This document shows positions 1 through 55,012 of a DNA stretch of 55,012 bases, piece after piece. The notes under the pieces are model-generated. The model saw only the letters and a list, made by a program, of their open reading frames with translations, ran no database searches and was not told where the DNA came from. The position numbers were made by a program, and so were the translations under genes. The DNA is taken from assembly GCA_017554565.1 (NCBI GenBank), contig JAFZID010000167.1, positions 1 to 55,012 of the forward strand. The letters are read 5' to 3'. Each line of letters begins with the position of its first letter. Position 1 is the first letter of the stretch. The stretch is from a bacterium (GTDB lineage Bacteria > Auribacterota > UBA3054).

Positions 1-1
1 C

Positions 2-244
2 CTTCTGACCAGGGACGACCTGAGGCTTATGCTCACCGCCTTCCGCATCAGCAGAAAAACGCTTATCATAATCAAGGAAAATCTTTTCTGGGCCTTCGTC
101 TTCAACGCCGTCACCATTCCTTTGGCCGCCGGCCTTTTCACCGTTTTCGGCCTTCCCGGCATGCGGCCGGAAGTGGGCGCAGCGGCCATGGCCGTAAGCT
201 CCCTTCTGGTGGTCGGCAATTCATTGCGCCTCAGAAAAGCCTGA
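2..244 (+). CDS. C-terminal fragment of a heavy-metal-translocating P-type (P1B) ATPase; the 5' end lies outside the window
   Basis: The frame is open from the window edge. The tail KENLFWAFVFNAVTIPLAAGLF...AAMAVSSLLVVGNSLRLRKA matches the last TM helices of CopA/ZntA-type pumps. Confidence 0.75.
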   Translation, partial: LLTRDDLRLMLTAFRISRKTLIIIKENLFWAFVFNAVTIPLAAGLFTVFGLPGMRPEVGAAAMAVSSLLVVGNSLRLRKA

Positions 245-405
245 GCTAAAAATCCTGCGGCGGTCCGAAAACTTGGCGCAACCTCCCTTTGCAATTGACT
301 TTTCGGCGGGACAAGTGCTACAATATCCGAAAATTTTTAGGGGTATAAACACCCTTTCGTTTTTTCTTTTTAACCCCCCGGCCGCTGGCTATAAGGAGCA
401 AATGA

Positions 406-1314
406 GTGCGATCCCTGACAGTCCAGACTTACCAAGCCCAACTCAAGCGCGTCACTTGGCTGGGGGTTTTCTGCAACGTTTTACTAGCGTCGCTTAAGAC
501 CGTCCTCGGCTTCCTGGGGCAGAGCCACGCCCTTCTGGCGGACGGCATCCACAGTTTCTCCGACCTGGTGACGGATCTGGCTATTCTTTGCGGAGCGCTC
601 TTCTGGAACGAGCCGCCGGACGAAGCCCATCCCTACGGCCATTCGAAGCTGGAGGCCCTCATAACCTTCCTAATAGGCGGCGTGCTTTTCGCGGTAGCGG
701 TGCGCATACTTTTGTCCTCCATCGACGCCGTCAGGGAGCCCTCCCTGGTGTTCTCCTGGCCTATGGCCATCGTAGCCTTCGCCTCCGCCTGCATCAAAGA
801 AGCGCTGTACCATTTGACCTACCGCACCGGCGAAAGGATCAACTCCCCCGCCCTCAAGGCCAACGCCTGGCACCAGCGTTCCGACGCCCTGAGTTCGCTG
901 CCCGTCCTCATAGTCCTTCTGGTGGTGAGATTCCGCCCGGACTGGCAGTTCCTGGACGGACTGGGCGGCATTCTGGTCTCCATCATGATCTTCCACGCCG
1001 CCTGGGAGGTCATCAAGCCCTCCTTCGACGCTTTGATCGACCGGGGGCTTACCAACGACAAACTTTTGGAAATAAAGCAAACGGCGCTTTCCATAAAAGG
1101 CGTCCTCGCAGTGCATGCCCTGCGCTCAAGGGTCAACGGCGCCACCGTTTTCCTCGACATGCACATATTGGTTGACAAAGACATGACAGTGTACGAAGGT
1201 CACAGGCTGGCTCACGAGGTGCGCGATCGCATCGTCGAAAAATGCAAGGTCAGCGACGTCCTGGTGCACGTGGAACCCTTCACTGAAGAAGAAGAGGAGG
1301 AAAAAATATGCTGA
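406..1314 (+). CDS. Cation diffusion facilitator (CDF) family divalent-metal efflux transporter
   Basis: A GTG start lies 7 nt after AAGGAG (393-398). The protein is 302 aa with TM metal-site motifs HALLADGIHSFSDLVTD and AWHQRSDALSS, and a C-terminal cytoplasmic domain (VHALRSR...FLDMHILVD...EGHRLAHEV) typical of FieF/CzcD-like proteins. Confidence 0.9.
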   Translation: MRSLTVQTYQAQLKRVTWLGVFCNVLLASLKTVLGFLGQSHALLADGIHSFSDLVTDLAILCGALFWNEPPDEAHPYGHSKLEALITFLIGGVLFAVAVRILLSSIDAVREPSLVFSWPMAIVAFASACIKEALYHLTYRTGERINSPALKANAWHQRSDALSSLPVLIVLLVVRFRPDWQFLDGLGGILVSIMIFHAAWEVIKPSFDALIDRGLTNDKLLEIKQTALSIKGVLAVHALRSRVNGATVFLDMHILVDKDMTVYEGHRLAHEVRDRIVEKCKVSDVLVHVEPFTEEEEEEKIC

Positions 1315-2255
1315 AGATCTACAAGAACGAGAACGGCGCTTTGACCGAAGTCCCCAAGATCGAGCCTCACACCTGGATAGACGCCAGCAACCCTACTCCC
1401 GAAGAACTGCACAACCTGGCGAAGTATTTCAAGCTGCCGGTTGAAACGATAACCGACCCTCTGGACGTGGACGAAAGAGCCCGCTGCGAAACGGACGAAG
1501 ATTACAACATGATCATCTACCGCATCCCGACCTACGAAGAGAACGAGGCCAAGGGCTACCGCCAGTATTTCACCGTGCCCCTGGGCATCATTCTGGTCCA
1601 GGACTGCATGATCACCATTTGCAGAAGGGACACCAACATCATCCACAATCTTTTCAAGCAGAAAAACCGGCACCTTTACGTAAAGCACTTCCCCTATCTT
1701 ATCCTCCAGATCTTCTGGCAGACCTCCCTGACCTACCTCTCCGATCTGAAGGATATCAACACCAACACCTCCATCGTCCAGAAGAAGCTGGAGAGCTCCA
1801 TGAGCAACAAGCACCTCTTCGGCATGATGCAGCAGGAGAAGACGCTGGTTTACTTCACGACCTCTTTGAGATCCAACGACTTCATGCTGGACCGCCTGAG
1901 AAGGATGGCCTTCTTCAGGAAGAGCCTGACGGAAGAAGAGGAGGATCTCCTGGACGACGTCGTCGTGGAGAACAGGCAGGCCCTGGAGACCGCGAAAATA
2001 TACAACGACATTCTTACCGGCATGATGGACGCCTTCGCCTCCGTCATCAACAACAACGTCAACCAGATCCTGAAAAGGTTCGCCTCTATCTCAATCGTCT
2101 TCGCCTGGGCGACGCTTATCTTCTCCCTTTACGGCATGAACTCCACGGATCTTCCGGTGGCCAAGATGAGCTACGGTTTCCACTACATCATCGGCTTCAC
2201 CGTCATCACCTGCGTCATCATGCTGATTCTTTTCTGGCGCAAGAAGCTGCTTTAA
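1308..2255 (+). CDS. corA: CorA-family magnesium/cobalt transporter
   Basis: The ATG is preceded by GAGGAGG and overlaps the CDF stop by 7 nt. The protein is 315 aa with the signature YGMN motif (LYGMNSTDLP) between two C-terminal TM helices, and ends in a basic tail (WRKKLL). Confidence 0.9.
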   Translation: MLKIYKNENGALTEVPKIEPHTWIDASNPTPEELHNLAKYFKLPVETITDPLDVDERARCETDEDYNMIIYRIPTYEENEAKGYRQYFTVPLGIILVQDCMITICRRDTNIIHNLFKQKNRHLYVKHFPYLILQIFWQTSLTYLSDLKDINTNTSIVQKKLESSMSNKHLFGMMQQEKTLVYFTTSLRSNDFMLDRLRRMAFFRKSLTEEEEDLLDDVVVENRQALETAKIYNDILTGMMDAFASVINNNVNQILKRFASISIVFAWATLIFSLYGMNSTDLPVAKMSYGFHYIIGFTVITCVIMLILFWRKKLL

Positions 2256-2273
2256 GCTAAAACCAAAAGCCAT

Positions 2274-2301
2274 AAAGCCCGCCTTCCGGCGGGCTTTTTT
2301 T
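2274..2301 (+). terminator. Rho-independent terminator after corA
   Basis: The stem AAAGCCCGCC / GGCGGGCTTT has a TTCC loop and is followed by a T-run. Confidence 0.7.
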
Positions 2302-2337
2302 GCTAAAATTGGAGAAGCCAACCATCACGGGGGAATT

Positions 2338-3591
2338 ATGAAGTACTGGCTTATTCTTGTTATCGGCGCGGCTATGGGCGCTGCCCTGGCCTTGCATTTC
2401 ATGTCAGCGAAAAACAGAAGACGATCGCACGTAAACGAAATTTCCGACCGCGCCTGCTGCGAAAGAAGGCAGCCCTGGAAATGCCTTCCCGAACGCCAAC
2501 CCAAAGGCGAACAGGAAGAAAACATCAAATGCTACATGGAGGACCCCAAGACGAGCGATTGGCAGCCGCCCAACTTCAATTACGACCATCAGGTCGCCGT
2601 CATGCCCGTAAAGGCGAAAGTCATCGTCCTCATCTACAATCCAACGCTTAAGAGTGAAGGCAAAACATTAATCGAATACCTGAAGGCCAACGACCCGAGG
2701 AAATTCTCCCAGTTCCTCTGCGACGTCATAAGGGATTCCAGCGACGGTTATGTCAACTATGAGATCGTGGACATAATCGAACACGACCAATTCAACAAGA
2801 AGATAGACGGCTTCACCTACACCGAGGAAACATTCCTGGACGCCAGGAAAAACAACTCCTGGCATCAGCCTGACCGCTCCGACTACCGCACGATCTTCGA
2901 GGAGAACGATCTCATCCGCCGCTGCAAAGAGGAAGGCATAACGGAAGTCTGGATCTGGGGCGCCGGCGGCTTCGGCTACGACGAATTGGCCATGTACATC
3001 CCCAACCGCTACGCCCGCTTCGCTCCCACTCTGAATCCCTGGTTTTACCGTCCCTACGAGATCCCCGAGGAAATCGGCCACACCGTCTGGGTGATGGGCT
3101 TCAACTACGAATGCGGCCCCGACAACATGATCCACAGCTACGGACACAGAGTGGAAAGCATAATGTCTTTAGTCTTCGCAAGAGGAACTTGGGAAACGGA
3201 GCTCTACGGCAAAGATCCTTGGAACACTTTCTCCGCCATCCCCGAAGGCAACAAGAATCCTGTTCCCGCCAACATCGGCAACGTCCACGTTCCGCCCAAC
3301 GGCGACCACGGCTACGATTACGCGAACACCAACCGGGTACTATCCTTCGTCAACGCCTGGCACTCCTACCCCGACCTCTCCAAAGGCAGAGCCCGCTTGA
3401 TCGGCAAAGAAGAATGGGAAGGCGACCAACTGGGCTACCAGCAGTGGTGGCTCCGTCAGCTTCCCAAAAAGCCCGGCTACACCAAGTGGGGCTACAACAA
3501 CTGGTGGGTCTATATCGCCAACACGGACGAAGACCTCCCCTTCTACTACCCCATACAGCCCGAGGAATTCAAGCCCCCGAAAGAACAGTAA
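2338..3591 (+). CDS. Membrane-anchored hypothetical protein (417 aa) with no recognised domain
   Basis: The ATG follows GGGGGAA. An N-terminal hydrophobic helix (YWLILVIGAAMGAALALHF) is present. GC is backbone-like and a terminator follows. I recognise no catalytic motif. Confidence 0.7.
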   Translation: MKYWLILVIGAAMGAALALHFMSAKNRRRSHVNEISDRACCERRQPWKCLPERQPKGEQEENIKCYMEDPKTSDWQPPNFNYDHQVAVMPVKAKVIVLIYNPTLKSEGKTLIEYLKANDPRKFSQFLCDVIRDSSDGYVNYEIVDIIEHDQFNKKIDGFTYTEETFLDARKNNSWHQPDRSDYRTIFEENDLIRRCKEEGITEVWIWGAGGFGYDELAMYIPNRYARFAPTLNPWFYRPYEIPEEIGHTVWVMGFNYECGPDNMIHSYGHRVESIMSLVFARGTWETELYGKDPWNTFSAIPEGNKNPVPANIGNVHVPPNGDHGYDYANTNRVLSFVNAWHSYPDLSKGRARLIGKEEWEGDQLGYQQWWLRQLPKKPGYTKWGYNNWWVYIANTDEDLPFYYPIQPEEFKPPKEQ

Positions 3592-3615
3592 AAAAGATAC
3601 AGATACGAAAACAAA

Positions 3616-3645
3616 AGCGGAGCGAATGCTCCGCTTTCATTTTTT
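3616..3645 (+). terminator. Rho-independent terminator at the backbone / island A boundary
   Basis: The stem AGCGGAGC / GCTCCGCT has a GAAT loop and is followed by TTCATTTTTT. Confidence 0.7.
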
Positions 3646-3690
3646 GATAAAATTGAAATAAGTTAGCATATTGACCGGTATACAACGTAT

Positions 3691-5802
3691 ATGTTTTCCC
3701 TTGGCAAACCACTATTTTTTTTATTTGCATTGCTCTTTTGTGTTCTAATAACGCAAGAGAGTATGGCCGAACAGCCAAATCCAGAACCTTCGGTCATGAC
3801 AAATAGCACAATAATGTGTTTTTCTCCCAATAAGCTCACCAACAGCATAAACGAAAAAATATTTTTCCCTGAGTCATATGAAATAGAAGTTGATTTACGC
3901 GATGTCCCGGATTGGCTGAATTATGTTTCCAAAACAACTAACGATTATAAGATAATAAACATATTTGTTAAGCCTTATTACCGCAATTTTGCCGACCTTA
4001 AAGCTCAGATGTTAAAAACTTGCTTGGCAAAGAGAGAAAACGGTGAGGTTGGCAAATATGATGTCCCTGGAGAAAGCGGACCTCCTGCCGATCTTTATGA
4101 ATTTATTAATTGCGAATGGGACCCCGGAAGCGATTCAACATATACGGTTGGCGAAATTAATAAATTCGCTTATTTGGAAAACACGATTCCTCCCGACAAC
4201 GGAAATAAAACATATATGCTTTTTCAAACAGTTGCAACAAATAACGTTCCTGATGTGGATTATTATCTCTTATACCCAAGAAGCAGAAATTACAATGTCT
4301 GGGTGAAAAACCAATCAAATCTTAACAACAGTTTAAAGGTGAGCATAATCCAAAGTAACGAAGTTAAGAAAACAAAAATAGTGGACAAAAGCAGCAATTT
4401 TGTTCTGTCATTGTCTTGTTCAAATCTTAATGAAAAAATAGAAAGCTATGTAAAAGTTGAACATCCGGATGGAACGCTTATCACAAACAAGCAATATTCG
4501 CTATATGCCAAAAGTTATTACGAGGTGAAAGAAGGAAAAGAATGGAACAAATCAAAAGCGAGCGCATATTTTTCCAATGGATGTCAACAAGTTATATATA
4601 CATTTAAACCATTGAATAAAAATACAGTTTTCGAAGTAAGCTCGGATGTAGAAGATGATGCTTTATGGAACAATTTGGATGTTTGTTTTTTCGACAAAAA
4701 TTATCAACAACTTTATATAAATAATAACAATATTTTTAACGGGAGGATTAAAAATCATTTTTCCATTGAAACAAACACTAACGGTTTTTTTAAGCGTTTT
4801 AACTTCACTAATCTTCAAGCATCAAACACATATTATTGCGTTGTAAAATCAAATTCAAATTTCGATGCTTTCTCAATGTGCATCTATGCTAGAGTTAGTA
4901 GAATAAAGCCTGTCTTTTTAGTACATGGCATAGATTCATCGCCAAAATCTCAAAACGATCCTGGAACAGCTTTTGATGAACTTAGAGAATCTTATCCCTA
5001 TTTTGATATAAGGCCGTTCAAGAGTTATGATTTTATATGGGATTCGGCAGCAAGCGGAAGCATTTTAGATAATTATGTGGGAAATGTGTTTGGTTCGTTT
5101 ATAAGTGACAATCGAAAATCCGATGATTTGAAAGGCACAATAGTAGCACATTCTATGGGATGCCTTTTAACTTATTATCAATGCAAAATGGAAAATACAC
5201 AGTTTAAACAAAATATCGACAATATCGTTTTAGCTGCTCCGCCTTTTTTTGGATCGGCAACAGCTAACGCCGCTTACCTTTTGAACCCAATCTCACCCAT
5301 AATCAAAAAGACATCAAGTAAGAATCTTGAATTGTTATCCCGCGGAACAGCCTCCAATTGGGACAGACATAAATATCCTTTTGCGTTTAATCACAAAAAT
5401 ATATCTGTGCTAATTGGAACCGATAAACACGCCACCATATACGATGCAGCCGTTTCAACTTTTGATTCTGCTGGTAAGCTTACAGATTTGAACGCTCTTA
5501 CTGATATGCAAGTTGTATTTGACGCAACAACAGATTTCTTTTTTGATTTTTTTGAATCTGCATTGGAAGTTACCGTTGACTCAATGTCAAGAATGTCATT
5601 TATGATAAATCCTATAAAAACTAGCGAGGTTTACTATCTGAATCGCAGCGACGGAGTCGTCGGAACATATTCCGCCCATTTTAATGATAACATTGACGCA
5701 GAGGAAATCAATCAAATACACAGTTATGTACAAAAATTTAATTCAAGAAATAACATTTTTGTCAACAAGGTCAAAAACAGAATAAATAACTTAGGAGATT
5801 AA
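3691..5802 (+). CDS. Secreted protein with a C-terminal lipase-like alpha/beta hydrolase domain
   Basis: There is a signal-like N-terminus (LFFLFALLFCVLITQESMA). The C-terminal half has PVFLVHGIDSS (oxyanion-region-like) and the nucleophile elbow VAHSMGC (GxSxG). The N-terminal 400 aa are unassigned. Confidence 0.7.
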   Translation: MFSLGKPLFFLFALLFCVLITQESMAEQPNPEPSVMTNSTIMCFSPNKLTNSINEKIFFPESYEIEVDLRDVPDWLNYVSKTTNDYKIINIFVKPYYRNFADLKAQMLKTCLAKRENGEVGKYDVPGESGPPADLYEFINCEWDPGSDSTYTVGEINKFAYLENTIPPDNGNKTYMLFQTVATNNVPDVDYYLLYPRSRNYNVWVKNQSNLNNSLKVSIIQSNEVKKTKIVDKSSNFVLSLSCSNLNEKIESYVKVEHPDGTLITNKQYSLYAKSYYEVKEGKEWNKSKASAYFSNGCQQVIYTFKPLNKNTVFEVSSDVEDDALWNNLDVCFFDKNYQQLYINNNNIFNGRIKNHFSIETNTNGFFKRFNFTNLQASNTYYCVVKSNSNFDAFSMCIYARVSRIKPVFLVHGIDSSPKSQNDPGTAFDELRESYPYFDIRPFKSYDFIWDSAASGSILDNYVGNVFGSFISDNRKSDDLKGTIVAHSMGCLLTYYQCKMENTQFKQNIDNIVLAAPPFFGSATANAAYLLNPISPIIKKTSSKNLELLSRGTASNWDRHKYPFAFNHKNISVLIGTDKHATIYDAAVSTFDSAGKLTDLNALTDMQVVFDATTDFFFDFFESALEVTVDSMSRMSFMINPIKTSEVYYLNRSDGVVGTYSAHFNDNIDAEEINQIHSYVQKFNSRNNIFVNKVKNRINNLGD

Positions 5803-5804
5803 AT

Positions 5805-7649
5805 ATGAAAAACCAAATTAAATCTTTATTTTTTATCGTTTTTATGACATTTCCTGTCACTGCGGTTGATATTGATTTTTCTTCAGGAGGATACAATGTA
5901 AAAAAAGAAGAAATCAAAGACAAGATAAAATACGAAAAAAGAACTTCTGATGAAATAGAAACCGAACGCCAAAAAATCAAAGAAGAAAAAAATAAAGCCG
6001 AGGCGGAAAAGATAATAGAAAAGCAGCCGTGGCGCAAAATATTATTTGAAAACAAAAAGGTAGTTAACGGAGATTATGTCAACGAGACTTCAAATTCCGT
6101 TGTTATTGCCGTTTTAGATAGAGAAAGGATGAAAAAAGATGGCGTTAAAAATTCGGAAGCAAATAGAAAAAACTATTGCCTTAATTTATTGCTTCTTCCT
6201 GGTGACAAATACCATGTTGCGAATAGCGAAAGCAATGGTTTTAGACTGGCAACATATGAATGGGCTCATAAAAAGAGAGAGCAACTAATAAAAGAACATG
6301 AATTAAATTATATAATGAATTTTGATAAAGACAAGGACGGGTTATCTTTTTATGAAGAATTATGCGGGACAAATATATTGTTAAAATTAGAGGAAGGCGA
6401 TAAAGAGATATGGGCAATAACCGACATTAACACTAAAGACACTGATCGAGATGGTCTTTCAGATTTTGAAGAAATAAAAGGAATCAAGGGATTTGTGACA
6501 GATCCTCTGGATCCGGACACAGATAAAGATGGAATCCCAGACGGCGTTGATCGCAACCCTTTGATCAAATGCAAATCTAGCGATCCAAGCTTAATGCCGC
6601 AAGAATGGATTGAATACCTGAGTAAAGGTGATCCTGAAAAAGCGAATTTATTGAGATTAGCCAAAGGCGATCCCGACGGCGACGGAATTACCAATGAACA
6701 AGAAATGATTTTTTCAACTGATCCTCTCGAAGCGGAGCAAGAAAAAGCAATAGTCTATCCAAAGCAGCTTTTGCTCAGATACAACGGAAAAGGTGCTTAT
6801 AACTGTATAATCAATGTGTATTTCAATCGTGACGAACCGGCTAATTGTCTATTATGGACGGATAGCGACGGATTTGGCAATAGAATGAACATAGAGAATC
6901 TTAAAATTAAACATTTGTCTAGTTCTCCATTGGGATGGAAACCGTCCTCTCTTAAAACGATTTTTAGCCAATACAAATTTAAAACCAAATATATGGCGGC
7001 AAAAATTGAACCGAAAACCATACATACATTTAAAATTATTTACGAGCCAAACGATACATCACATCTTTATTATGAACACATTCATGTTTCTCTATGTGAC
7101 CTGGGGACTAACCCTGATGATAGAGACGGGTTCATGTATCCTTTTTTCAAAACTAATGTAAGGATAGATCAGAATTATTTTAATCCCGGTATTTCTTCTA
7201 TCAACAATAAGAATTATTACCCAAAACCGCCTGAATTGCTGTATCCTCCGGATGACTTTATTTACGAGACGTTCACCAACAATTTCTTTGTCTATCAAGA
7301 CATTTCAGAAAAATACAAAAACATGAAATGGCAATGTTCGCTTAAAATATTGCCATCAAGAATTTTGAAACCTAATGACGGAGGCATAGGTTTTAAGAAC
7401 CTCTATTCACTGCCAAATAACAAAAAGGAAGCAATTGCCAAAATCAACGATTTTAACAAGAACACCTGTTTGTGGTTTTTAGCACTTACAGACCCTGTTT
7501 TTAACCATTGCATGGTATATTCTGACATAAGAATAATGTTCAAGAAAGATAAAATTACCGAAGACCATCCTTTGGTTTTCAAAGGAAACACCGAGGAAGA
7601 GATTTTAAAGGAAATCGAAAAACGATATAAAGGGACAGTTATAAAATAA
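5805..7649 (+). CDS. Secreted thrombospondin-type-3-like calcium-binding repeat protein
   Basis: AGGAG RBS and a signal peptide are present. D-x-D-x-D-G repeats include DKDKDGLSFYEE, DTDRDGLSDFEE, DPDTDKDGIPDGVD and DPDGDGITNEQE (nt about 6319-6735). Confidence 0.75.
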   Translation: MKNQIKSLFFIVFMTFPVTAVDIDFSSGGYNVKKEEIKDKIKYEKRTSDEIETERQKIKEEKNKAEAEKIIEKQPWRKILFENKKVVNGDYVNETSNSVVIAVLDRERMKKDGVKNSEANRKNYCLNLLLLPGDKYHVANSESNGFRLATYEWAHKKREQLIKEHELNYIMNFDKDKDGLSFYEELCGTNILLKLEEGDKEIWAITDINTKDTDRDGLSDFEEIKGIKGFVTDPLDPDTDKDGIPDGVDRNPLIKCKSSDPSLMPQEWIEYLSKGDPEKANLLRLAKGDPDGDGITNEQEMIFSTDPLEAEQEKAIVYPKQLLLRYNGKGAYNCIINVYFNRDEPANCLLWTDSDGFGNRMNIENLKIKHLSSSPLGWKPSSLKTIFSQYKFKTKYMAAKIEPKTIHTFKIIYEPNDTSHLYYEHIHVSLCDLGTNPDDRDGFMYPFFKTNVRIDQNYFNPGISSINNKNYYPKPPELLYPPDDFIYETFTNNFFVYQDISEKYKNMKWQCSLKILPSRILKPNDGGIGFKNLYSLPNNKKEAIAKINDFNKNTCLWFLALTDPVFNHCMVYSDIRIMFKKDKITEDHPLVFKGNTEEEILKEIEKRYKGTVIK

Positions 7650-7666
7650 TACTTGGAGTAAATATT

Positions 7667-9475
7667 ATGAAAATAACTGCGAATTCTGTCGCACTATATT
7701 TTTTTATAAGCATTATTCCGTTGCTGGTTGACGGTGAAGCGACGTATCTTAAAAATCACGAACCCAACGAATATTGGACGAAATCTTTTTTTAGTTTGAA
7801 AGAACAAGTTTGCATAATACAGTCCCAGTATGTTTCAATCACATCAAGATTGGCAAAACTCGAATATGATATTCCTTCAAAGTTTCAATGTCTTTCTAAT
7901 TTGTTCCAAACATCCAATTCTAGATTTTATGTCGATAACAACGCGCGTATTTATTATGACACTTACGAGCTAAGTGATTTTGAAAAGCTTTTCGTTTATT
8001 CTGAAGGCGATCGTTATGGCAATCCCGATCCTCCCTCCCCGTATGCAACTTTAGCCCAACTTACAGCCGTCTCAAATCAAGTCGTAGCGTTAAGCGCATC
8101 GTTTTCGACTTTGAGTTCTAATTTAACGAGCCTATCAAATATCGTCAGTTCCATAACATCATCCATATCTAACTCCCAGGGATCATTACAAAATCTAACG
8201 ATTGCCTATAACAGATTGGATGAGATCTGCGACAACTTAACTTCTGTGATTAAAGTTAATACTGATGGCAGCGTGGTTATGTGCAAATCATCTCCAATTA
8301 TTGGGAGGAAAGAACCTACAGGAATTGCTTCTGTTTATTCTCTTGCTCAAAACTGGGACAGATGCTGCAGTAAGTTTAGAGTCTCTACAAATACGTTCCT
8401 TGAGAGCGTTACTCTATATTGCGATGATCCTAGTAAAATGCCGTCGCCGTGGAATGTTTACGTATCAACTGTTGTCCAAGATGAGGTGACAGGAAATTAC
8501 TCGTTTGAATCATGGCATTGCGTAAATGTCAACACTTCCGATTTCCCCCGGTGTGTTTGGACTTTTGTTAATAATAGGAAAATACCTATCCAATATGACA
8601 GAGATTATTTGCTATGTATAAGCAAAAGCAACGGTGCGTTATACCCGTATGTTACATCTCCCTTTAGGCAGGGAAGTTTCTATAAACCTTTTGGAGCGAC
8701 AGAAGAATTACCTCCAGATCCCCCGCCAAATTCTCCAGAACCAGAATTACCGCGCAGCAGTCCCAGCGCTCAGGCTTGGTTTGATTATTTGTTTTATTAT
8801 GATTGGGAGGAAAGCATTTTTTATCCCAAAGAACTTTGGTCTATCTTGAAATTTACCGATGATGAGAGTTTTACTTTTAACGAAAAAGGTCTGACGGTAG
8901 AAAGCGGTAATATTACTATAGCTGGCTCAGAGGTCGTTACCAGCTCAAGCTTAAGTAATATGTTTATTTCTGAGTTTTCCAATAACCCTAATATAACTTG
9001 GGAAATGTTTTGCCAAGAATTGCAAAAAAGACTTATAACAACAGCTGGAGGGTCAATTACAGACTGCCTTGAAGTTACTCAGATGAAATTCAACGCAGAT
9101 TCTGATTGGAAAATTGGCGATACCAATATTTGCAGTGATATCGTGATGCTTCATGAAGATGCGAAAATACGCAGTAATGTTGGTGATCTAAAACTGTCTG
9201 CTCATGAAGGGGATAAAATTAGCGCGGAATCTTTTCTTAGTTTTGAATCGGGCGGGCAAGCAGGTATAGCACTCATTCCTATGGGACAAACAGAAAAATC
9301 TGTTTCATGTTTGGATATAACTGACCAAGCTGTAATAATGCTAACGCCTAGACAGCCTGTAAGCAATATTTGGTGGGGTGTGCAAAGCGTTCCAAGCAAT
9401 TCATGCTTTAAGATTGTCATTGATAAAACATGGCCTGAAAATCTCGGGTTCAATTATATAATAATTCGCAAATGA
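7667..9475 (+). CDS. Secreted hypothetical protein (602 aa) with a Ser/Leu-rich coiled segment
   Basis: GGAG RBS and a signal-like N-terminus are present. A heptad-like Ser-rich stretch reads LAQLTAVSNQVVALSASFSTLSSNLTSLSNIVSSITSSISNS. The gene is coupled to the next one. I recognise no domain. Confidence 0.65.
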   Translation: MKITANSVALYFFISIIPLLVDGEATYLKNHEPNEYWTKSFFSLKEQVCIIQSQYVSITSRLAKLEYDIPSKFQCLSNLFQTSNSRFYVDNNARIYYDTYELSDFEKLFVYSEGDRYGNPDPPSPYATLAQLTAVSNQVVALSASFSTLSSNLTSLSNIVSSITSSISNSQGSLQNLTIAYNRLDEICDNLTSVIKVNTDGSVVMCKSSPIIGRKEPTGIASVYSLAQNWDRCCSKFRVSTNTFLESVTLYCDDPSKMPSPWNVYVSTVVQDEVTGNYSFESWHCVNVNTSDFPRCVWTFVNNRKIPIQYDRDYLLCISKSNGALYPYVTSPFRQGSFYKPFGATEELPPDPPPNSPEPELPRSSPSAQAWFDYLFYYDWEESIFYPKELWSILKFTDDESFTFNEKGLTVESGNITIAGSEVVTSSSLSNMFISEFSNNPNITWEMFCQELQKRLITTAGGSITDCLEVTQMKFNADSDWKIGDTNICSDIVMLHEDAKIRSNVGDLKLSAHEGDKISAESFLSFESGGQAGIALIPMGQTEKSVSCLDITDQAVIMLTPRQPVSNIWWGVQSVPSNSCFKIVIDKTWPENLGFNYIIIRK

Positions 9476-11874
9476 AAAATCATATATTGATACCGCTTGT
9501 TATTTTGTTCTCCTTCTATACGTCCATCGGATACGGGTTAGTTGCTGGCGTTGAAATCAAGGTCAATTTTAGTGAATTTGCCGAGGGATATGATCATATA
9601 AGTATAAGTCCCGACGCTAGAGTTTATGCATGGATAAATACCGGACACGGATATGCTTGGATTAATTTAACATCTTTCATTAAATTTGACGCCAATATAC
9701 CCATCTATCCTAACGTGGCTATTAGGAGTTTCAACGGAACCGAGTTAATTGAAGAGCAATCTTTACCGCTTTCAATGATTAAAAGCGGAATGGTTTACGA
9801 ATATTTCAATGTTTATGGTAATAAAATGCCTGGTAAAATAGCTTTAGTTATGTATTATAATAGTTGTCTGGACTTTTTAAATATTTCAAGTCCTGATGAT
9901 ATACAGGAATTTGATAGCTGCGGACCAATAAACGCAGATACCATGTATTTCCTTGATGCCACAATGAAAATCATCTCATCGGGACAGCCGTCTATAATTC
10001 CGCCAACCGCTCTTTCAACAACTTTTAGCAATTATTTAACTAATGATTTTGTAAATGATTTTTCAACATCAAGGGTCGCAAAGATTATTGCTCCTAATAA
10101 TCCGTATTATGGGGAGTATCAAAATTATCTGAATCTAAATTCCCAAGGGATGATACCGGACGGTTATACGCATCCTGTGTGGGACGAAATTGCTGATGAG
10201 ATAGAGGTTGAGCCAGGAGAAAAAATAACTTTGCCAGACGTCAACAATTGTTTTCACATTCAGATGAATCGGTTGATCTACGATAATGATGGCGATGGCA
10301 TTCCGACAGCCGTTGAATTTTTAAAAACTCTTACAAATCCATTTGAAAAAGACACTGATTTTGATGGGCTTGGAGATTATTGCGAAATCTTCGGAACCAA
10401 CATGGTTCTTAAATTGACTACTGGAGACAGAAATATAGATGTGTTTACTATAGCAATAGTGCCTGATACTGACGGAGACGGGATATCTGATGGTGATGAA
10501 TTTCTCGGCAAACACCTTTATCCTTCTGGAGGAACTAATAATTGTTATCGCACCAATCCCTGCTCGATAGATAGCGACGATGATGGAATGCCTGATGATT
10601 TGGATCTTCATCCCCTCGACCCAAGTAACATCAAATCTGATTGGACAAATTATTGGGCAATAATAGCTGATAGAGCGGGGCTTGCCTTGACGGATTTGTA
10701 TGATGACAACGCCGATTGTGACGACGATGGAATAAGTAATTTAAACGAAATGCTAAATAAAACTAATCCCTTATTCAGCAATGGTTTTCACAAAGTTATT
10801 TTTGATCCCCCAAAATTAGATCTTACAGTTGGGAATCATTCCGTAACTACGTCCTTTTCTGCGACATTGTTTGCCCCTGATGCTATTACCGGTGCTGTTC
10901 ACATCAGCAACCTTGATTGGCCAGTTCAGATTTTGCTAACAAACAAACTAAGCGTGCTTTGGCCGGATTTTCTGCCAGAAATGCCTGATGATGTTTCCGT
11001 CACTTTTACCAGTCCTAACTATCAAAAACTTAATTTCGTTTTGATATTGGACCCCAAAACAATGAACAAAGGCGTGACTCAGGAATGGGTGAGAGTCGTT
11101 GATCAATATGGGCCATACAGCCAGGAACTACCTATAACTTGCAACATGTTGTTTGGGAACTATAATCTCGCTCCCTCCGTTCCAGAGCTGATTGCACCAA
11201 CCGATGGAGCGATTTTCTATCTTACGAACAACGTGTGGAATGTTGATTTAACCAATTATTTTACTTGGAGCGAATCTGTTGATCCCGAGGGGAGCAATGT
11301 TAATTACATATTAAAGTTGTTTCATAACGACGATTCGTTATCTATTACGACAGAATATACCCATATTGCTTTGCCAATATCAGAATATTTTACAGAGATA
11401 GGATTTTATAACTGGATGGTCTCTGCTTTTGATGATCAAGACAATTTGAGAACCAGCAGGCAGCGTAGTTTTTATGTTTGGATCCCAGGAGACACTGATA
11501 AAGACGGATTTGACGATAATTACGAGATTAGGCACGGCACTGATCCATTTGATCCCAAATCAACACCTTTGCTCATAGATATTGACGAAATGTTGCCAGA
11601 CGGATACCTAGGAAGAGAGTATTTTTATCGTTTGAAGGTCAGAGGAGGCTCTAGACGCCCGTGCTTCTGGCTTCTTAGCACTAAGGGAAAACCTCCTCTT
11701 GGTCTGCATGTAACATTTGACGGAGAATTAAGAGGAATTCCGGAAGAAGAGGGGGCTTTTGATTTTTATATTTCTGTTTTCGACGGTGAAAAATATGAAA
11801 CAAAACCTGTCCGTTTAACCATTAACCCCAAAAGGGAAGGCTTTGGAGTCGAAGCTGGAAGAGGAGAATTATGA
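9472..11874 (+). CDS. Secreted TSP3-like calcium-repeat protein with a C-terminal putative Ig (He_PIG-like) domain
   Basis: The start overlaps the upstream stop by ATGA. Repeats include DNDGDGIPTAVE, DTDFDGLGDYCE, DTDGDGISDGDE, DSDDDGMPDDLD, DCDDDGISNLNE and DTDKDGFDDNYE. The C-terminus LPDGYLGREY...GLHVTFDGELRGIPEEEGAFDFYISVFDG resembles the putative Ig domain. Confidence 0.75.
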   Translation: MKNHILIPLVILFSFYTSIGYGLVAGVEIKVNFSEFAEGYDHISISPDARVYAWINTGHGYAWINLTSFIKFDANIPIYPNVAIRSFNGTELIEEQSLPLSMIKSGMVYEYFNVYGNKMPGKIALVMYYNSCLDFLNISSPDDIQEFDSCGPINADTMYFLDATMKIISSGQPSIIPPTALSTTFSNYLTNDFVNDFSTSRVAKIIAPNNPYYGEYQNYLNLNSQGMIPDGYTHPVWDEIADEIEVEPGEKITLPDVNNCFHIQMNRLIYDNDGDGIPTAVEFLKTLTNPFEKDTDFDGLGDYCEIFGTNMVLKLTTGDRNIDVFTIAIVPDTDGDGISDGDEFLGKHLYPSGGTNNCYRTNPCSIDSDDDGMPDDLDLHPLDPSNIKSDWTNYWAIIADRAGLALTDLYDDNADCDDDGISNLNEMLNKTNPLFSNGFHKVIFDPPKLDLTVGNHSVTTSFSATLFAPDAITGAVHISNLDWPVQILLTNKLSVLWPDFLPEMPDDVSVTFTSPNYQKLNFVLILDPKTMNKGVTQEWVRVVDQYGPYSQELPITCNMLFGNYNLAPSVPELIAPTDGAIFYLTNNVWNVDLTNYFTWSESVDPEGSNVNYILKLFHNDDSLSITTEYTHIALPISEYFTEIGFYNWMVSAFDDQDNLRTSRQRSFYVWIPGDTDKDGFDDNYEIRHGTDPFDPKSTPLLIDIDEMLPDGYLGREYFYRLKVRGGSRRPCFWLLSTKGKPPLGLHVTFDGELRGIPEEEGAFDFYISVFDGEKYETKPVRLTINPKREGFGVEAGRGEL

Positions 11875-14081
11875 CTAAATTTTATCTTTTGACTGCAGCT
11901 TTGTTGCTTATATCATTTGGCGTTAAGGCTGAGTTTGTCCTAAAGGAGATTCCTTCGGCAGGGCATATCGTTTGCGCGAAAAGCGAGGACGGATTGCGGG
12001 TCTTAAACTTTAACGACAGGCAGTTCATTACGATCGAATTTGAGAAAGGGCTGCAGGTTCCATATCACGCCAACTCCGACGATGTCTTTTCCTCTTCCCC
12101 GCTTAGAGAGCTTTACACCCTGCTCATTGTTGATGACGGTGTTCACAATGTTAAAGTTAAGGTTAATCTCCGTCAAAACGCGGGCATATTGCGAACCAGA
12201 AGAGCAGCCGGCGGAGAAGCCATACTGGCTCAACTTGGCAACCCCCTTGTTTACGGCGTCAACGGGTTGTATGACATGGATGAAGATGCCTGTTTGGAAT
12301 GGTACTGCGACGGATGGAAGTGGGACGACACTAAAATGAAAAGAGAAGCGGACGGGACGTTGTCTGCGTCCTTTACGGCTGTGGTTTCCAATCATTTCAT
12401 GAGTTTTTACTTCAGGCCGCATTATTACCGGGATCATTTGGGATACCGAAATCATGAGCCATGGATAAGGCGGCTGAATCCCAGAAGCATGAACGGCTGG
12501 TGTTCCTGGGTGGCATACTATTACGATCTGGACGATGGTAAAATCGAACGAACGGCTGATTTTATCGCTAAAAATTTCAAGCCTTACGGCATGAATTTTC
12601 TTCAGGTGGACAACGGATTTCAAGGGAAGGTGTTCACTCGTTTCGAGCCGTTCCGCTCTCCAGGTCCGGATAGAAGAGAAGTCAATCTGGTTAACCTTTT
12701 CAAGGGAACTTCAAAAAGATTTCCCAAAGGTCCGCCTCAAATTGCAGAGATCATAAAGGCGAGGGGCTTGGAGCCGGGCATTTGGATGAACACGGATCTC
12801 TTTGCCTACGAGCAGCCCGAAGACAAAAGGGACATTTTGTGCAGGAAGCCCGATGGTACGCCTACTAAGTCGCATTGGACTAGGTATATGGCCGACATGT
12901 CAGATTTTACGATCACAAATTATTATGCGCCTCTTTTTAAATATATCAAGGATGCCGGATTTACTTATCTGAAAGTTGACGGAATGCGGCATACTTTCCT
13001 GGACGGACTGAACGTCGCTTACGAGCCACAGGAGGCCAGAAGACGTTTCAGGAACTTTGCCTTGGCAGCCAGGCTGACCTGCGGAGACGATATGTATCTT
13101 ATGTCGTGCTGGGGAATGATGAACGAGATAGCCGGCGCTTTCGACGCCTGCCGCGTGTCGGTGGATTGCGGCGGGAACTGGGAGGATTTTCACAGATCGC
13201 TTTATTATTCAGCAGAATTTTATTCCACGCACAGAATAGTTTTCCTGAACGATCCCGACCATATAGTTATGCACGCTCATCCGGAATGGTCACGCACCAG
13301 AGTGTCAAACGTTTCGCTGACGGGAGGACTTCTTTCCTACAGTGATAAAAACGAGCAGATGACAGATGAACTGATTTATATGTTGCAAAGAGGCTTGCCG
13401 GCCTTAGAAACGCGAACCGCGGAATGCGGCGACATACATCCCAATCATCCTTCCGCCAGAATATACAGCCGGGAGTATTTTGATTCCGATATATCGGAAG
13501 AGATGGCTATGAAACAGATGGGGCCGAGCGTGGAGCCGGGAGTAGCTTCGCCGTTCTCAACCTTGTGGGCTATTCATATCGAAAAACCTTACGGTCAGTG
13601 GTGCGTTGCACAAAGAAACGCGATCTGGTCGCTTGTTGAAGATGACACGCCGATGGAAAAACTTGGCCTTGATCCAACTAAAACTTATCTTGGATATGAT
13701 TTCTGGGAACAGAAATATCTTGGCGAAATAAAAGGCAGGATGCATTGGGATTGTTTGCCGTATGGCAGGACAAAAGTGATTGCCTTGAGAGAAAAACTTG
13801 ATATTCCGCAATTGATAGGTTCCAGCAGACATGTCAGCATGGACGCCGTGAGCGTTGAGGATATAGTCTGGCAAGGTTCGGTTTTGAAATTAAAACTGAA
13901 ATGCGTGCCTGAAACGAAGGAAACATATGTTTTTCACATTCCGAAGGGCTTTTCTTTTGAAAAAGCAGAAGCTGCGGGAGGAACTCCAGAGACTGTTCAG
14001 GAAGGAGAAATTGTAAAAATTGCCCTAACAGCCAAACTATCGGACGTTGAATTGAACTTAAACTTTGTTAAAAGTAATTGA
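11871..14081 (+). CDS. GH27/GH36-clan (alpha-galactosidase-like) glycoside hydrolase, secreted
   Basis: GAGGAG RBS and an ATGA overlap with the upstream gene. Signal peptide present. Clan GH-D-like motifs are NGWCSW (about 12491), LQVDNGF, LKVDGM (candidate nucleophile Asp, about 12969) and FLNDPDH (candidate acid/base, about 13248). Confidence 0.65.
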   Translation: MTKFYLLTAALLLISFGVKAEFVLKEIPSAGHIVCAKSEDGLRVLNFNDRQFITIEFEKGLQVPYHANSDDVFSSSPLRELYTLLIVDDGVHNVKVKVNLRQNAGILRTRRAAGGEAILAQLGNPLVYGVNGLYDMDEDACLEWYCDGWKWDDTKMKREADGTLSASFTAVVSNHFMSFYFRPHYYRDHLGYRNHEPWIRRLNPRSMNGWCSWVAYYYDLDDGKIERTADFIAKNFKPYGMNFLQVDNGFQGKVFTRFEPFRSPGPDRREVNLVNLFKGTSKRFPKGPPQIAEIIKARGLEPGIWMNTDLFAYEQPEDKRDILCRKPDGTPTKSHWTRYMADMSDFTITNYYAPLFKYIKDAGFTYLKVDGMRHTFLDGLNVAYEPQEARRRFRNFALAARLTCGDDMYLMSCWGMMNEIAGAFDACRVSVDCGGNWEDFHRSLYYSAEFYSTHRIVFLNDPDHIVMHAHPEWSRTRVSNVSLTGGLLSYSDKNEQMTDELIYMLQRGLPALETRTAECGDIHPNHPSARIYSREYFDSDISEEMAMKQMGPSVEPGVASPFSTLWAIHIEKPYGQWCVAQRNAIWSLVEDDTPMEKLGLDPTKTYLGYDFWEQKYLGEIKGRMHWDCLPYGRTKVIALREKLDIPQLIGSSRHVSMDAVSVEDIVWQGSVLKLKLKCVPETKETYVFHIPKGFSFEKAEAAGGTPETVQEGEIVKIALTAKLSDVELNLNFVKSN

Positions 14082-14084
14082 CCG

Positions 14085-15149
14085 CTATTTCGCCACTGTC
14101 ATCCTGTTGACGACCCACTTCGCGCCGCGGCCGTGTCCTTCCGGACGGATGAGGCCTTCCTCTTTCATTTTCTTCAGGACGTTCCTTACCATGTCGTGGC
14201 TGACCAGGGGGCAGTCGTCCTCGATCTCGGAAAGGCTGAAGGGCACAAAGCGCTTCAAAACCGCCGCCCTCACCTGCTCGCTCTTCGTTCCTCTGCCCGT
14301 GCCCATTCCGCGCACCCCTTCCTCCAGCTCGTGATAAGCCTTCAAAAGCATGCCCCAGAAATAATTCAGCCAGGGATGGACGTCGTGCTTGCCTTCGTGC
14401 CAAAAGTCGGAGCTGGCCTTCAAAGCGGCGTAATATTCCGTCTTGGCCTGCTCGGTTATCCTTTCCAGAGAAACGTAGCGGCCCACGTTGTAATCGCAAT
14501 GGTAAAGCAGAAGCAGCGTCAGCAGTCTGGCTATTCTGCCGTTGCCGTCCCTGAAAGGATGGATGCAGAGGAAATCCAGAATAGTCAGAGGAATGACGAT
14601 CAAGGGCTCGATGTCCATCGTGCCGATGGCCCTGCTGTAAGAGGAAACAAGATCTTCCATAGCCTGGGGCGTCTCCGCCGCGGGAACCGCGCGGAACCTC
14701 ACTCTCAGAAGCGTGCCGTCGGGATTGTATTCCCTGATCTCGTTGTTGGTCGTTTTGAATTTCCCGCCTTCCTCCGGCATATAGCCGTAGAGCGTCTTGT
14801 GCATTTTCAGGATCGTGTCGACCGCGAAGGGCATGTACGTCCCCTCTTTATGGATGAGCGCCAAAACGTCCCTGTATCCCGCCACTTCCTGTTCCGAGCG
14901 GTTCTGCGGCTTCGATTCCTCCTTCACCAGGGCCTTCACTCTCTCCCTCGGCGTAACGTTGCCCTCTATCCTCGTGCTCGATTCGCTCGATTCAATCAGC
15001 GCGATGTGCCTTAAAGACTCCAGCGTTTCCGGCGTCTGCTTCGCGAACAAAAGCTGCATGCCCTGGTATTCCCCCAGGCGCTTCAAGGTTCCCAGCTGCT
15101 CCTTGCTGAAAAGCAGGGAAGACAAAAATTTTTCGTTCAGTGACTGCAT
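14085..15149 (-). CDS. Fic-family protein (class II, self-inhibited) with a C-terminal winged-helix domain
   Basis: The canonical Fic motif HPFRDGNGRIARLL lies at nt about 14524-14565. An N-terminal inhibitory motif STRIEGN ([S/T]xxxE[G/N]) lies at about 14958-14978. I chose the ATG at 15149, which has GGAG 6 nt upstream, over the ORF-track start at 15209. Confidence 0.9.
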   Translation of the reverse strand: MQSLNEKFLSSLLFSKEQLGTLKRLGEYQGMQLLFAKQTPETLESLRHIALIESSESSTRIEGNVTPRERVKALVKEESKPQNRSEQEVAGYRDVLALIHKEGTYMPFAVDTILKMHKTLYGYMPEEGGKFKTTNNEIREYNPDGTLLRVRFRAVPAAETPQAMEDLVSSYSRAIGTMDIEPLIVIPLTILDFLCIHPFRDGNGRIARLLTLLLLYHCDYNVGRYVSLERITEQAKTEYYAALKASSDFWHEGKHDVHPWLNYFWGMLLKAYHELEEGVRGMGTGRGTKSEQVRAAVLKRFVPFSLSEIEDDCPLVSHDMVRNVLKKMKEEGLIRPEGHGRGAKWVVNRMTVAK

Positions 15150-15272
15150 AAATTCTCCAATCGTTTTAAGGGTATTATACCAACTAATAAGGGTAATATC
15201 AAGCCACAAATTACCCCAATAGTGAAATTGCTACCCTATTTCCGCGAAGAGGCAAGGATTTTTGTTATATCC

Positions 15273-15301
15273 TTGCCAGTGTTCCGCTTTTGTAGTACAA
15301 T
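15273..15301 (+). promoter_or_regulatory. Candidate sigma70-type promoter for the first PEP-CTERM gene
   Basis: TTGCCA (15273-15278), a 17-nt spacer and TACAAT (15296-15301) lie 45 nt upstream of the ATG at 15347. Confidence 0.35.
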
Positions 15302-15346
15302 AATTATCCCGTAAATGTAAATAAATTTCAAAGAGGAAAAATAAAA

Positions 15347-17845
15347 ATGTCTATGAACAAATTACTTCTTTTTCTCGCTTTGGCGAGCCTGGCTGCTTTT
15401 GCCGAGACCGTGGTTCTCGATATATCGGAAGCTCCCATCACTTTTACCTCCGAAGGCGTCAGCGGTAAGGATCCCGAGGGCGAAGACGTTGAGGGATCGT
15501 ATGACGAATACATCATCGAGGGTTCCCCGTATTATAGAGACTACGTGATCAAGGTCCAAAGCGGCACGCACAACATTACCCTCAGGAACGTTAACATCAC
15601 CTATCCCGAAACGATACCTTTCGACATGTCGCCCGGCGCCAGCGTCACTATGACTTTGTCCGGTCAGAACGCCTTTACCATGCCGTTTGAAAAGGAAGGT
15701 TCTCCCGTGCATGTGCCTGAAGGCGCCAGTTTGACCATTCAGGGCGAAGGGTCCCTGACCGCCACCGCGCTGGAATCCACCTACGGCGCCGGAATAGGCA
15801 GCGTAAGAGGGGAAAATTCCGGCGTCATCACCATCAACGGCGGAACTATCTCGGCGCGCGGCGACTATTATTCCGCGGGCATCGGCGGCGGCTATGAAGG
15901 CCGCGGCACCGTGATTATCACAGGCGGCGACATCACGGCGGAAGCCCTGGGCTGCGGTGCGGGCATCGGCGGCGGCGGCAACGCCGGCGGCAGCGGCAAT
16001 TACAGGTACGGCACCTGCGACGTTACGATAAGCGGCGGCCGGATCAAAGCCAAAAGCGACACCGGCGCCGGCATCGGGCATGCCTGGTATGCCTCCAATG
16101 ACCCGGCCGGCACTGTGACCATAACCGGCGGAACGATAGAAGCCGAGAGCAGGGAAGGCGCGGGCATCGGAGCCGGCGGACTGGGCTACGGCCCGAACAT
16201 TTACATCAGCGGCGGATCTATCAAAGCGACATCGACCGGCGGCGGAGACAAAGTCGGCGCCGGCGTCTCCTCCTCCTGCCCCGATCCGCGTACGGGCGTT
16301 AACGGCGAACGCGTCAATTTGGCGACGGTGCGCGAGGCCTTCGCTGATCAGGGACAAAGTTATCTTTTCACCATGTACAGATCCGGCAGCGACTATCCCT
16401 ACACTTATTTCGGATCCGGCTATACCGCCGACAACGATAATGATCTGTATTTTTATCTGCCAAGCGCCGAATTTTTCGGCGACGAATATGACGTCAAGGG
16501 CAGCAACGGCCGGTACTTCTGGGGAAGGATCCGTGATGGCGAGGAAGGCGAGCTGAACCTTTATTTCTGTGAAAATCTGACTTTGGATATCAGTGACGGT
16601 CCCATATACTTCGATTTCAGAAATAGCGAAGCGTATCAATACACAGACCCTTACGATCCTGATTGGAGAACGACTATATGCGCCAGCGACAACTATATCA
16701 TAAAAGGCACATACGCTCCGGACTACGAAGACGATCAACGGCCAAGATACGGCATTGCTGTCTATTCAGAGACAACAATTATCACTAATAAGATCACTTT
16801 GGAAAACTGCAATATCAGCGCTGCGTCCGCCTTCCGCTTGGAAGAAAATGCCTCTGTAGAATTGGTCTTGAAAGGCGTCAACACGCTGCGCTCTTCCTCT
16901 GACGCCGGTATTTTCGTATCTTCAGGCACCACGCTGACGATTTGTTCTGAAAGCACCGGCTCTCTCTTTGCTTACGGCGGCAAGCACAGCGATGACGACG
17001 AATTTGATGATGAATTTGACGATGAAATTATCGGAAGAAATTACAAAGCGGGCGCAGGTATCGGCGGTTACCATGAAGAAGAGCCAGGCAGAATGATAAT
17101 CAACGGCGGAACGATCACAGCCGAAGGAGCGAAAGGCGCCGCTGGTATCGGCGGCGGTTACGGCGATTCGGCCTGGGTTCGTTATTTGACCATCAACGGC
17201 GGCAACATTACCGCAATAGGTCATCATGGCGCAGGCATCGGCGGCGGCCAGGGAAGCATCTGCGATCTCACCATTACCGGCGGAAATATCATAGCTTCCT
17301 CTGATGACGGCGCAGGCATCGGATCCGGCAAAGACGCCACATATCATGGCAAAGTAATCATTACCGGCGGAACGATAAAAGCCACTAGCACGGACGGATC
17401 GGGCATAGGCGGCGGCGATGGCGGAACCATCCCCGATATCTACATCAGCGGCGGCTCAGTCTGGGCTTCTTCCGCCAATGGCTCTCCAATAGATCAGGCT
17501 CGGACCAGGGAAGGCGGCGAAACGGTCTATCAGGCGACTCTGCAGAACGCGATGGTCGCACCAGAAACCTCAGGCTATCATATCATGGGCGTTTCGGAAG
17601 AAGTGACTTTCACTACGAAGAAAGACGGTTCTGCTTACGATTACTCCTACACCGGCACGGGTTATGCCGACAGCAACGATCTCTATTTCTATCTGCCGGA
17701 CGGCTCTTATGTGATCACAGGCTCGAACGGCAGATTCACGGGCGGAACGATCAGCGGCGGCAGCGCTTCCTTCGTGGTCTTGCCGGAACCAGCATCGCTC
17801 GCCGCGCTGCTGGCTTTCCTCGCTCTCTACCTCCGCAGGAAGTAG
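15347..17845 (+). CDS. PEP-CTERM-anchored repeat protein made of two ~400-aa modules with GG-x-I/V...GAGIGGG turns
   Basis: Signal peptide present. Ten copies of [IV]TI[ST]GG.I.A....GAGIGGG-like units are arranged as 5 + 5. The C-terminus VLPEPASLAALLAFLALYLRRK has the PEP motif, a TM helix and a basic tail. Confidence 0.85.
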   Translation: MSMNKLLLFLALASLAAFAETVVLDISEAPITFTSEGVSGKDPEGEDVEGSYDEYIIEGSPYYRDYVIKVQSGTHNITLRNVNITYPETIPFDMSPGASVTMTLSGQNAFTMPFEKEGSPVHVPEGASLTIQGEGSLTATALESTYGAGIGSVRGENSGVITINGGTISARGDYYSAGIGGGYEGRGTVIITGGDITAEALGCGAGIGGGGNAGGSGNYRYGTCDVTISGGRIKAKSDTGAGIGHAWYASNDPAGTVTITGGTIEAESREGAGIGAGGLGYGPNIYISGGSIKATSTGGGDKVGAGVSSSCPDPRTGVNGERVNLATVREAFADQGQSYLFTMYRSGSDYPYTYFGSGYTADNDNDLYFYLPSAEFFGDEYDVKGSNGRYFWGRIRDGEEGELNLYFCENLTLDISDGPIYFDFRNSEAYQYTDPYDPDWRTTICASDNYIIKGTYAPDYEDDQRPRYGIAVYSETTIITNKITLENCNISAASAFRLEENASVELVLKGVNTLRSSSDAGIFVSSGTTLTICSESTGSLFAYGGKHSDDDEFDDEFDDEIIGRNYKAGAGIGGYHEEEPGRMIINGGTITAEGAKGAAGIGGGYGDSAWVRYLTINGGNITAIGHHGAGIGGGQGSICDLTITGGNIIASSDDGAGIGSGKDATYHGKVIITGGTIKATSTDGSGIGGGDGGTIPDIYISGGSVWASSANGSPIDQARTREGGETVYQATLQNAMVAPETSGYHIMGVSEEVTFTTKKDGSAYDYSYTGTGYADSNDLYFYLPDGSYVITGSNGRFTGGTISGGSASFVVLPEPASLAALLAFLALYLRRK

Positions 17846-17874
17846 ATCCCGACAATCTACCTTTTTTGCTAGCG

Positions 17875-17906
17875 AAAGGCTCCCTCGTTCCGGGGGAGCC
17901 TTTTTA
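17875..17906 (+). terminator. Rho-independent terminator
   Basis: The stem AAAGGCTCCC ... GGGAGCCTTT is followed by a T-run. Confidence 0.7.
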
Positions 17907-17968
17907 TTCCCCTGCTCCGCATTTGCTAAAATATAATGATGTAAATCAACTACCCAAGGGGGAATTAA

Positions 17969-20398
17969 ATGAAAAAAGCGTTTGTTTTGTTTGCTGTGTT
18001 TGCGGCCATGGGCGCCATGGCTGAGACCGCGGTCCTGAGCGCCGCCTACGGCGTTACGACTTTCACTGCCGACGGCGTCACCGGCTATAACACTTCCGGC
18101 GGCGCGGTGACCGGCGCCTTCGACGAGTATTCGTTCCAGGGTTCCGGCGAATCACCCTACGGCATCACCGTAGAAGGCGGTACGCACAAGATCGCTTTGA
18201 CGGACGTGCAGATCGTTTCCAGCAACAGCTTCACTTTCGAGATCAATAGCGGCGCTGTGACGCTGGAACTCAACGGCAGCAACGCCTTCGTTTCCGGCGC
18301 CAGCTGCGGCATCCTGGTTGATCCGGAAGCCAAGCTTACCATTACCGGAGAAGGTTCAGTGACGGCTATCGCCACCGCGGAATTGGAAGACGGAAAATCC
18401 AACGGCTGCGCTGGCCTGGGCGGCTATGCTGGGGAAAACAGCGGAGCCATCGTAATTGAGAGCGGCACTGTTTACGCCCGCGGCGCGGTCTATGCTTCCG
18501 GTTTGGGCGGCGGCGCCCACGGCGTGGCCAACGTGACCATCAACGGCGGATCCGTTTACGCCTTCGGCGGCCATTTCTCCGCCGGCATCGGCGGCGGCAC
18601 GGGCTGGGAAGGCTCGGCCGGGAAGATCACCATATCGGGCGGCTACGTCTATGCGGAAGCCAATAACGGCGCAGGCATCGGCTGCGGCGACGAAGGCGGC
18701 CACAACGACTATCCCGCCGGCACAGTCACCATCACGGGCGGCACCATTGAAGCTTACAGCATGGAAGGCGCGGGCATCGGCACCGGCAACGGGCCTGGCG
18801 ACAGCGGCAGAGGTCCGAAGATCACTATTTCCGGCGGCACCATCTACGCCTACTCCAGCCAGGGCGAAGAGATCGGCCAGGGCAAGAACCACTCCGAGTG
18901 CCCGGATCTCGTCAACGCCAAGAATGAAAAAGTTTACAAAGTGACCATCTTCGGCGCCAAGCCGGAAGAGGGCGGCGTCTTCACCTGCACGGTCAAGAAG
19001 GAAGGCGACGAGAGCTTCTCCTACGTTTACGAAGGCGAAGGACATTCCATGACTCCGGATCTTTACTTCCATCTCCCCAACGGCGAATACACGGTGACCT
19101 GCGGAGAAAACGAATACGTTGGCACCGTTGACGGCGCCGACACTTCCTTCTTCAAGAAAGCCAGCGGTTCCGTAACACTCTCCGTTGAGTATGGCGACGT
19201 TTTGTTCACTTCCTACGGCGTGGAAGGCTACACTGACTCCGGTTCTGCTGTCAAAGGCCTCTACGAGGACTATGAAGTAATAGGCACTAGCGTCGATCAG
19301 TACGTCATCAACGTCAGCAGCGGCGTCCACAAGATCAAACTGAACCACGCTTTGGTCTCCACCACCAACGCCTGCGCCTTCAACATCGAGGCGGCTATCG
19401 TCGAACTGGAACTCACCGGCAGCAACGCTTTCGTTTCCGGCGGAGGATGCGGCATCCACGTCGCCAAGAACGCCTCCCTTACGATCAGGGACGGAGGAGA
19501 AGAGGGTTCCGTGACGGCTATCGCCACCACGGGAGAAGATGTCAGTAGTTACGCCTGCGCCGGCATCGGCGGCGCCGAGAACGAAGCCAACGGCCCCATC
19601 GTTATCGAGAGCGGCTCCGTTATGGCTCAGGGCGCGCCCTACGCCGCGGGCATTGGCGGCGGCTCCCAGTCTCCCGCTGACGTGACCATCAAGGGCGGCG
19701 AAGTGTACGCCGTAGCCGGCGCCTACGGTGCGGGCATCGGCGGCGGCACCGGCTGGGGCGGCTACGCCGGCACCATCACCATCGAGGGCGGCTATGTGGC
19801 GGCCATGGCTTTCAACGGCGCGGCTATCGGCTGCGGCGATGAAGGCGGACACAACACTTATCCCGCCGGCACGGTCACCATCACCGGCGGCACCATCACG
19901 GCGGAAAGCGAAGGCGGCGCGGGCATCGGCGCCGGCTGCGGCCCGGAAGACAGCGGCCGCGGACCCAACATCTACCTTAGCAACTGCTCCGTTTACGCCC
20001 TCTCCGTCACCGGCATGCCTATCGGCCCGGGCACGGCCATGGGCGAATGCCCCGCTCCCCTCGACAAGGAAGGCGGCAAGGAAGTTTACGGCGCGATCCT
20101 TCCCGAGATCCTGCCCGACCAGGAGACCTACCGCACCATCTACGGCGTGAAGCTAAACGACACTTCCTTCGAATACACCTACTACGGCCGCGGGCACTTC
20201 ATCGAAGAAGACCTCTTCTTCCCCTACGGCTCTCTGCAGTTCTATCTGCCCAACGGCAGCTACGTGGTCCAAGGCGAAGACACTCTCCCGTACGGCGGCA
20301 CGGTGAAGGACGCGGACACGACCTTCGAAGTCGTGCCGGAACCGGCCCTCGCGGCCCTTGCGCTCCTGGCCCTGGCAGCCTTCCTCCGCAGAAAGTAA
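17969..20398 (+). CDS. PEP-CTERM-anchored repeat protein, paralog of 15347-17845
   Basis: AGGGGGA RBS and a signal peptide are present. It has the same two-module layout with ten GAGIGGG-type turns. The C-terminus is VVPEPALAALALLALAAFLRRK. Confidence 0.85.
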   Translation: MKKAFVLFAVFAAMGAMAETAVLSAAYGVTTFTADGVTGYNTSGGAVTGAFDEYSFQGSGESPYGITVEGGTHKIALTDVQIVSSNSFTFEINSGAVTLELNGSNAFVSGASCGILVDPEAKLTITGEGSVTAIATAELEDGKSNGCAGLGGYAGENSGAIVIESGTVYARGAVYASGLGGGAHGVANVTINGGSVYAFGGHFSAGIGGGTGWEGSAGKITISGGYVYAEANNGAGIGCGDEGGHNDYPAGTVTITGGTIEAYSMEGAGIGTGNGPGDSGRGPKITISGGTIYAYSSQGEEIGQGKNHSECPDLVNAKNEKVYKVTIFGAKPEEGGVFTCTVKKEGDESFSYVYEGEGHSMTPDLYFHLPNGEYTVTCGENEYVGTVDGADTSFFKKASGSVTLSVEYGDVLFTSYGVEGYTDSGSAVKGLYEDYEVIGTSVDQYVINVSSGVHKIKLNHALVSTTNACAFNIEAAIVELELTGSNAFVSGGGCGIHVAKNASLTIRDGGEEGSVTAIATTGEDVSSYACAGIGGAENEANGPIVIESGSVMAQGAPYAAGIGGGSQSPADVTIKGGEVYAVAGAYGAGIGGGTGWGGYAGTITIEGGYVAAMAFNGAAIGCGDEGGHNTYPAGTVTITGGTITAESEGGAGIGAGCGPEDSGRGPNIYLSNCSVYALSVTGMPIGPGTAMGECPAPLDKEGGKEVYGAILPEILPDQETYRTIYGVKLNDTSFEYTYYGRGHFIEEDLFFPYGSLQFYLPNGSYVVQGEDTLPYGGTVKDADTTFEVVPEPALAALALLALAAFLRRK

Positions 20399-20417
20399 GC
20401 GCTCCCGCGCTCAACGC

Positions 20418-20450
20418 AAAAAGGCTCTCCTTCTCAGGAGAGCCTTTTTG
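20418..20450. terminator. Bidirectional rho-independent terminator between convergent genes
   Basis: The 13-nt arms AAAAAGGCTCTCC / GGAGAGCCTTTTT have an A-run on the left and a T-run on the right. Confidence 0.7.
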
Positions 20451-20488
20451 TTGCCATGATATTCGTAGCACGAAACTTATTAAATCAA

Positions 20489-20546
20489 ATTTAGATTTAC
20501 GGGGGGTGTTTCGTGATTTACGATTTAGATTTATGGGGGGGTGTTT
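20489..20546. repeat. Two copies of ATTTAGATTTAYGGGGGG(G)TGTTT, 34 bp apart
   Basis: Direct reading places the copies at 20489-20511 and 20523-20546, in the convergent intergenic region just 3' of the SpoU-family gene. Confidence 0.6.
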
Positions 20547-20548
20547 GC

Positions 20549-21151
20549 TTATTGGCGCTTGTTGCGCTTGGGCTCGTCGGCGAGCCAGCGGGAGAGGATC
20601 TCGGACTTTTGCGCTTCGGAGAGGGTGCAGCCTGGCAGCTCTTTGCGCAAACGCGGCAAGAGGGCCCCTAGCGAGGCCGCGAAGGCCGCCGAGATGTTCA
20701 GACTCTCTACGAACCCGTACATGGGGAGAAAGGCCTTTAAATCGCATTCAGCTAAGCTTTCCTCCCCTACGCCCCTATGCTCGTTGCCGAAGATTATGGC
20801 GAGAGGGCGGTCTAGGGGCAGTTCGGGAAGGGGGAAGACTTTTTCTCCGTCCTTGGGGAGGGCGGTGGCGACGATGAGGCGGCCTTCCTGACGGAGAAAG
20901 TCGAAGCACGACCTGTGCGAATGCCAGAACTTGAGATCGAGCCAGCGCTCGCAGCCTTTGGAGATCTTTCTTTCCAGCTCGAATTTTTCGCTGGTGGTGA
21001 TGATGTGGACTTCCTGGAGGCCGAAGGCTTCGCAGCTTCTAAGTACCGCCGCGAAGTTATAGGGGTCGTAAACGTTGTCCAGGACGGGAACGCAGTAATC
21101 AGTCCTATTTTCCAGGACCGCTTTGATCTTTTCCAAACGTTCCGGGGTCAT
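20549..21151 (-). CDS. SpoU/TrmH-family RNA 2'-O-methyltransferase
   Basis: The protein is 200 aa. SPOUT motifs are VLDNVYDPYNFAAVLRSCEAFG, IIFGNEHRGV and LPMYGFVESLNISAAFA. The start abuts the stop of the upstream gene. Confidence 0.85.
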   Translation of the reverse strand: MTPERLEKIKAVLENRTDYCVPVLDNVYDPYNFAAVLRSCEAFGLQEVHIITTSEKFELERKISKGCERWLDLKFWHSHRSCFDFLRQEGRLIVATALPKDGEKVFPLPELPLDRPLAIIFGNEHRGVGEESLAECDLKAFLPMYGFVESLNISAAFAASLGALLPRLRKELPGCTLSEAQKSEILSRWLADEPKRNKRQ

Positions 21152-22402
21152 TTATTTCCCCTGCGTGAAGAAGAAGGAGCGACGGTAGGTCCTGCCGTCC
21201 CGGGCTTTAATTTTTATGGCGCAGGTGACGTGGGCGTCGTTTTTGGGGGCTTGGAACACGAGCGTGTTGCCGTCCAATCGGAACTGGGGATGCTCGTGGT
21301 TGCAGCGGATGGTCATTTCCCCGCCCTGGCGCCAGGCTTGGAGCATTTCGTCGCTGAGCGTAAGGCGGCATTCCGTTCCCTGTATCCTGGCTGATCCCCC
21401 GTCGCCGGGAGATTCTAAGCTTGCTTCCGCGCAGGGCTCAGTGAGCCAGGAGGCGAAAGTGGAAAGAGAGGTGCTTTGGTTGACCTGATAGCGGGAGAGG
21501 AGGTAGGGATCGCAGTCTTTTGAGTTTTGCCCGGCGTTGACGGTCGTGGCGGTTTCAAAGTCGGCTTTGTCAAGAAGCTTGAAGCATTCCTCGCTGTAGT
21601 AGCCGTAGGGGTAGCAGAAGTCCGTTATCTTTAAGCCGGTTTTGTCCTCTATGGTATTTTTCGCTTCTATGATCTCTTCTTTTAGTCTGGCGGCGTAGGC
21701 TCTGTCGCTTTCGCCGCGGTTTTTTGTCAGCTTCGGGTGCGTCATAGAGTGGCAGCCTACCGTATGGCCTCTCTTGGCGAGGCTTTTGATCTGCTTCCAG
21801 TTCATGGCGGCGCTTCCTCCCACGAAGTCGGGGTAGACGTAGAAGACGCCCCGGAAGCCGTATTTTTCCAAAAGCGGGACGGCGTTCTGGTATTGCGACT
21901 TCCAGCCGTCGTCGAAAGTAAGCATCACGCACTTTTTAGGAAGGCCTATACGCCCATCGCAGTAGTCGAGCCATTCGGCGGGTGAGATGGAATAGTAGCC
22001 TTCCCTTTGCAGATAGGCGAGCTCTTCCTCGAGCTTTCCTCTAGAAATTATCATGTCGCCCGCTTTGTCGTTCCTTACCTGGTGGTACATGAAGATGGGG
22101 AGCGACGAAGGGCCGTCGCCTTTTCTTGTTTTCGGCTGCGGGGGAGGGGGCGGAGGCGGAGGAGGCTCCGTTTCGCCAAGCTGCTCCAAGTCGGCGGGCG
22201 AGATGTTGGTCCTTTCCGACGCGACGCTTTTTTCGGCCGCTTTGTTTTCAGCGTCCTTTACGACGTCCTCGACGTTAAGGTAATCGCTGACGGCGCTCGG
22301 CCCGGACGCGACGCCCGCGGGTATAGCGTCAGGTGAGGCGCAGCCGAAAAGCAAAAAGGCCGCCAATGCGGCGGCCGCAAAATAAAGTGACCGCCGTGTC
22401 AT
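21152..22402 (-). CDS. Lipoprotein polysaccharide deacetylase (NodB homology domain)
   Basis: Lipobox LLFGC. NodB motifs are LTFDDGW, GCHSMTHP and CYPYG. A run of 9 consecutive prolines forms the linker (nt 22139-22165). Confidence 0.85.
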   Translation of the reverse strand: MTRRSLYFAAAALAAFLLFGCASPDAIPAGVASGPSAVSDYLNVEDVVKDAENKAAEKSVASERTNISPADLEQLGETEPPPPPPPPPQPKTRKGDGPSSLPIFMYHQVRNDKAGDMIISRGKLEEELAYLQREGYYSISPAEWLDYCDGRIGLPKKCVMLTFDDGWKSQYQNAVPLLEKYGFRGVFYVYPDFVGGSAAMNWKQIKSLAKRGHTVGCHSMTHPKLTKNRGESDRAYAARLKEEIIEAKNTIEDKTGLKITDFCYPYGYYSEECFKLLDKADFETATTVNAGQNSKDCDPYLLSRYQVNQSTSLSTFASWLTEPCAEASLESPGDGGSARIQGTECRLTLSDEMLQAWRQGGEMTIRCNHEHPQFRLDGNTLVFQAPKNDAHVTCAIKIKARDGRTYRRSFFFTQGK

Positions 22403-24804
22403 TCTTTCCTCATCACGAACCCGTTTTTGATCTCGATCAACTTGAAGCCGCTGAGATCTTCCTCGCTGTCGTCGGCCAGGATCACATTGAAGGGGCAGGA
22501 TATCGCTTCAATAAAGCCGGTAAGAGTCGCGTTGCCGCCCCGGAATTCGATGCTCGTTTCGGCTTCCAGCGCAACGTCGCCGCTGGCGGTGAAATTGCCG
22601 GATTCCATTAAGAATTCATCGCATTTCACGCATCCAATGATTTCGCCTTCCCGGCCTTTCAGCGTCGCGGTCTCCGCTACGACTCCGAATCCGCTTCTTA
22701 TCGTTTCGGCTAAGATGTAGCAATTGTTGGCCAGGAAGTCTTTGCAGGCAAGGGCTTGCGTCAAACTGGTGGCTTTGAGTTTCGTTTTGGTAAGCGAAAT
22801 GGTATTGTCGCACAGGAAGGCGTTGGTCTCCTTGGAGAAGATCTCGCACACGCAGTCGTTAAGATATACGTTGGTCAGGAAGGAGGCGCTGCCGGTGATG
22901 TTAAACTCGGCATTTTTAGCTTTCGTCAAGCCCTGGACGGAAACGGCGTCGCCAAAGTCGTCGGGGGCGAGCGTCGCTATGCCTCCCGTAATGTCGGCGT
23001 TCCCGTAAACGTCGAGGCAGGAGCCGAGGTCCAGCCTGGAACCAGAGGACAGCAAGTTCCCGAAGACGCGCAGGGAGTAATCGCCGGCGCTCCCGACCGT
23101 CACTTGCGAATCGAAGAGCCTGGCGTCGTTGCTTATTTCCAGCGTGCCGTCCGCTGTGACTGTGGAATCCACGAGCTGCAGATTGCCGTCCGCCATCATG
23201 GCCAGATCGTCGTTGGCGTTAATGTTGAGAACGCAGTTCGTCAGCGCGATATTGCCGCTGGCGACGTAAAGCATGGCTGTGTCGTTTTCGTCGTGATGGA
23301 AAATGTTTATTACGGAATCTTTTCCGTACATGTTTCCGGAGAAGATCGACAGCTCTGCGTCCGCCCCCTCTTTCGTAACGTTCAGGGTTATGTTGGAGAA
23401 GGCTAATTCGCCGTAAGAGTGGTCGAAGGAGCCTACGGTGAGAGTCGCGTTCTCGCTGCCGAAGAAGCGGATGTTGCCGTAGCCGGAGTCGAAGAGATCC
23501 CTAACTGTGTTTTTGGAGTTTGGTTCCAAAAAGACTTTGAGATACCCGTCGCAGTAGATGTTCGTGCCCTGGAAATTATTCAGGTAAAGGGAGCCGTGCT
23601 GGTATTTCCAGCCCGGACCTTCCTTGTTCAGCATGGCGCTCTTTCCGTCAATGAGAAGCTCAAAGGGCGCGGAGATGTAGTACTCGTTGTCAACTATGAC
23701 TTCCGGCATGTCGTCCGCATTGAAGCTGTCCGTCTCGTTCAGGAGCATGGCGCAGTCTCTGTGCCCGAGGGCGGTCTCCGGCCCGCGGAAGACCACTCTG
23801 CCGTAGCCAAGGAAGTTGCAGAAGCCGTATTTGCCGCAAAGGGAGTGATCCATGCTCTCGAAGATGTTGGTGGAGCCGTAGGGGCTCATGATGTCAAGGC
23901 CGCCCTTGAACTCGATCTTCTTGCCGCGGTAATTGTACAGCACCAAAACGTCGTTGGTGAACAAAAAGCCGTCGCCCTGCATGCCGTCCGTTATTTCCCT
24001 GCCGTCCAGCTTCAGCCATTTCACGCCCAGCTCCCGGTTGCTTCCCGGCACCACCCATTTCCCCACGGGGTCCGTTATCTTGTAGTTCAGGGCCCAGCTT
24101 TTGGCGTTGAAAGTGACTTTTACCTTGCAGCCGTTGGTCAGGGACACGCCGCCTTTATAGACGATATTGTTGGCGGTCGCAAGATCGACGGTGTCGCCTA
24201 TGAACCACCTGTTGGTCTGCATGGAGTAAAGGCCCATGTTGATCTCGTCGTCAACGATGTCGAAGCCTTCGGAGAAGGGCTCCGCCAAGGTCGATTTGTA
24301 CATCAGTTTGGAATTTATGGCGCTGACGTTGACGGGATAGATCGTATCGTTGTAAACTAGGCAGTAGTCTAGTTCCGAATATTCCTTCTGGGGATAAGCG
24401 TAGCTGAACTTTCTCTTGTCCGGGAAATAGCTGACGGTTGGATCGTCCTCGTCCTTGTAATACCAGGAGTTCTTCTTGATGTTGAAGGGCAGTTCGGCGT
24501 CCGTGCCGACTTCCGGTCCTTCCCACATGTTGTAGCAGACAAGCTTGGCGCCCCGGGCAACCAGATTCGTGAAGATCTTGATGCCGGGATAATAGATGCC
24601 CTTCGGCGGGATGGTCGTAAAGTTCGTTATGACGGTCATTCCCACCACCCAGCCCTTCAGGTTGGATGTGAACTTGCATTTCACCTGCTCAGGGTGCACG
24701 GTCCAGTCGTGCTTAGCCTGGGCGTTGGCGGCGCAAAGCGCGGCGAAAATGAGCATTAAAGCAAATCGTCGCATGCTTAAGGGGTGGTGGGTGAGAGATA
24801 TCAA
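22399..24804 (-). CDS. Secreted hypothetical protein (about 800 aa) with a beta-helix-like C-terminal half
   Basis: The signal peptide MRRFALMLIFAALCAANAQA begins at an ATG at 24774. The ORF-track start at 24804 is a TTG overlapping the upstream stop. The C-terminal half has repetitive G/N/D-rich strands (GNIALTNCVLNINAND...). No family recognised. Confidence 0.7.
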   Translation of the reverse strand: MISLTHHPLSMRRFALMLIFAALCAANAQAKHDWTVHPEQVKCKFTSNLKGWVVGMTVITNFTTIPPKGIYYPGIKIFTNLVARGAKLVCYNMWEGPEVGTDAELPFNIKKNSWYYKDEDDPTVSYFPDKRKFSYAYPQKEYSELDYCLVYNDTIYPVNVSAINSKLMYKSTLAEPFSEGFDIVDDEINMGLYSMQTNRWFIGDTVDLATANNIVYKGGVSLTNGCKVKVTFNAKSWALNYKITDPVGKWVVPGSNRELGVKWLKLDGREITDGMQGDGFLFTNDVLVLYNYRGKKIEFKGGLDIMSPYGSTNIFESMDHSLCGKYGFCNFLGYGRVVFRGPETALGHRDCAMLLNETDSFNADDMPEVIVDNEYYISAPFELLIDGKSAMLNKEGPGWKYQHGSLYLNNFQGTNIYCDGYLKVFLEPNSKNTVRDLFDSGYGNIRFFGSENATLTVGSFDHSYGELAFSNITLNVTKEGADAELSIFSGNMYGKDSVINIFHHDENDTAMLYVASGNIALTNCVLNINANDDLAMMADGNLQLVDSTVTADGTLEISNDARLFDSQVTVGSAGDYSLRVFGNLLSSGSRLDLGSCLDVYGNADITGGIATLAPDDFGDAVSVQGLTKAKNAEFNITGSASFLTNVYLNDCVCEIFSKETNAFLCDNTISLTKTKLKATSLTQALACKDFLANNCYILAETIRSGFGVVAETATLKGREGEIIGCVKCDEFLMESGNFTASGDVALEAETSIEFRGGNATLTGFIEAISCPFNVILADDSEEDLSGFKLIEIKNGFVMRKE

Positions 24805-25490
24805 ACGTTGAAGCGTATCTCTATGATGCTTCCGTCTTCAATTATATAATTTTTGTCCACTAATTTCACTAGGCCTTTCTTCTGGGCCTCCGACATATTG
24901 AAGACCGTCATGAAGTCCTCGAAAGAAACCACGTCGGCTTTGATGAAGCCGCGGGCCAGGTCGGAATGGATCTTCCCGGCGCAGGTCACGGCGTCCGAGC
25001 CCAGGGGCACGGGCCAGGCGTGCACTTCCTTTTTGCCGGCGGTGTAGAAGAACATGATCTTCGCTTTCTCAAGGCAGAGCCTGATGGCCTCGTTGACGTC
25101 CGGGGCTTCCTTCACGATGACCGTGGGCTTGTAGCTCAAAAAGGCCAGGACCGTCAGGATCTCCTTTTCGGCGTCCGTGAATTCGGCGTCGCAAAGAGGC
25201 TTCTCCTCGTTCAGGATGTCGCGGCATTTCTCTAAAAGCGCTTTCTCCTCGGCGCTCTCCGCCCTCTCGAGTCGCGTCTCGATCTTCTCCATATCCTCGA
25301 TAAGGAGATCAAGGATGGCGTCTTCCAGGATGATTATGGCGTCCGCGTGCACGAATTCGTCCTTGTGCAGCTCCGCGAAGAAGGGGGAGTATTTGTCGGG
25401 TTTGAATTTTTCCTGCAGCGCGAGCAAGCGCTCGTCGTTGTATTTTACTTTGCCTTCGGGGTAATTCAGTTCATGAAAAGCGATCTTCAT
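24801..25490 (-). CDS. YchF-like protein that lacks the P-loop and retains the coiled-coil and TGS/DUF933 C-terminal region
   Basis: The C-terminus FFYTAGKKEVHAWPVPLGSDAVTCAGKIHSDLARGFIKADVVSFEDF...DGSIIEIRFNV aligns by eye with the E. coli YchF C-terminus (FTAGVKEVRAWTI...GKIHTDFEKGFIRA...DGDVMNFLFNV). The N-terminus MKIAFHELNYPEG has no GxxxxGKS/T. Confidence 0.7.
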   Translation of the reverse strand: MKIAFHELNYPEGKVKYNDERLLALQEKFKPDKYSPFFAELHKDEFVHADAIIILEDAILDLLIEDMEKIETRLERAESAEEKALLEKCRDILNEEKPLCDAEFTDAEKEILTVLAFLSYKPTVIVKEAPDVNEAIRLCLEKAKIMFFYTAGKKEVHAWPVPLGSDAVTCAGKIHSDLARGFIKADVVSFEDFMTVFNMSEAQKKGLVKLVDKNYIIEDGSIIEIRFNV

Positions 25491-25508
25491 ACAATTGCCT
25501 TAATTTAT

Positions 25509-28500
25509 TTATACGGATTTCTTTTTGTCAGAAGCGAAGAGCAGGTAAACCATGGGCAGGACGAACATCATGACGATGCCCGAGAAGGTCACGCCGCCCA
25601 CGGAAATAATGCCGATAGAGACGCGCAATTCCGCCGCGATGCCTTTTGCCAGCGCCATGGGCAGCATGCCGATGGCGCTGGCGCAGGTCACCATCATGAC
25701 CGGCGTGAACTGGTCCTTCAGGGCGAAGATCATGGCTTCGCGCTTAGAGAGCCCGCCCGCCGCGGCCTGGTTCGCGCAGTCGATGAACAGCACGGCCGCG
25801 TTCACGACCACGCCGATCAGCGTCACTACGCCCAAAAGCACGAAAATGGAGACCTGGTGCCCTGTTATGAACAGGGACCACATGACGCCCACCAAGCCCA
25901 AAGGCAGGGTGGTCAGGATGTAGATCGGGCTCGTGAAGGATTCAAGGATGGCCGCCAGCGTTAAGAACGTAAGGAAGACCGCCATGATGGCCGCTTCCAT
26001 AAAGTCCGGGATAGCCTCGTCCATGTATTCCGAGGAGCCCGAAGTTTCCGTGTAGTAGCCAGCCGGCAGGAGCTCTTCCTTTTTCAGGGTGTCCAGCACG
26101 TTGTTGATAGCTTTGCTAAGAGACCCGCCCTGCGCCAGGTCCGCGATAATGGAGACGCCGCGGCTCTTGTCGCGCCTGTAGACCTTACTGGGCTGATAGG
26201 AGTCCTGGATGTCTGCCACGGTCTCAAGCATTACCGTCTTCCCGCCCGCGGGGATCGTGAAGTCCTTGACCTGGTTCTTGCCGGGGATCTCCTGGTATTT
26301 CACGCGGATGTGGTAAGTGCGGTCGCCTTTCCTGTAGTCCGCGGCTTTGATACCGTCGATGTTGGCTAATAAGCAGTAGCCGAGTTCCTGGGCTGTCAAT
26401 CCGTAGTCCGACATGATGGCGCGCTTGGGCGTTATCTTGATTTCCTCTTTGCCGTCTCTGACGGAGGTGTCGGTCGTAGTGATGTTGACGTCGGTGTCCA
26501 GAACTTCCTGGGACCTTAAGCCGATCTTGTTCAGCTGATCGAGGTCGCTGCCGAGAACGATGACGTTAAGAGGCAGCTGCTGGTTGCCCATGGCGTTCAA
26601 AATAGAGATCGTGATGATGCAGTCGGTCTCGTCCTTCACCAGTTCCCTGATGTCGTCCAGCCTGTCGAACAAACTCCACTTACGCTGCGTCTTGTCCTTG
26701 AAGAAGAGCTGTATTTGGCCTAAGAAGACGCCTTCCGTAGCTTCCTTGATGTCGCCGTCCACTTTGCCGATCGTCACCATGGAGTAATCCAGGTCCGACA
26801 ATCCCGTCAGCTTCGCTTCGATGGCCGCCATTCTCTCGGTAGTCTTGTCGAGGTTGTAGTAAGTCGGGTACTCGACTTTCACGCAGACTCTGGCCAGGTC
26901 GATAGGCTCGGTGAAAATGAAGCCGATCTTGTTGATGAGGGACATCGACTGCAAAAGCAGAAGCAGGCAGACGATAACGACTACGACCGTCAGAAGCTTG
27001 GAGCGCGACAAAAACTCCACGATAGCCGCGTAGGCTTCCCCAAGGCTCTGCTGGATCCCCACCACGAGGTCCTCGAAGGCCTTGCCGATACCTTTGTCTT
27101 TCTTTGTCATGAAGATAGCGCACAGCATCGGCGTAAGCGTAAAGCTGATGAAGATGGAGGCCAGGTTGATGATCAGCGTCGTCACGGCGAACGGCCTGAA
27201 GAACAATCCCACGATGGAGCTCATCATGGAAATAGGGATCATCACGACGACGTTCGTGCCCGCGGAGGCCAAAACCGCCACCGCCACGTCGGAGGTGCCG
27301 ACTCTGGCGGCTTCCCAGGGACTGTCGAAGTCCGGGAACCTCTTCACGATCGACTGCAGCACGACGATGGAGTTCGAGACCAGAACGCCCGTTGACAAAC
27401 CAAGAGCCAACAGCGTCGCGGTGTTCAGGGAGTTTCCGGTCAAAAAGACGAAGAACAAGCTTATGATAACTGTCAGCGGCATGGCTACGCCCGCCACTAC
27501 GGCCGTCCTTATGTTCGCCAGGAAGATGATCAATATTATGGCGCACAGAACGATACTGCTGACGATGTCCGAGATGCCGCCCTTTACCATCGAGGAGACG
27601 ATATTGGCGTCGTCGGAGACCCAGATCATCTCCATGCCGCCGGGCATATTCTTGCTCAGCTCTTCGTAGCGCTTCCTGATAAGCTCCACCACCCTTACGG
27701 TGTTGGCTTCCGACTTCTTGACGATCTTTAAGAGTACGCCCTGCTTTCCGTTCAGCGTCGCCCTCTGCCGCACTTCCTCAGTTGACATGAAGACTTTGCC
27801 CAGGTCCGCCAGGGTTATCCTCTGCCCGTTGTTATTAGCCACTTCCAGGCTGGCGATATCTTCCACCGCGTCGTACTCGGCGTCGAACCTTACCGAGAAC
27901 TCCATGCCCTTCTCTCTAACTCGCCCGGAGGGCAGGTTCAAGATCTCGGCCTGCAGTTTCTCCACCAATTGCCCGGTGGTCAGGTTCGCTTCCGCCATCT
28001 TCTCGCGATCGACTTCTACGTGCACTTCCCTTTCGTTGCCGCCCACCAGCGTCACTTCCGACACGCCGCTTAAGGCCGCGAACTGGTCGCCCAGCTCGTT
28101 GTCGGCGTAGTCGTACATATCGTCCACGTCCGCCGAGCCGGTCAGGAAGATGTTCGCGACAGCCGTCGCGTTAATGTTTATCTTCTCGATGATCGGCCTG
28201 TCGGCGTCCGTCGGCAGGTCGTCCAGGATCGTATCGAGTTTTTCCCTGACGTCCACGGCCGCGGTGTCCACGTCCACGTCCAGGTTGAATTCCAGCGAGA
28301 TATAGCACAGGTTCTCCATACAGGAGGCGTCGATGTGCTTAAGCCCGTCCACGCCGGCCACGGCGTCCTCGATTCTTTTTGCGATATCCTTTTCGATATC
28401 CGAGGGCGTCGCTCCCAGCCAGGTCGTCGAGATCGTGACATACGGGATGTCCATCTGCGGCAAGAGCTCCAGTGAGATCTTGCGGTAGGCGTTCAATCCC

Positions 28501-28571
28501 AATGCCACCAGCGCGATGAGCAAGCAGGACATCGCGACAGGTCTTTTCGTTGAAGCGTCTGATAAAAACAT
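25509..28571 (-). CDS. RND-family efflux transporter permease (AcrB/HAE1-like)
   Basis: The protein is 1020 aa. Its layout is typical: an N-terminal TM helix, a large periplasmic loop and TM clusters, with an internal duplication. Confidence 0.92.
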   Translation of the reverse strand: MFLSDASTKRPVAMSCLLIALVALGLNAYRKISLELLPQMDIPYVTISTTWLGATPSDIEKDIAKRIEDAVAGVDGLKHIDASCMENLCYISLEFNLDVDVDTAAVDVREKLDTILDDLPTDADRPIIEKININATAVANIFLTGSADVDDMYDYADNELGDQFAALSGVSEVTLVGGNEREVHVEVDREKMAEANLTTGQLVEKLQAEILNLPSGRVREKGMEFSVRFDAEYDAVEDIASLEVANNNGQRITLADLGKVFMSTEEVRQRATLNGKQGVLLKIVKKSEANTVRVVELIRKRYEELSKNMPGGMEMIWVSDDANIVSSMVKGGISDIVSSIVLCAIILIIFLANIRTAVVAGVAMPLTVIISLFFVFLTGNSLNTATLLALGLSTGVLVSNSIVVLQSIVKRFPDFDSPWEAARVGTSDVAVAVLASAGTNVVVMIPISMMSSIVGLFFRPFAVTTLIINLASIFISFTLTPMLCAIFMTKKDKGIGKAFEDLVVGIQQSLGEAYAAIVEFLSRSKLLTVVVVIVCLLLLLQSMSLINKIGFIFTEPIDLARVCVKVEYPTYYNLDKTTERMAAIEAKLTGLSDLDYSMVTIGKVDGDIKEATEGVFLGQIQLFFKDKTQRKWSLFDRLDDIRELVKDETDCIITISILNAMGNQQLPLNVIVLGSDLDQLNKIGLRSQEVLDTDVNITTTDTSVRDGKEEIKITPKRAIMSDYGLTAQELGYCLLANIDGIKAADYRKGDRTYHIRVKYQEIPGKNQVKDFTIPAGGKTVMLETVADIQDSYQPSKVYRRDKSRGVSIIADLAQGGSLSKAINNVLDTLKKEELLPAGYYTETSGSSEYMDEAIPDFMEAAIMAVFLTFLTLAAILESFTSPIYILTTLPLGLVGVMWSLFITGHQVSIFVLLGVVTLIGVVVNAAVLFIDCANQAAAGGLSKREAMIFALKDQFTPVMMVTCASAIGMLPMALAKGIAAELRVSIGIISVGGVTFSGIVMMFVLPMVYLLFASDKKKSV

Positions 28572-28579
28572 AAGAACTC

Positions 28580-29743
28580 CTACTTCTCCGAAGAATTCAT
28601 GACCTGAACAACAGCTCCGTCAGCTACCTGGCTCTGTCCTTCCACCAAGACCATATCGCCTTCCTTAAGATCCGGCGAGGACACTTCGATCATAGTTTCG
28701 GCATCCGGCCCCTTCACGACCGGCACTTCCTTAACGGTCTTCCCATCAGCATTAAGAACATACACCACATCGTTATCCCGTCTATGCAACACAGACGCCA
28801 GCGGCACCGATAGCCCGTTCTTGCTCTGCAGCTCTATTTCCACCTGCACCAGCGTTCCCGGCACCAGATTCCCGCTCTCGTTGTACAAATACCCCTTTAT
28901 GTCGAAGGTCCTAAGTTTCTCATCGATAGTCGGCGCTTTCATCGCGACAGGATACGATCCTACCTTCTCCCCCCCATAATACACTGTAAACTGTGTCTTC
29001 CCAGCCGTGATCAGGGGATAATACACCGCCGGCACCGCCGCCCACATTTCCAATTTATACGTATCCGCCACTAAACACACCTGGCTTCCGACTCCCACGA
29101 AGTCTCCCGCCAGATAATTGCAGTACACGACATATCCGGTATAAGGCGCCAAGGACACGGTATCCGACAGATTCTTCCTAGCAATTCCCAGCGCCGCATC
29201 CGCCTGCGTCACCTTATCCTCCGACAGCTTCACGTTCGCTTCCTGCACGTCTATCTTCGCCTTGCTCTTCAGATACGTCGCTTCATAATCCTGGTACTCC
29301 TCTAAGGGCACCACGGCCTTCTCCAGCAGTATCTTATACCTTTCATAATTCAGCTCATCCACATGGAAGTCCGCCTTAGCCTGCTCCAGATTCGCCCGTG
29401 CCACGTCCAAACTGCTCTTCGCCACATTCAGATCCTGCTCGGCCATCGTCACGGCCCTTTCCGCATTCTCCTTATCTATCTGGAAGAGTTTCGTCTCTCC
29501 CTTCACTGTCGGCGTTCCCTTCACCACCCACACGTCATCCAGATTCCCGGTCGCTCTGGCGCACACAGTCGCATAATCGCTCGCCTTCAGAGTTGACAGC
29601 AGATTGATCTTATACGTAAAGTCCTGCCTACCCACCGTAGCGCACACGACTTTCACCGCGGGTTTCTCTTTCGTAACGACAGCCTCCTCCTTCGAGCACG
29701 CAACCCCAAGGAGCAACACCAGAATCAAAGGTATATAACGCAT
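28580..29743 (-). CDS. RND efflux periplasmic adaptor (membrane fusion protein, HlyD family) lipoprotein
   Basis: Lipobox LLGVAC. It has a coiled-coil hairpin region and beta-barrel segments. It lies 8 nt upstream of the RND permease. Confidence 0.88.
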   Translation of the reverse strand: MRYIPLILVLLLGVACSKEEAVVTKEKPAVKVVCATVGRQDFTYKINLLSTLKASDYATVCARATGNLDDVWVVKGTPTVKGETKLFQIDKENAERAVTMAEQDLNVAKSSLDVARANLEQAKADFHVDELNYERYKILLEKAVVPLEEYQDYEATYLKSKAKIDVQEANVKLSEDKVTQADAALGIARKNLSDTVSLAPYTGYVVYCNYLAGDFVGVGSQVCLVADTYKLEMWAAVPAVYYPLITAGKTQFTVYYGGEKVGSYPVAMKAPTIDEKLRTFDIKGYLYNESGNLVPGTLVQVEIELQSKNGLSVPLASVLHRRDNDVVYVLNADGKTVKEVPVVKGPDAETMIEVSSPDLKEGDMVLVEGQSQVADGAVVQVMNSSEK

Positions 29744-29833
29744 ACTTTCCCCAAAACTAAGGGTTAATTAAAAAACACTGTTAAAATAATATTTTACCAA
29801 ATAACCCAAAACCAACACCACACACCACCAAAC

Positions 29834-29860
29834 CAAAAAAAGAGCCCCGCCAAGCGGGGC
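29834..29860 (-). terminator. Rho-independent terminator after the 126-aa gene
   Basis: The stem GCCCCGC / GCGGGGC (29844-29860) has a CAA loop. A run of 7 T follows on the minus strand. Confidence 0.65.
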
Positions 29861-29887
29861 CCCCCACAAACCAAAAAAACCAACCAA

Positions 29888-30268
29888 TCATTTCGAACTC
29901 TTCACCGCCACGGTCTTCTTCGCCTTAGCGCCAATATTCCTAGTCTTCGTCACGGTCACAGTCTTCTCGTTCCCTTTCTCCGGACCGCTCCTCGCCAGCG
30001 TCAGCAGCAGCTTAAGCGGCCCCACATCCCGCGGAGTCCCAATCCCACACACCTTCCCCGCAGCATTCCGCACCAAAACCACCGGCAGCACTTCCTCAAA
30101 AATCACCGCATGAAAAGCATACAGCCCCCGATCGATAGCCATCGCCATCGCCTCAGGCCGCATGCTCCACCCCCTACCGCCGTACGTCCCTCCCAACAAA
30201 ACGATCGCATCCGGATCCTTCGCCTTCGGCCCAGCCAACTCCACCCACGACACTTCAATATCACGCAT
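29888..30268 (-). CDS. Small hypothetical protein (126 aa), possibly DUF3892-like, with a Lys-rich tail
   Basis: A perfect AGGAGG RBS lies 5 nt upstream of the ATG and GC is backbone-like. The pattern LLGG...GWSMRPEAMAMAIDRGLYAFH loosely resembles DUF3892, which is a weak call. Confidence 0.6.
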   Translation of the reverse strand: MRDIEVSWVELAGPKAKDPDAIVLLGGTYGGRGWSMRPEAMAMAIDRGLYAFHAVIFEEVLPVVLVRNAAGKVCGIGTPRDVGPLKLLLTLARSGPEKGNEKTVTVTKTRNIGAKAKKTVAVKSSK

Positions 30269-30380
30269 AGTTACCTCCTACAGGTTTGATTACAATCGCT
30301 ATTATTTTAACTAGCATATTAATTTTACTAAACTTTACCTCATAACAACCTATCCACCAGCCCAAACCGCCCCACCAAAC

Positions 30381-30410
30381 AAAAAAGCTCCGCCAAGCGA
30401 GGCTTTTTTC
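30381..30410. terminator. Imperfect bidirectional terminator-like hairpin downstream of the defence operon
   Basis: AAAAAA-GCTCCGC CAA GCGAGGC-TTTTTT. It is a near-copy of the 29834-29860 element. Confidence 0.5.
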
Positions 30411-30539
30411 TCCGCTACCAATTTTAGTAGCGAATGTAATCCTTTTCCCTACAAACTCACTATTTTCGCTAACTTCTATCTATTTTACTAGCTTTTACCA
30501 GATTAGTTAGTCCACTATTACTTTTCTAAATATCGTTAA

Positions 30540-31604
30540 TTATTTGTAAATCTGATCTCTGACAATTTCAACGAACCCTGTTATATCCAAGTAATAGTTT
30601 GGGTAGGCTTCGTTCAGTTGTTTAATAGAAGACACACGAACAAGTACCGCATCTGTTTTATCTTTCTCTCTGGTTTGTTCAATCTCATCATATTTTTTGT
30701 TTGCTTCCAAAAAATCGCTGGATTGATATAAGATAATATTCAACTTTTTTTCTTCGTAATTTAATTTCAAAATAGCATAAGCAGCATTTTTATCAAACTT
30801 TTTATCCTTATTAGCCTGAGTTGCAGACTTCACTCCAGAAAGAAATTCTAGATATTGATTTTTTATATCAAGTTCTTTAATTTCTTTTATAAGCTCTTCT
30901 TTACTAGATGGCGTATTGGGCACACATGGTTGTCCCTCTAAGATAGCAAAGAGAGATGAAACTAAAGCAAAAAAACGTCTAATATCACGTGACCCGCCAC
31001 CAGCTTTTATGGCCTCTCTTTTAAAAGTCCCCATGGTTTCTACGGCGGTTGCCCAAGCATGCTGAAGGCGAGAACGAAACTGAATTTCAATCAGCATGTT
31101 TCTGTTGTAGTCCTCACGTTTATCACTATGATATTTATATACTGCATGTAGACTTCTGTATCCATCTTCTTTTGGGTTCTTTATATAATCTTTAACTCTA
31201 ATTTTGATATGTCGTTTTCGAGATTTATCATATTTCTCGAAATATTCATAAACATTCTCTCCTGGCGGTACAACCATTCTACAACCACCTATGTCCTGCA
31301 TCTCCCATAAACTCATAAATGGCTCCCGCTCTAATTTGTTGATAATAGAGTCCTTTCTTTTTAATCTTTCGGCAACAATTATATTTGATTTGTTCTTAGT
31401 AAATCTTCGCAAGTGAATATAAATAACATGCATTGGAAAAGCGTGAGAGGCGCGCCAATTGTTCAGAACTTTTTCGGATTCTAAATCCAAACATCCTTTT
31501 TTTATATTCCGCCCAGCTTTTAAAATTTGGCCCTTTGAATACTCAAGTTTTTTCCATTTTGGTTGTTGGATTTTTTTCATATAATATTCCTCATCTTTAA
31601 GCAA
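30540..31604 (-). CDS. RelA/SpoT-domain protein (small alarmone synthetase / toxSAS-like) with a ~150-aa C-terminal extension
   Basis: Synthetase-fold motifs are MQDIGGCRMVV, DGYRSLHAVYKY and IEIQFRSRLQHAWATAVE. No HD hydrolase domain is present. Confidence 0.85.
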   Translation of the reverse strand: MLKDEEYYMKKIQQPKWKKLEYSKGQILKAGRNIKKGCLDLESEKVLNNWRASHAFPMHVIYIHLRRFTKNKSNIIVAERLKRKDSIINKLEREPFMSLWEMQDIGGCRMVVPPGENVYEYFEKYDKSRKRHIKIRVKDYIKNPKEDGYRSLHAVYKYHSDKREDYNRNMLIEIQFRSRLQHAWATAVETMGTFKREAIKAGGGSRDIRRFFALVSSLFAILEGQPCVPNTPSSKEELIKEIKELDIKNQYLEFLSGVKSATQANKDKKFDKNAAYAILKLNYEEKKLNIILYQSSDFLEANKKYDEIEQTREKDKTDAVLVRVSSIKQLNEAYPNYYLDITGFVEIVRDQIYK

Positions 31605-31640
31605 AAATTCAATTGTTTAAACGCTATTAAGCAAAATGTG

Positions 31641-32486
31641 TTATAAGCTTTTTTTAAGCTCGCTCATACGTTTTTTCCTTTCCACATGGTTAATTTTGAG
31701 AAAAACTAGTAATAATGTTTGATAGGTTTCATCATACCAATATTCGCGTTCTTCATCACTCATATTAGCCACAGCTTTTTTATAATTTTTGCTGTCTTTC
31801 CCAATATTATTATGGCGAATATTTAGGGTGTTTAGCAAAAATCCAATATCTGACCGGAGCGCCTTACTAATATGTTCAAGTTTTGTTTCGTAATTTTCTA
31901 GTTCAATGGCAAGTGATTCAAGCACTCTTCTTTTACCTTCAAGATTTCCTTTCATGGAGTTATGGTTATATTCCAATAAGAGAGACGACAAATCCTGGTT
32001 AAGTATTTCAGATACAGAAATAGCTGCTTGAGATTTGGGAACGATATGAGTTTCTCCTTCTTTTTCATTACACATATATCCCATTTTTTCTATTACAGTT
32101 AAAACTTGTTTTATATAAAGATCTAATGGTTCTTTCATTCTCTCTCTCCAACGATAAGGAATCTTTGAATCATTAGCATCTCTAGCACCGCATACCAAAT
32201 TATAAGAGTATTCACAAAAAGATAGCAAATAATCAACATCAGCATTGGCCGGAACAGATTCGCCAAAGCATTTTTTGTGGACACTATCGTAATCGGATAA
32301 TGTCAAACAAGTGTCGCGCAAGGTTATTTTCTTAAAGCTCTTAGAAATAAACTCTCTGATGGTGCAATAATCTGTAATATCTACATGGTGCGATTCTTTA
32401 TAAAATATATAGTAAAGTCTTTCATACTCTTTCTTCCAATTGAAAGATGTATCTTTCAAAACTTGAGAAAATGTTTTTCTTTCCAT
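31641..32486 (-). CDS. Hypothetical protein (281 aa) with no recognisable domain
   Basis: A long ORF in the operon's strand and composition. It lies 35 nt after the giant helicase gene and 36 nt before the RelA/SpoT gene. Confidence 0.7.
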   Translation of the reverse strand: MERKTFSQVLKDTSFNWKKEYERLYYIFYKESHHVDITDYCTIREFISKSFKKITLRDTCLTLSDYDSVHKKCFGESVPANADVDYLLSFCEYSYNLVCGARDANDSKIPYRWRERMKEPLDLYIKQVLTVIEKMGYMCNEKEGETHIVPKSQAAISVSEILNQDLSSLLLEYNHNSMKGNLEGKRRVLESLAIELENYETKLEHISKALRSDIGFLLNTLNIRHNNIGKDSKNYKKAVANMSDEEREYWYDETYQTLLLVFLKINHVERKKRMSELKKSL

Positions 32487-32521
32487 AACAAATGATTTAT
32501 CTAATGTTTATTTATAATTAA

Positions 32522-35500
32522 TCAAAATAAAGATTCGTATCTATATGTGTCTAATCCAGTATTACAGAGTGCAACGAAACCAGGCGAAAATTGCATGACA
32601 TTAAAGAAATGCCAGAATCCGTTCCATTCTTGTTCATATTTATTGGTCCTACTATCTAACCTATCATCGAGCATTGCACAAACAGATATGGGACAATACG
32701 GATCAAACTTGATTTTGTTAAAGGGAACCCCTGCATAAACATTAATATGTGCATCTGTGCCACGAGGGCTCCATGTACCAAATAACGTTTCCAAATAAAC
32801 AAATTCGTCTTCTACAAAATGTACCTGATCATTGATTATCTTTATTTGATTGATCCAAGAATCAAATCCTTCGTTGTTCTGGGTTGCGTTAGGTACTAAT
32901 AAAGATAACGAATAGGCTTTTGCTTGGGCTTGAAATAAATATTCGGCATTATCTAGTTCAAGATACTGCATAAGAAGTTCTAGTGTAGACATCCTATACG
33001 GCTTTAGTTTTTCTGCCTTTAAATAGCCAACAGTCGGATGATAGATATTTGATGGCATCTGTTCAGGAATAAGTGTTGGCGTAGCATAATTACTTTGTAT
33101 AGAGAAAGCCGATTTGACATCATGCCAGCTTAAAACCCAAACCCTATATTTCCCACTTCTCCTAATGGCTTCCCTTTTTAGCGTATCATCAGCGACATTG
33201 TCCTTATGATATTTATAGCCATCAGTGAAAATAGCAACCGGAAGTTTTTTGTCGTTATTTTTTGGTCTGATAATAAAATCTGGCTTACAGGTTACTTTCA
33301 CTCCTTGGGTGTGATCAAGCTTGACTTGAGGTTCTATTTCCCATTCGGCGTCATTAACCTTTAAGTTATAACCCTCTTTTCCATTGATAATGGATTTCTC
33401 TATTTCTACTTTACGACTGCTATTTCCCATCTTTGGAATGGCTGATATAAATAAGCGTTCCAATTCACTGTCAAACAGCGTATTAACAGGGACATCCGCT
33501 AATTTCTTAATCTTAGTCAGCTTATTCTTCCCGCTAAGAATCTTCTTTAGGATGCTAATTGCAGTGTTTCTGGATATGTTTCCAATATTCCGGCTCTGTC
33601 TATAGGCATATAAGCAGTGATAGCATCCATCTTTTTGAGGATCATCCTTGCATGAACAGTCCTCTAATTTTTGAAGGGCTCTTTCTAATATGTCTATCAA
33701 CGAGCCTTCTTGATTCATCAGCTGCTTCAGATACCCTGTTCCGCCAGGGACAGAATCATAGATAACAAGATATTGTTTACTGTAATCAGCATCAGTAACG
33801 GGAACTTCGCTAACAACGGCTCTTAGATGATCGACATTGCCAAAATATTCCTTCATACCTAGCATAAAAGCCGCCGTAAATGATTCTGTCCTGACCTTGG
33901 AAGAATCCAAAGTAGTTGCAGGTATCAGAATACGCAAAGCTTCAGTAGTAAATTCACGATACAAGAATAAGCAGTCTTCATATGGATTTTCTTCGCCAGA
34001 AGGTGATTTTCTTGTTTTGCAATAGAAGGTATGAGCATTATTATTTTGATCTGTTTGAATCTTCCCACAATGTTTACATATCCTAAATCCGTTTCTTACT
34101 TCCTCAACTCCGGAAACCATCAACTTCTCGCCAACCTGAGTTAACTCGCCGAAATTGATGTCACGAAGAGTTGCTTTCTTTACAAACTCATAGCCAAAGG
34201 AAAATTCATCGTTATCCATTTGATAAGCACAGGTAACGTCATTTCCTTCGTCAACGTCAACCAAAAGCTGCTTGCAATAGAAAGTGTTGGTCCTGCCGTC
34301 GCTGTCGTCTGATATCAAGCTATCAGCATACTTCATATTGGAATAGACCATCTGTACCTTTAACATATTCCTAACTTGACCGGCATCTGCCCAGCCAGGG
34401 CTTCCACATCTTGGACAAGTAGCGGTATTTTCGCCGGACACTTCTATTTCAGCATGGGAGCAATTCGGACACAATCTCCATTTTTCAAATTGAGCGCTAG
34501 TCAGATCAACCTGATCAACTTTTAACTTTCTCCCATCCACATAGAAGTTGTTATTGGGAGCAAATTCAGTAAGCGCTATAGAAGCTGATCGTCTATATTC
34601 ATAGGTCGATTTTGAATATTTAGAAGCGCCTTCATCTCCATCATCCTTGCGGTAAAGTACGGCCCTCAATATTATGCCCGATTCGGGGAATGCGTAATTC
34701 GGCAAAAGTCCTTCATCAGAAAGGAAATTAAATATGTCTTTTCTGTTGATTTCTTTTACCACGTTTATAAGAGCGTTTTTCTCGGATTTTAATTCCTTAA
34801 TTTCCTTCTCATATGATGAGTCTTTCGGCTTCTTCTCCAGATCCTTGATCATCATATTAAGCTCTTTAATACTCTTAGAAAGCGAGTCTCTCTGTTTTTT
34901 AAGAGCATTGAACGCTTCCAACACCTGGAGGTGCATCGGGCTTTTAAAATCAACGCCTTTAACAAACTCTTTAAGTTCCTTTTTTGCTATTTCGTCAATA
35001 TAATTGGAAAAAAGCTGAATAAAAGAACTTAAAAGTTGCGTGAGATTATCCTGAACATAGAGCAAAAAGTTAAACGGGAAAGCATCTGCGGGATGAGCAT
35101 CGAGTTTATTAAGCACTAGGCTGACATTCTTCGGAATAGAATCTTCTGTAGCGCCAGCTTTTACCCAGGTGTCCATACAATATGCTACAAATTGACGTTC
35201 AAGCACAGCAGAAGCCTTTAAAAAGATCTTCGGAGATACAACGTTTCCTTCTATCATTTCCAAAGGTTCGGAATAGAAGTACGAATCGTGAGGTTTAGCG
35301 GAAGCAATAGCCAGTGTCAAAGCATTTCCGTCTTTTCGTCCTGCGCGGCCAGTGCGCTGCAAGAATTGCGCTTGTGCAGGAGGAACACTACATAAAACGA
35401 TAGAGGAAAGGTCGCCGATATCAATACCCATTTCAAGCGTAGGCGTACAGCTTAGGACATTAGGATCCCACATTTTTGAAGAATCCTTTTTCCTCTTGAA

Positions 35501-38488
35501 ATCGTATTCAAGCGCTTCTCTGTTCTCCCGCTCCAAAAGACCAGTGTGTTCTCTGGCGTTGATTCTTACAATATCACCGGAAGAGAAAAGTTTTCCGTAG
35601 TAATCAAGTCCTACCGACACATCTTCTTTTAGTTTTCCAGAACATCCTTTTCTCAAACAATGAGCATCTTTCCAAAGAGCCTTGTTATTCTCGGAAACAG
35701 CATAAGTGATTCCACAGGTCTCGCATCTCTCAAAAGATACTTTATCGCTGATAATAACCTTAGATTTATCGATAGCAAAGATGCTGTACTCATCGTTTGC
35801 TTGAATATTAACTACCAATCCGCTCCTCACAAGCTCTTCAATGATAATATTGCAGACAGCACCTGCAGTATCTTCCATTATGATGTCGCTGCACGACAAT
35901 ATCCAAGATACATATTTCTTATCATTAATAGAATCAAACGTTGTTCTCTTCCTGCCTATACCATTCAATTGGTATATAAAGCGCGGAAGATTCCTGCCTG
36001 CCTGCAAGCCAGGAAGCCATTTTTCTTCGCTATTCGACAATAAATACGCTACACCATCATTTCTCAAATACTTTGAGAAACAATCATCATTAAAAGCGCC
36101 ATTTTGAGCCATTATCTTAAGATAACCAGCTACCATTTGAATAAAAGCATCTAATCCAACCTTATCCAAATTTCCAATTTCATTAACAGCTCTTTCATGA
36201 ACAACCTTGCCAACCTCTGAAATCACATCTGTTGGGAATTCCAAGCATGAACAGCCAGATTTTTCCAAAGTTCTACCAATTCTGCTAGCGAGTCCATATT
36301 CAAGCATAATCTCGTAGGATATACGCTTTTCAATATTCTTCATTAACGTTAAGGCTCTTTCATCATCACCAAACTTGCGCCTATTTATCATTTCTTCATA
36401 AGCGCTCATCCATACCATGTTAGGAGCAATAAAGAAACTCACGAAAGTCTCATTATCCCACTTGGCATGATAATATTTGATGAACCCTCTAGTAAAATCA
36501 ACAAAATTTAAACCTGCTCCACCATCTTGAACATATCTTTGAATAGCACTTCTAAGTCCAAATCTCCAAGTTCTAGCATTGAAAAAGCCCGCTCTATGCG
36601 CAGCATCTTGAACATTATCGGAAAAAGCCAATAACTTCTTATCATCGTTGAACTTCGAGGCAAAAATCTGTGATATTTCAGTACTGATCTCTGTTGCGCT
36701 CCTTAGACCCATTAGAGATAGGCCCCTCTTAGATCCGCAGAAGGGACAAACATATTGCTTAATATCTTGAGAGCCGCTTCTGGTTCGTTCTGGGGTTGCT
36801 ATGATAATATCTATCATCTCTGTACCGCAACTGTCACAGAGATTAGATTCTCTTTCAGCAGTTTGAACTTTAAGACAGTTAGGACATATACGACCATGAT
36901 CAGTCCTTCCGGGATGATCTTCATGATTATGAGGAAACATCATTACAACCTGTTCATCAGCATTGAAAAATAGATTATAAAAGGTTTCCAATTTCGTTAA
37001 AGTAGCGTTACGATGTTCATCCAATATAGATGTCCAGCCTGTTGCGCCACATTCCCTGCAGTTAACAACCGGTAAATAGTATTTAACCTGTTGTTCATTG
37101 AGATCATTAGCCAAGGCATAAGAAATCTCCTTACCAGATACCTTAGCCAACAATCTTCTAAGTTCCCTAATCCACAATTGTATTTGAACATTTAAGAAGG
37201 GACGCAACTTTTCAGGCTTTCCGGTACGCGCATGAGAAATCAAGGCAAGCAAAGCATTAACTGCTGCTTCAGCATCCTTAATTTCACCTAAAGCAGGATA
37301 TTCTGTTTTTAACGCTTCAATTATTGTGCTTACTTGGTAATATTTCCCTTTGATTAGACCTATCATTGATTGCATAAAGCTATGATGCATCAAATGATTC
37401 CCTAATTCTATCCTCCCTTCTGGCGTTAATATATCAACGCCATGCAAATTAGTCCAAGCAACAGCAGCTTCTTTTAGATATTCTTTTTCACTATCCTGAT
37501 CAACAAGGTTATTCAAACGAGCAATTTGATCAATCGTCGGAAAAGTCTTATCAGTTATTTCTTGCCCAGAAAAGAATTCTTCAGGACTTAATCTATCCTC
37601 AGTTACAACTGCATCTTCATCAAAAGGCTCTCCAAATACCTCTTCGGCATACTCCAATATATTCTCTTCATTCTCTTTTGATCCCATTGTAGCTGAAGTG
37701 CCAATACAGCAGATATGCTTTTCAGGAGTTGCCAATCTTGATTTAAGTCTTCTTAGCAAGCAGGCCAGATCTGTTCCTTGCGCTCCATCAAAGGTATGGA
37801 ATTCATCCACCGCCACAAACTTCAAAGTTTCTGGACCATTGTCTTTCCAAAGCTTAGCATCCTTCGGACGAACTAAAAGATAATCCAGCATCTTATAGTT
37901 CGTCATAAGGATATCCGGCGGATTAGACAACATTATTTCTCTGTCGGTAATCACCTTATCAGCTGTCATAACTTGATTAGGAACCAGTTCGAATCCACCC
38001 ACATACATTCCAGCCGTAACATTACCACGCAATTCAGGACTATTCCAAATCAATTCCGCAATACGTTTAGCCTGGTCTGAAGCCAAGGCATTCATAGGAT
38101 AAATAATCAGGGCTTTAATGCCTTTCTCTCCTCTGTGCCTATAGCAATACTCCAATATCGGATACAAGAAGCATTCTGTTTTACCAGAGCCAGTACCAGT
38201 AGCAATCAGAGTTGAACGACTGTCCTCTCCTGTCAATCTCTCAAAAGCAATCTGTTGATGCACATAAGGAAGATAAGCCGGATGTATCGCAGTAAAGCAC
38301 TTAGGCATCTCACTAGCAACGCGGAAAGGAAGGCGTACTGAGATATAAGGATCGTGATAAACAGCGTCCTTAGTTTCAAGCATCTTACGAATAGAACCAC
38401 GGAATGGTTCGTTCGTCATCGGAAAGGTCGTCTCTATATAATCAGAGATACCTTTCTCTAGTTGTTTTGCTAGTATTGATGGTAACAT
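32522..38488 (-). CDS. Giant (1988 aa) DEAD/DEAH-box helicase fused to a DUF1998-type zinc module and a C-terminal PD-(D/E)xK-like domain (DrmA+DrmB-like)
   Basis: Walker A is ATGTGSGKTE (aa about 97) and the DExH box is VDEFHTFDG (aa about 228). Motif VI QRTGRAGRKDG lies at aa about 1043. Cys clusters are CPNC...CPRC (about 1340), CKHC (about 1468) and GCYHCLYAYRQSRN (about 1619). PDFIIRP...VAIFTDGYKYHKD lies at about 1733-1765. Confidence 0.9.
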   Translation of the reverse strand: MLPSILAKQLEKGISDYIETTFPMTNEPFRGSIRKMLETKDAVYHDPYISVRLPFRVASEMPKCFTAIHPAYLPYVHQQIAFERLTGEDSRSTLIATGTGSGKTECFLYPILEYCYRHRGEKGIKALIIYPMNALASDQAKRIAELIWNSPELRGNVTAGMYVGGFELVPNQVMTADKVITDREIMLSNPPDILMTNYKMLDYLLVRPKDAKLWKDNGPETLKFVAVDEFHTFDGAQGTDLACLLRRLKSRLATPEKHICCIGTSATMGSKENEENILEYAEEVFGEPFDEDAVVTEDRLSPEEFFSGQEITDKTFPTIDQIARLNNLVDQDSEKEYLKEAAVAWTNLHGVDILTPEGRIELGNHLMHHSFMQSMIGLIKGKYYQVSTIIEALKTEYPALGEIKDAEAAVNALLALISHARTGKPEKLRPFLNVQIQLWIRELRRLLAKVSGKEISYALANDLNEQQVKYYLPVVNCRECGATGWTSILDEHRNATLTKLETFYNLFFNADEQVVMMFPHNHEDHPGRTDHGRICPNCLKVQTAERESNLCDSCGTEMIDIIIATPERTRSGSQDIKQYVCPFCGSKRGLSLMGLRSATEISTEISQIFASKFNDDKKLLAFSDNVQDAAHRAGFFNARTWRFGLRSAIQRYVQDGGAGLNFVDFTRGFIKYYHAKWDNETFVSFFIAPNMVWMSAYEEMINRRKFGDDERALTLMKNIEKRISYEIMLEYGLASRIGRTLEKSGCSCLEFPTDVISEVGKVVHERAVNEIGNLDKVGLDAFIQMVAGYLKIMAQNGAFNDDCFSKYLRNDGVAYLLSNSEEKWLPGLQAGRNLPRFIYQLNGIGRKRTTFDSINDKKYVSWILSCSDIIMEDTAGAVCNIIIEELVRSGLVVNIQANDEYSIFAIDKSKVIISDKVSFERCETCGITYAVSENNKALWKDAHCLRKGCSGKLKEDVSVGLDYYGKLFSSGDIVRINAREHTGLLERENREALEYDFKRKKDSSKMWDPNVLSCTPTLEMGIDIGDLSSIVLCSVPPAQAQFLQRTGRAGRKDGNALTLAIASAKPHDSYFYSEPLEMIEGNVVSPKIFLKASAVLERQFVAYCMDTWVKAGATEDSIPKNVSLVLNKLDAHPADAFPFNFLLYVQDNLTQLLSSFIQLFSNYIDEIAKKELKEFVKGVDFKSPMHLQVLEAFNALKKQRDSLSKSIKELNMMIKDLEKKPKDSSYEKEIKELKSEKNALINVVKEINRKDIFNFLSDEGLLPNYAFPESGIILRAVLYRKDDGDEGASKYSKSTYEYRRSASIALTEFAPNNNFYVDGRKLKVDQVDLTSAQFEKWRLCPNCSHAEIEVSGENTATCPRCGSPGWADAGQVRNMLKVQMVYSNMKYADSLISDDSDGRTNTFYCKQLLVDVDEGNDVTCAYQMDNDEFSFGYEFVKKATLRDINFGELTQVGEKLMVSGVEEVRNGFRICKHCGKIQTDQNNNAHTFYCKTRKSPSGEENPYEDCLFLYREFTTEALRILIPATTLDSSKVRTESFTAAFMLGMKEYFGNVDHLRAVVSEVPVTDADYSKQYLVIYDSVPGGTGYLKQLMNQEGSLIDILERALQKLEDCSCKDDPQKDGCYHCLYAYRQSRNIGNISRNTAISILKKILSGKNKLTKIKKLADVPVNTLFDSELERLFISAIPKMGNSSRKVEIEKSIINGKEGYNLKVNDAEWEIEPQVKLDHTQGVKVTCKPDFIIRPKNNDKKLPVAIFTDGYKYHKDNVADDTLKREAIRRSGKYRVWVLSWHDVKSAFSIQSNYATPTLIPEQMPSNIYHPTVGYLKAEKLKPYRMSTLELLMQYLELDNAEYLFQAQAKAYSLSLLVPNATQNNEGFDSWINQIKIINDQVHFVEDEFVYLETLFGTWSPRGTDAHINVYAGVPFNKIKFDPYCPISVCAMLDDRLDSRTNKYEQEWNGFWHFFNVMQFSPGFVALCNTGLDTYRYESLF

Positions 38489-38509
38489 GCTGCATATCTC
38501 CCAACATAA

Positions 38510-39637
38510 TTATTTTCTAAAATACTGTTCACTAACTTTTCTAAAAAGTGAATTCTTAACCAGATATAAATTTCCCTTTGTTCTAGTTAATGCAACATAA
38601 AGTTTATTTACAGTTGATATCGGAATACCATCAACCGAAAAATCATCTTTATCAAGACTTTCAAAATTATCTGTAAGTATGACACAAACTTCATTAAAGG
38701 TATCACCTTTCGAATATGACCAATTCATAGAATTAAACGAAAACCTTTCGGAATCTCTAAATACAAGTTTTAGCAAAGAACGATTATCTAAATAACTAAT
38801 TAATTTTTCTTCATCCTCTATCCATAAAACATTACCATTATTTTTCCCATCAGATTCAATATTAATTCCTAATTTCTCTTTTACAAAAGAACAAACATTA
38901 TCTGAACATCTTCTCGACTTATTTAAAGATGTATCATCAATTTTGAAATGTAGTTTTTTAAGCTCTTTAACAAAATCAGCATAAGTAACATCCGTCTTGC
39001 CGGCTTTAAAAGGTTTCCCAGAATTATTAATTGCGGATACTGAATGTTGATAATAATCACCGACAAGAAGAATATTATTTAAAATATAAGAAATAGAAAT
39101 TATAAGTTCAAAATCAAATTCTCTGAAATCTTGAAATTCATCTATAAGAACTTTATCAAAAAATAAATTTAATCTGTTTGTAGCTCGTTTTAATATTTTG
39201 TTCTTCTTAGCATCCATAAACATAATCATTTCTGATAACCTAGAACAGTAATAATAACCAAACTGGTCAACATAATGTCCAAAACAATCCTTATTAATGT
39301 AATATGGATTATGAAAACATCTTCCACCTTTCTTAATTATATTAGGAGGAGGACTTGAGGTAGTTATACCTTTAATCAAAAAAGTATCACATTTAAAAAA
39401 AGTTTTAATTGTGGGTTCATACGGGCATACAAAAAACCTATAAACAAATGCATCAAATGTCAATATTGTAGTTTTTGTTGGAATACAACCATAGGCAATC
39501 AATAGTTCTTTTCGAATATTATGAATATTTTCGTGCGTAAAGGCTAGGATAAGATTTCTCTCACCCAAATTAATAGAATGACAAATAAAATAGGTTTTTC
39601 CTGCGCCTGCAACAGCTAAATTTATTTGCTTATCCAT
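38510..39637 (-). CDS. Short UvrD/PcrA/Rep-like SF1 helicase (GajB-like)
   Basis: Motif I is AVAGAGKTY and motif II is VLIDEFQDF. It also has GDYYQ, SRRCS and motif VI YVALTRTKGNLYLV. The start overlaps the upstream OLD gene by 16 nt. Confidence 0.8.
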   Translation of the reverse strand: MDKQINLAVAGAGKTYFICHSINLGERNLILAFTHENIHNIRKELLIAYGCIPTKTTILTFDAFVYRFFVCPYEPTIKTFFKCDTFLIKGITTSSPPPNIIKKGGRCFHNPYYINKDCFGHYVDQFGYYYCSRLSEMIMFMDAKKNKILKRATNRLNLFFDKVLIDEFQDFREFDFELIISISYILNNILLVGDYYQHSVSAINNSGKPFKAGKTDVTYADFVKELKKLHFKIDDTSLNKSRRCSDNVCSFVKEKLGINIESDGKNNGNVLWIEDEEKLISYLDNRSLLKLVFRDSERFSFNSMNWSYSKGDTFNEVCVILTDNFESLDKDDFSVDGIPISTVNKLYVALTRTKGNLYLVKNSLFRKVSEQYFRK

Positions 39638-41211
39638 TCTATAGCATCCTCAACATATTTTGGTATTAAAAATTTTTCCTCAGACAATAGCATTTTATAT
39701 GCTGAATCAACTTTATTATTAAGCATTTTTCCAAGAACTGGGTCTTGATCATAATCTTTATCATGATATTTGTAATTAGCTCCAGACTTAACTTCAATTA
39801 TATTTTCAAGTAAATTTTTATTGTTATTATAAATGCATACTTCCCAAGTAAATTCATTTAAATCCTCTGGAATAAATATTCTTTGTAATTTCCTTCCTTC
39901 ATCCTTGTTAAATGAATCAGCATCATCTAATTTGCTCTTTTTACCATCATTATCTGTTATCACAGCTATCTTTTTATTTAGGCAGTTCACAGTTCTTAGA
40001 TAGTTCTTATAAGAAATTCCGTTGCAAGAGATAACGGAAATTTCATCAGCATCAATCGTTCTGCCTGTTTGAAGTTTATAAAAATAAGGAATTAACATAT
40101 ATTCTGTAGCTCCCTCGACCAAAATTACTTTTTTAGATAATAAGAATTGTAAAAATGAATTGTCATCAGCTTTAACAAAGAAATCAGCCACATCATTATC
40201 AACAGATTCTAGCGATACAGACTCAAAATCGTTTATCCAAATAACATGTTTAAGATTAAGTCGGCTTGTAATTAAATTGCTATGCGTCGTAACAATAATT
40301 TGAGAATCATCTTTTTTATTGGAAATTTCATGTAACATTTTTATCAATGTTGTATAGCTTAAATGATTTTCTGGTTCCTCAATCAAAATTACATCAAGGT
40401 TGTTTTTCTTATTTAAAGCTATTTGAGTTTTGATCAAGCTCTCCATACCACTACCACGATTTTCAAGTGATATAGATTCTTCGTAAACAGATAAAATGGT
40501 ATCTAAAACAACTTTTTTGCTATCGACTCCAAATTTTCTTCTTTCATCAATATCCGGAAGCTCTATTTCTTTAAATGCTTCTTCTAGTTTATCTCGGAAA
40601 ATATTTTTGGCTCTTTGACGTTCTTTATCATCATATTTACTATTAAATAAAGATTTATTAAAGTAGCTAAAAGAAGGATAGCCGAAATTAGTTGTATCAA
40701 TTGATATGAAATTTAGTGGACGTTTAATTAATTGATATGGCCTATTAGCAAAAGTCGTCCAAGACATTTCATAATACTCGTATGGAATTTTTCCCTGAGA
40801 TATAAATTCATTTAAGCCTTCTCCGATATCATCATTAAATTTACATTCAAATCGTATGCCATATTTTTCTTCTTGTGAAATTTGTTTACCATAAACTTCT
40901 CCAAAAAAATATTCAGCGTTTTTATTATCCTTTTCAAGATTAAATTCAATTTCAATTAAAATTTTTGGAAGAGTCTTAACACTAGGATTATCTTTAAATT
41001 CATTAACACAAGTCACGTTAAATAAATCACACAATATTGACTTATCAGAACTCCTATATTGTTGATTTAAGACAACCTTTATTGCTTCTAAAATAGTACT
41101 TTTCCCCGACTCGTTTTCTCCAACAAGAATATTCATACTTTCATTGAAATTAATCTGAAAATCTTTGAATTTCTTGAATCCATTTATTGTCAAACTTTTA
41201 ATATGATTCAT
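39622..41211 (-). CDS. OLD-family ATP-dependent nuclease: ABC-type ATPase plus Toprim (GajA-like, class 2 OLD)
   Basis: Walker A is VGENESGKST and Walker B is VILIEEPENHL, followed by VTTHS. Toprim elements are VILVEGATEY (Glu) and VITDNDG (DxD). Confidence 0.85.
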   Translation of the reverse strand: MNHIKSLTINGFKKFKDFQINFNESMNILVGENESGKSTILEAIKVVLNQQYRSSDKSILCDLFNVTCVNEFKDNPSVKTLPKILIEIEFNLEKDNKNAEYFFGEVYGKQISQEEKYGIRFECKFNDDIGEGLNEFISQGKIPYEYYEMSWTTFANRPYQLIKRPLNFISIDTTNFGYPSFSYFNKSLFNSKYDDKERQRAKNIFRDKLEEAFKEIELPDIDERRKFGVDSKKVVLDTILSVYEESISLENRGSGMESLIKTQIALNKKNNLDVILIEEPENHLSYTTLIKMLHEISNKKDDSQIIVTTHSNLITSRLNLKHVIWINDFESVSLESVDNDVADFFVKADDNSFLQFLLSKKVILVEGATEYMLIPYFYKLQTGRTIDADEISVISCNGISYKNYLRTVNCLNKKIAVITDNDGKKSKLDDADSFNKDEGRKLQRIFIPEDLNEFTWEVCIYNNNKNLLENIIEVKSGANYKYHDKDYDQDPVLGKMLNNKVDSAYKMLLSEEKFLIPKYVEDAIEWISK

Positions 41212-41222
41212 AATAGTGTCTC

Positions 41223-44200
41223 CTATATTTTTCCATATTTATCTTCAAAGAATTTCCATGCCGTTTCATAATCCTTTTCTCGATCGCATCTATCAAAAGG
41301 TGCAATGTATTCAATCGTACGTTCAACTGGACCTCCAGGCATAGTATCATCCGTTACAGTACGATAAAATTTTTCACCTGCTGGAGCCCCTTTTTTCCCA
41401 TTTTCCCATTCTTGACGAGAATAACCAACACCTGTTAAACTGCGATTGTTAGTGAAAACTATGCGGCCATTTGCATCGTACCAGGTATCTGATTCATACT
41501 CTTTAAGTATATAAAATTGGCTTTGATAAATAGAAATAAGTTGTTTAAGAGATATACCCAAAGCCATTGCAACAAGAACATCAATTTCTATTAACGCTTG
41601 TCTGCGTTCAAAATCAGTACGAAGAGGACAATTCTTATCCCACTTTGATGATAAAGAAAGGAAATGATCATTGCTAAGTCTGCTATCTATTTTAGCCCAT
41701 TTTCTTTCCCTAAAGGTATTGTGCCAACATTCTTCCCATAATTTTGAATAATGACTTGTTAAGCAATTTAAGACAAGAGCAATACAAGATGCTTCAAGAA
41801 TTTTATCATTATTTATAAAAGGAAGAGGCCTTAATAAACCAATCCCACCAGAATTCTTACCTGTACATTTAATATAAAAATCATAGGGCAATGATGATAA
41901 TAACGATTCAACAAAAGGTAGTTTATTTATGTGTTTAAATCCTATTTCTAAGACGGCATGTACATGTCCGATTTTTGGTGAAAGTATTGCAGGAACTAGT
42001 GTTCTTTCTCCGCCTTGTCCAAGCATATTTCGCATAAAAATACGATAATTTAAATAAGATTTTTCTCCCCAAGGAGTAATTGGAGCTCTGTTATCATATT
42101 CGGTAATATCACATTTAGGGCTATAATTACAACGCTGTAAATAATCATCTGGAATTATAGTTAAATCAATATTGTCATAATCGCTATTCAATCTACACAC
42201 TCTTCTGGAAGCTTTAAACAATGGATTAGAAACCAGAATATGCGGACCAGAGATAATTAGATCTATCGCTGAGTTTGGAAAATGAACATTCCTTTTTATG
42301 GTTCCGTCATTTTGCCTATTAGTTTCGTGCCACATCTCAGAAACAGATATCTCATCAAACATCTTCCCTAAATTAACTTCTTGATTTGCAAAACACTGCA
42401 AAACATCAACATATAGCATTTCGTGTATAACGGGTAGTCGAGCAGTTTCCCATTTCGAACTATTGTCAAATATATTTGCAAAAATAGTTAGTTCTTTTTT
42501 TGATACATGTACTATTCTATTTGGATGTCCTTTAGTACACCATCCATTTTCATCTTTTATTCCAGGTACTGGCAATATAGGATCTCCATCATAACATTCC
42601 TCTATAGTGCTAGGAATATAAAGATTGCTAATAGAGTCAAATTGAGGTAAGTCAAGTGGACCACCATACACATTCAAACTGAATGTAGTATGGTGGTGCA
42701 CTTCGGGAAAAAGTTTACGCTCGTTCGCAAACATAAAATGCTTGCGAAGACGCGGATATAATTTTTCTCGAAGTGCACCACCCTGAGGATCGTCATATAC
42801 ACCCTCAGGGTGAATGAACGCACTAACACCTTGGCTAGTATTAAATTGCCATGCCTGAGGCAAAAAACATTTAAACAAGTTAGTTTGTTGTCCCTTAAGA
42901 TCAATATAATTATGCTCAGAATTCAAAAAAGCTTGTTCTCCAGATAATGATTCGTATTCTGAAAAATACATCTTTTTTGAAGTTTCCGATTCTAAGGCAT
43001 CATTACGAAAATTAGTTGTTTCACTTGCAGTTAATCTTTTAACAGCAAACATTGGTTGAATATCGGAAAGCATTCCCTGCTCGTTCCATTCAATTTTAAT
43101 CCAGGGCGGATTTCCAATAATTAAATCAAATCCTCCATGTTCAGCAAAAAGATCAGCAAACTCAAGCTCCCAATGCATAAAATGATTTTGTTCTGCTATC
43201 TTTTTAACTAGCGCTAATCTTGGGTAAAGGGTGCAGAGTTCTTCGAGATCTACTTGTTTAATATTCTCTTCTTCTGACTCGGCTTCTGGTTGATCTTCGC
43301 TAAACAAATCACCTTGCGTTCCTTTTTGTGTTTTAGGTCTTGAAATTTCTTCCCCAAACAAATCTCCTTGTTTTCCCTGCTTGGATTGAGTGCCCATAAC
43401 ACCACGCAGAATCATATCCATATCTTGGATAAATTCTTGTCTGGTGGGTAGAAGATTGGCTTCAGTGATTGGCCAGAACCAGAGGGCGCACCAGTAGTCC
43501 ATAGCAAATTTGAGTCTTGCGTATGCTCCTGCGTTCTTAGCTCTCTCTGACTTATAGATGTTGGAAAGGTATTTGTCTTTCTCTCGGATAGTCAGATGAT
43601 TATCTTTACGAGAGTCATGTTGACCGTAAATATCAAGAGAGGTTATCGTTTCTCTTTCGAGCAATTGCCTGTCTGAGACTTGCTGTTTCCAGAGAACATC
43701 TACTACTTTTGATAGCTCAATTAGTGAATTGAATTCTTGTTCGGAGTACTTCTTTATAAAATCTTTGTTCCAGTTTTTCATTAGCCTGATATTCTCAGGC
43801 TCCAAATCTTTTATGACCCTGTCTGTATATTTGCACATACCTGGATCACCGGTAAGGAAATGATAGACCTGGAATCTGGAACGAGCGATGTTTCTTCCGC
43901 TGGCATCTAATTTAGTAAAGGGAATACGTTCAGGAGCATTTTCGTACCAGCGTTTTCCGTTTTCTGATGTGGTTAGCTGATTCTTATGATAGACCTGGCG
44001 TCTAGCTCCTATAAGGGAGTTGCCGTTTACTAGCTGTGTTCCGAACCAAGGAACATAGCCGCCTTCGTAAATAGTGTTGAGCCAGAGTGAGACTTCAGCT
44101 AGCTCTACAGCAACAGGGTTAAGGTCAATGCCATAAACGTTGTTGTCGGCAATATACATTTTGACCTTCTGGAGTTCCTGTAAGCGTTTATCGGCAGGGA

Positions 44201-46037
44201 TCAGCTCTCCTTTTTCTTCTTGTTTTTTGTTCAGATAGGCTTCCGCAAGCTGATTGATAGCCTCGTTCAAGAAGGCTGCACTTCCCATAGCTGGTTCGCA
44301 AACCTTAAGATTAAGGATCTCGTCTGCAGTTTTATCCTGTAGTAATTCCTTCAGAGCATATTTGACTAGACACTTTGTTAGAACTTCAGGCGTATAGTAG
44401 GAAGCTGATTTTTCTCTTTCTCTACCCGCCAATCGATAGATAAACGTGCCTTTCTCATATTTTCTGAGATCTCCTTGCCTATATCTTCCATCTGGATCAT
44501 CTCTATCATAGCGGACTCGCTCGGCTTCGGTATATTGTTCGAGTTCTTCTTCAGCTACAAAATAGCCTACGTCTAGCTCATTGAAAGTGTCGCCGGCTTT
44601 TTTGACCTCAAAGAGAGTGTGTTCAGCTATAAATCCCCTATATGAAAGCAAAGCTTCATATACGGCGCCTAACTGGTTGATACCGAGGTTTGCGTAGGAA
44701 ATACGTCCGCGTCTGGAGTTCCTTCTTCCTGTTTCTCTGGTCAAGCTCATGAGATCAATGATTCTGAGCATAACCTTGTTGCGTATCTTAGACTCTGAAA
44801 TCATTTTCGTATATTCAGGATCAAAGATATGCGCCTTTAGGGGAGAGATTAAGAACATGTCATGAAGACTCTCTTCTTTGGAATACTTGATGAGATCTTC
44901 TTCCTTTTTAGGATAACCATTGTAAATAAGGTCATAGAGCTTAGAGAGGGACTCGTGAAGATAAAAACCTTCTCCAACTTCAGTAACGTCGTCTCGTACG
45001 CTGTCAGCAATGTCTCTAAGACTTTCCAGGGAATATCCTGTCAGATAAGATTGAGCCTTAATAGGGGCGTAGCCCAGTTCCGGACGCGATTCAATGAACA
45101 ACATGAAAAGCATACGATACATATAGCGCAGACATTCAATAGTAAGCTGTCCGGCATCGACAGGATCAGTTTCAAAGTTCCTGCCGAGACGATGCTTCAT
45201 GTCGTAAAGGACTTCATTACCTAAAAGCTCAATGCACTCTCTAAGGGCGTATTTAAGATCCTGGGAAACGCCGGCTGCGTGCCTTTGAGAATTGGCGTCT
45301 AATTGATCTATAAGACTTGTCCCGTCTTCTGGGCAGAGACTGTCTTTATGAAGAAGGACCGCCATTGCCTGAAGAGTGGATTCTTCATGACGGCTGAATA
45401 TATCCTCTAGTTCGAATTGGAGAAAACGCTTTTCGTTCCACTTATTTCTATCGATCAGCGCGATCTGATTCATCCCTATAAGGATTACAAATCTCGGAGG
45501 CTCGGCTTGGCCAAAAAAGATTTTCGTTACAAGATCTTCATTTGTGATTGTGGTTAAGCAATTTGACGGAACACTATTTTGGCCTTCTTCACCTATGTCA
45601 TTAATAGAAAAACAATATTTATCAAGGATAGAGGATTCTTTGTCTTCAGAAGCAGCTAATAAAACCCAAAGAGCCGGAGCACCGTTAGCTTTTTTTATTT
45701 CAAGATAAACTGGTGCTTTCGTATCATCATCGATCTGTATCCATTCAGGTGAGGCAGAAGGATAATTTAAAGAAGAAAGATAAAGATCGGCTAAACTACG
45801 GATGTTTGAAACTGTTTGGGTGTCAAATCTTGATCTTAAATAACGATCGTGAATCGTGTAATACTGTCTTGCGCAGTCTCTAAGACGAGACCAGGGCGTT
45901 TTTACTCCTTCCCCTTCCTTAGCTTCAGCTCTCCACTTAGAAATAGTTTCAGAAGCATTCTCCTCAAAAATAGAGGAGAAGTAATGATTCGTATAATATT
46001 CGTTCTGGTTAGTAATACCAGTTAAATCCATGCTCAT
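41223..46037 (-). CDS. Very large (1604 aa) Eco57I-type N6-adenine DNA methyltransferase (DrmMI-like)
   Basis: SAM motif I is VCEPAMGSAAFLNEAI (aa about 578), followed by YGIDLNPVAVELAEVSLWL. Catalytic motif IV is IIGNPPWIKIEW (aa about 973). I see no nuclease motif. Confidence 0.9.
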   Translation of the reverse strand: MSMDLTGITNQNEYYTNHYFSSIFEENASETISKWRAEAKEGEGVKTPWSRLRDCARQYYTIHDRYLRSRFDTQTVSNIRSLADLYLSSLNYPSASPEWIQIDDDTKAPVYLEIKKANGAPALWVLLAASEDKESSILDKYCFSINDIGEEGQNSVPSNCLTTITNEDLVTKIFFGQAEPPRFVILIGMNQIALIDRNKWNEKRFLQFELEDIFSRHEESTLQAMAVLLHKDSLCPEDGTSLIDQLDANSQRHAAGVSQDLKYALRECIELLGNEVLYDMKHRLGRNFETDPVDAGQLTIECLRYMYRMLFMLFIESRPELGYAPIKAQSYLTGYSLESLRDIADSVRDDVTEVGEGFYLHESLSKLYDLIYNGYPKKEEDLIKYSKEESLHDMFLISPLKAHIFDPEYTKMISESKIRNKVMLRIIDLMSLTRETGRRNSRRGRISYANLGINQLGAVYEALLSYRGFIAEHTLFEVKKAGDTFNELDVGYFVAEEELEQYTEAERVRYDRDDPDGRYRQGDLRKYEKGTFIYRLAGREREKSASYYTPEVLTKCLVKYALKELLQDKTADEILNLKVCEPAMGSAAFLNEAINQLAEAYLNKKQEEKGELIPADKRLQELQKVKMYIADNNVYGIDLNPVAVELAEVSLWLNTIYEGGYVPWFGTQLVNGNSLIGARRQVYHKNQLTTSENGKRWYENAPERIPFTKLDASGRNIARSRFQVYHFLTGDPGMCKYTDRVIKDLEPENIRLMKNWNKDFIKKYSEQEFNSLIELSKVVDVLWKQQVSDRQLLERETITSLDIYGQHDSRKDNHLTIREKDKYLSNIYKSERAKNAGAYARLKFAMDYWCALWFWPITEANLLPTRQEFIQDMDMILRGVMGTQSKQGKQGDLFGEEISRPKTQKGTQGDLFSEDQPEAESEEENIKQVDLEELCTLYPRLALVKKIAEQNHFMHWELEFADLFAEHGGFDLIIGNPPWIKIEWNEQGMLSDIQPMFAVKRLTASETTNFRNDALESETSKKMYFSEYESLSGEQAFLNSEHNYIDLKGQQTNLFKCFLPQAWQFNTSQGVSAFIHPEGVYDDPQGGALREKLYPRLRKHFMFANERKLFPEVHHHTTFSLNVYGGPLDLPQFDSISNLYIPSTIEECYDGDPILPVPGIKDENGWCTKGHPNRIVHVSKKELTIFANIFDNSSKWETARLPVIHEMLYVDVLQCFANQEVNLGKMFDEISVSEMWHETNRQNDGTIKRNVHFPNSAIDLIISGPHILVSNPLFKASRRVCRLNSDYDNIDLTIIPDDYLQRCNYSPKCDITEYDNRAPITPWGEKSYLNYRIFMRNMLGQGGERTLVPAILSPKIGHVHAVLEIGFKHINKLPFVESLLSSLPYDFYIKCTGKNSGGIGLLRPLPFINNDKILEASCIALVLNCLTSHYSKLWEECWHNTFRERKWAKIDSRLSNDHFLSLSSKWDKNCPLRTDFERRQALIEIDVLVAMALGISLKQLISIYQSQFYILKEYESDTWYDANGRIVFTNNRSLTGVGYSRQEWENGKKGAPAGEKFYRTVTDDTMPGGPVERTIEYIAPFDRCDREKDYETAWKFFEDKYGKI

Positions 46038-48853
46038 TATGCTATCCCCCTTATCACAGCAATGATTCGAATATAGGGATTATTCTGAATTGTCAAAGTG
46101 TCTTTAACCCAGGTCTCAAACTTATTAAACAATTCATCGACTTTTCGTTCGTTCTCATCTCTTAGACGTGCATCTACAAATAATGATCTTTGGTAAACCT
46201 TATGCTTGGATTCAAGTTTAGCTAGCTTATTGATTTCCTCATCAAGAAGAGGACTCATACGACTAACATACTCCTTATATTTGGCATCTAGGTATTCTTT
46301 AGCGCGAGCTACGACATCTTGGCGTAAGCTCATTGCCTCAGCTATCTCGGCTTCTGAGAGAGCGTTTCTGTTGGGAATATTGAGGCCATTTAACCCTGTC
46401 TTGTTCAAGACCTTTTGAATTGTTAAAGTATCTGAATATTTTCCATTTTCATATACTAGGCCAAAACACTCGTCTACCAAAGGCGTTGATTTTTTGTTGG
46501 GGATTGTACCGGCAACTACAAAAATTATCTCAGAAGGTTTTAATACGCCATTTAATCCTATGATAGGCGCTTGCCCTCTATCGAACAGCAGATCAGATTT
46601 TTCATTGATCCAAGTGAACAATGGGTGCTGCTTCCATAGATACTGAACTTTAGGCCAGGCTGTCTCAGCCATATTATTTTGCATGCTGCGTTTCATTTCA
46701 CTCATGCAAAAGTTTTTATCATCGGAAAGTCTTAATGTATCACCCTGAGGCATCGCTTCGTCAGGGAGAAGAGCTTTCAGCCTCCTTTTCATGTCAGGCG
46801 TGATAGTAACATCTAAGCCTGTCACCCTTTCTAACCTTCTGACAGGGTGAGCCTCAGAATTATTTAAAAAGCCTAATGAATGTTCCAGATAGTCTATGTC
46901 TGAGAAAAGGGTTTCATCAGTTTTAGTCCTTGCGGGTGTGCTTCCCTCAGACGAAGCTGCCATAAGAGCCTCGAAAGGATTAAATTCTTTTTCTCCATCC
47001 TCCAATAGTTTTTTAAAGGCGGAAGAATCCGACCCGTTTTCAATAACCTCAGAAACAACCTGCTCTTCTTCCTCGGCAGTGTATTTGCCCAATAAAAGCG
47101 TTGGATCGCCAATATTCTTCAAAGCTTGCTCTTCTTTATCGACAAGAATATCGATAATACGCATATCGCCCTTTATTCTGGGATTAGCGCTTTCTATGAA
47201 CATATACCGAATATCAGGGCGTTTCTGTTGACCATATCTATCGATTCTTCCGTTCCTTTGCTGGAAAACCATTAGTGACCAGGGGATGTCGAAATGGATC
47301 ATTCTATGGCTTAGATAATGCAAGTTGAGTCCCTCGGAAGCAACATCAGAAGCCACAAGTATTCGAATAGGTGATTCTTCTCGCCCAAATTTTTCTACAA
47401 TGTCCTGTTGGTCTGTATCGCTCATCTCACCAGAAATCTCTTGAACAGCATCATTTGGCAAATTCAGATCTCTTCTGAGCTGAGCCGCTAGGAATTTCAT
47501 GGTTTCAATGCGTTCTGTAAAAATCACAACACGGTCATCTTTTTCCCTAGTCCATCCGTATTCATTGCTTTTTAACAAAGAGAGTAACTTCTGATAGCGG
47601 GAAAAATCTTCTGATGTTATGGCAGCAATAGCTTCTTTTAATGTTTCCAAGGATTCTATATCTTTGATGTCATCTTGCCCGTTTCTTTTCTTTAACTTGG
47701 CTAATCTGGCATCGATGCTCTTAATGCACGCCGCTGGGCTAGAAAAGAGAGATTTTTCCAAAATGGTTTTAAACAATTGGCTTGCGGTTCCTCTTTTCGC
47801 ATCCATTTGAAGTTCCATTTCAGCGAAAATGGAATAAGCCTTTTCCTCTTTTTCGGATGCCGGACATAATTCTTTAGTGACTACCCTTTCCAAAAACGAT
47901 CCGGCAACCTGATTTTTAACGTCTTTTTTGAAGCGACGAACACACAGTCCTTTTATGTCTTCCTTTGTATAATGCTCAGGATCAGCTATGGCCGTAGGAT
48001 CAAGCATATTCATCAAAGAAGCAAAGCTTTTCGCTCGCCCATCATGCGGCGTTGCAGAGAGCATAATCATCGTATCGGATCTATCCGCTAGCAGTTTTGC
48101 TAGTCTTGCACGTTGAGCTTGCCTGTCTCCTCGTTCAGCTACGTTCTGTGCTTCGTCAATAACTATAATATCCCAGTAAGCGTTTTCAAGATGTGTCCTA
48201 TACTCAACATCTCGTTTAAGAGTATCAATGGAAACAATGGTTTTATCGTAGTAAAAGAAAGGATTGTAGTTGGATGGAAGCTTAGATCTGATATCCTGTA
48301 TCTTTTTAGAATCTAATCTAACGAGAGGTATAGTGAATCGATTCCACATTTCCTTTTGGAATTGTGTCATCATGCTTTTGGTAGTAACAACAAGAATTCG
48401 TTTCCCTTTTCCCCTTGCAATCAGCTCACTCATCAGAATGCCAGCTTCGAGTGTCTTGCCTAAACCCACAGAATCAGCAATAAGAATACGCTGCCTTGGC
48501 CTCTTCAGAGACATTTGTGCAGGCTCCAGCTGATAAGGCATAAGGTCCATTGCCGCGTTATTCCCAATATGCAGATCTGTGTCAGTCGGTATTTGTTGTC
48601 TCAACTGACTTTCAAGATATAGCTGAGTCCTTCTAAAGTGGGGTGAAGAATCAGGAATCAGCTCAACTTCGGCCGGATTTACGATGGTAATATCTTCGAT
48701 ATCGGTTAAGAAGATACTTTCTTTATCTTTGACAAGCGGAGAAATACCAACACAGTGCAACGCTTGGTTGCCCATATTGTTCATTTCAACTTTTTTGACC
48801 ATCCATTCTTCTTGCCGAATGATGACCCTCATTCCCGGAGCGTACTCTATCAT
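46037..48853 (-). CDS. SNF2-family (RapA/HepA-like) helicase (DrmD-like)
   Basis: Motifs are LIADSVGLGKTLEAG, IVIDEAQNV, MLSATPHDG and QQRNGRIDRYGQ. Its stop overlaps the methyltransferase start (TAATG at 46035-46039). Confidence 0.9.
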   Translation of the reverse strand: MIEYAPGMRVIIRQEEWMVKKVEMNNMGNQALHCVGISPLVKDKESIFLTDIEDITIVNPAEVELIPDSSPHFRRTQLYLESQLRQQIPTDTDLHIGNNAAMDLMPYQLEPAQMSLKRPRQRILIADSVGLGKTLEAGILMSELIARGKGKRILVVTTKSMMTQFQKEMWNRFTIPLVRLDSKKIQDIRSKLPSNYNPFFYYDKTIVSIDTLKRDVEYRTHLENAYWDIIVIDEAQNVAERGDRQAQRARLAKLLADRSDTMIMLSATPHDGRAKSFASLMNMLDPTAIADPEHYTKEDIKGLCVRRFKKDVKNQVAGSFLERVVTKELCPASEKEEKAYSIFAEMELQMDAKRGTASQLFKTILEKSLFSSPAACIKSIDARLAKLKKRNGQDDIKDIESLETLKEAIAAITSEDFSRYQKLLSLLKSNEYGWTREKDDRVVIFTERIETMKFLAAQLRRDLNLPNDAVQEISGEMSDTDQQDIVEKFGREESPIRILVASDVASEGLNLHYLSHRMIHFDIPWSLMVFQQRNGRIDRYGQQKRPDIRYMFIESANPRIKGDMRIIDILVDKEEQALKNIGDPTLLLGKYTAEEEEQVVSEVIENGSDSSAFKKLLEDGEKEFNPFEALMAASSEGSTPARTKTDETLFSDIDYLEHSLGFLNNSEAHPVRRLERVTGLDVTITPDMKRRLKALLPDEAMPQGDTLRLSDDKNFCMSEMKRSMQNNMAETAWPKVQYLWKQHPLFTWINEKSDLLFDRGQAPIIGLNGVLKPSEIIFVVAGTIPNKKSTPLVDECFGLVYENGKYSDTLTIQKVLNKTGLNGLNIPNRNALSEAEIAEAMSLRQDVVARAKEYLDAKYKEYVSRMSPLLDEEINKLAKLESKHKVYQRSLFVDARLRDENERKVDELFNKFETWVKDTLTIQNNPYIRIIAVIRGIA

Positions 48854-48905
48854 ATGCCCTTGCTTGATTATAATTAAGTTTAGAATAACTTAAAATATTT
48901 TATCA

Positions 48906-48956
48906 TTTCCTGCTAGGAAATTAAATAGAACGAAATGTCGCAAAATCGCGACATTT
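48906..48956. promoter_or_regulatory. Two short palindromes in the leader/promoter region of the defence operon
   Basis: The first is ATTTCC-TGCTA-GGAAAT (48906-48922). The second is AAATGTCGC-AAAATC-GCGACATTT (48933-48956). They lie 53-103 nt upstream of the SNF2 ATG. A TATAAT is present on the minus strand at about 48872-48877. Confidence 0.3.
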
Positions 48957-48978
48957 AAAGGGGTTTTGGGCGGCTGCA

Positions 48979-49186
48979 CTAGTAAAATCAGTGTACTTCA
49001 CTACTGAAATTAGTGTAATGCTAGTGGTGTTGATAGTATGCTAGTGAAGGGGATAGCGTGCTAGCAGGATTGGTAGTAAACTAGCGAAAGGGGTAGTGTG
49101 CTCGTGAAAATGCTAGTGCGCTAGCAAAATCGCTGTACTTTACAACCAAAATCAGTGTAATGCTAGCGAAAGTGGTAGTGTGCTAG
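48979..49186. repeat. Phased CTAG-delimited repeat array: 42-nt unit, five 20-nt units, 42-nt unit, one 20-nt unit
   Basis: By direct reading every unit ends in (G)CTAG, with one CTCG variant. The 20-mers have the consensus YGAARGGGTAGTGTGCTAG. The two 42-mers are about 79% identical. There are 9 CTAG sites in 208 bp. Confidence 0.8.
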
Positions 49187-49217
49187 TAAAAAGGGTAGAA
49201 AAGGTATGGTTGGTTTG

Positions 49218-50513
49218 TTAAAGTCCCAACATCTCTTTAGCTTCTGCGTGACCTTGTTCAGCAGCTTTCTTAAGCCAAAATGTTGCTTGTTCTGGATCGG
49301 GATCTATGCCTTTGCCGTAATAATAAGCAAGGCCCAGGGCGAATTGTGCACTGGCATAGCCTTGCTCGGCGGATTTTGTAAACCATTCTACGGCTGTTTT
49401 ATCGTCGCCAATCGAATCATAGTATACTCCCAAGCCGTACTGGGCCATGCTGTTTCCATCTTCTGCGGCGGCGGTAAAAAGTTCTTTAGCTTTCTCGAGA
49501 TCTTGCGGTACTCCTTTTCCGACCATATAGCAAGCGCCTAAATTATACCTTCCAAAAGAGTCGCCAAGATATGCTGCTTTCTTAAACCATTCAACAGCTT
49601 TTTCATCGTTGTTCAATTTAGTATAAAGTTTTCCTAAAGCGTTTTGGGCGCCAGAAAGTCCCTGTTCCGCCGCTTTTGTGTACCATTCCTTGGCTTTATC
49701 GTAATCTTGCGGTACACCGTTTCCATTTTCATAACAATCCCCGAGGGCATACGCTGCGTTCAAATTGCCCTGGCTTGCAGATTTGGAAAACAACTCCACG
49801 GCCTTTTTGAAATCTTGCGGCACACCTTTGCCGAAATAATAAAAATTACCTAATGAGACCTGTGCGTTTGATTCGCCTTGTTCTGATGCTTTTGTGTAGT
49901 ATTCTATAGCTTTTTCGTAATTTTGCGGGGATCCTTCACCAAATTCGTATTGTAGTCCTAAAATATATTGTGCTTCATCATCTCCTTGATTTGCAGCATT
50001 GATAAAATATTCTGTGGATTTAGCGAACAGCTCGTCTGCTTTTTTAGAATCTTGCGATACACCAATTCCTATTGCATAACAGTAGCCTAAATTGTGCTGT
50101 GATTTAGCATCTCCTTTTTCAGCTCCTTTTTTGTAGTATTCAACAGCTTTTTCGTAATCTTTTGGCACACCAACTCCAAAAATATAAAAATCGCCGATAC
50201 TTTCATAGGCAGGAGCGTATCCTTGCTCAGCCGCCTTTGAATATAATTCAAAAGCCTTCTTGAGATCTTGAGAAACACCTCTTCCGCGCGCATAACGTTT
50301 AGCCAAATTATATATGGCCGGAGCGTATCCTTGTTTGGCAGCCTTTTCAAAATATTTAAAAGCTAAATTGTCATCAGCTGCTTTAACCCCGAGCTGATTG
50401 TATCGTTCCGGAGTGTTATTGATGAAGCGCAAAAATAAAAACGTACACACGATCATTACCGAGATAATGATAAGTACGGCTATTATGTTTTTGGATGATG
50501 CGTTGGGTTTCAT
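49218..50513 (-). CDS. Membrane-anchored Sel1-like (SLR/TPR-family) repeat protein
   Basis: An N-terminal TM helix is followed by about 10 tandem ~36-aa units of the form A..WY.KAAEQG...AQ..LG.CY..G.GV.QD..KA. Confidence 0.9.
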   Translation of the reverse strand: MKPNASSKNIIAVLIIISVMIVCTFLFLRFINNTPERYNQLGVKAADDNLAFKYFEKAAKQGYAPAIYNLAKRYARGRGVSQDLKKAFELYSKAAEQGYAPAYESIGDFYIFGVGVPKDYEKAVEYYKKGAEKGDAKSQHNLGYCYAIGIGVSQDSKKADELFAKSTEYFINAANQGDDEAQYILGLQYEFGEGSPQNYEKAIEYYTKASEQGESNAQVSLGNFYYFGKGVPQDFKKAVELFSKSASQGNLNAAYALGDCYENGNGVPQDYDKAKEWYTKAAEQGLSGAQNALGKLYTKLNNDEKAVEWFKKAAYLGDSFGRYNLGACYMVGKGVPQDLEKAKELFTAAAEDGNSMAQYGLGVYYDSIGDDKTAVEWFTKSAEQGYASAQFALGLAYYYGKGIDPDPEQATFWLKKAAEQGHAEAKEMLGL

Positions 50514-50523
50514 TTATATACGG

Positions 50524-50558
50524 CAAAAATACCCCCGCGCTGTTGGCGCGGGGGTATT
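50524..50558 (-). terminator. Rho-independent terminator after the GLUG-protein gene
   Basis: The 13-bp GC-rich arms AATACCCCCGCGC / GCGCGGGGGTATT have a 5-nt loop. A T-run follows on the minus strand. Confidence 0.75.
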
Positions 50559-50565
50559 CGTTATT

Positions 50566-52944
50566 TTACTTCTTCTGCTGTCCGGGATCCGGAGCGGTGA
50601 GGAGGGAGAGGGTTGTGAGGTTGGCTTTGATTTGGAACTTGTTGTTTTTGGTGTTTATTTTGACTTTGATGGTTTGGTCCTGGTAGGAGAGGTTGTTGCC
50701 TTTTGGGGTCAAGGTGACGATCGTTGTGGGGAGGACGCCGTTTTGGATGGCGGTATCGGAAAGACCGATGTAATTTTTGCCGTTGATCGTGTTGGAGAGG
50801 TCCTCTTGGGTGGTGATGGTGCAGGCGAAGTTTTTCTTCGTGTTGCTGGTGGTGAAGGGAAGATAAGCTGAGTCTTTTTTGTAGCCGATGGTTAGGAAGG
50901 TGTTTTGGGTGGTGTATTTGAGAACACCTTTCTTTTTGTTGAAGGTGATCTTCTGCTCTTTGTCCTTGACGGGGAGACTTGGGAAGATAGAGGGGGTGGT
51001 GACGAAAATCGTGTCAGCGTCGTTGTAGAGGCAGACAGTGTTGTCGGAGAGCAACACTTCGTCTGCGTTAAGGGTGCCGGAAAGGGAGAATTTGGTTTGG
51101 GATTCGCCCTGGACTTGCGTCCAGAAGAGGTAGTAGGGCTGACGGAGAGTCGGGTGGGCGTTTAGGGGTTCGAACTGCCAGATGTTGATGAAGTCCCAGC
51201 CCGTGTAGGTAGCCTGGTCAGCGATCTGCGTTTCGGTGATGCCGGTGCCGAATTTGTTGGAGCGGGCTTTCTTGGAGTTGAAGAAGCAGGCGGTGGCGGT
51301 GGATTCGTAAACCGTGCCCGCGATGCCGCCGCGGGAGTATTCGCTGGCTTTGGCGGAGCCGAGGGCGAGACAGTTGCAAACCGTGGTGAAGTCCGCTTCG
51401 CCAATTAAGCCGCCTACGCTGGATTCGCCCGAGGCGTTGACGTCGGTAAGGCAGTCGGAGACGGAAGCGTCTTTGGCTTTGCCGATAAGGCCGCCAATTA
51501 GCTGCGTGCCTTCGGCGGAGCCAAGCGAATAGCAGGATTGGAAAGAGCCGCCGAAAGCGTAGCCCGCGAGAAGAGCCGCGCCGTAATCGCCCTGGACGCT
51601 GCCGGAGAGGGTGACATAGGAGACCTGGGCGTTGTCAGCATTGCCTATTAGGAGAGCGGAGGTGCCGTAGCTTGTTACGGAGCCGGAAAGGGTGAGGTTT
51701 TGAATGACGGCGTCGGAAGCGTAGCCGAAGAGGCCGTACGTGCCTTTGTTTTCCGTGCTGATGTAGAGATTTTCGATAGAGAAGCCCATGCCGTTAAAAG
51801 TGCCGCAGAAGGGGGCGTCTTCCGTGCCGATGGGAGGGAAGCCCTGGCCGTTCCGCCAGTTGGCGGAATCGGAAAGGTCGATGTCTTGCGTGAGGGTGTA
51901 GAACTGACCGAAGGAGTCGAGAGTGTTCTTGCCCATCCAGACTAAGTTGCCGGGAGTGGCGATAAGGTAAGGCTCGGTTTCGGTGCCGAAGCCGTCCGGC
52001 TCTTCGGAACAAATGGAAAAGAGGACTTCAATTTCCGTCGGGCCAGCTACGAAGAAGGTCGTGCCTTCTAAAAGTTCGCCGTTGACTTTGATGGAGTCCA
52101 CTTCATAGCCCGATTCGGGCTCGGCTGTGATGTTAACCTCTTCGCCGAAGTTGTAGAGGAACTGGTCGGGATCGAGAGTGACAGTGCCGCCGATCGTAGG
52201 GGCGACCGTTACAAGGTACTCTTCCGGAACGAACCTGGGGACGAGGTAGTAGTCGCTTAAAACAGTGATGGAGCCGGTCGGCTCGGTGAGCTCCTCGAGG
52301 TAGCCCTCTATCTTATCGAAGCGGTAGCCCTTGTAGGGAGTCGCCTCGTAGGAGACTTCCTCTTTGTAGCGGTAGGTGGGTTTGTCGGGGTTGAGAACGA
52401 GCGCGCCGCCTTCCGTCGGCTCGACAGTCACGGAGTAATCGGCGTAGTGGAAGTAGGCGGTGAGGTCGTAGTTCTGGTCAACGTAGATGAGAAGCGTGCT
52501 CTCGTCGGTGGTGATCGTTCCGGAGTAGCCGTCGAAAGTGGCGCCCTCGTTGGGTGTGGCGGTAATGGTTACGGGCTCTCCCTGGGTGTAGGTGTCTTTC
52601 TTGGGATCAACGGTTACGGTGCCGCCTTCCGTCGAGTCGACGTTGATAGTGTAGCCGGAATAGATGAACTCTACGCTCAGCTCCATATCCCTGGTCGGGG
52701 AGACGACCAAGGGGTTGTCGAGGTACTCTATGCCGTTGTAGGTGAAGGACGCGAAGGAATAGTCCTTGTCGGGAACGGCGGTGAAGGTTATGATGTCGCC
52801 GGCTTCGTAGTATTCCTTGACGGGGGAAACGGAGACGCGTCCGTTTTCGCTTGGGGCGATGTAAAGGGTGTAGGGGCCGGCCAGAGCGGTAAGGGAAGTT
52901 AGCGCGATGGCGGCGGTGAGGATCAGGGCGGTGAGTTTTTTCAT
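50566..52944 (-). CDS. Secreted surface protein: four InlB-B-repeat-like domains plus a GLUG-motif region
   Basis: Signal peptide present. There are four ~75-aa repeats (Y.L.V....GG.V.L.P.....Y..GE.V.I.A.P..GY.F...). GLUG-type motifs follow (GLFGYASDA, GGLIGKAKDA, VGGLIGEADF, GGIAGTVYES). Confidence 0.8.
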   Translation of the reverse strand: MKKLTALILTAAIALTSLTALAGPYTLYIAPSENGRVSVSPVKEYYEAGDIITFTAVPDKDYSFASFTYNGIEYLDNPLVVSPTRDMELSVEFIYSGYTINVDSTEGGTVTVDPKKDTYTQGEPVTITATPNEGATFDGYSGTITTDESTLLIYVDQNYDLTAYFHYADYSVTVEPTEGGALVLNPDKPTYRYKEEVSYEATPYKGYRFDKIEGYLEELTEPTGSITVLSDYYLVPRFVPEEYLVTVAPTIGGTVTLDPDQFLYNFGEEVNITAEPESGYEVDSIKVNGELLEGTTFFVAGPTEIEVLFSICSEEPDGFGTETEPYLIATPGNLVWMGKNTLDSFGQFYTLTQDIDLSDSANWRNGQGFPPIGTEDAPFCGTFNGMGFSIENLYISTENKGTYGLFGYASDAVIQNLTLSGSVTSYGTSALLIGNADNAQVSYVTLSGSVQGDYGAALLAGYAFGGSFQSCYSLGSAEGTQLIGGLIGKAKDASVSDCLTDVNASGESSVGGLIGEADFTTVCNCLALGSAKASEYSRGGIAGTVYESTATACFFNSKKARSNKFGTGITETQIADQATYTGWDFINIWQFEPLNAHPTLRQPYYLFWTQVQGESQTKFSLSGTLNADEVLLSDNTVCLYNDADTIFVTTPSIFPSLPVKDKEQKITFNKKKGVLKYTTQNTFLTIGYKKDSAYLPFTTSNTKKNFACTITTQEDLSNTINGKNYIGLSDTAIQNGVLPTTIVTLTPKGNNLSYQDQTIKVKINTKNNKFQIKANLTTLSLLTAPDPGQQKK

Positions 52945-53028
52945 CGTTTTTCCGTTTGCGGGTTAGCTAAAGCATTATTACCAACTTGAATATTATTTTA
53001 GCATTATTGCAACGAGGAAACAGAAACG

Positions 53029-53095
53029 AGAGGGGGTAAAACGCAAAGTACAAAAACCGAAAAAGAGGGGTAAAACGCAAAGTAAAATCCGAAAA
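53029..53095. repeat. Tandem direct repeat of about 33-35 bp, two copies
   Basis: Copy 1 is AGAGGGGGTAAAACGCAAAGTACAAAAACCGAAAA (53029-53063). Copy 2 is AGAGGGGTAAAACGCAAAGTAAAATCCGAAAA (53064-53095). Confidence 0.75.
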
Positions 53096-53100
53096 CTGTT

Positions 53101-53167
53101 TTTCCAAAATGTTGATGAATCAACATTTTGGAAAGGCAAAATGTAGTGCTCATCAACATTTTGGAAA
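53101..53167. promoter_or_regulatory. 34-bp near-perfect palindrome plus a third identical 16-nt half-site (operator-like)
   Basis: TTTCCAAAATGTTGAT-GA-ATCAACATTTTGGAAA spans 53101-53134. ATCAACATTTTGGAAA repeats exactly at 53152-53167. The site lies between the HigA-like gene's 3' end and the GLUG gene's 5' end. Confidence 0.5.
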
Positions 53168-53214
53168 CTTGCAAACCTGCCCTAAAATGGCAAAAAGCCT
53201 TCAGCTTAAGTAAG

Positions 53215-53496
53215 TTAGGAAGCTTTTTTCTTTTTTGACAGGCTTGTGCGGTATTGTGTCTCCAAGGAATTCCAAAAAGCTGCGGGAACTTTGGTCACGT
53301 ATTCCAGCTTCAGGGCGAAATCAACGGAGAGCGGAATTTCAGAAGAGATGAGTCTGTGAAGCGTTCCAATCGGAATGCCCATATGCCTGGCGAAATTAGC
53401 TTTGGTCATTCCAAGGAAAGCGATGTTTTCCTCAATGGTTTTGCCGGGCCCGACCACATAATCAGGATCGAATTTCAAAGTCTTATTTGCTTTCAT
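53215..53496 (-). CDS. HigA-family XRE-type HTH protein (antitoxin-like), with no adjacent toxin ORF
   Basis: The protein is 93 aa. VGPGKTIEENIAFLGMTKANFARHMGIPIGTLHRLISSEIPLSVDFALKLEYV matches the HigA/VapI antidote HTH pattern. Confidence 0.8.
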   Translation of the reverse strand: MKANKTLKFDPDYVVGPGKTIEENIAFLGMTKANFARHMGIPIGTLHRLISSEIPLSVDFALKLEYVTKVPAAFWNSLETQYRTSLSKKKKAS

Positions 53497-53734
53497 AATT
53501 TTCGTGTGTTTGTTATTTTGAGCCTATTGTAGCAACAAGGGCAAATAAAAGAAAGGTTTTGAAATAACGCTAGTAATTTTAGTAGCGTAATGTAAAAAGA
53601 AGAGGACACGCGACGAGTTTGGCGGTTGGTATTTATACGAAACAAATTGCCACAAAAACACGCAAAATGTTTCGTACAAAATTAGGGAACAATTTGGCGG
53701 TATTATGGTGAAAATGTTCCCTATGGGCGTTGGC

Positions 53735-54484
53735 TTACCTTGGGACTAGGCCGGAAGCAAGGAGCGTTTGGTAGGCTTGCTGGACGTCTTTGGGGATTTG
53801 TGTGTGGGCGAGGAAATTTTTTCCTCTTGGGCCGTAGCCGTTTTCGTCGTCAGTAAGCCTTTGTACTTCGCCCAGGAGAAGTTTTACGTAATGGTCTAGG
53901 GGCCACATGCCGGGGATGTCTTCGGAGTAGGAGAGGGCGTTGTTTTTTTCTATGACGGTAGCTTCATAGGAGGCGAAGTTGATCGCTTGTATGTCAGGGC
54001 GGTATTTTATTTGGGTGGCGTGCATCCTAAGCTGCATGGTGGCGTCTTGAGTGAGGATCAGGCTTTTGGGGGAGAGGCGGTTTTGTTTGAGGAGGGCGAG
54101 GAGGTTCGTGATGTTGTTGCCGCAGTGGGTGGAGGCGGTCTCCAGGTAGTCGGCGGAGAGGGAGTATTTTTCTTTTAGGTAGGCCTGGAAGATCTCGGCT
54201 TCGGTGAGGGAGGAGGTGTCTAGGCTTGGTATGGCGGATTTGGCGTTTTCCCTTAGAGCGGGGGTGGTGTGGCCTACGCCGCCTACGATTAGGTAGGTTT
54301 TGGCGACGTTGTTTTTCATGGCGTCGGCGAGGACGTCACCGCCTTTTAGGATGGAGCCGCCGAAAAGGACCATGGCGTCGGCCTGGCTGAAGCCGAATTT
54401 GCTTTGCAGGGCGCTTTTTGTTAGCTCGGCTATGTCGCGCCTGCCGAGGAAGCGGCTGAGGATGTTTATGCTATTCGCGAGCAT
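53735..54484 (-). CDS. ydcF: YdcF-family (DUF218) protein
   Basis: It aligns by eye along its length with E. coli YdcF, for example GMWPLDHYVKLLLGEVQRLTDDENGYGPRGKNFLAHTQIP against [40 protein letters not shown]. I chose the ATG at 54484 because the longer ORF to 54556 runs into hairpin repeats. Confidence 0.8.
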   Translation of the reverse strand: MLANSINILSRFLGRRDIAELTKSALQSKFGFSQADAMVLFGGSILKGGDVLADAMKNNVAKTYLIVGGVGHTTPALRENAKSAIPSLDTSSLTEAEIFQAYLKEKYSLSADYLETASTHCGNNITNLLALLKQNRLSPKSLILTQDATMQLRMHATQIKYRPDIQAINFASYEATVIEKNNALSYSEDIPGMWPLDHYVKLLLGEVQRLTDDENGYGPRGKNFLAHTQIPKDVQQAYQTLLASGLVPR

Positions 54485-54521
54485 TGATGCCAATCGATAG
54501 TGTTGTTTGCTGGAAGAATAA

Positions 54522-54605
54522 CAAAAGTCATATGACTTTTGCAAGCAGAACAACAAAAGTCATAGGACTTTTGTAAGAAGGCCAACGAAAGTCATACGAC
54601 TTTCG
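54522..54605. repeat. Three ~32-bp-spaced inverted-repeat units (AAAGTCATANGACTTT cores)
   Basis: CAAAAGTCATATGACTTTTG (54522-54541) is a perfect palindrome. ACAAAAGTC-ATAG-GACTTTTGT spans 54553-54574 and CGAAAGTC-ATAC-GACTTTCG spans 54586-54605. Confidence 0.8.
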
Positions 54606-54636
54606 GGGAAAACGAAGTTAAAATCTTTGCGCCCAG

Positions 54637-54732
54637 GCGCAAAATAAAGCGCAAAATAAAGCGCAAAATAAAGCGCAAAATAAAGCGCAAAATAAAGCGC
54701 AAAATAAAGCGCAAAATAAAGCGCAAAATAAA
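54637..54732. repeat. Perfect 12-bp tandem repeat GCGCAAAATAAA, 8 copies
   Basis: Direct reading gives eight identical units from 54637 to 54732. Confidence 0.95.
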
Positions 54733-54920
54733 GCTAGCACCGTCTAGCCCCGTTAAGCGTTTCGCTTAAAAGCTGATGGTCGAAGGAGTTAATACTTTAC
54801 TTTTTAGCAGTCGGTTTAAAAGCTCATTTAAAAGCTCATAATAAAATACCATCTAGATCCGTCTAGCGCTGTCTAGTACCGCTTAAAAATAGATATAAGA
54901 ACAAGTTAATCCTAACTTTT

Positions 54921-55012
54921 AAGAACTTTTAAGAACTTTTAAGAACTTTTAAGAACTTTTAAGAACTTTTAAGAACTTTTAAGAACTTTTAAGAACTTTT
55001 AAGAACTTTTAA
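54921..55012. repeat. Perfect 10-bp tandem repeat AAGAACTTTT, at least 9 copies, running off the window end
   Basis: Direct reading gives 9 full copies plus AA. A degenerate copy CCTAACTTTT lies at 54911-54920. Confidence 0.95.

Follow-up and report, generated by a model that had tools for sequence, protein, structure and literature searches.

An exchangeable five-gene cassette for exported proteins in an uncultured rumen bacterium, with a possible role in extracellular binding and catalysis

The window examined here, a 55,012-nucleotide stretch of DNA from an uncultured rumen bacterium, carries an AT-rich, 10.4-kb cassette in which five coupled genes encode exported proteins (p1 to p5). It belongs to a previously undescribed, site-hopping, lineage-specific cassette family, and sequence comparisons indicate a system native to that lineage and exchanged within it. 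We give roughly even chances to the reading that the cassette is a lineage-specific exchangeable operon for an assembly of five extracytoplasmic proteins with both binding and enzyme components.

Boundaries and organization of the cassette

The features that define the cassette and its left edge are as follows.

3614-3645, plus strand: intrinsic terminator (hairpin 3614-3637, T-run to about 3645) that terminates the upstream 417-aa core gene
3644-3672, plus strand: candidate sigma-70-like promoter, TTGATA-17-CATATT, proposed from consensus match alone, 19 nt 5' of the p1 ATG
3650-14085, unstranded: AT-rich cassette, 10.4 kb, with edges set by comparison with sister-species empty sites

The cassette starts immediately past the T-run of this terminator, the hairpin of which was likewise found at the empty site of one sister species (G007). 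When the junctions were compared with empty sites by blastn, left homology stopped at 3649 and right homology restarted at 14086, so that position 3650, given as the start in a preliminary description made from the sequence alone, is the true left edge of the insert. The five open reading frames (703, 614, 602, 800 and 736 aa) span 3691-14081 and are arranged as first described, with a 2-nt junction between p1 and p2 (TAA-AT-ATG), a 17-nt gap containing GGAG between p2 and p3, and ATGA overlaps at p3/p4 and p4/p5. In other cassettes, TTGACA-17-TAtAAT precedes the first gene. The signal peptides proposed earlier were also recovered, as all five proteins have a hydrophobic signal-type N-terminus; p1-p5 would be exported via Sec. 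No internal transmembrane-like segments were found in the five proteins, and no lipobox, PEP-CTERM or LPXTG anchoring signals were seen in their sequences.

The drop in GC content behind the terminator held up as well: the cassette genes have 35-39% GC and the last gene 47% (0.346, 0.347, 0.386, 0.392 and 0.468 from p1 to p5), against 54% (0.543) for the genome. GC at third codon positions is 0.32-0.35 in the cassette genes and 0.51 in p5, compared with 0.74-0.83 in adjoining core genes. As the preliminary description had stated for secretion and regulatory genes, none of these, and no mobility genes, lie within the block 3650-14085. The classical hallmarks of a genomic island or transposon were not found: there is no integrase or transposase in or adjoining the insert, no direct or inverted repeats at the cassette ends, and the tRNA target and flanking repeats of such elements are missing.

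Presence, absence and exchange within the lineage

At 3650-14085 the genomes differ by an insertion/deletion polymorphism: in four sister species (G002, G006, G007 and G008), the 417-aa gene lies directly next to a Fic gene. This site is filled in type-A order in both G003 and L020, and in a permuted order in the window. A second site, at metG, is empty in G000 and occupied in a relative with 94-98% identical flanks, with about 30 bp replaced rather than duplicated. A third site, between genes for an Ala racemase and a metallopeptidase, is seen in three states in three genomes: empty, with a cassette in canonical order, and with one in type-A order. Cassette flanks vary from site to site. One and the same site, bounded by conserved flanks, can be empty or be occupied by different, diverged alleles, which is the pattern of an exchanged variable locus. 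Cassettes probably land just 3' of intrinsic terminators, and they probably swap between strains by recombination in the conserved flanks. The order in the window, p1-p2-p3-p4-p5, is permuted relative to the usual p3-p1-p2-p4-p5; its simplest derivation would be from the type-A arrangement, p3-p4-p1-p2-p5, with the two two-gene blocks changing places.

Three diverged paralogous copies are present in this genome, with full sets also on contigs C71 and C111 (tblastn). An identity matrix separated types A, B and C, which co-vary and are common to p1, p2, p4 and p5; all three types occur in this genome, the window copy being type A. The rearranged gene order and the multi-copy family had both been missed in the preliminary description. 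Beyond these three copies, the five-gene set recurs at ten or more loci of the rumen lineage (found at L009-L012, L020-L022 and L035-L039); every one of these sets is AT-rich, their sites differ, and mobility genes are lacking. In all, 12 or more loci show the five genes inherited together, which substantiates the idea of a co-conserved unit for exported proteins. Paralogues at 30-60% identity all remain AT-rich. The putative binding modules have a rate of divergence several times that of the catalytic and calcium-repeat parts.

Horizontal acquisition, as initially suggested, was only partly upheld. The block is a compositionally foreign accessory insert, and its site is empty in four sister species, but the relatives found all come from the same rumen lineage and do not point to a foreign donor. 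We therefore consider it very unlikely that the cassette is a recent island from an unrelated low-GC donor whose genes are only loosely related in function. Although the GC3 gap to the core genes and the empty sites would fit such an origin, all p1 and p3 homologues found in a search of 5.8 billion clusters and 1.84 billion representatives belong to the same lineage and have GC-rich flanks, distant paralogues are still AT-rich, and the gene set is strictly conserved. In addition, a GC-normal core version, p3'-p1'-p4' (fiber, lipase and calcium-repeat protein), exists in G007, G000 and G002. The restriction of the relatives found to one rumen lineage, the three paralogous copies and this core version are the grounds for regarding the system as native to the lineage.

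The closest parallels for this mode of variation are variable surface-structure loci of the capsule and O-antigen kind, which exchange through homologous recombination in their flanks, and AT-rich genomic islets without an integrase, in which the same site holds alternative diverged sets or nothing, and which share with the cassette a sub-genomic GC content and the lack of integrase, transposase, target-site duplication and terminal repeats. Unlike capsule and O-antigen loci, the cassette has genes for exported proteins, with two hydrolases, and none for polysaccharide synthesis, and several types occupy separate sites in one genome, with gene order permuted between types.

The two predicted enzymes, p1 and p5

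3691-5802, plus strand: p1, 703 aa, with a signal peptide and three beta-sandwich modules ahead of a C-terminal lipase/esterase-like domain
3790-4890, plus strand: three p1 beta-sandwich modules (aa 34-400; AF2 model, Foldseek)
4891-5799, plus strand: p1 minimal alpha/beta-hydrolase lipase/esterase domain (aa 401-703; fold match and Pfam LCAT)
5152-5154, plus strand: p1 triad Ser488, in an AHSMG motif
5650-5652, plus strand: p1 triad Asp654, from alignment
5719-5721, plus strand: p1 triad His677, from alignment
11871-14081, plus strand: p5, 736 aa, signal peptide and GH36-like (clan GH-D) glycosidase
12468-13325, plus strand: p5 catalytic barrel (about aa 200-485), from profile alignment
12978-12980, plus strand: p5 nucleophile Asp370 (YLKVDG), aligned to TmGalA
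13164-13166, plus strand: p5 acid/base Asp432 (CRVSVD), aligned to TmGalA

The lipase-like domain recognized earlier in p1 was corroborated by a Pfam LCAT match of 23.9 bits (cut-off 21) and by a Foldseek match to the Bacillus licheniformis lipase BlEst2 (6wpy; prob 1.0, TM(target) 0.52, E 3.4e-4); at the sequence level, this domain had no match in the PDB. The beta-sandwich part matched the tandem binding domains of ColG (Foldseek, E 8e-9). Ser488, Asp654 and His677 are invariant across 24 sequences; the AF2 model has a pLDDT of 77, and the loop bearing the triad Asp falls in a low-confidence segment (aa 640-663), such that the triad is known from alignment and not from model geometry. The A-H-S-x-G elbow, the Ser-Asp-His order and the compact, Bacillus-lipase-like alpha/beta-hydrolase fold are common to p1 and the minimal family I.4-type lipases (Bacillus subtilis LipA type, BlEst2) and make the domain I.4-like. 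In contrast to these lipases, the p1 domain is part of an exported protein of 703 aa, in which it is fused behind a row of three beta-sandwich modules, and it contains a long helical insert (aa ~583-640).

The glycosidase core suspected in p5 was likewise confirmed at the family level. A family profile (A4) searched against the PDB matched Thermotoga maritima GalA (1zy9/5m0x; E 3.5e-31) and many GH27 and GH36 entries. Asp370 and Asp432 are invariant in 19 sequences and align to D339 and D399 of 1zy9_A, corresponding to native D327 and D387, the residues to which Comfort et al. (2007) reportedly assigned the catalytic roles in TmGalA. As a single sequence, the window p5 scored 21.1 bits against Pfam Melibiase, under the 27-bit cut-off, and several relatives have a precomputed PF02065 match. 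The Melibiase-type (beta/alpha)8 barrel match and both catalytic Asp residues place p5 in GH36/clan GH-D by sequence, and the NDPD motif of clan GH-D alpha-galactosidases is also conserved in its family. The match to TmGalA is limited to the catalytic barrel (~280 positions), and a GalA-like activity, as a retaining alpha-galactosidase-type GH36-like enzyme, is predicted. Unlike TmGalA, p5 carries a signal peptide and has unassigned N- and C-terminal regions, and its family is separate from GalA and present also in Kiritimatiellia and Paenibacillus.

In the examined members of the genus (G007, G000 and G002), a canonical GH36 gene (Melibiase, 1.3e-102) adjoins the core p3'-p1'-p4' locus, where it is divergently oriented and not co-transcribed. 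Lipase and alpha-galactosidase are therefore linked twice in the genus, through p5 in the AT-rich cassettes and through GH36 beside the core locus. A related four-gene cassette on C194 ends with a gene unrelated to p5, implying that the galactosidase is not universal in the wider family.

Calcium-repeat and fiber-like proteins

5805-7649, plus strand: p2, 614 aa; behind the signal peptide, the mature protein has a conserved N-terminus (DFSSGxY), a run of charged Lys/Glu residues and a TSP3 array
6315-6740, plus strand: p2 TSP3 calcium-repeat array (aa 171-312), motifs in alignment
7667-9475, plus strand: p3, 602 aa, with a signal or anchor helix at the N-terminus, a coiled coil and two beta domains
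8051-8251, plus strand: p3 long coiled coil (aa 129-195), profile matches
8324-8701, plus strand: p3 beta-sandwich (aa 220-345), AF2 model
9014-9472, plus strand: p3 C-terminal beta domain (aa ~450-602), AF2 model
9472-11874, plus strand: p4, 800 aa; behind the signal peptide, the mature protein has a conserved N-terminus (VAGIEI), a variable N-domain, TSP3 repeats, a beta-rich middle and He_PIG
10267-10791, plus strand: p4 TSP3 array (aa 266-440), motifs in alignment
11488-11571, plus strand: second p4 TSP3 repeat, after the beta-rich middle region
11572-11841, plus strand: p4 Ig-like He_PIG domain, family matches

The TSP3 repeats (PF18884, DxDxDGxxDxxE motifs) and Ig-like domain named in the preliminary description were found by family matching: TSP3 in seven of seven p4 relatives (best 3.3e-12) and six of seven p2 relatives (best 7e-8), and He_PIG in three of seven p4 relatives. 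The window copies of p2 and p4 score under the PF18884 cut-off, with the motifs visible in alignments. The TSP3 cassettes of the two proteins are paralogous. The sole match of p2 in a PDB profile search was the TSP3 region of an OmpA-family protein, and its C-terminal half evolves fast and matches no known domain; weak CglD/MtsD matches of the TSP3 proteins stem from the repeats alone. TSP3 repeats are known from bacterial adhesion proteins, and p2 and p4 may serve as calcium-stabilized scaffold or adhesive parts.

The coiled coil of p3 matched viral spike HR1 and reovirus sigma-1 in profile searches and may assemble p3 into an oligomeric, probably trimeric, fiber or stalk. The AF2 model has a pLDDT of 61 overall and above 80 in both beta domains. 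Weak Foldseek matches were obtained to tailspike C-terminal domains and CBM32/discoidin-type sandwiches; the match to a phi812 baseplate chain had an E of 6e-4, and those to tailspike C-terminal domains (prob 0.99) were partial, covering ~75 columns of this pLDDT-61 model. The C-terminal domain also terminates ~40 other uncharacterized proteins. Across cassette types, p3 is a mosaic in the identity matrix.

Phage tail fibers and tailspikes, like the trimeric coiled-coil fibers of reovirus sigma-1 and Bdellovibrio MAT fibers, place a long coiled coil before beta domains, as p3 does, and the modeled p3 C-terminal domain can be superposed on those of tailspikes at 2-3 A over ~75 residues, with low whole-chain TM-scores and a poor model. 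Unlike phage fibers, p3 has a signal or anchor helix and lacks phage context and sequence membership. Membership of p3 in a phage structural family was rejected: p1-p5 matched no PHROG family at E 0.01 or better, tblastn against 50,697 phage records gave no match, and IMG/VR held no relative. Derivation of the cassette from a prophage tail-fiber or depolymerase gene set is extremely improbable. The AT-rich block and the viral-fiber-like fold of the p3 coiled coil and C-terminal domain are compatible with a domesticated remnant, but the database searches were all negative, other phage genes are absent at all of the 12 or more cassette loci, and all five proteins have signal peptides. Virion proteins normally lack them.

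Possible functions

In the assembly that we favor, variable modules would capture a substrate to be processed by the p1 lipase/esterase and by p5, and the three cassette types would confer different specificities. The linkage of lipase and alpha-galactosidase seen twice, together with the rumen habitat, makes an alpha-galactosylated, acylated substrate the favored target class, for example plant digalactosyl-diacylglycerol; alpha-Gal-bearing, ester-decorated glycans on particles or cells are an alternative. Some rumen bacteria hydrolyze galactolipids, and a rumen protozoal galactosidase, cited in the same review as an alpha-galactosidase study, frees the galactose of galactolipids (PMC9626764). 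Against nutrient harvest, no transporter, beta-galactosidase or regulator is linked to the cassette. Loci for nutrient harvest often include one of these.

The fast divergence of surface modules and the multiple types fit an arms race (antigenic, phage or competitor) at least as well as substrate specialization. The cassette might accordingly be a variable surface coat or adhesin locus, exchanged like capsule or O-antigen, in which variation of the exposed modules would help the cell to escape phages or host immunity or would alter its attachment, and the enzymes are secondary, for example in remodeling of the cell's own envelope. Allelic types between conserved flanks, low GC without mobility genes, rapid divergence of the putative exposed modules, the mosaic p3 and the occurrence of TSP3 repeats in adhesion proteins agree with this proposal. 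We nevertheless consider it unlikely, as the genome holds three types rather than one allele per strain, no anchoring signal is recognizable, and neither enzyme departs from its conserved catalytic residues in any type, which argues for a selected enzymatic function.

A module for attack on or contact with other microbes, with a fiber that recognizes the target cell and a lipase and glycosidase that damage its envelope, is quite unlikely. Its attractions are the fiber-like architecture with tailspike-like C-terminal domain matches, the pairing of lipase with glycosidase, and the several types with hypervariable recognition parts. However, the cassette lacks an immunity gene, a cell-wall hydrolase and delivery genes, whether of the T6SS, CDI or another kind; its proteins all bear plain Sec signals, and no sequence link to Bdellovibrio MAT fibers or phage proteins was found. 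To our knowledge, GH36-type alpha-galactosidases are not a recognized means of breaching envelopes.

A bolder form of the favored assembly, which we hold only tentatively and as rather improbable in its entirety, is that p1-p5 form an undescribed modular surface machine of one uncultured rumen lineage, a calcium-stabilized fiber with lipase, alpha-galactosidase and plug-in recognition modules, whose genes stay AT-rich although the genome is GC-rich, and are copied to new chromosomal sites right behind terminators and reordered without a recognizable mobility gene.

A match to a known polysaccharide-utilization or adhesin locus, which would have spoken against the preliminary interpretation, was looked for and not obtained. 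A Bacteroidota-type PUL was rejected, with no SusC/SusD or regulator family match among the five genes of the insert; the cassette also differs from PULs and cellulosomes in having no transporter, cohesin or dockerin, and the assembly of its proteins is a proposal. With these systems it shares co-transcribed exported binding modules and hydrolases, and calcium-binding repeats as possible assembly elements.

Operon layout and insertion site

The five open reading frames of the preliminary description were confirmed, all on the plus strand and downstream of an intrinsic terminator:

3614-3645, intrinsic terminator with a 10-bp stem and a T-run
3691-5802, + strand, p1, 703 aa
5805-7649, + strand, p2, 614 aa
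7667-9475, + strand, p3, 602 aa
9472-11874, + strand, p4, 800 aa
11871-14081, + strand, p5, 736 aa

From p1 to p5, the genes are separated first by 2 nt and then by 17 nt containing GGAG, and the last two junctions are ATGA overlaps. A hydrophobic segment of signal type opens each product, which lacks any later transmembrane-like stretch. The upstream genes have a GC content of 0.52-0.58; it drops to 0.35-0.39 across p1-p4 and is 0.47 for p5. GC3 is 0.32-0.35 in the cassette genes (0.51 in p5) compared with 0.74-0.83 in the adjoining core genes.

Four congeneric species (G002, G006, G007 and G008) have the core genes that flank the operon, encoding a 417-aa protein upstream and a Fic protein downstream, immediately beside one another, with a spacing of 10 nt in G002. 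Alignment with the empty site revealed that homology stops at 3649 and restarts at 14086; the insert therefore comprises 3650-14085, starting directly after the terminator T-run and ending 3 nt past the p5 stop codon. Terminal direct or inverted repeats and a target duplication were sought at its ends and were not found, and the insert contains no mobility gene. The same site is filled in the relative G003 and in ENA contig L020, with a gene order different from that of the window. Gain in the window's genome (G000) and loss in the four empty species are both compatible with the data. In L020, the flanking 417-aa and Fic proteins share 82% and 96% identity, respectively, with those of the window. 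Between these two inserts, the divergence of p5 (81% identity) and p4 (71%) is about equal to or somewhat beyond that of the flanking core proteins (82-96%), while p1, p2 and p3, at 57-60% identity, are far more diverged than the flanking proteins.

A second site, between genes for a 198-aa protein and metG, is filled in locus L009 and empty in G000 (contig C139), with flanks that are 94-98% identical. There (L009 9835-9845 versus C139), the insertion point is just 3' of an intrinsic terminator T-run, and approximately 30 bp were replaced, not duplicated. Both of the mapped insertion points (window 3645-3650 and the metG site) are immediately 3' of a terminator T-run. A third site, between Ala-racemase and metallopeptidase genes, is empty in L009 and holds cassettes of two different gene orders, p3-p1-p2-p4-p5 in L037 and the type A order (see below) in L036. 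Upstream of its first gene, every cassette has a TTGACA-17-TAtAAT element close to consensus. These findings raise the question of the route by which integrase-less cassettes reach many chromosomal sites.

Distribution and origin of the cassette family

A tblastn search of the G000 assembly (2.17 Mb in 224 contigs, 86.55% complete, GC 0.543) with the cassette proteins identified two more complete sets, on contigs C71 (11110-21622) and C111 (4023-14469), and a related four-gene cassette was found on C194. All of the complete sets in this genome are AT-rich (GC 0.35-0.40, last gene 0.45-0.47). The last gene of the C194 cassette was considered as a p5 or p4 relative and was unrelated by profile comparison. 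Contig C7 carries two lone AT-rich p3-like genes (6038-7585 and 16446-17990; locus L019), the 515- and 514-aa products of which are without p3 residues ~452-540; similar genes are present in G005. The full set of five genes was also present at L009/L010/L011, L012, L022, L035 (in G007), L036, L037, L038 and L039, where the flanks are unrelated housekeeping or glycosidase genes with a GC content of 0.53-0.58. If the reading of these loci as exchangeable cassettes is true, they would represent a noticeable portion of the accessory genome, with three full copies of ~10 kb plus cousins in 2.2 Mb. The cassettes of L009 and L036-L039 are often beside genes for exported glycan- or protein-degrading functions (PF12044 metallopeptidases with an NPCBM protein, GH97 with NPCBM, GH2, and GH125), which may simply be the gene content of the organism.

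Beyond these genomes, relatives were few. A word-based search of 5.8 billion clusters returned 57 relatives of p3 and 21 of p1, none with an informative name, and a p3 profile HMM scan of 1.84 billion representatives gave 79 matches, approximately seven of them full length. Among 79 species of the assigned phylum, full-length p3 was found only in the window's genus, the compared genomes being incomplete metagenome assemblies in which failure to find a gene does not equal its absence. NCBI records of the relatives derive from yak and other ruminant assemblies, and a genome-contig scan with p3 returned just three short fragments, from yak-rumen assemblies.

The preliminary description proposed that the operon had been acquired horizontally. 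This reading is not favoured: GC-normal homologues reside in the core genome, and no foreign donor was visible in the cluster, representative and phylum searches. A low GC content alone does not set the cassettes apart in G000: similarly AT-rich DNA, including a defence island, makes up approximately 10% of the assembly (45 segments with GC below 0.43, 216 kb in total), and the fibre-lipase cassettes account for about one fifth of this total. A foreign island of loosely related genes is regarded as improbable. The defence island lies in the AT-rich stretch at 30-51 kb of the window itself and, at 30540-48853, encodes an SNF2 helicase, an Eco57I-type methylase, an OLD/UvrD (Gabija-like) pair, a DEAD/MZB helicase and a RelA/SpoT protein.

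The core relative is a locus in G007, G000 and G002 in which a canonical GH36 alpha-galactosidase gene is divergent from a coupled set of p3-like, p1-like and p4-like (TSP3) genes:

G000, C14:14886-20071 plus C76:1-2426 (C14 end joined to C76 start), core locus
G007, C1:271475-279134 (L034), core locus

Its GC content is 0.58-0.60, and its GH36 protein (Melibiase, 1.3e-102) has the GH36 N- and C-terminal domains. Core-type p3-like genes, with products ~30% identical to p3, were present in all nine genus genomes. The presence of this GC-normal locus in the genus indicates that the domain repertoire of the cassettes is native to the lineage. Between species, the fibre and lipase genes of the core locus are 44-54% identical, compared with 88-98% for GH36.

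Cassette types and gene order

Pairwise identities divided seven cassettes into three types: A (window and L020), B (C71 and L022) and C (C111, L009 and L012). The grouping was identical for p1, p2, p4 and p5, with identities within types of 80-85% for p5, 65-74% for p4 and 56-77% for p1 and p2, and between types of 26-56%. In contrast, p3 is mosaic across types, that of the window being 63% identical to p3 of C71 (type B) and 60% to that of L020 (type A). Despite divergence to 30-60% protein identity, the GC3 of the cassettes stays at ~0.33, compared with ~0.75 in the core genome, which raises the further question of why.

Gene order also differs. Nine loci, assigned to types B and C from identity or protein sizes, have the order p3-p1-p2-p4-p5; two (L020/G003 and L036; type A) have p3-p4-p1-p2-p5, and p1-p2-p3-p4-p5 was seen only in the window. 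Genes p1 and p2 are never separated, and p5 is last at every locus. The window order differs from the other type A order by one exchange of two 2-gene blocks, which we infer might have arisen if the blocks were duplicated in tandem and the outer copies then lost. Permuted orders inside a tightly coupled operon are unusual and could help to reveal which subunits need co-production. New observations here are the three co-varying types in one genome, the permuted orders and the insert edges mapped behind terminators.

Protein architecture

In the AF2 model of p1 (pLDDT 77, pTM 0.72), a signal helix is followed by three beta-sandwich modules (aa 34-400) and, at the C-terminus, by an alpha/beta hydrolase. 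In Foldseek searches, the sandwiches matched the tandem collagen-binding domains of ColG (E 8e-9), among other binding modules, and the hydrolase matched the B. licheniformis lipase BlEst2 (prob 1.0); Ser488 (AHSxG), Asp654 and His677 do not vary among 24 sequences. A p5 profile built from 19 sequences aligned with the GH36 enzyme GalA of T. maritima (E 3.5e-31), the invariant D370 and D432 falling in the columns of the GalA nucleophile and acid/base, and a DPD motif (D461-P462-D463) is also invariant. Distant relatives of p5 in Kiritimatiellia and Verrucomicrobia assemblies are annotated as alpha-galactosidase.

The model of p3 is poor overall (pLDDT 61), comprising an N-terminal helix, a 60-residue coiled coil and, as the confidently modelled parts, a beta-sandwich (aa 220-345) and a C-terminal beta domain. 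In this model, the sandwich weakly resembles CBM32/discoidin modules and the last 75 residues superpose on tailspike C-terminal domains, while the coiled coil has profile matches to viral spike HR1 and reovirus sigma-1. A phage remnant would fit such likenesses and is nevertheless very improbable, as neither tblastn searches of phage records with p3 and p1 nor a p3 profile scan of IMG/VR revealed relatives. The C-terminal beta domain (aa ~450-602, window 9014-9472) is always at the extreme C-terminus in ~40 other unannotated metagenome clusters of 140-1170 aa, and Pfam searches of ten proteins sharing it returned no informative domains; its role might be in trimerisation, binding or sorting.

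Proteins p2 and p4 have a TSP3 calcium-repeat array in common, and p4 ends in an Ig-like He_PIG domain; no family was detected for their remaining parts in PDB profile searches, which gave no useful matches with p1, p2 or p4. Scanned against PHROGs and NCBIfam, the five proteins yielded nothing, or just TSP3 or coiled-coil noise far under cut-offs, and a cellulosome-like reading was dropped, as there was no cohesin or dockerin match.

Between types, identity is best kept in the N-terminal region and coiled coil of p3 (52-88%), in the lipase domain (41-53%), in the TSP3 arrays (44-63%) and in p5 (45-56%). The most diverged parts are the p1 sandwiches (13-41%), the C-terminal half of p2 (17-32%), the p4 N-domain (18-28%) and the C-terminal half of p3 (39-56%). 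Adjoining the most variable parts, the residues just behind the predicted signal peptides of p2 and p4 do not vary between types, reading DFSSGxY (p2 aa 24-30, window 5874-5894) and VAGxE...F (p4 aa 24-33, window 9541-9570), and may represent assembly or export motifs. The division into well-kept and diverged parts is the pattern that would be expected if catalysis and assembly were fixed and recognition were changing. A diversity-generating retroelement was considered, and no reverse transcriptase was found in or beside the insert. Also new are the conserved catalytic residues, the constant/variable domain split and the core locus of normal GC content next to a canonical GH36 gene.

Proposed function

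The most likely reading, held with moderate confidence, is that of an exchangeable operon for an extracytoplasmic assembly, in which binding modules that vary are combined with a lipase/esterase and an enzyme of the alpha-galactosidase type. A surface coat or adhesin would likewise be variable; with catalytic residues invariant in both predicted enzymes, we consider it unlikely. A module directed against other microbes, for which the same variable and enzymatic parts would have to serve, appears more doubtful again.

For the preferred assembly of binding modules and enzymes, the enzyme pair, the second association with GH36 and the rumen as habitat suggest a substrate that is both alpha-galactosylated and acylated. 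Judged from sequence, the lipase-fibre set is tied to a predicted alpha-galactosidase in two different ways. Such a substrate, with plant galactolipid as the obvious candidate, is a speculative and rather unlikely proposal. Galactolipid hydrolysis is carried out by only some rumen bacteria, and a protozoal galactosidase, for which the review cites an alpha-galactosidase study, frees galactose from galactolipids (review PMC9626764). If the reading as a binding-plus-enzyme assembly is true, it would reveal an unannotated enzyme-plus-binding system in a poorly known rumen lineage and provide testable candidates for bacterial breakdown of galactolipids or alpha-galactoside esters in the rumen, where few organisms are known to be capable of it (PMC9626764).

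A separate observation concerns the DNA downstream of the insert, where two tandem genes (window 15347-20398) encode proteins of 832 and 809 aa with Beta_helix_3 repeats (Pfam 3e-30 and 7e-23).

Follow-up and report, generated by a model that had tools for sequence, protein, structure and literature searches.

Does a tightly packed run of seven genes, in which parts of several anti-phage systems stand side by side, encode one machine, or several that have come to share an address? The question is raised by an 18.3 kb block on the minus strand (positions 30540-48853) of a 55,012-nt stretch of DNA from an Auribacterota bacterium, hereafter the window, which a preliminary description had put forward as an undescribed composite defence system. 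We consider it very probable that the block is a mosaic, co-directional and acquired by horizontal transfer: the backbone of an ARMADA Type II operon minus armD, a Gabija pair lodged in a slot within it, a CapRel toxin-antitoxin and a passenger gene, here called g6. Pieced together from anti-phage modules already described, the block amounts to an ordinary mosaic defence island and leaves two modest by-products, namely a cargo slot in ARMADA and the g6 family.

Layout and composition of the block

Upon re-examination, the seven open reading frames (g1 to g7), their coordinates and all of their junctions were reproduced exactly: from first gene to last, the neighbours overlap by 1 nt, lie 11 nt apart, overlap by 16 nt and then stand 21, 35 and 36 nt apart. 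Pfam agreed with the domain calls for all seven genes, returning in order SNF2; N6-MTase/Eco57I; OLD ATPase-Toprim; UvrD-like; DEAD with Helicase_C and MZB (DUF1998); none for g6; and RelA_SpoT. The low GC content was equally borne out, at 0.28-0.41 per gene versus 0.53-0.59 in host genes, as is GC3, at 0.17-0.39 versus 0.67-0.81. Within the block GC3 forms three classes; gajA stands at 0.20 and gajB at 0.17, against 0.32-0.39 for the arm genes. The low-GC tract continues upstream through a Sel1-repeat gene (49218-50513; GC3 0.35).

Are these genes expressed as one? Probably so, since gaps of 11-36 nt leave no space for separate promoters or terminators, and the tight spacing together with a single terminal hairpin makes co-transcription of all seven likely. 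This terminator-like hairpin (30380-30409, minus strand), found again with its U-run, lies 3' of the last gene and has an imperfect stem (-18 kcal/mol; z -1.2). As promoter-like and terminator-like consensus sites are no more frequent across the region than in shuffled sequence, the hairpin's standing as sole terminator depends on its shape. Upstream of armA, a gap of 364 nt yielded no small regulator ORF; it holds an unstranded, degenerate direct-repeat array (48957-49202; ~40-nt units, 142-nt super-repeat) which may be a regulatory region. Joint expression of the seven genes would be compatible with functional coupling, and one co-regulated multi-layer immune operon, the weaker alternative of the preliminary description, is plausible. 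The arrangement itself is stable over at least seven samples.

The ARMADA core and its missing end

Sequence comparison identifies g1, g2 and g5 as the respective orthologues of ArmA, ArmB and ArmC from E. coli ARMADA Type II, the experimentally validated ArmABCD system of E. coli NCTC 12900, ATCC 8739 and EDL933 OI-172 (Bell et al. 2025, bioRxiv 10.1101/2025.09.15.676423; PMC12458937; mBio 2026 PMC13463889). The first gene of this core, armA (46037-48853, minus strand), encodes a BrxHII/RapA-like SNF2 helicase of 938 aa (Pfam SNF2-rel_dom and Helicase_C) that is 46% identical to E. coli ArmA over its full length (811 bits); the essential K136 and D236 of the E. coli protein have their counterparts in its Walker A residue K133 and Walker B residue D233. 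Overlapping it by that single nucleotide, armB (41223-46037, minus strand) encodes a PglX-like N6-adenine DNA methyltransferase of 1604 aa (Eco57I and N6_Mtase domains), 43% identical to E. coli ArmB over its full length (1294 bits), in which the GxG glycine G585 and the NPPW residue N976 are conserved. PADLOC matches it over its full length to a 'Type IIG' profile (PDLC03614, 842 bits); the same profile gives 918 bits on the ArmB of locus L065, whose four-gene cluster is 84.5% identical in nucleotides to the E. coli ARMADA II loci. The third core gene, armC (32522-38488, minus strand), encodes a 1988-aa protein combining a YprA-family DEAD helicase, DUF1998/MZB and a Vsr-type PD-(D/E)xK nuclease. 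Its residues 1-1969 align with 1-1989 of the 2113 residues of E. coli ArmC (36% identity, 1292 bits), K103 and D228 fall on the essential K110 and D234, the nuclease motif CKPDF...AIFTDGYKYH is retained, and the nuclease region gives a sub-threshold match to MTES_1575 REase. All six experimentally important Arm residues are kept across the three proteins (by comparison with E. coli; Bell et al., PMC12458937). If the E. coli system is a guide, direct, non-abortive defence would require ArmB together with the SNF2 translocase ArmA and the helicase/Vsr nuclease ArmC, presumably with methylation-based discrimination of self from non-self.

The operon has lost its 3' end, and with it ArmC's terminal domain of ~120 aa and all of armD. 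Full-length ArmC homology runs out no more than a few codons from the stop codon, at a deletion or replacement joint (32487-32540, minus strand) from which armD and the terminal ArmC domain are absent onward; tblastn with the relatives' proteins found no remnant of ArmD or of the ArmC C-terminus in the window, and contigs of six other assemblies span the joint at 99.7-100% identity. Complete ArmC ORFs in related loci (n=72) measure 1939-2285 aa, with a median of 2132, and ours is shorter than all but one, an ORF of 1939 aa (L026) that ends no more than ~75 nt from its contig end. The trio ArmA-ArmB-ArmC is conserved in 80 related loci from many phyla. Under strict criteria, 45 of 52 loci have ArmB upstream of ArmC in the same orientation (48 of 52 once two edge fragments and one inverted copy are counted), and ArmD lies 3' of ArmC in all 66 loci with enough downstream DNA. 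The incompleteness of the copy had escaped the preliminary description. In a long-dead system one would not expect the intact reading frames seen here in armA, armB and the shortened armC, nor the retention of every tested catalytic residue.

What might such a copy still do? Two E. coli strains lose their defence when armD is deleted (PMC12458937, PMC13463889), and as ArmD is essential there, the ARMADA part is probably crippled. We lean towards a system defective for restriction that has been left with an active methylase, extrapolating from genetics done in E. coli, where the proteins are about 36-46% identical to those of the window. On the other hand, ARMADA Type I functions without any ArmD (PMC12458937), so a three-gene mode is possible.

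Cargo and neighbours

Between the methylase and the large helicase sits a Gabija pair, as had been proposed. The gajA gene (39622-41211, minus strand) encodes an OLD-family ABC ATPase-Toprim nuclease of 529 aa (Pfam AAA_15/AAA_21 and OLD-like_TOPRIM), with Walker A GENESGKS and Toprim EGATE...TDNDG motifs and a full-length match to the PADLOC GajA profile PDLC00102 (293 bits). It overlaps by 16 nt with gajB (38510-39637, minus strand), which encodes a short UvrD-like SF1 helicase of 375 aa with AGAGKT and VLIDEFQD motifs and a match to GajB PDLC00148 across all 369 profile positions (132 bits). As in Gabija, an OLD ATPase-Toprim gene is followed by an overlapping UvrD-like helicase gene, with full-length subfamily matches and intact motifs; the pair differs in belonging to a divergent subfamily with a short GajB, and in being embedded within the operon of another system. 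By phmmer, GajB showed no similarity to PDB chains, and GajA solely a P-loop-level match to the AAA-family ATPase 9n69.

The armB-armC junction is a hotspot for interchangeable defence modules. In 18 of 53 loci the two genes stand no more than 100 nt apart, and in 31 over 600 nt separate them, with non-homologous contents that include MkoA (1722 bits), LeoA/LeoB, TmtA (1062 bits), a GmrSD-like REase, SIR2-like proteins and Ppl-like ATPases, with Mokosh, Eleos, Tiamat and a Type IV REase among the systems housed. Each of the closest relatives (71-72% ArmC identity) carries a different cargo, and ArmD is kept in all of them. Gabija occupies the slot in one other locus only, that of Lacrimispora amygdalina (L016), yet ArmD is retained there; as the two Gabija pairs have diverged to a similar degree as the arm genes, some preferential association with ARMADA is possible. 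In the window Gabija would be one such interchangeable cargo, presumably acting alone as a GajAB nuclease-helicase complex.

Downstream of armC lie g6 and g7. The latter (30540-31604, minus strand; 354 aa from a TTG start) is a CapRel-type fused toxSAS toxin-antitoxin, matching PADLOC PDC-S33 over its full length (373 bits) and phrog_4773 (307 bits). Its true start is more likely the ATG at 31580 (346 aa), which is preceded by a GAGGAA Shine-Dalgarno sequence, is chosen by gene callers and coincides with the beginning of the CapRel alignment; the gap to g6 would then be 60 nt. Against CapRel-SJ46 (PDB 7ZTB; Zhang et al. 2022, PMC9712102), phmmer aligns residues 13-343 with 6-361 (E 2e-39), and pairs R80 and R109 with R79 and R116, which coordinate ATP, and Y149 with Y155 of the G-loop. 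Both are single-polypeptide toxSAS proteins, alignable end to end with the C-terminal antitoxin/sensor region included, but overall identity is low, in the C-terminal sensor most of all, and g7 is chromosomal, beside an ARMADA remnant and outside any recognisable prophage. It would be a self-contained CapRel, with a phage protein presumably triggering tRNA pyrophosphorylation and abortive infection. As for g6 (31641-32486, minus strand; 281 aa), its family is normally lodged between hsdS and hsdR in Type I R-M operons: hsdS lies alongside in 66 of 80 family loci from metagenomes and hsdR in 60, and none of the 80 has CapRel, ArmA-C or Gabija neighbours. We found no family match for it in Pfam, PADLOC, NCBIfam or PHROGs; its AF2 model (pLDDT 90.4) has no Foldseek match in the PDB or BFVD. 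It would be a stand-alone passenger away from its usual home.

Could these neighbours instead have rewired ARMADA, with the local GajB and/or g6 and CapRel compensating for the loss of ArmD in a working new variant? ArmD is a UvrD helicase resembling GajB and bears a RelE-like N-terminus, a translation-targeting toxin-like domain (PMC12458937), and the window supplies both a GajB and a translation-targeting toxin beside an ArmA-C set that is intact and catalytically conserved; the arrangement persists in several samples, and Type I offers a precedent for dispensing with ArmD. We nevertheless regard this as unlikely, considering the retention of ArmD alongside the slot Gabija of L016 and in 66 of 66 other loci, the E. 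coli deletion phenotype, the independence of the g6 and CapRel families from ARMADA everywhere else examined, and the lack of sequence similarity between ArmD and either g6 or g7.

Less probable still, and by some distance, is a single undescribed system in which all seven components cooperate. Tight co-directional packing, one terminal hairpin and uniformly intact ORFs would suit such a machine, and no single PADLOC 2.0.0 system model spans the locus. However, the seven-gene synteny was found nowhere else; among the 80 related ARMADA loci, g6 and g7 occur in none and Gabija in one; the other members of the set are equally missing beside the g6 family; and a published core, three compositional classes and interchangeable slot cargo all argue against it. 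Indeed, counter to the claim of a new system, the sub-modules assort independently in homologous loci, and all modules but g6 are placed in defined systems by profile tools and the literature. In a mosaic, co-transcription would reflect operon-embedded cargo and no single seven-component machine.

Comparison with known systems

Set against ARMADA Type II, the window shares the order and common strand of armA, armB and armC, with armA and armB translationally coupled, and keeps the Walker A/B, GxG and NPPW residues and the Vsr-type nuclease motif of ArmC; it departs from it in lacking ArmD and the terminal ~120-aa ArmC domain, and in the Gabija pair that splits armB from armC. Neither Zorya or Druantia neighbours nor a tRNA or integrase are present in the window.

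The preliminary description had recognised the gene content of class 1 DISARM (DrmD, DrmMI, DrmA, DrmB, DrmC), and this resemblance is real, comprising an SNF2 helicase, a large N6-adenine MTase and a YprA-family helicase/DUF1998: DISARM and ARMADA have the SNF2 helicase, MTase and YprA helicase in common (PMC12458937), and ARMADA has been named 'DISARM-related', with ArmC likened to a DrmA/DrmB fusion (PMC13463889). What did not survive is a DISARM identity, given full-length orthology to ArmA and ArmB and near-full-length orthology to ArmC. A class 1 variant with drmA and drmB fused and drmC lost is highly improbable. Whilst g1 matches DrmD (326 bits; BrxHII, 210 bits) and g2 matches DrmMI (191 bits), the latter match is partial beside the full-length 842 bits of the ArmB-type profile, and g5 scores a weak 63 bits with DrmA versus 384 with DruE profiles and 1292 with E. 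coli ArmC. Moreover, its helicase and DUF1998 form one polypeptide with its own Vsr-type nuclease, Pfam finds the PLD-type DrmC domain in none of the seven proteins, and the UvrD-like fourth gene (ArmD) which defines the relatives' clade is no DISARM component.

Equally far-fetched is a Druantia variant with g5 as DruE, as 2023 profile libraries suggest through their best matches (DruE1, 384 bits; DruE3, 348 bits): these are partial and reflect family-level relatedness, because the ArmC of L065 gives the same ones; the true DruE beside ArmC in the same E. coli island scores 128 bits, locally, some 10x weaker than ArmC; and DruH and DruA-D/M/F/G partners are absent. The likeness to Druantia type III (DruH-DruE) lies in the YprA helicase architecture of g5 and DruE, the YprA homologues of ARMADA being nearest to those of Druantia, whereas DruE nuclease domains are PLD-type and those of ArmC Vsr-type (PMC12458937).

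Lastly, g6 is dissimilar to both PrrC and BrxU, and we claim no functional link between cargo and host for either g6 or Gabija. The embedding pattern, however, is the same as that of these accessory genes, PrrC within the EcoprrI Type IC locus and BrxU within a BREX island (review PMC12707154), and it is matched both by Gabija between armB and armC and by the g6 family where it usually lies, between hsdS and hsdR.

The ARMADA II core and the absent ArmD

The seven minus-strand ORFs at 30540-48853 of the window are an incomplete ARMADA II locus, a Gabija pair, a CapRel gene and one unknown gene. ARMADA Type II has been described as a four-gene architecture with a 'strict gene order' (Bell et al. 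2025, PMC12458937), in which ArmA is a BrxHII/SNF2 helicase, ArmB a PglX-like methyltransferase (MTase), and ArmC a YprA-like DEAD helicase that carries DUF1998 and, towards its C-terminus, a Vsr-type nuclease, behind which inactive EEP and Vsr domains are often found (PMC12458937). In E. coli the system offers direct, non-abortive protection that is abolished by the loss of any of its four genes (PMC12458937); a study of EHEC OI-172 also found all four to be needed, and DefenseFinder predicted ARMADA II in EDL933 (PMC13463889). The first gene of our block (g1, 46037-48853) encodes a BrxHII/RapA-like SNF2 helicase with 46% identity to E. coli ArmA over its full length (811 bits), and the second (g2, 41223-46037) a PglX-like adenine MTase with 43% identity to ArmB, again over the full length (1294 bits). 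The big helicase (g5, 32522-38488), where Pfam finds DEAD, Helicase_C and MZB (DUF1998) domains, is 36% identical to ArmC (residues 1-1969 against 1-1989 of 2113; 1292 bits), and keeps a Vsr-like CKPDF...FTDG..YH motif with a weak MTES_1575 match. All residues mutated by Bell et al. in ArmA, ArmB and ArmC are conserved in the window proteins: K133 and D233 of g1 (ArmA K136, D236), G585 and N976, the latter in NPPW, of g2 (ArmB G605, N971), and the equivalents of ArmC K110 and D234 in g5. The four-gene ARMADA II cluster of an Enterobacter locus (L065) is 84.5% nucleotide-identical to loci in 528 of 5426 E. coli genomes.

The g5 family is very large. We fetched 80 loci around g5 relatives in species-representative genomes of Firmicutes, Proteobacteria, Cyanobacteria, Acidobacteria, Verrucomicrobia, Bacteroidota, Thermotogae and Planctomycetes, and searched them with the seven window proteins. 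Under strict criteria, 45 of the 52 loci whose upstream DNA extends to 9.5 kb or more have g1 and g2 homologues ahead of the g5 homologue, co-directional with it and ordered as in the window, a figure that rises to 48 of 52 when two edge fragments and one inverted copy are included. Homologues of the last two genes, g6 and g7, were found in none of the 80 loci, and Gabija in a single one, that of Lacrimispora amygdalina (L016), where it occupies the same position as in the window. With a core that is the published ARMADA II and companions this rare beside it, the headline of the preliminary description, an undescribed composite system made of a DISARM-like core, an OLD/UvrD pair and a RelA/SpoT module, is unsupported; the sub-modules assort independently and, except for g6, are assigned to already defined systems, the two outcomes that the description had itself named as counting against its headline.

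The gene order A-B-C is kept in the window, two cargo genes interrupt it, and D is absent. In related loci the big helicase is followed by a fourth gene for a ~700-aa UvrD-type SF1 helicase with an extra N-terminal domain. This is ArmD, whose UvrD helicase is GajB-like and whose N-terminus is RelE-like. A tblastn search with the E. coli protein recovered it in all 66 related loci that have 2.3 kb or more of DNA downstream, in 64 of them no further than 1 kb away, and none of the closest relatives, at 71-72% identity in ArmC, has lost it. No ArmD homologue was found anywhere in the 55-kb window, the sole armD-less case among 67 loci (the 66 related loci plus the window). The neighbouring end of ArmC is also altered: g5 ends at 1988 aa, its relatives mostly at ~2105 aa, and what it does without is the last ~120 aa, a terminal Vsr-like domain that is predicted to be inactive and can be aligned in 49 of 73 loci. 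Only one complete ArmC ORF in the set is shorter (L026, 1939 aa), and it stops within ~75 nt of its contig end. Remnants of ArmD or of the ArmC terminal domain were not detectable in the window, and contigs from six other assemblies span the joint at the ArmC end with 99.7-100% identity, so the deletion or replacement is real and specific to this lineage. The possibility that the locus is instead an ARMADA Type I, in which the order is reversed, was considered for the absent ArmD and rejected: ArmD is present in every close relative (62-72% identity), and the alignment of g5 with the Type II ArmC of E. coli extends as far as residue 1989 of 2113, in a comparison with the Type II reference only. 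A natural armD deletion with intact ArmA-C offers a convenient way of testing whether ArmD is a general requirement.

Elsewhere in the set, ArmD is displaced from ArmC, following it at 7.5 kb in locus L035 and at 3.7 kb in locus L078, which suggests that cargo can also be accommodated, more rarely, between armC and armD. Directly downstream of ArmD lie a complete Wadjet system (JetABCD) in locus L097 (18430-24830) and genes for Fic, DarT-like and ADP-ribosylglycohydrolase proteins in locus L096 (19435-23121), from which it would follow that ARMADA II typically sits inside larger defence islands.

Gabija in the armB-armC slot, CapRel and g6

Among the 53 loci with both genes, armB and armC abut (gap of at most 100 nt) in 18, and are separated by 0.7-9.5 kb in 31 (58%), the intervening ORFs being mostly non-homologous and 79% co-directional. 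The cargo sampled from this slot includes Mokosh MkoA (1722 bits), Tiamat TmtA (1062 bits), Eleos LeoA/LeoB, a GmrSD-like Type IV REase, a SIR2-like protein and Ppl-like ATPases, and that of the nearest relatives a Schlafen/AlbA_2 ATPase, a kinase with a DUF1016 nuclease, and pairs of unknowns; in the window, the slot (38489-41222) holds Gabija. Because the cargo differs across loci, we consider the armB-armC junction a cargo hotspot, and Gabija one interchangeable occupant. Such cargo goes unmentioned in the ARMADA paper, with its strict gene order, and matters both for automated detection and for synergy studies of co-expressed systems. In loci L015 (6563-6973) and L016 (6819-7238), armB is directly followed by a small conserved ORF (136-139 aa, without a Pfam hit), which precedes different cargo in each and has no counterpart in the window.

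In Gabija, GajA and GajB form a nuclease-helicase complex that is regulated by nucleotide levels. In the window, g3 (39622-41211) encodes a full-length GajA (PADLOC PDLC00102, 293 bits; Pfam AAA_15 and OLD-like_TOPRIM) with the Walker A and Toprim acidic motifs present, and g4 (38510-39637), which overlaps it by 16 nt, a full-length, short-form GajB, a UvrD-like SF1 helicase (PDLC00148, 132 bits) with GxGKT and DEFQD motifs. Searches of the PDB by sequence returned a P-loop match only for GajA, and phmmer matched GajB to no solved structure there, GajB included, so membership of Gabija rests on the PADLOC and Pfam profiles. The GC3 of the pair is 0.17-0.20, against 0.32-0.39 for the arm genes.

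The last gene of the block (g7, 30540-31604) is, on its alignment, a CapRel-type fused toxin-antitoxin (toxSAS), with an N-terminal toxSYNTH domain and a C-terminal antitoxin/sensor domain. It aligns end to end with CapRel-SJ46 (PDB 7ZTB; E 2e-39), as far as residue 343 of 354 against 361 of 373 and with low C-terminal similarity, and it matches the full-length profiles PDC-S33 (373 bits) and phrog_4773. Pfam places RelA_SpoT at residues 79-191, and R80 and R109 correspond to the ATP-coordinating arginines R79 and R116 of CapRel-SJ46, and Y149 to its G-loop tyrosine, Y155. Translation likelier starts at the ATG at 31580, with a GAGGAA Shine-Dalgarno upstream, than at the TTG at 31604; the resulting protein of 346 aa is the one annotated in public assemblies, and its start coincides with that of the CapRel alignment. 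CapRel is a single-gene abortive-infection system, in which a phage protein triggers tRNA pyrophosphorylation, as shown for CapRel-SJ46 (PMC9712102).

The sixth gene (g6, 31641-32486) found no match in profile searches of Pfam, PADLOC, NCBIfam and PHROGs, nor by phmmer in the PDB, nor, for its confident AlphaFold model (pLDDT 90.4), by Foldseek in the PDB and BFVD. It belongs to a family of ~280-aa proteins (related loci L008-L014 and L102-L181) for which clustering at 50% identity leaves 1,341 representatives. In 80 metagenomic loci the relatives sit in Type I restriction-modification (R-M) operons of several layouts, nearly always between hsdS and hsdR, with hsdS alongside in 66 and hsdR in 60, counts that overstate independence given the many near-duplicates, with at least five layouts and two HsdR families represented. 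None of these 80 loci has CapRel, ArmA-C or Gabija beside the g6 relative, and the only two fusions seen are to the HsdR N-terminal domain (HSDR_N) and to the HsdS specificity domain (Methylase_S). We regard the family as a good candidate for a new gene of defence, regulation or accessory function associated with R-M. We could speculate that g6 may be an accessory of R-M, or a new 'guardian' of restriction systems based on methylation: its relatives adjoin HsdR in Type I R-M operons, g6 itself adjoins ArmC in the window, and accessory genes embedded in R-M-type loci are known, such as PrrC and BrxU (PMC12707154).

Layout and surroundings of the block

The physical picture drawn in the preliminary description holds, apart from small corrections to the start of g7, the reach of the low-GC tract and the weight of promoter and terminator counts: its coordinates for the seven minus-strand ORFs are exact, as are the junctions (overlaps of 1 nt at the first and 16 nt at the third, and gaps of 11, 21, 35 and 36 nt at the second, fourth, fifth and sixth), the low GC recurs at 0.28-0.41 per gene against 0.53-0.59 in the flanking host genes, the hairpin after the last gene is there with its U-run (30380-30409), and Pfam confirms every domain named. 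The spacing of the genes indicates that the modules are probably co-transcribed; a scan for promoter and terminator consensus sequences gave counts equal to the shuffled expectation, and is uninformative on operon structure.

Directly upstream of armA lies a Sel1-repeat gene (49218-50513, minus strand; 431 aa, nine repeats, GC3 0.35), whose foreign composition points to an acquired tract of ~20 kb. Neither this gene nor orf126, downstream of the block, has homologues in the 80 ARMADA loci, and a tRNA scan together with Pfam searches of the flanks found no tRNA, integrase or att-like boundary. In the 364-nt gap between armA and the Sel1-repeat gene lies a degenerate direct-repeat array (48957-49202) with a unit of ~40 nt (e.g. 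ATGCTAGYGAAAGKGGTAGYGTGCTAG), in which two copies of an 82-nt segment, 142 nt apart, are 76% identical; words related to the array are also found downstream of g7, and the gap yielded no small regulator ORF. Perhaps the array is a regulatory or boundary element. A second low-GC island (3691-14081, plus strand; GC 0.33-0.48) carries five large, tightly packed ORFs (703, 614, 602, 800 and 736 aa) with essentially no Pfam hits and no PADLOC hits, and at its edge is a gene for a 374-aa Fic-domain protein (14085-15209, minus strand; PADLOC SoFic profile, 134 bits).

Probable working of the block and its place among known systems

The block is most likely a mosaic defence island of independent modules. 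ARMADA needs ArmD as well as the ArmB MTase and the ATPases ArmA and ArmC, as shown in E. coli; its discrimination of unmodified DNA has been inferred in the literature (PMC13463889). By analogy, we would on balance expect the resident ARMADA to be defective without ArmD, with an active methylase left, and Gabija and CapRel should act autonomously. Alternatively, the armB-armC junction could be a docking site that couples cargo with ARMADA, the loss of ArmD being compensated by GajB as the helicase and by g6 or CapRel as the effector, in a rewired ARMADA that still works. We find this very unlikely; were it true, the cargo between armB and armC would be co-expressed and functionally coupled with ARMADA, beyond a passive insertion hotspot. 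Independent modules remain our preferred reading, and the main value of the analysis is then a negative one: the striking look of seven genes dissolves into known modules and one unknown gene, and makes no case for pursuing the block as a new system.

As for DISARM class 1, the SNF2 helicase and the adenine MTase are common to DISARM and ARMADA, and the DrmD profile reaches 326 bits on g1. The PADLOC check suggested in the preliminary description bore out the OLD/UvrD pair, as full-length GajA/GajB, and the RelA/SpoT gene, through PDC-S33; it gave no hit for g6, and it weakened the DISARM reading, since the DruE profile exceeds DrmA on g5 (384 bits against 63) and Type IIG exceeds DrmMI on g2, where DrmMI gives a partial 191 bits against the 842 bits of the full-length, ArmB-type profile. 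Furthermore, helicase and DUF1998 are carried by a single 1988-aa polypeptide rather than by separate DrmA and DrmB, with DrmA profiles at no more than 63 bits, and a search of the seven proteins for the PLD-family nuclease DrmC found no PLD domain. A Type IIG R-M enzyme would account for the full-length match of g2 to the PADLOC profile of that name (842 bits), but the same profile does better on ArmB of the Enterobacter locus (918 bits), and neither the first 529 nor the last 525 residues hold a nuclease domain that Pfam recognises, so we do not favour this reading. Druantia (types I-III) is set aside, with no hits to the partner profiles DruA-D, DruM/F/G and DruH, and with g5 ~10 times closer to ArmC than to true DruE, that of the same E. 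coli island matching only locally (128 bits).

These profile matches are a wider matter of labelling. PADLOC PDLC03614 and PDLC03611 ('REase_MTase_IIG') match ArmB proteins end to end, and PDLC02572, labelled DrmA, matches the SNF2 protein ArmA; with such matches, libraries of the 2023 era would mistake ARMADA loci for Type IIG R-M accompanied by fragments of DruE or DrmD. As for the window locus, the want of an ArmD that every related locus with enough downstream DNA carries (66/66) places it short of complete membership, and it is thus a derivative or remnant of ARMADA II.

Follow-up and report, generated by a model that had tools for sequence, protein, structure and literature searches.

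The window, as we call the 55,012-nucleotide stretch of bacterial DNA that was analysed, carries two genes at 30540-32486 that had been reported in a preliminary description, and both were found, on the minus strand. The upstream one (31641-32486) starts with an ATG and encodes a protein of 281 amino acids, called U281 below. The downstream one encodes a RelA/SpoT protein, called RSH, and was first listed as an open reading frame of 354 amino acids beginning at a TTG (30540-31604). The start is most likely the ATG at position 31580, which would give a gene at 30540-31580 and a product of 346 amino acids, the frame being open back to the TTG at 31604; a putative ribosome-binding site, GAGGA (31588-31592, minus strand), lies 7 nucleotides 5' of this ATG, and a 346-amino-acid product is also found in public gene calls, in agreement with this start. 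The two genes are co-directional and separated by 36 to 60 nucleotides.

Six co-directional genes span positions 48853 to 30540, with overlaps or gaps of at most 60 nucleotides. The part upstream of U281 (32522-48853, minus strand) is a DISARM/Druantia-like helicase-methylase operon with an embedded Gabija system. It encodes, all on the minus strand, a DrmD-like SNF2 helicase (46037-48853; PADLOC DrmD, 2e-97), a type IIG/DrmMI-like methyltransferase (41223-46037; PADLOC REase_MTase_IIG, 3e-253, and DrmMI, 9e-57), the embedded pair GajA (39622-41211; PADLOC, 1e-87) and GajB (38510-39637; PADLOC, 5e-39), and a helicase of 1988 amino acids with DEAD, Helicase_C and MZB (DUF1998) domains in Pfam (32522-38488; PADLOC DruE1, 5e-115, and DrmA, 4e-18). 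The earlier label of a restriction-like operon is thus borne out by its gene content. The operon probably ends 3' of the RSH stop codon, where two stable hairpins are predicted (30380-30434, minus strand; RNA fold of -29.3 kcal/mol, z = -4.52, none of 200 shuffled sequences being as stable). The second hairpin has the terminator-like arrangement of an A-run, a GC-rich stem and a T-run, although a simple terminator scan did not flag the hairpins at these positions. The GC content, low in the defence operon (about 0.34-0.41), rises to 0.52-0.55 immediately downstream. The co-directional gene run, the hairpins and this rise agree with the operon-terminal position first proposed for the pair.

The motifs on which RSH had been assigned to the alarmone synthetases (DIGGCRMVV, GYRSLH and EIQFRSRLQHAW) were all found in its translation. 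RelA_SpoT was the single Pfam match (PF04607, residues 79-191, E-value 8e-19; residue numbers are those of the 354-amino-acid frame throughout) and no HD hydrolase domain was detected by Pfam, as expected from the description of a synthetase fold devoid of hydrolase. When RSH was compared with the PDB sequences, it matched the CapRel(SJ46) structure 7ztb with an E-value of 2.1e-39, residues 13-343 aligning with residues 6-361 of the 373 of the chain at about 31-33% identity, and tblastn against Salmonella phage SJ46 gave 32.6% identity over 96% of the query. The top Foldseek matches of the RSH model were 7ztb and 9erv (E-value 1e-20 (1.3e-20), 352-357 columns, TM 0.65); the rmsd of this superposition was high (9.8 Å), which we attribute to a closed versus an open pose of the domains. 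RSH also matched, end to end, the PADLOC model PDC-S33 (E-value 3.3e-112, residues 17-351 on positions 3-341 of 349) and phrog_4773 in PHROGs, and its relatives are numerous and uniform in size (2,649 proteins at E-values of 1e-10 or below, all of about 350 amino acids). Judged from sequence and predicted fold, RSH is homologous over its full length to the fused toxin-antitoxin CapRel(SJ46) and adds a member to the known CapRel family, and the suggestion that it was a CapRel-type toxSAS with a fused C-terminal antitoxin and sensor has stood up to these searches.

We also considered RSH as a housekeeping small alarmone synthetase of the RelP/RelQ type, and this assignment was rejected: the NCBIfam model GTPPhKinYjbM (YjbM) scored 50.8 bits against an equivalog cut-off of 320. 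RelQ-type synthetases reached an E-value of 1e-9 in the PDB search, compared with 2e-39 for CapRel, and the RelP/RelQ structures covered just about 190 N-terminal residues of the model in Foldseek, whereas CapRel covered its full length. RSH is longer than RelP/RelQ, which have about 200-230 amino acids and no regulatory domain at the C-terminus, by about 130 C-terminal residues.

Residues were then mapped on the HMMER alignment to 7ztb. The predicted toxSYNTH (pyrophosphokinase) domain comprises residues 14 to 222 approximately (30939-31565, minus strand), and residues 223-354 (30543-30938, minus strand) would form the C-terminal antitoxin and sensor region, with linker helices, a pseudo-ZFD-like sheet and helix, and an anchor helix. 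The C-terminal region of about 150 amino acids had been described as being of unknown function; this no longer holds, since about 130-150 residues of it align with the antitoxin and sensor domain of CapRel(SJ46). In the AlphaFold model, its secondary structure consists of strands 274-282, 287-294 and 317-323 and helices 295-310 and 341-352, and this predicted three-stranded sheet with its helix and terminal helix fits the published description of the pseudo-ZFD, a domain of pseudo-zinc-finger type (PMC9712102). In CapRel(SJ46), R79 and R116 coordinate ATP, Y155 belongs to the G-loop, and the YXXY motif is responsible for neutralisation together with a set of interface residues (PMC9712102). 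By alignment, the first three correspond to R80, R109 and Y149 of RSH, which are invariant among 24-25 RSH homologues. The sequence YPNY (Y334-P-N-Y337; 30594-30605, minus strand, codons read from the sequence) aligns with AYPNYF of 7ztb and would be equivalent to Y352/Y355 of the YXXY motif. As for the interface, A78, V320, L321 and A333 align with A77, V338, L339 and A351; A78, V320, A333 and the YPNY of positions 334-337 are invariant in the 24-25 homologues, and at least 90% of them retain L321. The interface residue A341, on the other hand, is replaced in the RSH subfamily by a nearly invariant arginine (R323), meaning that the details of auto-inhibition may differ there. Column conservation, expressed as the mean fraction of the commonest residue, is highest in the core (0.81 for residues 71-200) and lowest in the C-terminal region (0.66), the sensor domain being the most variable part, as it is in CapRel(SJ46).

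RSH thus resembles CapRel(SJ46) (7ztb, 9erv; Zhang et al. [quoted passage not shown] Like it, RSH is basic (pI 9.5), as would suit a protein that binds tRNA. It differs in that it is only about 31-33% identical, has an arginine at the position of A341, and is encoded on a chromosome, where its gene closes a DISARM-like operon of a metagenome-assembled genome, whereas CapRel(SJ46) lies in an enterobacterial prophage. By homology, RSH would not need a separate antitoxin.

U281 was far less easily placed. It belongs to a large family: one search gave at least 135 homologues, and a second one gave 1,338 clusters at 50% identity. The family members are mildly acidic (median pI 5.5) and have 16 invariant polar or aromatic residues (E20, Y21, E92, Y93, E160, Y173, N174, H175, K185, E197, R224, H225, E248, Y251, D252 and Y255). 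Its AlphaFold model is confident (pLDDT 90.5) and mostly helical, with a long C-terminal helix. In keeping with the earlier remark that the protein has no recognisable motif, U281 gave no match in Pfam, NCBIfam, PADLOC or PHROGs, and no significant match to the PDB sequences by phmmer or with a profile; nothing was found either when 35 members of the family were compared with Pfam (E-value up to 1) and PADLOC. Foldseek searches of the model against the PDB and BFVD returned no neighbour (best E-values 0.1-0.5, TM below 0.25), and tblastn against the PLSDB plasmids and the INPHARED phages gave no match. U281 is thus a member of a large unnamed family without recognisable fold or function, and the more novel part of the locus.

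Two faint similarities were followed further. The C-terminus of U281 matched PDB entry 2q73 weakly (E-value 0.19) over 52 residues that cover E248, Y251, D252 and Y255. The chain was confirmed as a MazG-family protein, and hhalign of U281 against a profile of its relatives gave a probability of only 27%. The C-terminal fragments had no Pfam match to MazG (PF03819), and an equivalent of EExxE, one of the metal-binding helix motifs of these all-alpha NTP pyrophosphohydrolases, is not conserved in U281. The MazG-like similarity may be taken as a weak lead. The second, a sub-threshold match of one family member to HEPN (Abi_C) with E-values of 0.03-0.19, was rejected as indicating an RNase: the Rx4-6H motif is absent, the invariant R224 and H225 are adjacent, and no histidine stands at +5 to +7.

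We then looked at the surroundings of U281 in 78 other non-redundant loci, 68 of which have flanks of at least 1.5 kb. A type I restriction-modification context was found in 32 of the 68 (about 47%). In 25 of the 78, U281 lies immediately 3' of hsdS, with codons overlapping or abutting, and 20 loci have hsdR at +1 or +2; the usual arrangement is hsdM-hsdS-[U281]-hsdR, in which the junctions measure -4 to +17 nucleotides. Members embedded in type I operons include those of Ruminococcus bromii ATCC 27255 (L055) and Sharpea azabuensis DSM 18934 (L050). Outside type I systems, U281 is found in helicase and methylase operons in the window, where it follows the DISARM-like helicase and not hsdS, and in loci L044, L053, L085 and L091. 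Two singleton fusions (P0320 and P0321) join U281 to HSDR_N and to Methylase_S, the latter being half an HsdS; they are a weak hint of coupling to type I systems, both being single-sample contigs of less than 5 kb and possible deletion artefacts. About half of the U281 loci, however, are without type I genes within 6 kb, and there unrelated defence genes adjoin it; its other neighbours include ToxN, HigB, a KAP NTPase, AbiJ_NTD4, SNF2 with DUF4391, UvrD with Lcl_C, STAND NTPases, a Shedu domain and Gabija.

These positions recall PrrC, which holds the same slot in EcoprrI, a type Ic restriction-modification system (PMC12707154, PMC1484252), and which is the closest analogue that we can name for U281, with the same location near hsdS and hsdR and the same tight coupling. 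U281 could accordingly guard ATP-dependent restriction complexes as PrrC does, or be one of their accessory subunits, the complexes being those of type I systems and, here, the DISARM-like helicase. It would be latent when bound and would act, or recruit an effector, once a phage anti-restriction protein has disabled the complex, while the CapRel-type protein works independently. The placement after hsdS, the proportion of type I loci, the occurrence in the window and in the four other helicase and methylase operons, and the two fusions, for what short contigs are worth, all point that way. PrrC, however, is almost exclusively embedded (bioRxiv 10.1101/2024.01.29.577857), whereas only about half of the U281 family is. 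Moreover, the rate of embedding is no proof of dependence, since embedding is also seen in about 30% of the loci of the CapRel-like family, which is autonomous (see below). Nor did we detect any sequence or fold similarity between the two proteins: no P-loop motif is evident in the U281 alignment, and no ABC-like NTPase or anticodon-nuclease domain, the two that PrrC has, was found in U281 with Pfam, NCBIfam and PADLOC or in the 35 members. We consider this reading unlikely; it is the main alternative for U281, and a back-up role when restriction is inhibited, as for PrrC, is plausible.

Turning to RSH, we examined 80 loci of its family for a U281 relative within 6 kb, 33 of them flanked by 1.5 kb or more on either side; many of the metagenome contigs are short, so that missing neighbours are partly uninformative. 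None of the 80 loci had one. The type I context was present in 10 of the 33 well-flanked loci (about 30%), no neighbour cluster was common to more than 12 of the 80, and those shared were hsdM/S and hsdR; no dedicated separate antitoxin gene conserved beside RSH was found among the 80 loci. In the reverse direction, a CapRel-type gene adjoins U281 in one of the 78 other loci, L019, and no RSH gene was found near the closest U281 relatives on long contigs. The order in L019 is hsdM-x-hsdS-CapRel-U281-PIN-hsdR, reversed relative to the window, and its RSH is only 39% identical to that of the window, many other homologues being 53-61% identical. The L019 protein is therefore of a different subclade, and the two pairs were not co-inherited. 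Adjacency in two independent genomes, the window and L019, speaks to a small degree for a link, although both families favour the same operon slot.

These counts bear on whether U281 and RSH form a two-gene system, with U281 as a trans-acting antitoxin, sensor or activator, as in bicistronic toxSAS toxin-antitoxin systems (FaRel or PhRel with separate antitoxins) or in the type I "PANGU" pairs of NAP and GRel. The locus does have a RelA/SpoT-fold effector beside a second small gene in the same orientation with a gap of 36-60 nucleotides, the adjacency recurs in L019, and pairs of a sensor and a toxSAS exist (bioRxiv 10.64898/2026.04.06.716658). The MazG-like lead in the U281 C-terminus goes in the same direction. 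MazG-type enzymes are able to hydrolyse alarmones. Yet the pairing is missing from all 80 RSH loci and from 77 of the 78 other U281 loci, hsdS and hsdR being the usual neighbours of U281, the single recurrence is in reversed order, and RSH has its own cis antitoxin with the YXXY intact. U281, with its median pI of 5.5 and no detectable DNA-binding domain, does not look like a nucleoid-associated protein, nor, by Pfam, like a small alarmone hydrolase (SAH) or a Panacea-type antitoxin, and RSH carries a pseudo-ZFD instead of the acidic DMK domain of GRel/Pag1B. The PANGU type was excluded on domain content and on the lack of conserved pairing, and we regard a two-gene system of any kind as very improbable. 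U281 is not a conserved partner of RSH; the preliminary description had offered it as an antitoxin or sensor and had named conservation next to RSH genes as the point to check, and neither idea found support in these loci.

We also asked whether U281 is a defence effector at all. It might instead have a regulatory role, serve in assembly or in the alleviation of restriction, or be a selfish passenger gene that inserts after hsdS; no effector domain is detectable in it, its model has no structural neighbour, and its long C-terminal helix may mediate oligomerisation or binding. Against this, the 16 invariant polar and aromatic residues in so large a family suggest a site for catalysis or for a ligand, neither HTH nor recombinase features were detected, and U281 is found almost only in defence contexts and gave no match in the collections of plasmids and phages. 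A role other than that of an effector seems to us quite doubtful.

Altogether, we think it probable that RSH, as a fused CapRel-type toxin-antitoxin, and U281 each constitute a single-gene defence module independent of the other, both placed at the 3' end of a DISARM-like operon, and that they do not make up a two-component system. For RSH the mechanism would be that of CapRel, by homology and on the strength of the correspondence in sequence and fold described above. In the uninfected cell, the C-terminal domain would fold back so that YPNY plugs the ATP site between R80 and R109. During infection, a phage protein would bind the variable pseudo-ZFD-like domain and keep the enzyme open; in CapRel(SJ46), the triggers are the major capsid protein or Gp54. 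The open toxSYNTH domain would then move pyrophosphate from ATP to the 3' CCA ends of tRNAs, and this pyrophosphorylation would block translation and abort the infection. An abortive-infection-type gene closing a restriction-like operon, as first suggested for this locus, fits the "guilt-by-embedding" pattern (bioRxiv 10.1101/2024.01.29.577857).

For U281, the habitat of the family would be the slot right after hsdS in type I systems, together with other helicase and methylase or defence loci. As a working view, we infer from a single observation, the half of its loci that are without type I genes within 6 kb, that U281 may be a defence gene carried as autonomous cargo and expressed along with the restriction system. 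We further infer that it could act on nucleic acid or a nucleotide by means of a conserved polar site in which Glu, Tyr and His abound; placing this site in the helical C-terminal half is a guess, since the invariant residues span positions 20-255. A bolder and rather unlikely proposal is that U281 is the first of a large new family of restriction-operon accessory proteins, counting more than 1,000 clusters at 50% identity, with a fold not seen before and found mainly in gut and rumen anaerobes. In this proposal it would dock on ATP-dependent restriction complexes, type I or DISARM-like, and step in as their guardian or as a second-line effector once phages have neutralised restriction, and would be a non-NTPase, non-HEPN counterpart of PrrC.

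PDC-S33, which RSH matches from end to end, is likewise a single-gene candidate (Payne et al. 2024, bioRxiv 10.1101/2024.01.29.577857). The PDC candidates were derived from genes embedded in BREX, DISARM or type I restriction-modification loci (bioRxiv 10.1101/2024.01.29.577857), an origin that fits the context of RSH here and in the 10 related loci of the 33. PDC-S33 differs from RSH as described here in being a computational candidate without a stated mechanism, the link to CapRel being drawn in this work by sequence and fold; we found no mention of PDC-S33 by name in the literature searched. RSH extends experimentally characterised CapRel biology to a very abundant and divergent clade that is present in PADLOC just as this unnamed candidate, and recognising it as CapRel-type supplies PDC-S33 with a mechanism that can be tested and with a variable sensor domain in which new phage triggers may be sought. 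The case is also a caution: two genes that adjoin each other where a defence operon ends are not thereby a toxin and its partner. Finally, by occupying the slot of PrrC in nearly half of its loci, U281 becomes a well-defined new target for "guilt-by-embedding" and may be informative on how restriction systems are backed up.

The RelA/SpoT-type gene RSH (window 30540-31604, minus strand; 354 aa counted from a TTG) more likely starts at the ATG at 31580, giving a product of 346 aa; a GAGGA site is read in the sequence 7 nt upstream of this codon, and public gene calls on identical contigs likewise begin there. It adjoins the ORF of the 281-aa protein U281 (31641-32486, minus strand), and both belong to a close co-directional array whose junctions are overlaps or gaps of at most 60 nt. 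The array also contains, all on the minus strand, a DrmD-like SNF2 helicase (46037-48853), a type IIG/DrmMI-like methyltransferase (41223-46037), GajA (39622-41211; 529 aa, PADLOC E 1e-87), GajB (38510-39637; 375 aa, PADLOC E 5e-39) and a 1988-aa DEAD + Helicase_C + MZB/DUF1998 helicase (32522-38488) whose best PADLOC match is DruE1 (5e-115), followed by a weaker DrmA. Since the array is co-directional, the GC of the whole defence block is low (0.28-0.43, compared with a host background of 0.52-0.62) and stable hairpins lie 3' of the RSH stop (30380-30434, z = -4.5), the earlier placing of U281 and RSH as an operon-terminal pair behind a restriction-like operon is correct.

The surroundings show several further features. 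The Gabija pair (38510-41211, minus strand) is complete and lies inside the DISARM-like operon, with the methyltransferase on one side and the large helicase on the other; it is one defence system embedded within another. The large helicase, whose final ~350 residues had no Pfam match, is grouped with the DrmD-like and DrmMI-like genes, without DrmC and with a weak DrmA score, and its operon looks like a DISARM/Druantia hybrid architecture. At the promoter-proximal end, where GC returns to the host level, the defence operon adjoins a 431-aa ORF (49218-50513, minus strand) that by eye appears to be made of Sel1/TPR-like repeats. Two terminator-like elements (29839-29865 and 30380-30413, minus strand) have a common core, GCTTGGCGG(G/A)GCT, with a T-run after it; one is situated past RSH and the other past a 126-aa ORF (29888-30268) of host-like GC and without annotation. 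A second low-GC block (3691-14081, plus strand; GC 0.33-0.48) contains five large ORFs in tight succession (703, 614, 602, 800 and 736 aa), for which we found nothing convincing in Pfam and nothing in PADLOC.

By sequence and predicted fold, RSH is a fused CapRel, an already-known kind of protein equal to PADLOC PDC-S33. The motifs quoted in the preliminary description were found in the translation, and Pfam detects RelA_SpoT alone, confirming that there is no hydrolase domain. The PDC-S33 model covers the protein end to end (E 3.3e-112), and phrog_4773 also matches. Among PDB sequences the best matches are the chains of CapRel(SJ46), the fused toxSAS toxin-antitoxin of Salmonella phage SJ46 (7ztb and 9erv; E 2e-39, query 13-343 on chain 6-361), whereas RelQ/RelP-type enzymes reach just 1e-9 over the synthetase core; by tblastn the phage gene is 32.6% identical over 96% of the query. 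Foldseek of the AlphaFold model (pLDDT 81) likewise places 7ztb/9erv on top (E 1e-20, 352-357 aligned columns, TM 0.65), while alignments to housekeeping small alarmone synthetases are limited to ~190 residues. These full-length matches support the suggested toxSAS identity. A housekeeping enzyme was ruled out because against the NCBIfam RelQ (YjbM) equivalog RSH reaches 50.8 bits, far under the cut-off of 320. The family comprises 2,649 proteins at E<=1e-10, the best 120 of which are 343-395 aa long throughout. PDC-S33 comes from a 'guilt-by-embedding' screen, which looked inside BREX, DISARM and type I R-M loci for nested genes (bioRxiv 10.1101/2024.01.29.577857); no mention of it by name was found in the literature searched.

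The residue roles established in CapRel(SJ46) (PMC9712102) can be transferred in detail. R79, R116 and the G-loop Y155 correspond to R80, R109 and Y149 of RSH (354-aa numbering), the YXXY plug Y352/Y355 to YPNY 334-337, and the interface residues A77, V338, L339 and A351 to A78, V320, L321 and A333. In 24-25 homologues (37-61% identity) every one of these is invariant apart from L321, kept in at least 90%; in contrast, where CapRel(SJ46) has A341 the family has a near-invariant Arg (R323). For the C-terminus AlphaFold predicts a sheet of three strands together with two helices, one connecting and one terminal, which is the topology described for the CapRel pseudo-ZFD. This domain is the family's least conserved block (0.66, compared with 0.81 for the core), and low conservation is reported for CapRel sensors too. 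By homology, RSH would be auto-inhibited as CapRel is, binding of a phage protein would open the enzyme, and the opened form would pyrophosphorylate tRNA; our comparison contributes the correspondence of sequence and fold.

U281 had been described as lacking a recognisable motif, and indeed neither Pfam, NCBIfam, PADLOC nor PHROGs recognises the family. Full-length homologues are nevertheless many (35-50% identity), and a profile search gave 1,338 clusters (50% identity), of which almost all have a length of 260-300 aa. The proteins are mildly acidic (median pI 5.5), and sixteen polar or aromatic positions are invariant. The AlphaFold model is a confident one (pLDDT 90.5) and consists largely of helices, the last of them C-terminal and 37 residues long, besides a single hairpin (137-150); Foldseek against PDB and BFVD found nothing. 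The U281 profile weakly matched the MazG-family chain 2q73 (E 0.19) on the invariant helix E248-x2-Y251-D252-x2-Y255, but hhalign against MazG gave a probability of just 27% and Pfam MazG did not match. A single member weakly matched Abi_C/HEPN (E 0.03), but the Rx4-6H motif of HEPN is absent.

We fetched 80 genomic loci holding U281 relatives and several metagenomic ones, called genes and clustered the neighbours, verifying cluster representatives by Pfam. The dominant setting is hsdM-hsdS-[U281]-(small gene)-hsdR, with junctions of -4 to +17 nt. Of 78 loci, 25 have HsdS or HsdM as the gene immediately upstream, while 14 carry HsdR at +1 and 6 at +2; where both flanks reach 1.5 kb or more, type I genes lie within 6 kb in 32 of 68 loci. 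The remaining loci are defence contexts too: SNF2+DUF4391, another EcoEI-type HsdR, UvrD+Lcl_C, KAP NTPase, AbiJ_NTD4, ToxN, HigB, STAND NTPases, SIR2/FtsK/NACHT, Shedu-domain proteins, 5mC methylase/Vsr and Gabija. No member of the family turned up in the plasmid or phage collections.

Two variants of these settings were seen. In six independent type I operons an unannotated family of ~171-186 aa directly adjoins U281 relatives (L012 9444-9998; L024/L027/L029 10836-11357; L040 10859-11383), flanking one on both sides (L175 1298-1858 and 2751-3266); it has no Pfam or PADLOC match, is absent from the window and may be a facultative partner. A divergent subfamily, similar in the C-terminal half only (U272 genes at about 9.6-10.5 kb in L074, L079-L082 and L089), sits after a ~449-aa KAP-family P-loop NTPase, directly or one gene apart, and may form a two-gene variant with it.

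Conservation of U281 beside RSH genes was not borne out. An HMM search of six-frame translations found U281 relatives in 0 of 80 metagenomic RSH-family loci, where the commonest neighbours are hsdM/S (12 loci) and hsdR (7 loci), and a CapRel-type gene adjoins the U281 relative at only one of the fetched loci. At this locus (L019 7287-15158, a goat-rumen Clostridia MAG; hsdM-x-hsdS-CapRel-U281-PIN-hsdR), three genes are embedded between hsdS and hsdR, encoding a CapRel-type protein of 339 aa, a U281 relative of 282 aa and a PIN-domain protein of 350 aa. Because CapRel and U281 stand here in the opposite order to that in the window and this RSH is just 39% identical to ours, whereas many other homologues reach 53-61%, the two genes were brought together independently rather than co-inherited. 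Neighbourhoods searched in both directions thus show that U281 and RSH are separate cargo genes favouring the same restriction-operon slot. On this evidence we rejected the pair as a real unit, and a two-gene model, including a PANGU-like arrangement of sensor and toxSAS, is very improbable.

We somewhat favour an autonomous role for U281, which would be a defence-associated gene of its own, expressed together with the restriction system. It is rather unlikely, though the second choice, that U281 is a PrrC-like guardian or accessory subunit: PrrC, which senses restriction inhibition, occupies in EcoprrI the same slot as U281 in type I operons (PMC12707154, PMC1484252). The rate of embedding does not separate the two, since embedding is also seen at about 30% of loci (type I genes at 10 of 33 well-flanked ones) for the CapRel-type family, which is autonomous. 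Two singleton proteins join the C-terminal half of U281 to type I subunits, namely to the HsdR N-terminal domain HSDR_N (P0320, L180 447-1598) and to a half HsdS, Methylase_S (P0321, L181 290-1411); each being on one short contig, they hint at a link to these subunits or are deletion artefacts. The part to follow is the U281 family, which is large, unnamed, without structural neighbour, strongly tied to restriction operons and not in PADLOC 2.0; should it prove to be a new restriction guardian, its importance would be greater.

Follow-up and report, generated by a model that had tools for sequence, protein, structure and literature searches.

The 1988-codon open reading frame on the minus strand of the window (the whole stretch of DNA analysed, 55,012 nucleotides) is most probably the gene for ArmC, the helicase-nuclease that serves as effector in an ARMADA type II anti-phage system, at a probability that we put near 0.85, and the system most likely gets by here with a core of three genes that does not include ArmD. 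ARMADA type II was described by Bell et al. 2025 (PMC12458937), including in E. coli NCTC 12900, ATCC 8739 and EDL933. The protein has elsewhere been published as “resembling fused DrmABC” with a “non-PLD nuclease” (10.1101/2025.09.22.677730), wording nearly identical to that of the initial annotation, whose domain reading (a split DExH helicase, a DUF1998/MZB module and a Vsr-like nuclease in place of PLD) is essentially right. Since this architecture was already published in September 2025, the headline is not a new fusion. What is new is a rare natural form that lacks both the last ArmC domain and the partner helicase ArmD and is flanked by swappable defence cassettes. The locus comprises the following features:

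46037..48853, minus strand: armA, SNF2/BrxHII-like helicase, 938 aa
41223..46037, minus strand: armB, PglX/type IIG-like N6-adenine methyltransferase, 1604 aa, NPPW at 976
38510..41211, minus strand: cargo cassette 1 in the armB/armC slot, gajA and short gajB
39622-41211, minus strand: gajA, OLD-type ATPase-TOPRIM, 529 aa (PADLOC GajA 1e-87)
38510-39637, minus strand: short gajB, UvrD-like, 375 aa (PADLOC GajB 5e-39)
32522..38488, minus strand: armC, 1988-aa YprA/MrfA-family DExH helicase-nuclease, tail-less allele
30540..32486, minus strand: cargo cassette 2 at the usual place of armD, orf281 and PDC-S33
31641-32486, minus strand: orf281, no family
30540-31604, minus strand: PDC-S33 gene with RelA/SpoT domain (PADLOC PDC-S33 3e-112, Pfam RelA_SpoT)

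The operon partners ArmA and ArmB, the embedded Gabija pair and the missing C-terminal tail and ArmD had all escaped the initial annotation, which had reported the single-chain reading frame without its strand. The frame runs intact from 38488 to 32522 with no internal stop, and the plus-strand translation of 32522..38488 is full of stops. Its product is identical to MBR5902083.1 (NCBI) and occurs on three contigs with unchanged neighbours, and four other ArmC alleles (96-97% identical) from independent assemblies share its end point; a frameshift or assembly artefact is thereby ruled out, as is an assembly chimera, because the same junction recurs in independent assemblies and alleles. The suspicion that the frame might be two or three genes was likewise checked and gave way to a single, recurring ORF. 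A scan for promoters and terminators returned counts no higher than in shuffled sequence, a hairpin at 29865-29839 being the sole standout.

The identification as ArmC is carried by end-to-end similarity and by gene order. By BLASTP, the protein matches ArmC of the E. coli ARMADA II locus colinearly over aa 1-1969 (36% identity, 1301 bits), where the DruE encoded beside it scores 129 bits; this reference locus reads druE-armA-armB-armC-armD and adjoins tRNA-Phe, as in the published layout. ArmC relatives at 62-72% identity sit in armA-armB-armC-armD loci, 52 of the 53 related GTDB loci whose downstream flank is long enough have the order armA-armB-(slot)-armC-armD, and the ArmC architecture is common to at least 830 representative clusters. 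Read 5' to 3' along the minus strand, the operon of the window runs armA, armB, the gajA-gajB cargo pair and armC, with armB between armA and armC and armA upstream as in ARMADA type II. ArmA is 46% identical to E. coli ArmA over its full length (Pfam SNF2-rel_dom and Helicase_C), and ArmB is 43% identical to E. coli ArmB (PADLOC type IIG at 3e-253 and DrmMI; Pfam Eco57I and N6_Mtase), so that orthologous ArmA and ArmB precede ArmC in the same order in both loci. The two ArmC proteins further share Walker A/B, the zinc clusters, the MZB, a PDF...FxDG...H nuclease motif and an NGFW..N..QF motif. The window differs from E. coli ARMADA II in that the final ~115-aa tail domain (GYEL..GEV.AE.ELAW..K.G....GW) is missing from its ArmC, armC is not followed by armD, a Gabija pair stands between armB and armC, and the DNA belongs to an uncultured bacterium recovered in gut and rumen-type metagenomes.

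Profile searches on their own would have led elsewhere. The best PADLOC models are DruE1 (5e-115), scoring best across ArmC aa 910-1660, and DruE3 (3e-104), and the nearest solved structure is E. coli DruE 9TU7 (PDB sequence match 7e-54), as would suit a DruE of Druantia (type I or III) acting with Dru partner proteins. However, PADLOC-DB 2023 is older than ARMADA and therefore holds no ArmC model; E. coli DruE is matched in patches of 129-186 bits as opposed to 1301 bits end to end for ArmC; the window ArmC has no PLD domain; and no homologue of druA-D, druH, druM, druF or druG lies beside armC, the neighbours being ArmA, ArmB, GajA, GajB, orf281 and PDC-S33. The Druantia reading is already contradicted by this gene context, and we consider it extremely improbable; the DruE alternative offered in the initial annotation does name the closest structurally solved relative, but lacks any Druantia partner gene. 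DruE (Druantia type III-A, E. coli EDL933; PDB 9TU7-9TUC) shares with ArmC the YprA/MrfA-type core, in which RecA1, RecA2 with the helical region, and the MZB align, as well as a large zinc-rich insertion before RecA2, and is experimentally a 3'-5' DNA helicase. However, it ends in two PLD domains in place of a Vsr-like domain, its partner is DruH where ArmC is accompanied by an SNF2 helicase and a methylase, and the insertions of the two proteins do not align at the sequence level.

It was also proposed at the outset that a DISARM system had newly collapsed, with DrmA, DrmB and the nuclease fused into one gene. ArmA does match DrmD (PADLOC 2e-97) and ArmB DrmMI, the likeness to class 1 DISARM (DrmD, DrmMI, DrmA, DrmB, DrmC) extends to an SNF2 helicase, an N6-adenine methylase, a DExH helicase, DUF1998 and a nuclease, and ARMADA has been described as DISARM-related in the study that likened ArmC to a fused DrmABC (10.1101/2025.09.22.677730). 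However, the DrmD match of ArmA (NCBIfam, 339 bits) falls below the cut-off of 610, and DrmA profiles match the helicase motifs of ArmC only (PADLOC 4e-18; NCBIfam DrmA 17.7 bits against a cut-off of 999), whereas DruE profiles reach 5e-115 and ArmC aligns end to end; the published phylogeny groups ArmC with Druantia and not with DrmA (PMC12458937). Helicase, DUF1998 protein and PLD nuclease are three separate proteins in DISARM, with a DrmA core only distantly related to that of ArmC, and the window encodes a single polypeptide with a predicted PD-(D/E)xK and no PLD domain. Since the architecture is common to so many representative clusters, it reflects no local fusion event, and the DISARM proposal appears very improbable. 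As regards the family founder, MrfA/YprA of B. subtilis (PDB 6ZNP; PDB sequence match 1.4e-18), ArmC shares its DExH core and OB-connector-MZB canopy, but MrfA is a 751-aa protein without the zinc-rich insertion or fused nuclease and has a repair role, not one in defence.

Within ArmC, the following segments can be distinguished:

37673..38260, minus strand: RecA1 lobe (aa 77-272) with Walker A K103 and DEFH D228 (Pfam DEAD)
35567..37618, minus strand: insertion of ~685 aa (aa 291-974), from motif III to the RecA2 motifs
35333..35566, minus strand: RecA2 C-terminal motifs (aa 975-1052) with motif VI (Pfam Helicase_C)
34679..35191, minus strand: helical, coiled-coil-like region (aa ~1100-1270) after RecA2
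33839..34678, minus strand: OB/connector region (aa ~1271-1550) with two Zn ribbons, names from the literature
33587..33838, minus strand: MZB/DUF1998 zinc domain (aa 1551-1634; C1611, C1613, C1622, C1625; PF09369)
33092..33472, minus strand: predicted Vsr-like PD-(D/E)xK nuclease domain (aa 1673-1799)
32549..33046, minus strand: C-terminal helical and alpha/beta domain (aa ~1815-1980), conserved EWNGFWxFxNxMQF

The motifs that had been placed at about aa 97 (Walker A), 228 (DEFH) and 1043 (motif VI) were found at aa 98-104 (GTGSGKT), 228-231 and 1044-1051 (QRTGRAGR), with TSAT at aa 264-267, and the very long insertion said to split them measures ~685 aa before the RecA2 motifs. The DExH SF2 core and C-terminal four-Cys MZB/DUF1998 that characterize the YprA/MrfA family are both present, all three Pfam domains lying above their cut-offs: DEAD at aa 77-272 (82 bits, 4e-23), Helicase_C at aa 975-1052 and MZB/DUF1998 (PF09369) at aa 1551-1626 (48.4 bits against a cut-off of 24.2). 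The RecA1 lobe aligns to DruE 9TU7 residues 89-317, the region of the RecA2 motifs to DruE 1093-1190 and the MZB to that of DruE at 1612-1719. K103 and D228 align to K110 and D234 of E. coli ArmC, both essential in that mutation abolishes defence (PMC12458937). The insertion (aa 291-974) is colinear with that of E. coli ArmC and returned no match in a Pfam search; in ArmC and DruE it has been assigned BrxA/WH-like, double zinc-binding beta-barrel and MarR-like/duplex-binding domains (PMC12458937; 10.64898/2026.05.13.724758). It also holds three 4-Cys clusters of CxxC type, overlooked at first, at 477/480/535/538, 551/554/581/584 and 922/925/944/949. The helical region after RecA2 is likewise colinear with E. 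coli ArmC, gives a weak coiled-coil-type Pfam match at 1185-1237, and may be read as an HTH-like domain with a coiled-coil finger, a role inferred from PMC12458937. The three Cys clusters noted after motif VI could be located and the DUF1998 match sought by profile search was obtained: C1340/1343/1358/1361 and C1471/1474/1490/1506 form the Zn ribbons of the OB/connector region, and C1611/1613/1622/1625 belongs to the MZB, with GCYHCLYAYRQSRN at aa 1621-1634.

The predicted nuclease domain carries the candidate catalytic residues E1677, D1737, T1755/D1756 and H1761. Both blocks of its core noted earlier are present, PDFIIRP at aa 1736-1742 and VAIFTDGYKYHKD at aa 1751-1763, but they stand 8 aa apart and not about 14, with 19 aa from D1737 to D1756; the ~220 aa said to follow the last motif were counted as 225. 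Across 153 aligned domains E1677, Q1721, D1737, D1756, G1757, H1761, D1768 and R1772 vary little or not at all. With hhalign, the domain aligns to residues 42-71 of E. coli Vsr (probability 42%, E 2.7e-4), pairing D1737/T1755/H1761 with D51/T63/H69, the core motif likeness to the Vsr/DUF559/REase_MTES_1575 group of the PD-(D/E)xK superfamily; however, Vsr H64 is replaced by D1756, the sequence likeness is limited to about 30 residues, and the ArmC domain forms a family of its own. An AF2 model (pLDDT 84.6) shows a restriction-endonuclease-like strand order, and its best Foldseek matches are TnsA, I-Bth0305I, BsoBI, VRR_NUC, DUF559 and Vsr-like proteins, all at E >= 0.0036, the lowest values being 0.024 (PDB) and 0.0036 (viral library). 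PD-(D/E)xK, Vsr and DUF559 proteins are enriched among these matches, none at E < 0.001, and E. coli Vsr structures are not among the 50 PDB matches listed. Pfam MTES_1575 stays sub-threshold and picks up just 4 of 17 members, and a profile of the domain run against 1.84 billion representatives found ArmC-type proteins only, with no bridge to Vsr or DUF559 families, among the 150 matches listed. Invariant E/D/D-G/H residues, the alignment with the catalytic core of Vsr by hhalign and the restriction-endonuclease-fold matches thus support a Vsr-like PD-(D/E)xK nuclease with a predicted intact catalytic signature, no single line being decisive, while the modelled fold gives weak support for the label “Vsr-like”.

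Past the nuclease, the domain at aa ~1815-1980 is present (AF2 block pLDDT about 81-97; dN/dS 0.14), as in E. coli ArmC, and the terminal ~115-aa tail is absent. Foldseek of the two-domain model of aa 1640-1988 against the PDB gave nothing better than E 0.57, a profile of the same residues found no match among PDB sequences, and hhalign detected no similarity to the Vsr-like domain in either the aa 1800-1978 domain or the lost tail. The published “inactivated Vsr/EEP” labels for extra C-terminal domains, which the ARMADA authors find after the nuclease “often, not invariably”, were thus not reproduced by Foldseek of the two-domain model or by hhalign.

The tail is missing from the protein and from the DNA downstream; tblastn searches of the window with the tail and with two ArmD proteins recovered no remnant of either, which makes the truncation a clean replacement rather than the result of a frameshift. 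By comparison, the tail is detectable in 48 of 51 near-full-length representative ArmCs; a Pfam search of the P0004 and E. coli ArmC tails found nothing. ArmD, a GajB-like UvrD helicase with a RelE-like N-terminus, is “almost always” encoded directly after armC according to the ARMADA authors. In all five tail-less alleles (96-97% identical) the protein stops at aa 1987-1992 and armD is missing; the armC frame is kept at dN/dS 0.063 (dS 0.21), every domain at or below 0.14. The truncation is real and old, and the remaining gene is under strong purifying selection. This bears upon the possibility that losing armD and the 3' end of armC put the system out of action and left a crippled remnant with its other genes decaying. 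Plasmid-borne E. coli ARMADA II could not do without ArmD (PMC12458937), so that a locus lacking it may be impaired, and the near-universal retention of armD and of the tail in relatives points in the same direction. However, the 4530 codons of ArmA, ArmB and ArmC are intact and the catalytic motifs are all in place, real decay looks otherwise, as at locus L096 (truncated armA; split slot-cargo, armC and armD genes), and an armD deletion in EHEC is milder than other arm mutants (10.1101/2025.09.22.677730). With the armC frame so constrained, a crippled system seems unlikely. ArmD could also be encoded elsewhere in the genome, of which 55 kb are visible.

Every tail-less allele has some cargo at both positions beside armC, and it is conceivable that cargo has taken over the role of ArmD, either through the short UvrD-like GajB in the armB/armC slot or through genes at the place of armD. 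ArmD itself is GajB-like, and an OLD-family ATPase-TOPRIM GajA followed by a UvrD-like GajB, the Gabija arrangement, lies directly upstream of armC (PADLOC GajA residues 3-526 of a 532-position profile, GajB 1-360 of 369; Pfam AAA_15 and OLD-like_TOPRIM). However, GajB of the window matches ArmD at Walker B only (E 5e-4), the GajAB pair also occurs in five relatives that retain armD, and in sister strains with tail-less ArmC the slot holds Shedu, SMODS-like or unknown genes. Because these carry no UvrD-like cargo, GajB as a general substitute for ArmD is ruled out, and a takeover by cargo of any kind seems quite unlikely. GC content (28% in the gaj cassette and 28-34% in cargo, against 39-41% in the arm genes) suggests independent cassettes. 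Cassette 2 is not homologous to sister strains, whose similarity to the window picks up again at 30497, 30315 or 29698; DNA on either side of armC has been exchanged between near-identical strains, and the cassette types at its junctions include Gabija, Shedu, SMODS-like, Abi_C, SLFN-like and RelA/SpoT PDC-S33. One may tentatively speculate, at odds that we hold to be low, that ARMADA type II has a detachable module made up of the ArmC tail and ArmD, that the present lineage is a three-gene core that still defends, and that the armC junctions are recombination hot spots for swapped defence cassettes. Some cassettes might even plug functionally into ArmC rather than merely sit beside it.

Returning to ArmC as the effector of a three-gene core, we know of no biochemical activity for any ArmC, and a mechanism may be proposed largely by analogy. 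The loading sites of ArmC are, by comparison with DruE, probably exposed ssDNA or forked phage DNA, from which it probably translocates 3' to 5' on ATP by means of an OB/MZB “lid” and a zinc-rich duplex platform; DruE is a 3'-5' helicase that requires its OBZ and MZB domains (10.64898/2026.05.13.724758). By analogy with Vsr, the C-terminal nuclease would then probably nick or cut the DNA, and remodelling and methylation-based self-marking are probably the tasks of ArmA and ArmB. In one study the C-terminal PLD nuclease domains of DruE were reportedly dispensable for defence, and the fused nuclease therefore need not be the killing step. ARMADA II defends directly and not by abortive infection (PMC12458937). 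The 3' third of armB is hypervariable between strains (~70-73% identical or unalignable, against 89-95% for the rest); the corresponding C-terminal third of ArmB would set sequence specificity, and points to an element that may determine the target.

For annotation, tools of the PADLOC type call “DruE”, “DrmD”, “type IIG RM” and “Gabija” across this region and not one ARMADA locus with cargo. The two cargo slots indicate that a defence operon can itself be an integration scaffold for other defence genes. A lineage under strong purifying selection that has dropped both ArmD and the ArmC tail suggests that the two act jointly and that ARMADA II may be able to dispense with them. The tail-less natural variant thus offers a concrete handle on the mechanism of ARMADA.

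The helicase gene is a single, unbroken minus-strand open reading frame of 1988 codons spanning 32522-38488, and the plus-strand translation of the same interval has stops throughout. Each motif listed in the initial annotation was found, at most 1-2 residues from its proposed position, and the three Cys clusters placed after motif VI are indeed present, each with four cysteines; three extra four-Cys clusters, absent from that list, lie in the insertion that separates motif III from RecA2. DEAD, Helicase_C and MZB/DUF1998 each exceed the curated Pfam cut-off.

Motifs of the 1988-aa window protein
aa 98-104, GTGSGKT
aa 228-231, DEFH
aa 1044-1051, QRTGRAGR (motif VI)
aa 1621-1634, GCYHCLYAYRQSRN
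aa 1736-1742, PDFIIRP
aa 1751-1763, VAIFTDGYKYHKD

An assembly artefact as the source of this frame was ruled out by the identical protein NCBI MBR5902083.1 and by the occurrence of the protein on three contigs, flanked each time by the same genes. The gene is number five in a dense, co-directional minus-strand block.

Genes of the block
46037-48853, minus, SNF2 helicase (armA), 938 aa
41223-46037, minus, type IIG/PglX-like methyltransferase (armB), 1604 aa
39622-41211, minus, GajA-like OLD ATPase-TOPRIM, 529 aa
38510-39637, minus, short GajB-like helicase, 375 aa
32522-38488, minus, 1988-aa helicase (armC), 1988 aa
31641-32486, minus, unknown protein (orf281), 281 aa
30540-31604, minus, RelA/SpoT-domain PDC-S33 protein, 354 aa

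In PADLOC (2023) the helicase is labelled DruE (5e-115), with DrmD assigned to the SNF2 protein and type IIG/DrmMI to the methylase. These labels together constitute the signature of ARMADA, which is related to DISARM and has a YprA-family helicase nearest that of Druantia (Bell et al., September 2025; PMC12458937). An E. coli locus (druE-armA-armB-armC-armD beside tRNA-Phe) matches the published layout, and its ArmC aligned with the window protein over residues 1 to 1969 at 36% identity (1301 bits), compared with 129 bits only for E. coli DruE; ArmA was 46% identical to the upstream SNF2 neighbour and ArmB 43% identical to the methylase, with NPPW conserved. Relatives of 62-72% identity are plentiful in metagenomes and MAGs from gut and rumen, mostly of Bacillota, and have the gene order armA-armB-(slot)-armC-armD, armD encoding a GajB-like UvrD helicase and the slot being the armB-armC gap. 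The window gene encodes ArmC, and its locus derives from ARMADA type II; both Druantia and a fused DISARM system are made very unlikely by the partner genes and by relative similarity. The long insertion, zinc clusters, fused MZB and non-PLD C-terminal nuclease are traits of the ArmC family, as homologues in armABCD loci demonstrate. The domains had been read correctly, but the family is ArmC of ARMADA and the feature was already known; a local fusion into one polypeptide was not borne out, the architecture being common to the family.

Alignment at the sequence level to the E. coli DruE cryo-EM structure (9TU7) and to MrfA (6ZNP) covers RecA1, RecA2 plus the helical region after it, and MZB. 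The insertion (aa 291-974) has no Pfam match and is colinear with E. coli ArmC, for which the literature, rather than the window sequence, assigns BrxA/WH-like, double zinc-binding barrel and MarR-like/duplex-binding domains. In a comparison of the nuclease-region profile with E. coli Vsr, catalytic residues D51/T63/H69 corresponded to D1737/T1755/H1761 (probability 42%, E 2.7e-4), and E1677, Q1721, D1737, D1756, G1757, H1761, D1768 and R1772 are near- or fully invariant in 153 aligned ArmC-type domains, the majority being library representatives of 50% identity clusters. The Pfam REase_MTES_1575 match to this region was sub-threshold. An AlphaFold model of the nuclease domain alone was confident (pLDDT 84.6); its top Foldseek matches were of restriction-endonuclease fold (TnsA, I-Bth0305I, BsoBI, AF1548 and VRR_NUC), those in a viral library were DUF559 and "very-short-patch-repair endonuclease", and the lowest E was 0.0036. 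The domain is probably an active Vsr-like PD-(D/E)xK nuclease, a reading from sequence that conservation supports well and that the fold does not prove. The last 170 residues have a confident predicted fold with no known match by Foldseek against the PDB or by profile against PDB sequences.

Nearly all relatives have ~2100-2110 aa, and the window protein, ~115 aa shorter, ends exactly in the linker preceding a conserved tail domain (GYEL..GEV.AE.ELAW..K.G....GW) that is kept even in E. coli ArmC. The tail was detectable in 48 of 51 near-full-length representative ArmCs, one being clearly tail-less, and is not encoded downstream of the window armC. No ArmD-like sequence occurs in the 55-kb window, although armD may lie outside it in the same genome. 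armD directly follows armC in 52 of the 53 related GTDB loci that have sufficient downstream DNA. The remaining one, L005, was truncated independently, again in that linker. This Selenomonadales MAG locus (L005:10001-19466) encodes a tail-less ArmC of 2013 aa without armD, followed by a 1103-aa ORF without a Pfam family. Co-loss of tail and ArmD is compatible with one adjacent deletion, and the location of the two independent truncations, in one shared inter-domain linker, hints that the tail is the part of ArmC facing ArmD.

The 90% cluster of the window ArmC contains five full-length alleles, 96-97% identical. The five tail-less alleles end at residue 1987-1992, all without armD, and wherever the contig reaches the flanks they share one position on the chromosome, with a Flg_new_2 surface protein on one side and an RND efflux operon on the other. 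Essentiality of ArmD in one E. coli assay would suit a dead remnant, a locus no longer functional; however, this is disfavoured by a tail-less armC dN/dS of 0.063 at dS 0.21 (pairwise Nei-Gojobori; Vsr-like domain 0.07, last domain 0.14), a low value indicating that selection kept the protein intact after truncation. The truncated ArmC is a lineage, not an accident. Unlike the intact window locus, L096:154-16308 is a decayed ARMADA II locus, with armA shortened to 393 aa, the SLFN/HATPase cargo split, armC broken into ORFs of 1974 and 112 aa, and armD into ORFs of 153 and 507 aa.

Comparison of the alleles in blocks by blastn revealed a mosaic. armA and the first two thirds of armB are 89-95% identical, whereas the last third of armB (window 41226-~42800, ArmB aa ~1080-1604) is ~70-73% identical or unalignable between strains, variation that looks like target-recognition module swapping in a methyltransferase; this C-terminal third is likely the specificity module. 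Slot contents are unrelated between alleles, armC is 94-95% identical with homology limits exactly from start codon to stop, and the DNA beyond is again unrelated until homology returns at a 126-aa ORF and the efflux genes.

Cargo of the window and sister-strain loci (slot; after armC)
Window (L084): GajA + short GajB (Gabija); orf281 + PDC-S33
L086-L088: SduA (Shedu); Abi_C + 228-aa ORF
L089-L091: 676-aa + 103-aa unknowns; SLFN_AlbA_2, AAA_15/21 ATPase, ASCH
L092-L094: 676-aa + 103-aa unknowns (L093 also 179-aa + 667-aa ORFs, armB split); 168-aa + 527-aa ORFs
L095: SMODS-like + DUF6602; 669-aa ORF

GajB as a general replacement for ArmD was rejected, as the sister strains' cargo has no UvrD-like gene. 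GC content falls in layers, from 50-57% for host genes through 39-41% for arm genes to 28-34% for cargo. The slot (window 38489-41222) is a cargo site family-wide, seen in related loci L003-L081 and in L086-L095; 19 of 60 related loci have nothing in it, and the others carry Gabija (five loci), GmrSD-like, CBASS-type SMODS, SLFN/AlbA_2-HATPase, SNF2/ResIII helicase, NOV_C/Sacsin-type or unknown genes. No mention of it was found in the parts of the ARMADA literature consulted. The low-GC (32-34%) cassette at 30540-32486 (minus) pairs orf281, for which Pfam, PADLOC and NCBIfam all gave no family, with a RelA/SpoT-domain protein that matches the PADLOC candidate PDC-S33 over its full length (3e-112); together they are possibly a small-alarmone-synthetase-type defence pair. 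Downstream of the armA-PDC-S33 block there is a single convincing terminator, a strong terminator-like hairpin after the 126-aa ORF (29839-29865, minus; 12 pairs, 8 G-C, followed by a run of T). Directly upstream of armA lies a Sel1-repeat protein (49218-50513, minus; 11 repeats) with a weak local PtuA match (1.6e-9), and its neighbour, the Flg_new_2 protein, delimits the island on its conserved left side. Elsewhere in the window, five large plus-strand ORFs in a row (3691-14081; 703, 614, 602, 800 and 736 aa), with no Pfam match at E <= 1e-5, are followed by two beta-helix-repeat proteins at 15347-20398.

Beyond the domains, conserved catalytic signatures, gene neighbourhood and selection observed here, a mechanism may be proposed by analogy. 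DruE acts as an ATP-driven 3'-5' translocase/unwinder on exposed ssDNA or forked DNA (10.64898/2026.05.13.724758), and ArmC probably likewise translocates 3'-5' and unwinds, driven by ATP, with exposed ssDNA or forked phage DNA as its substrate, where its Vsr-like domain would cut or nick DNA. ArmA and ArmB probably contribute remodelling and self-marking by methylation, on the model of DISARM and BREX. ARMADA protects directly, not by abortive infection (PMC12458937), and the same would be expected of this locus from its relatives. The window locus is an ArmD-less, tail-less, cargo-swapping lineage, and as such a new form of the known ARMADA type II.
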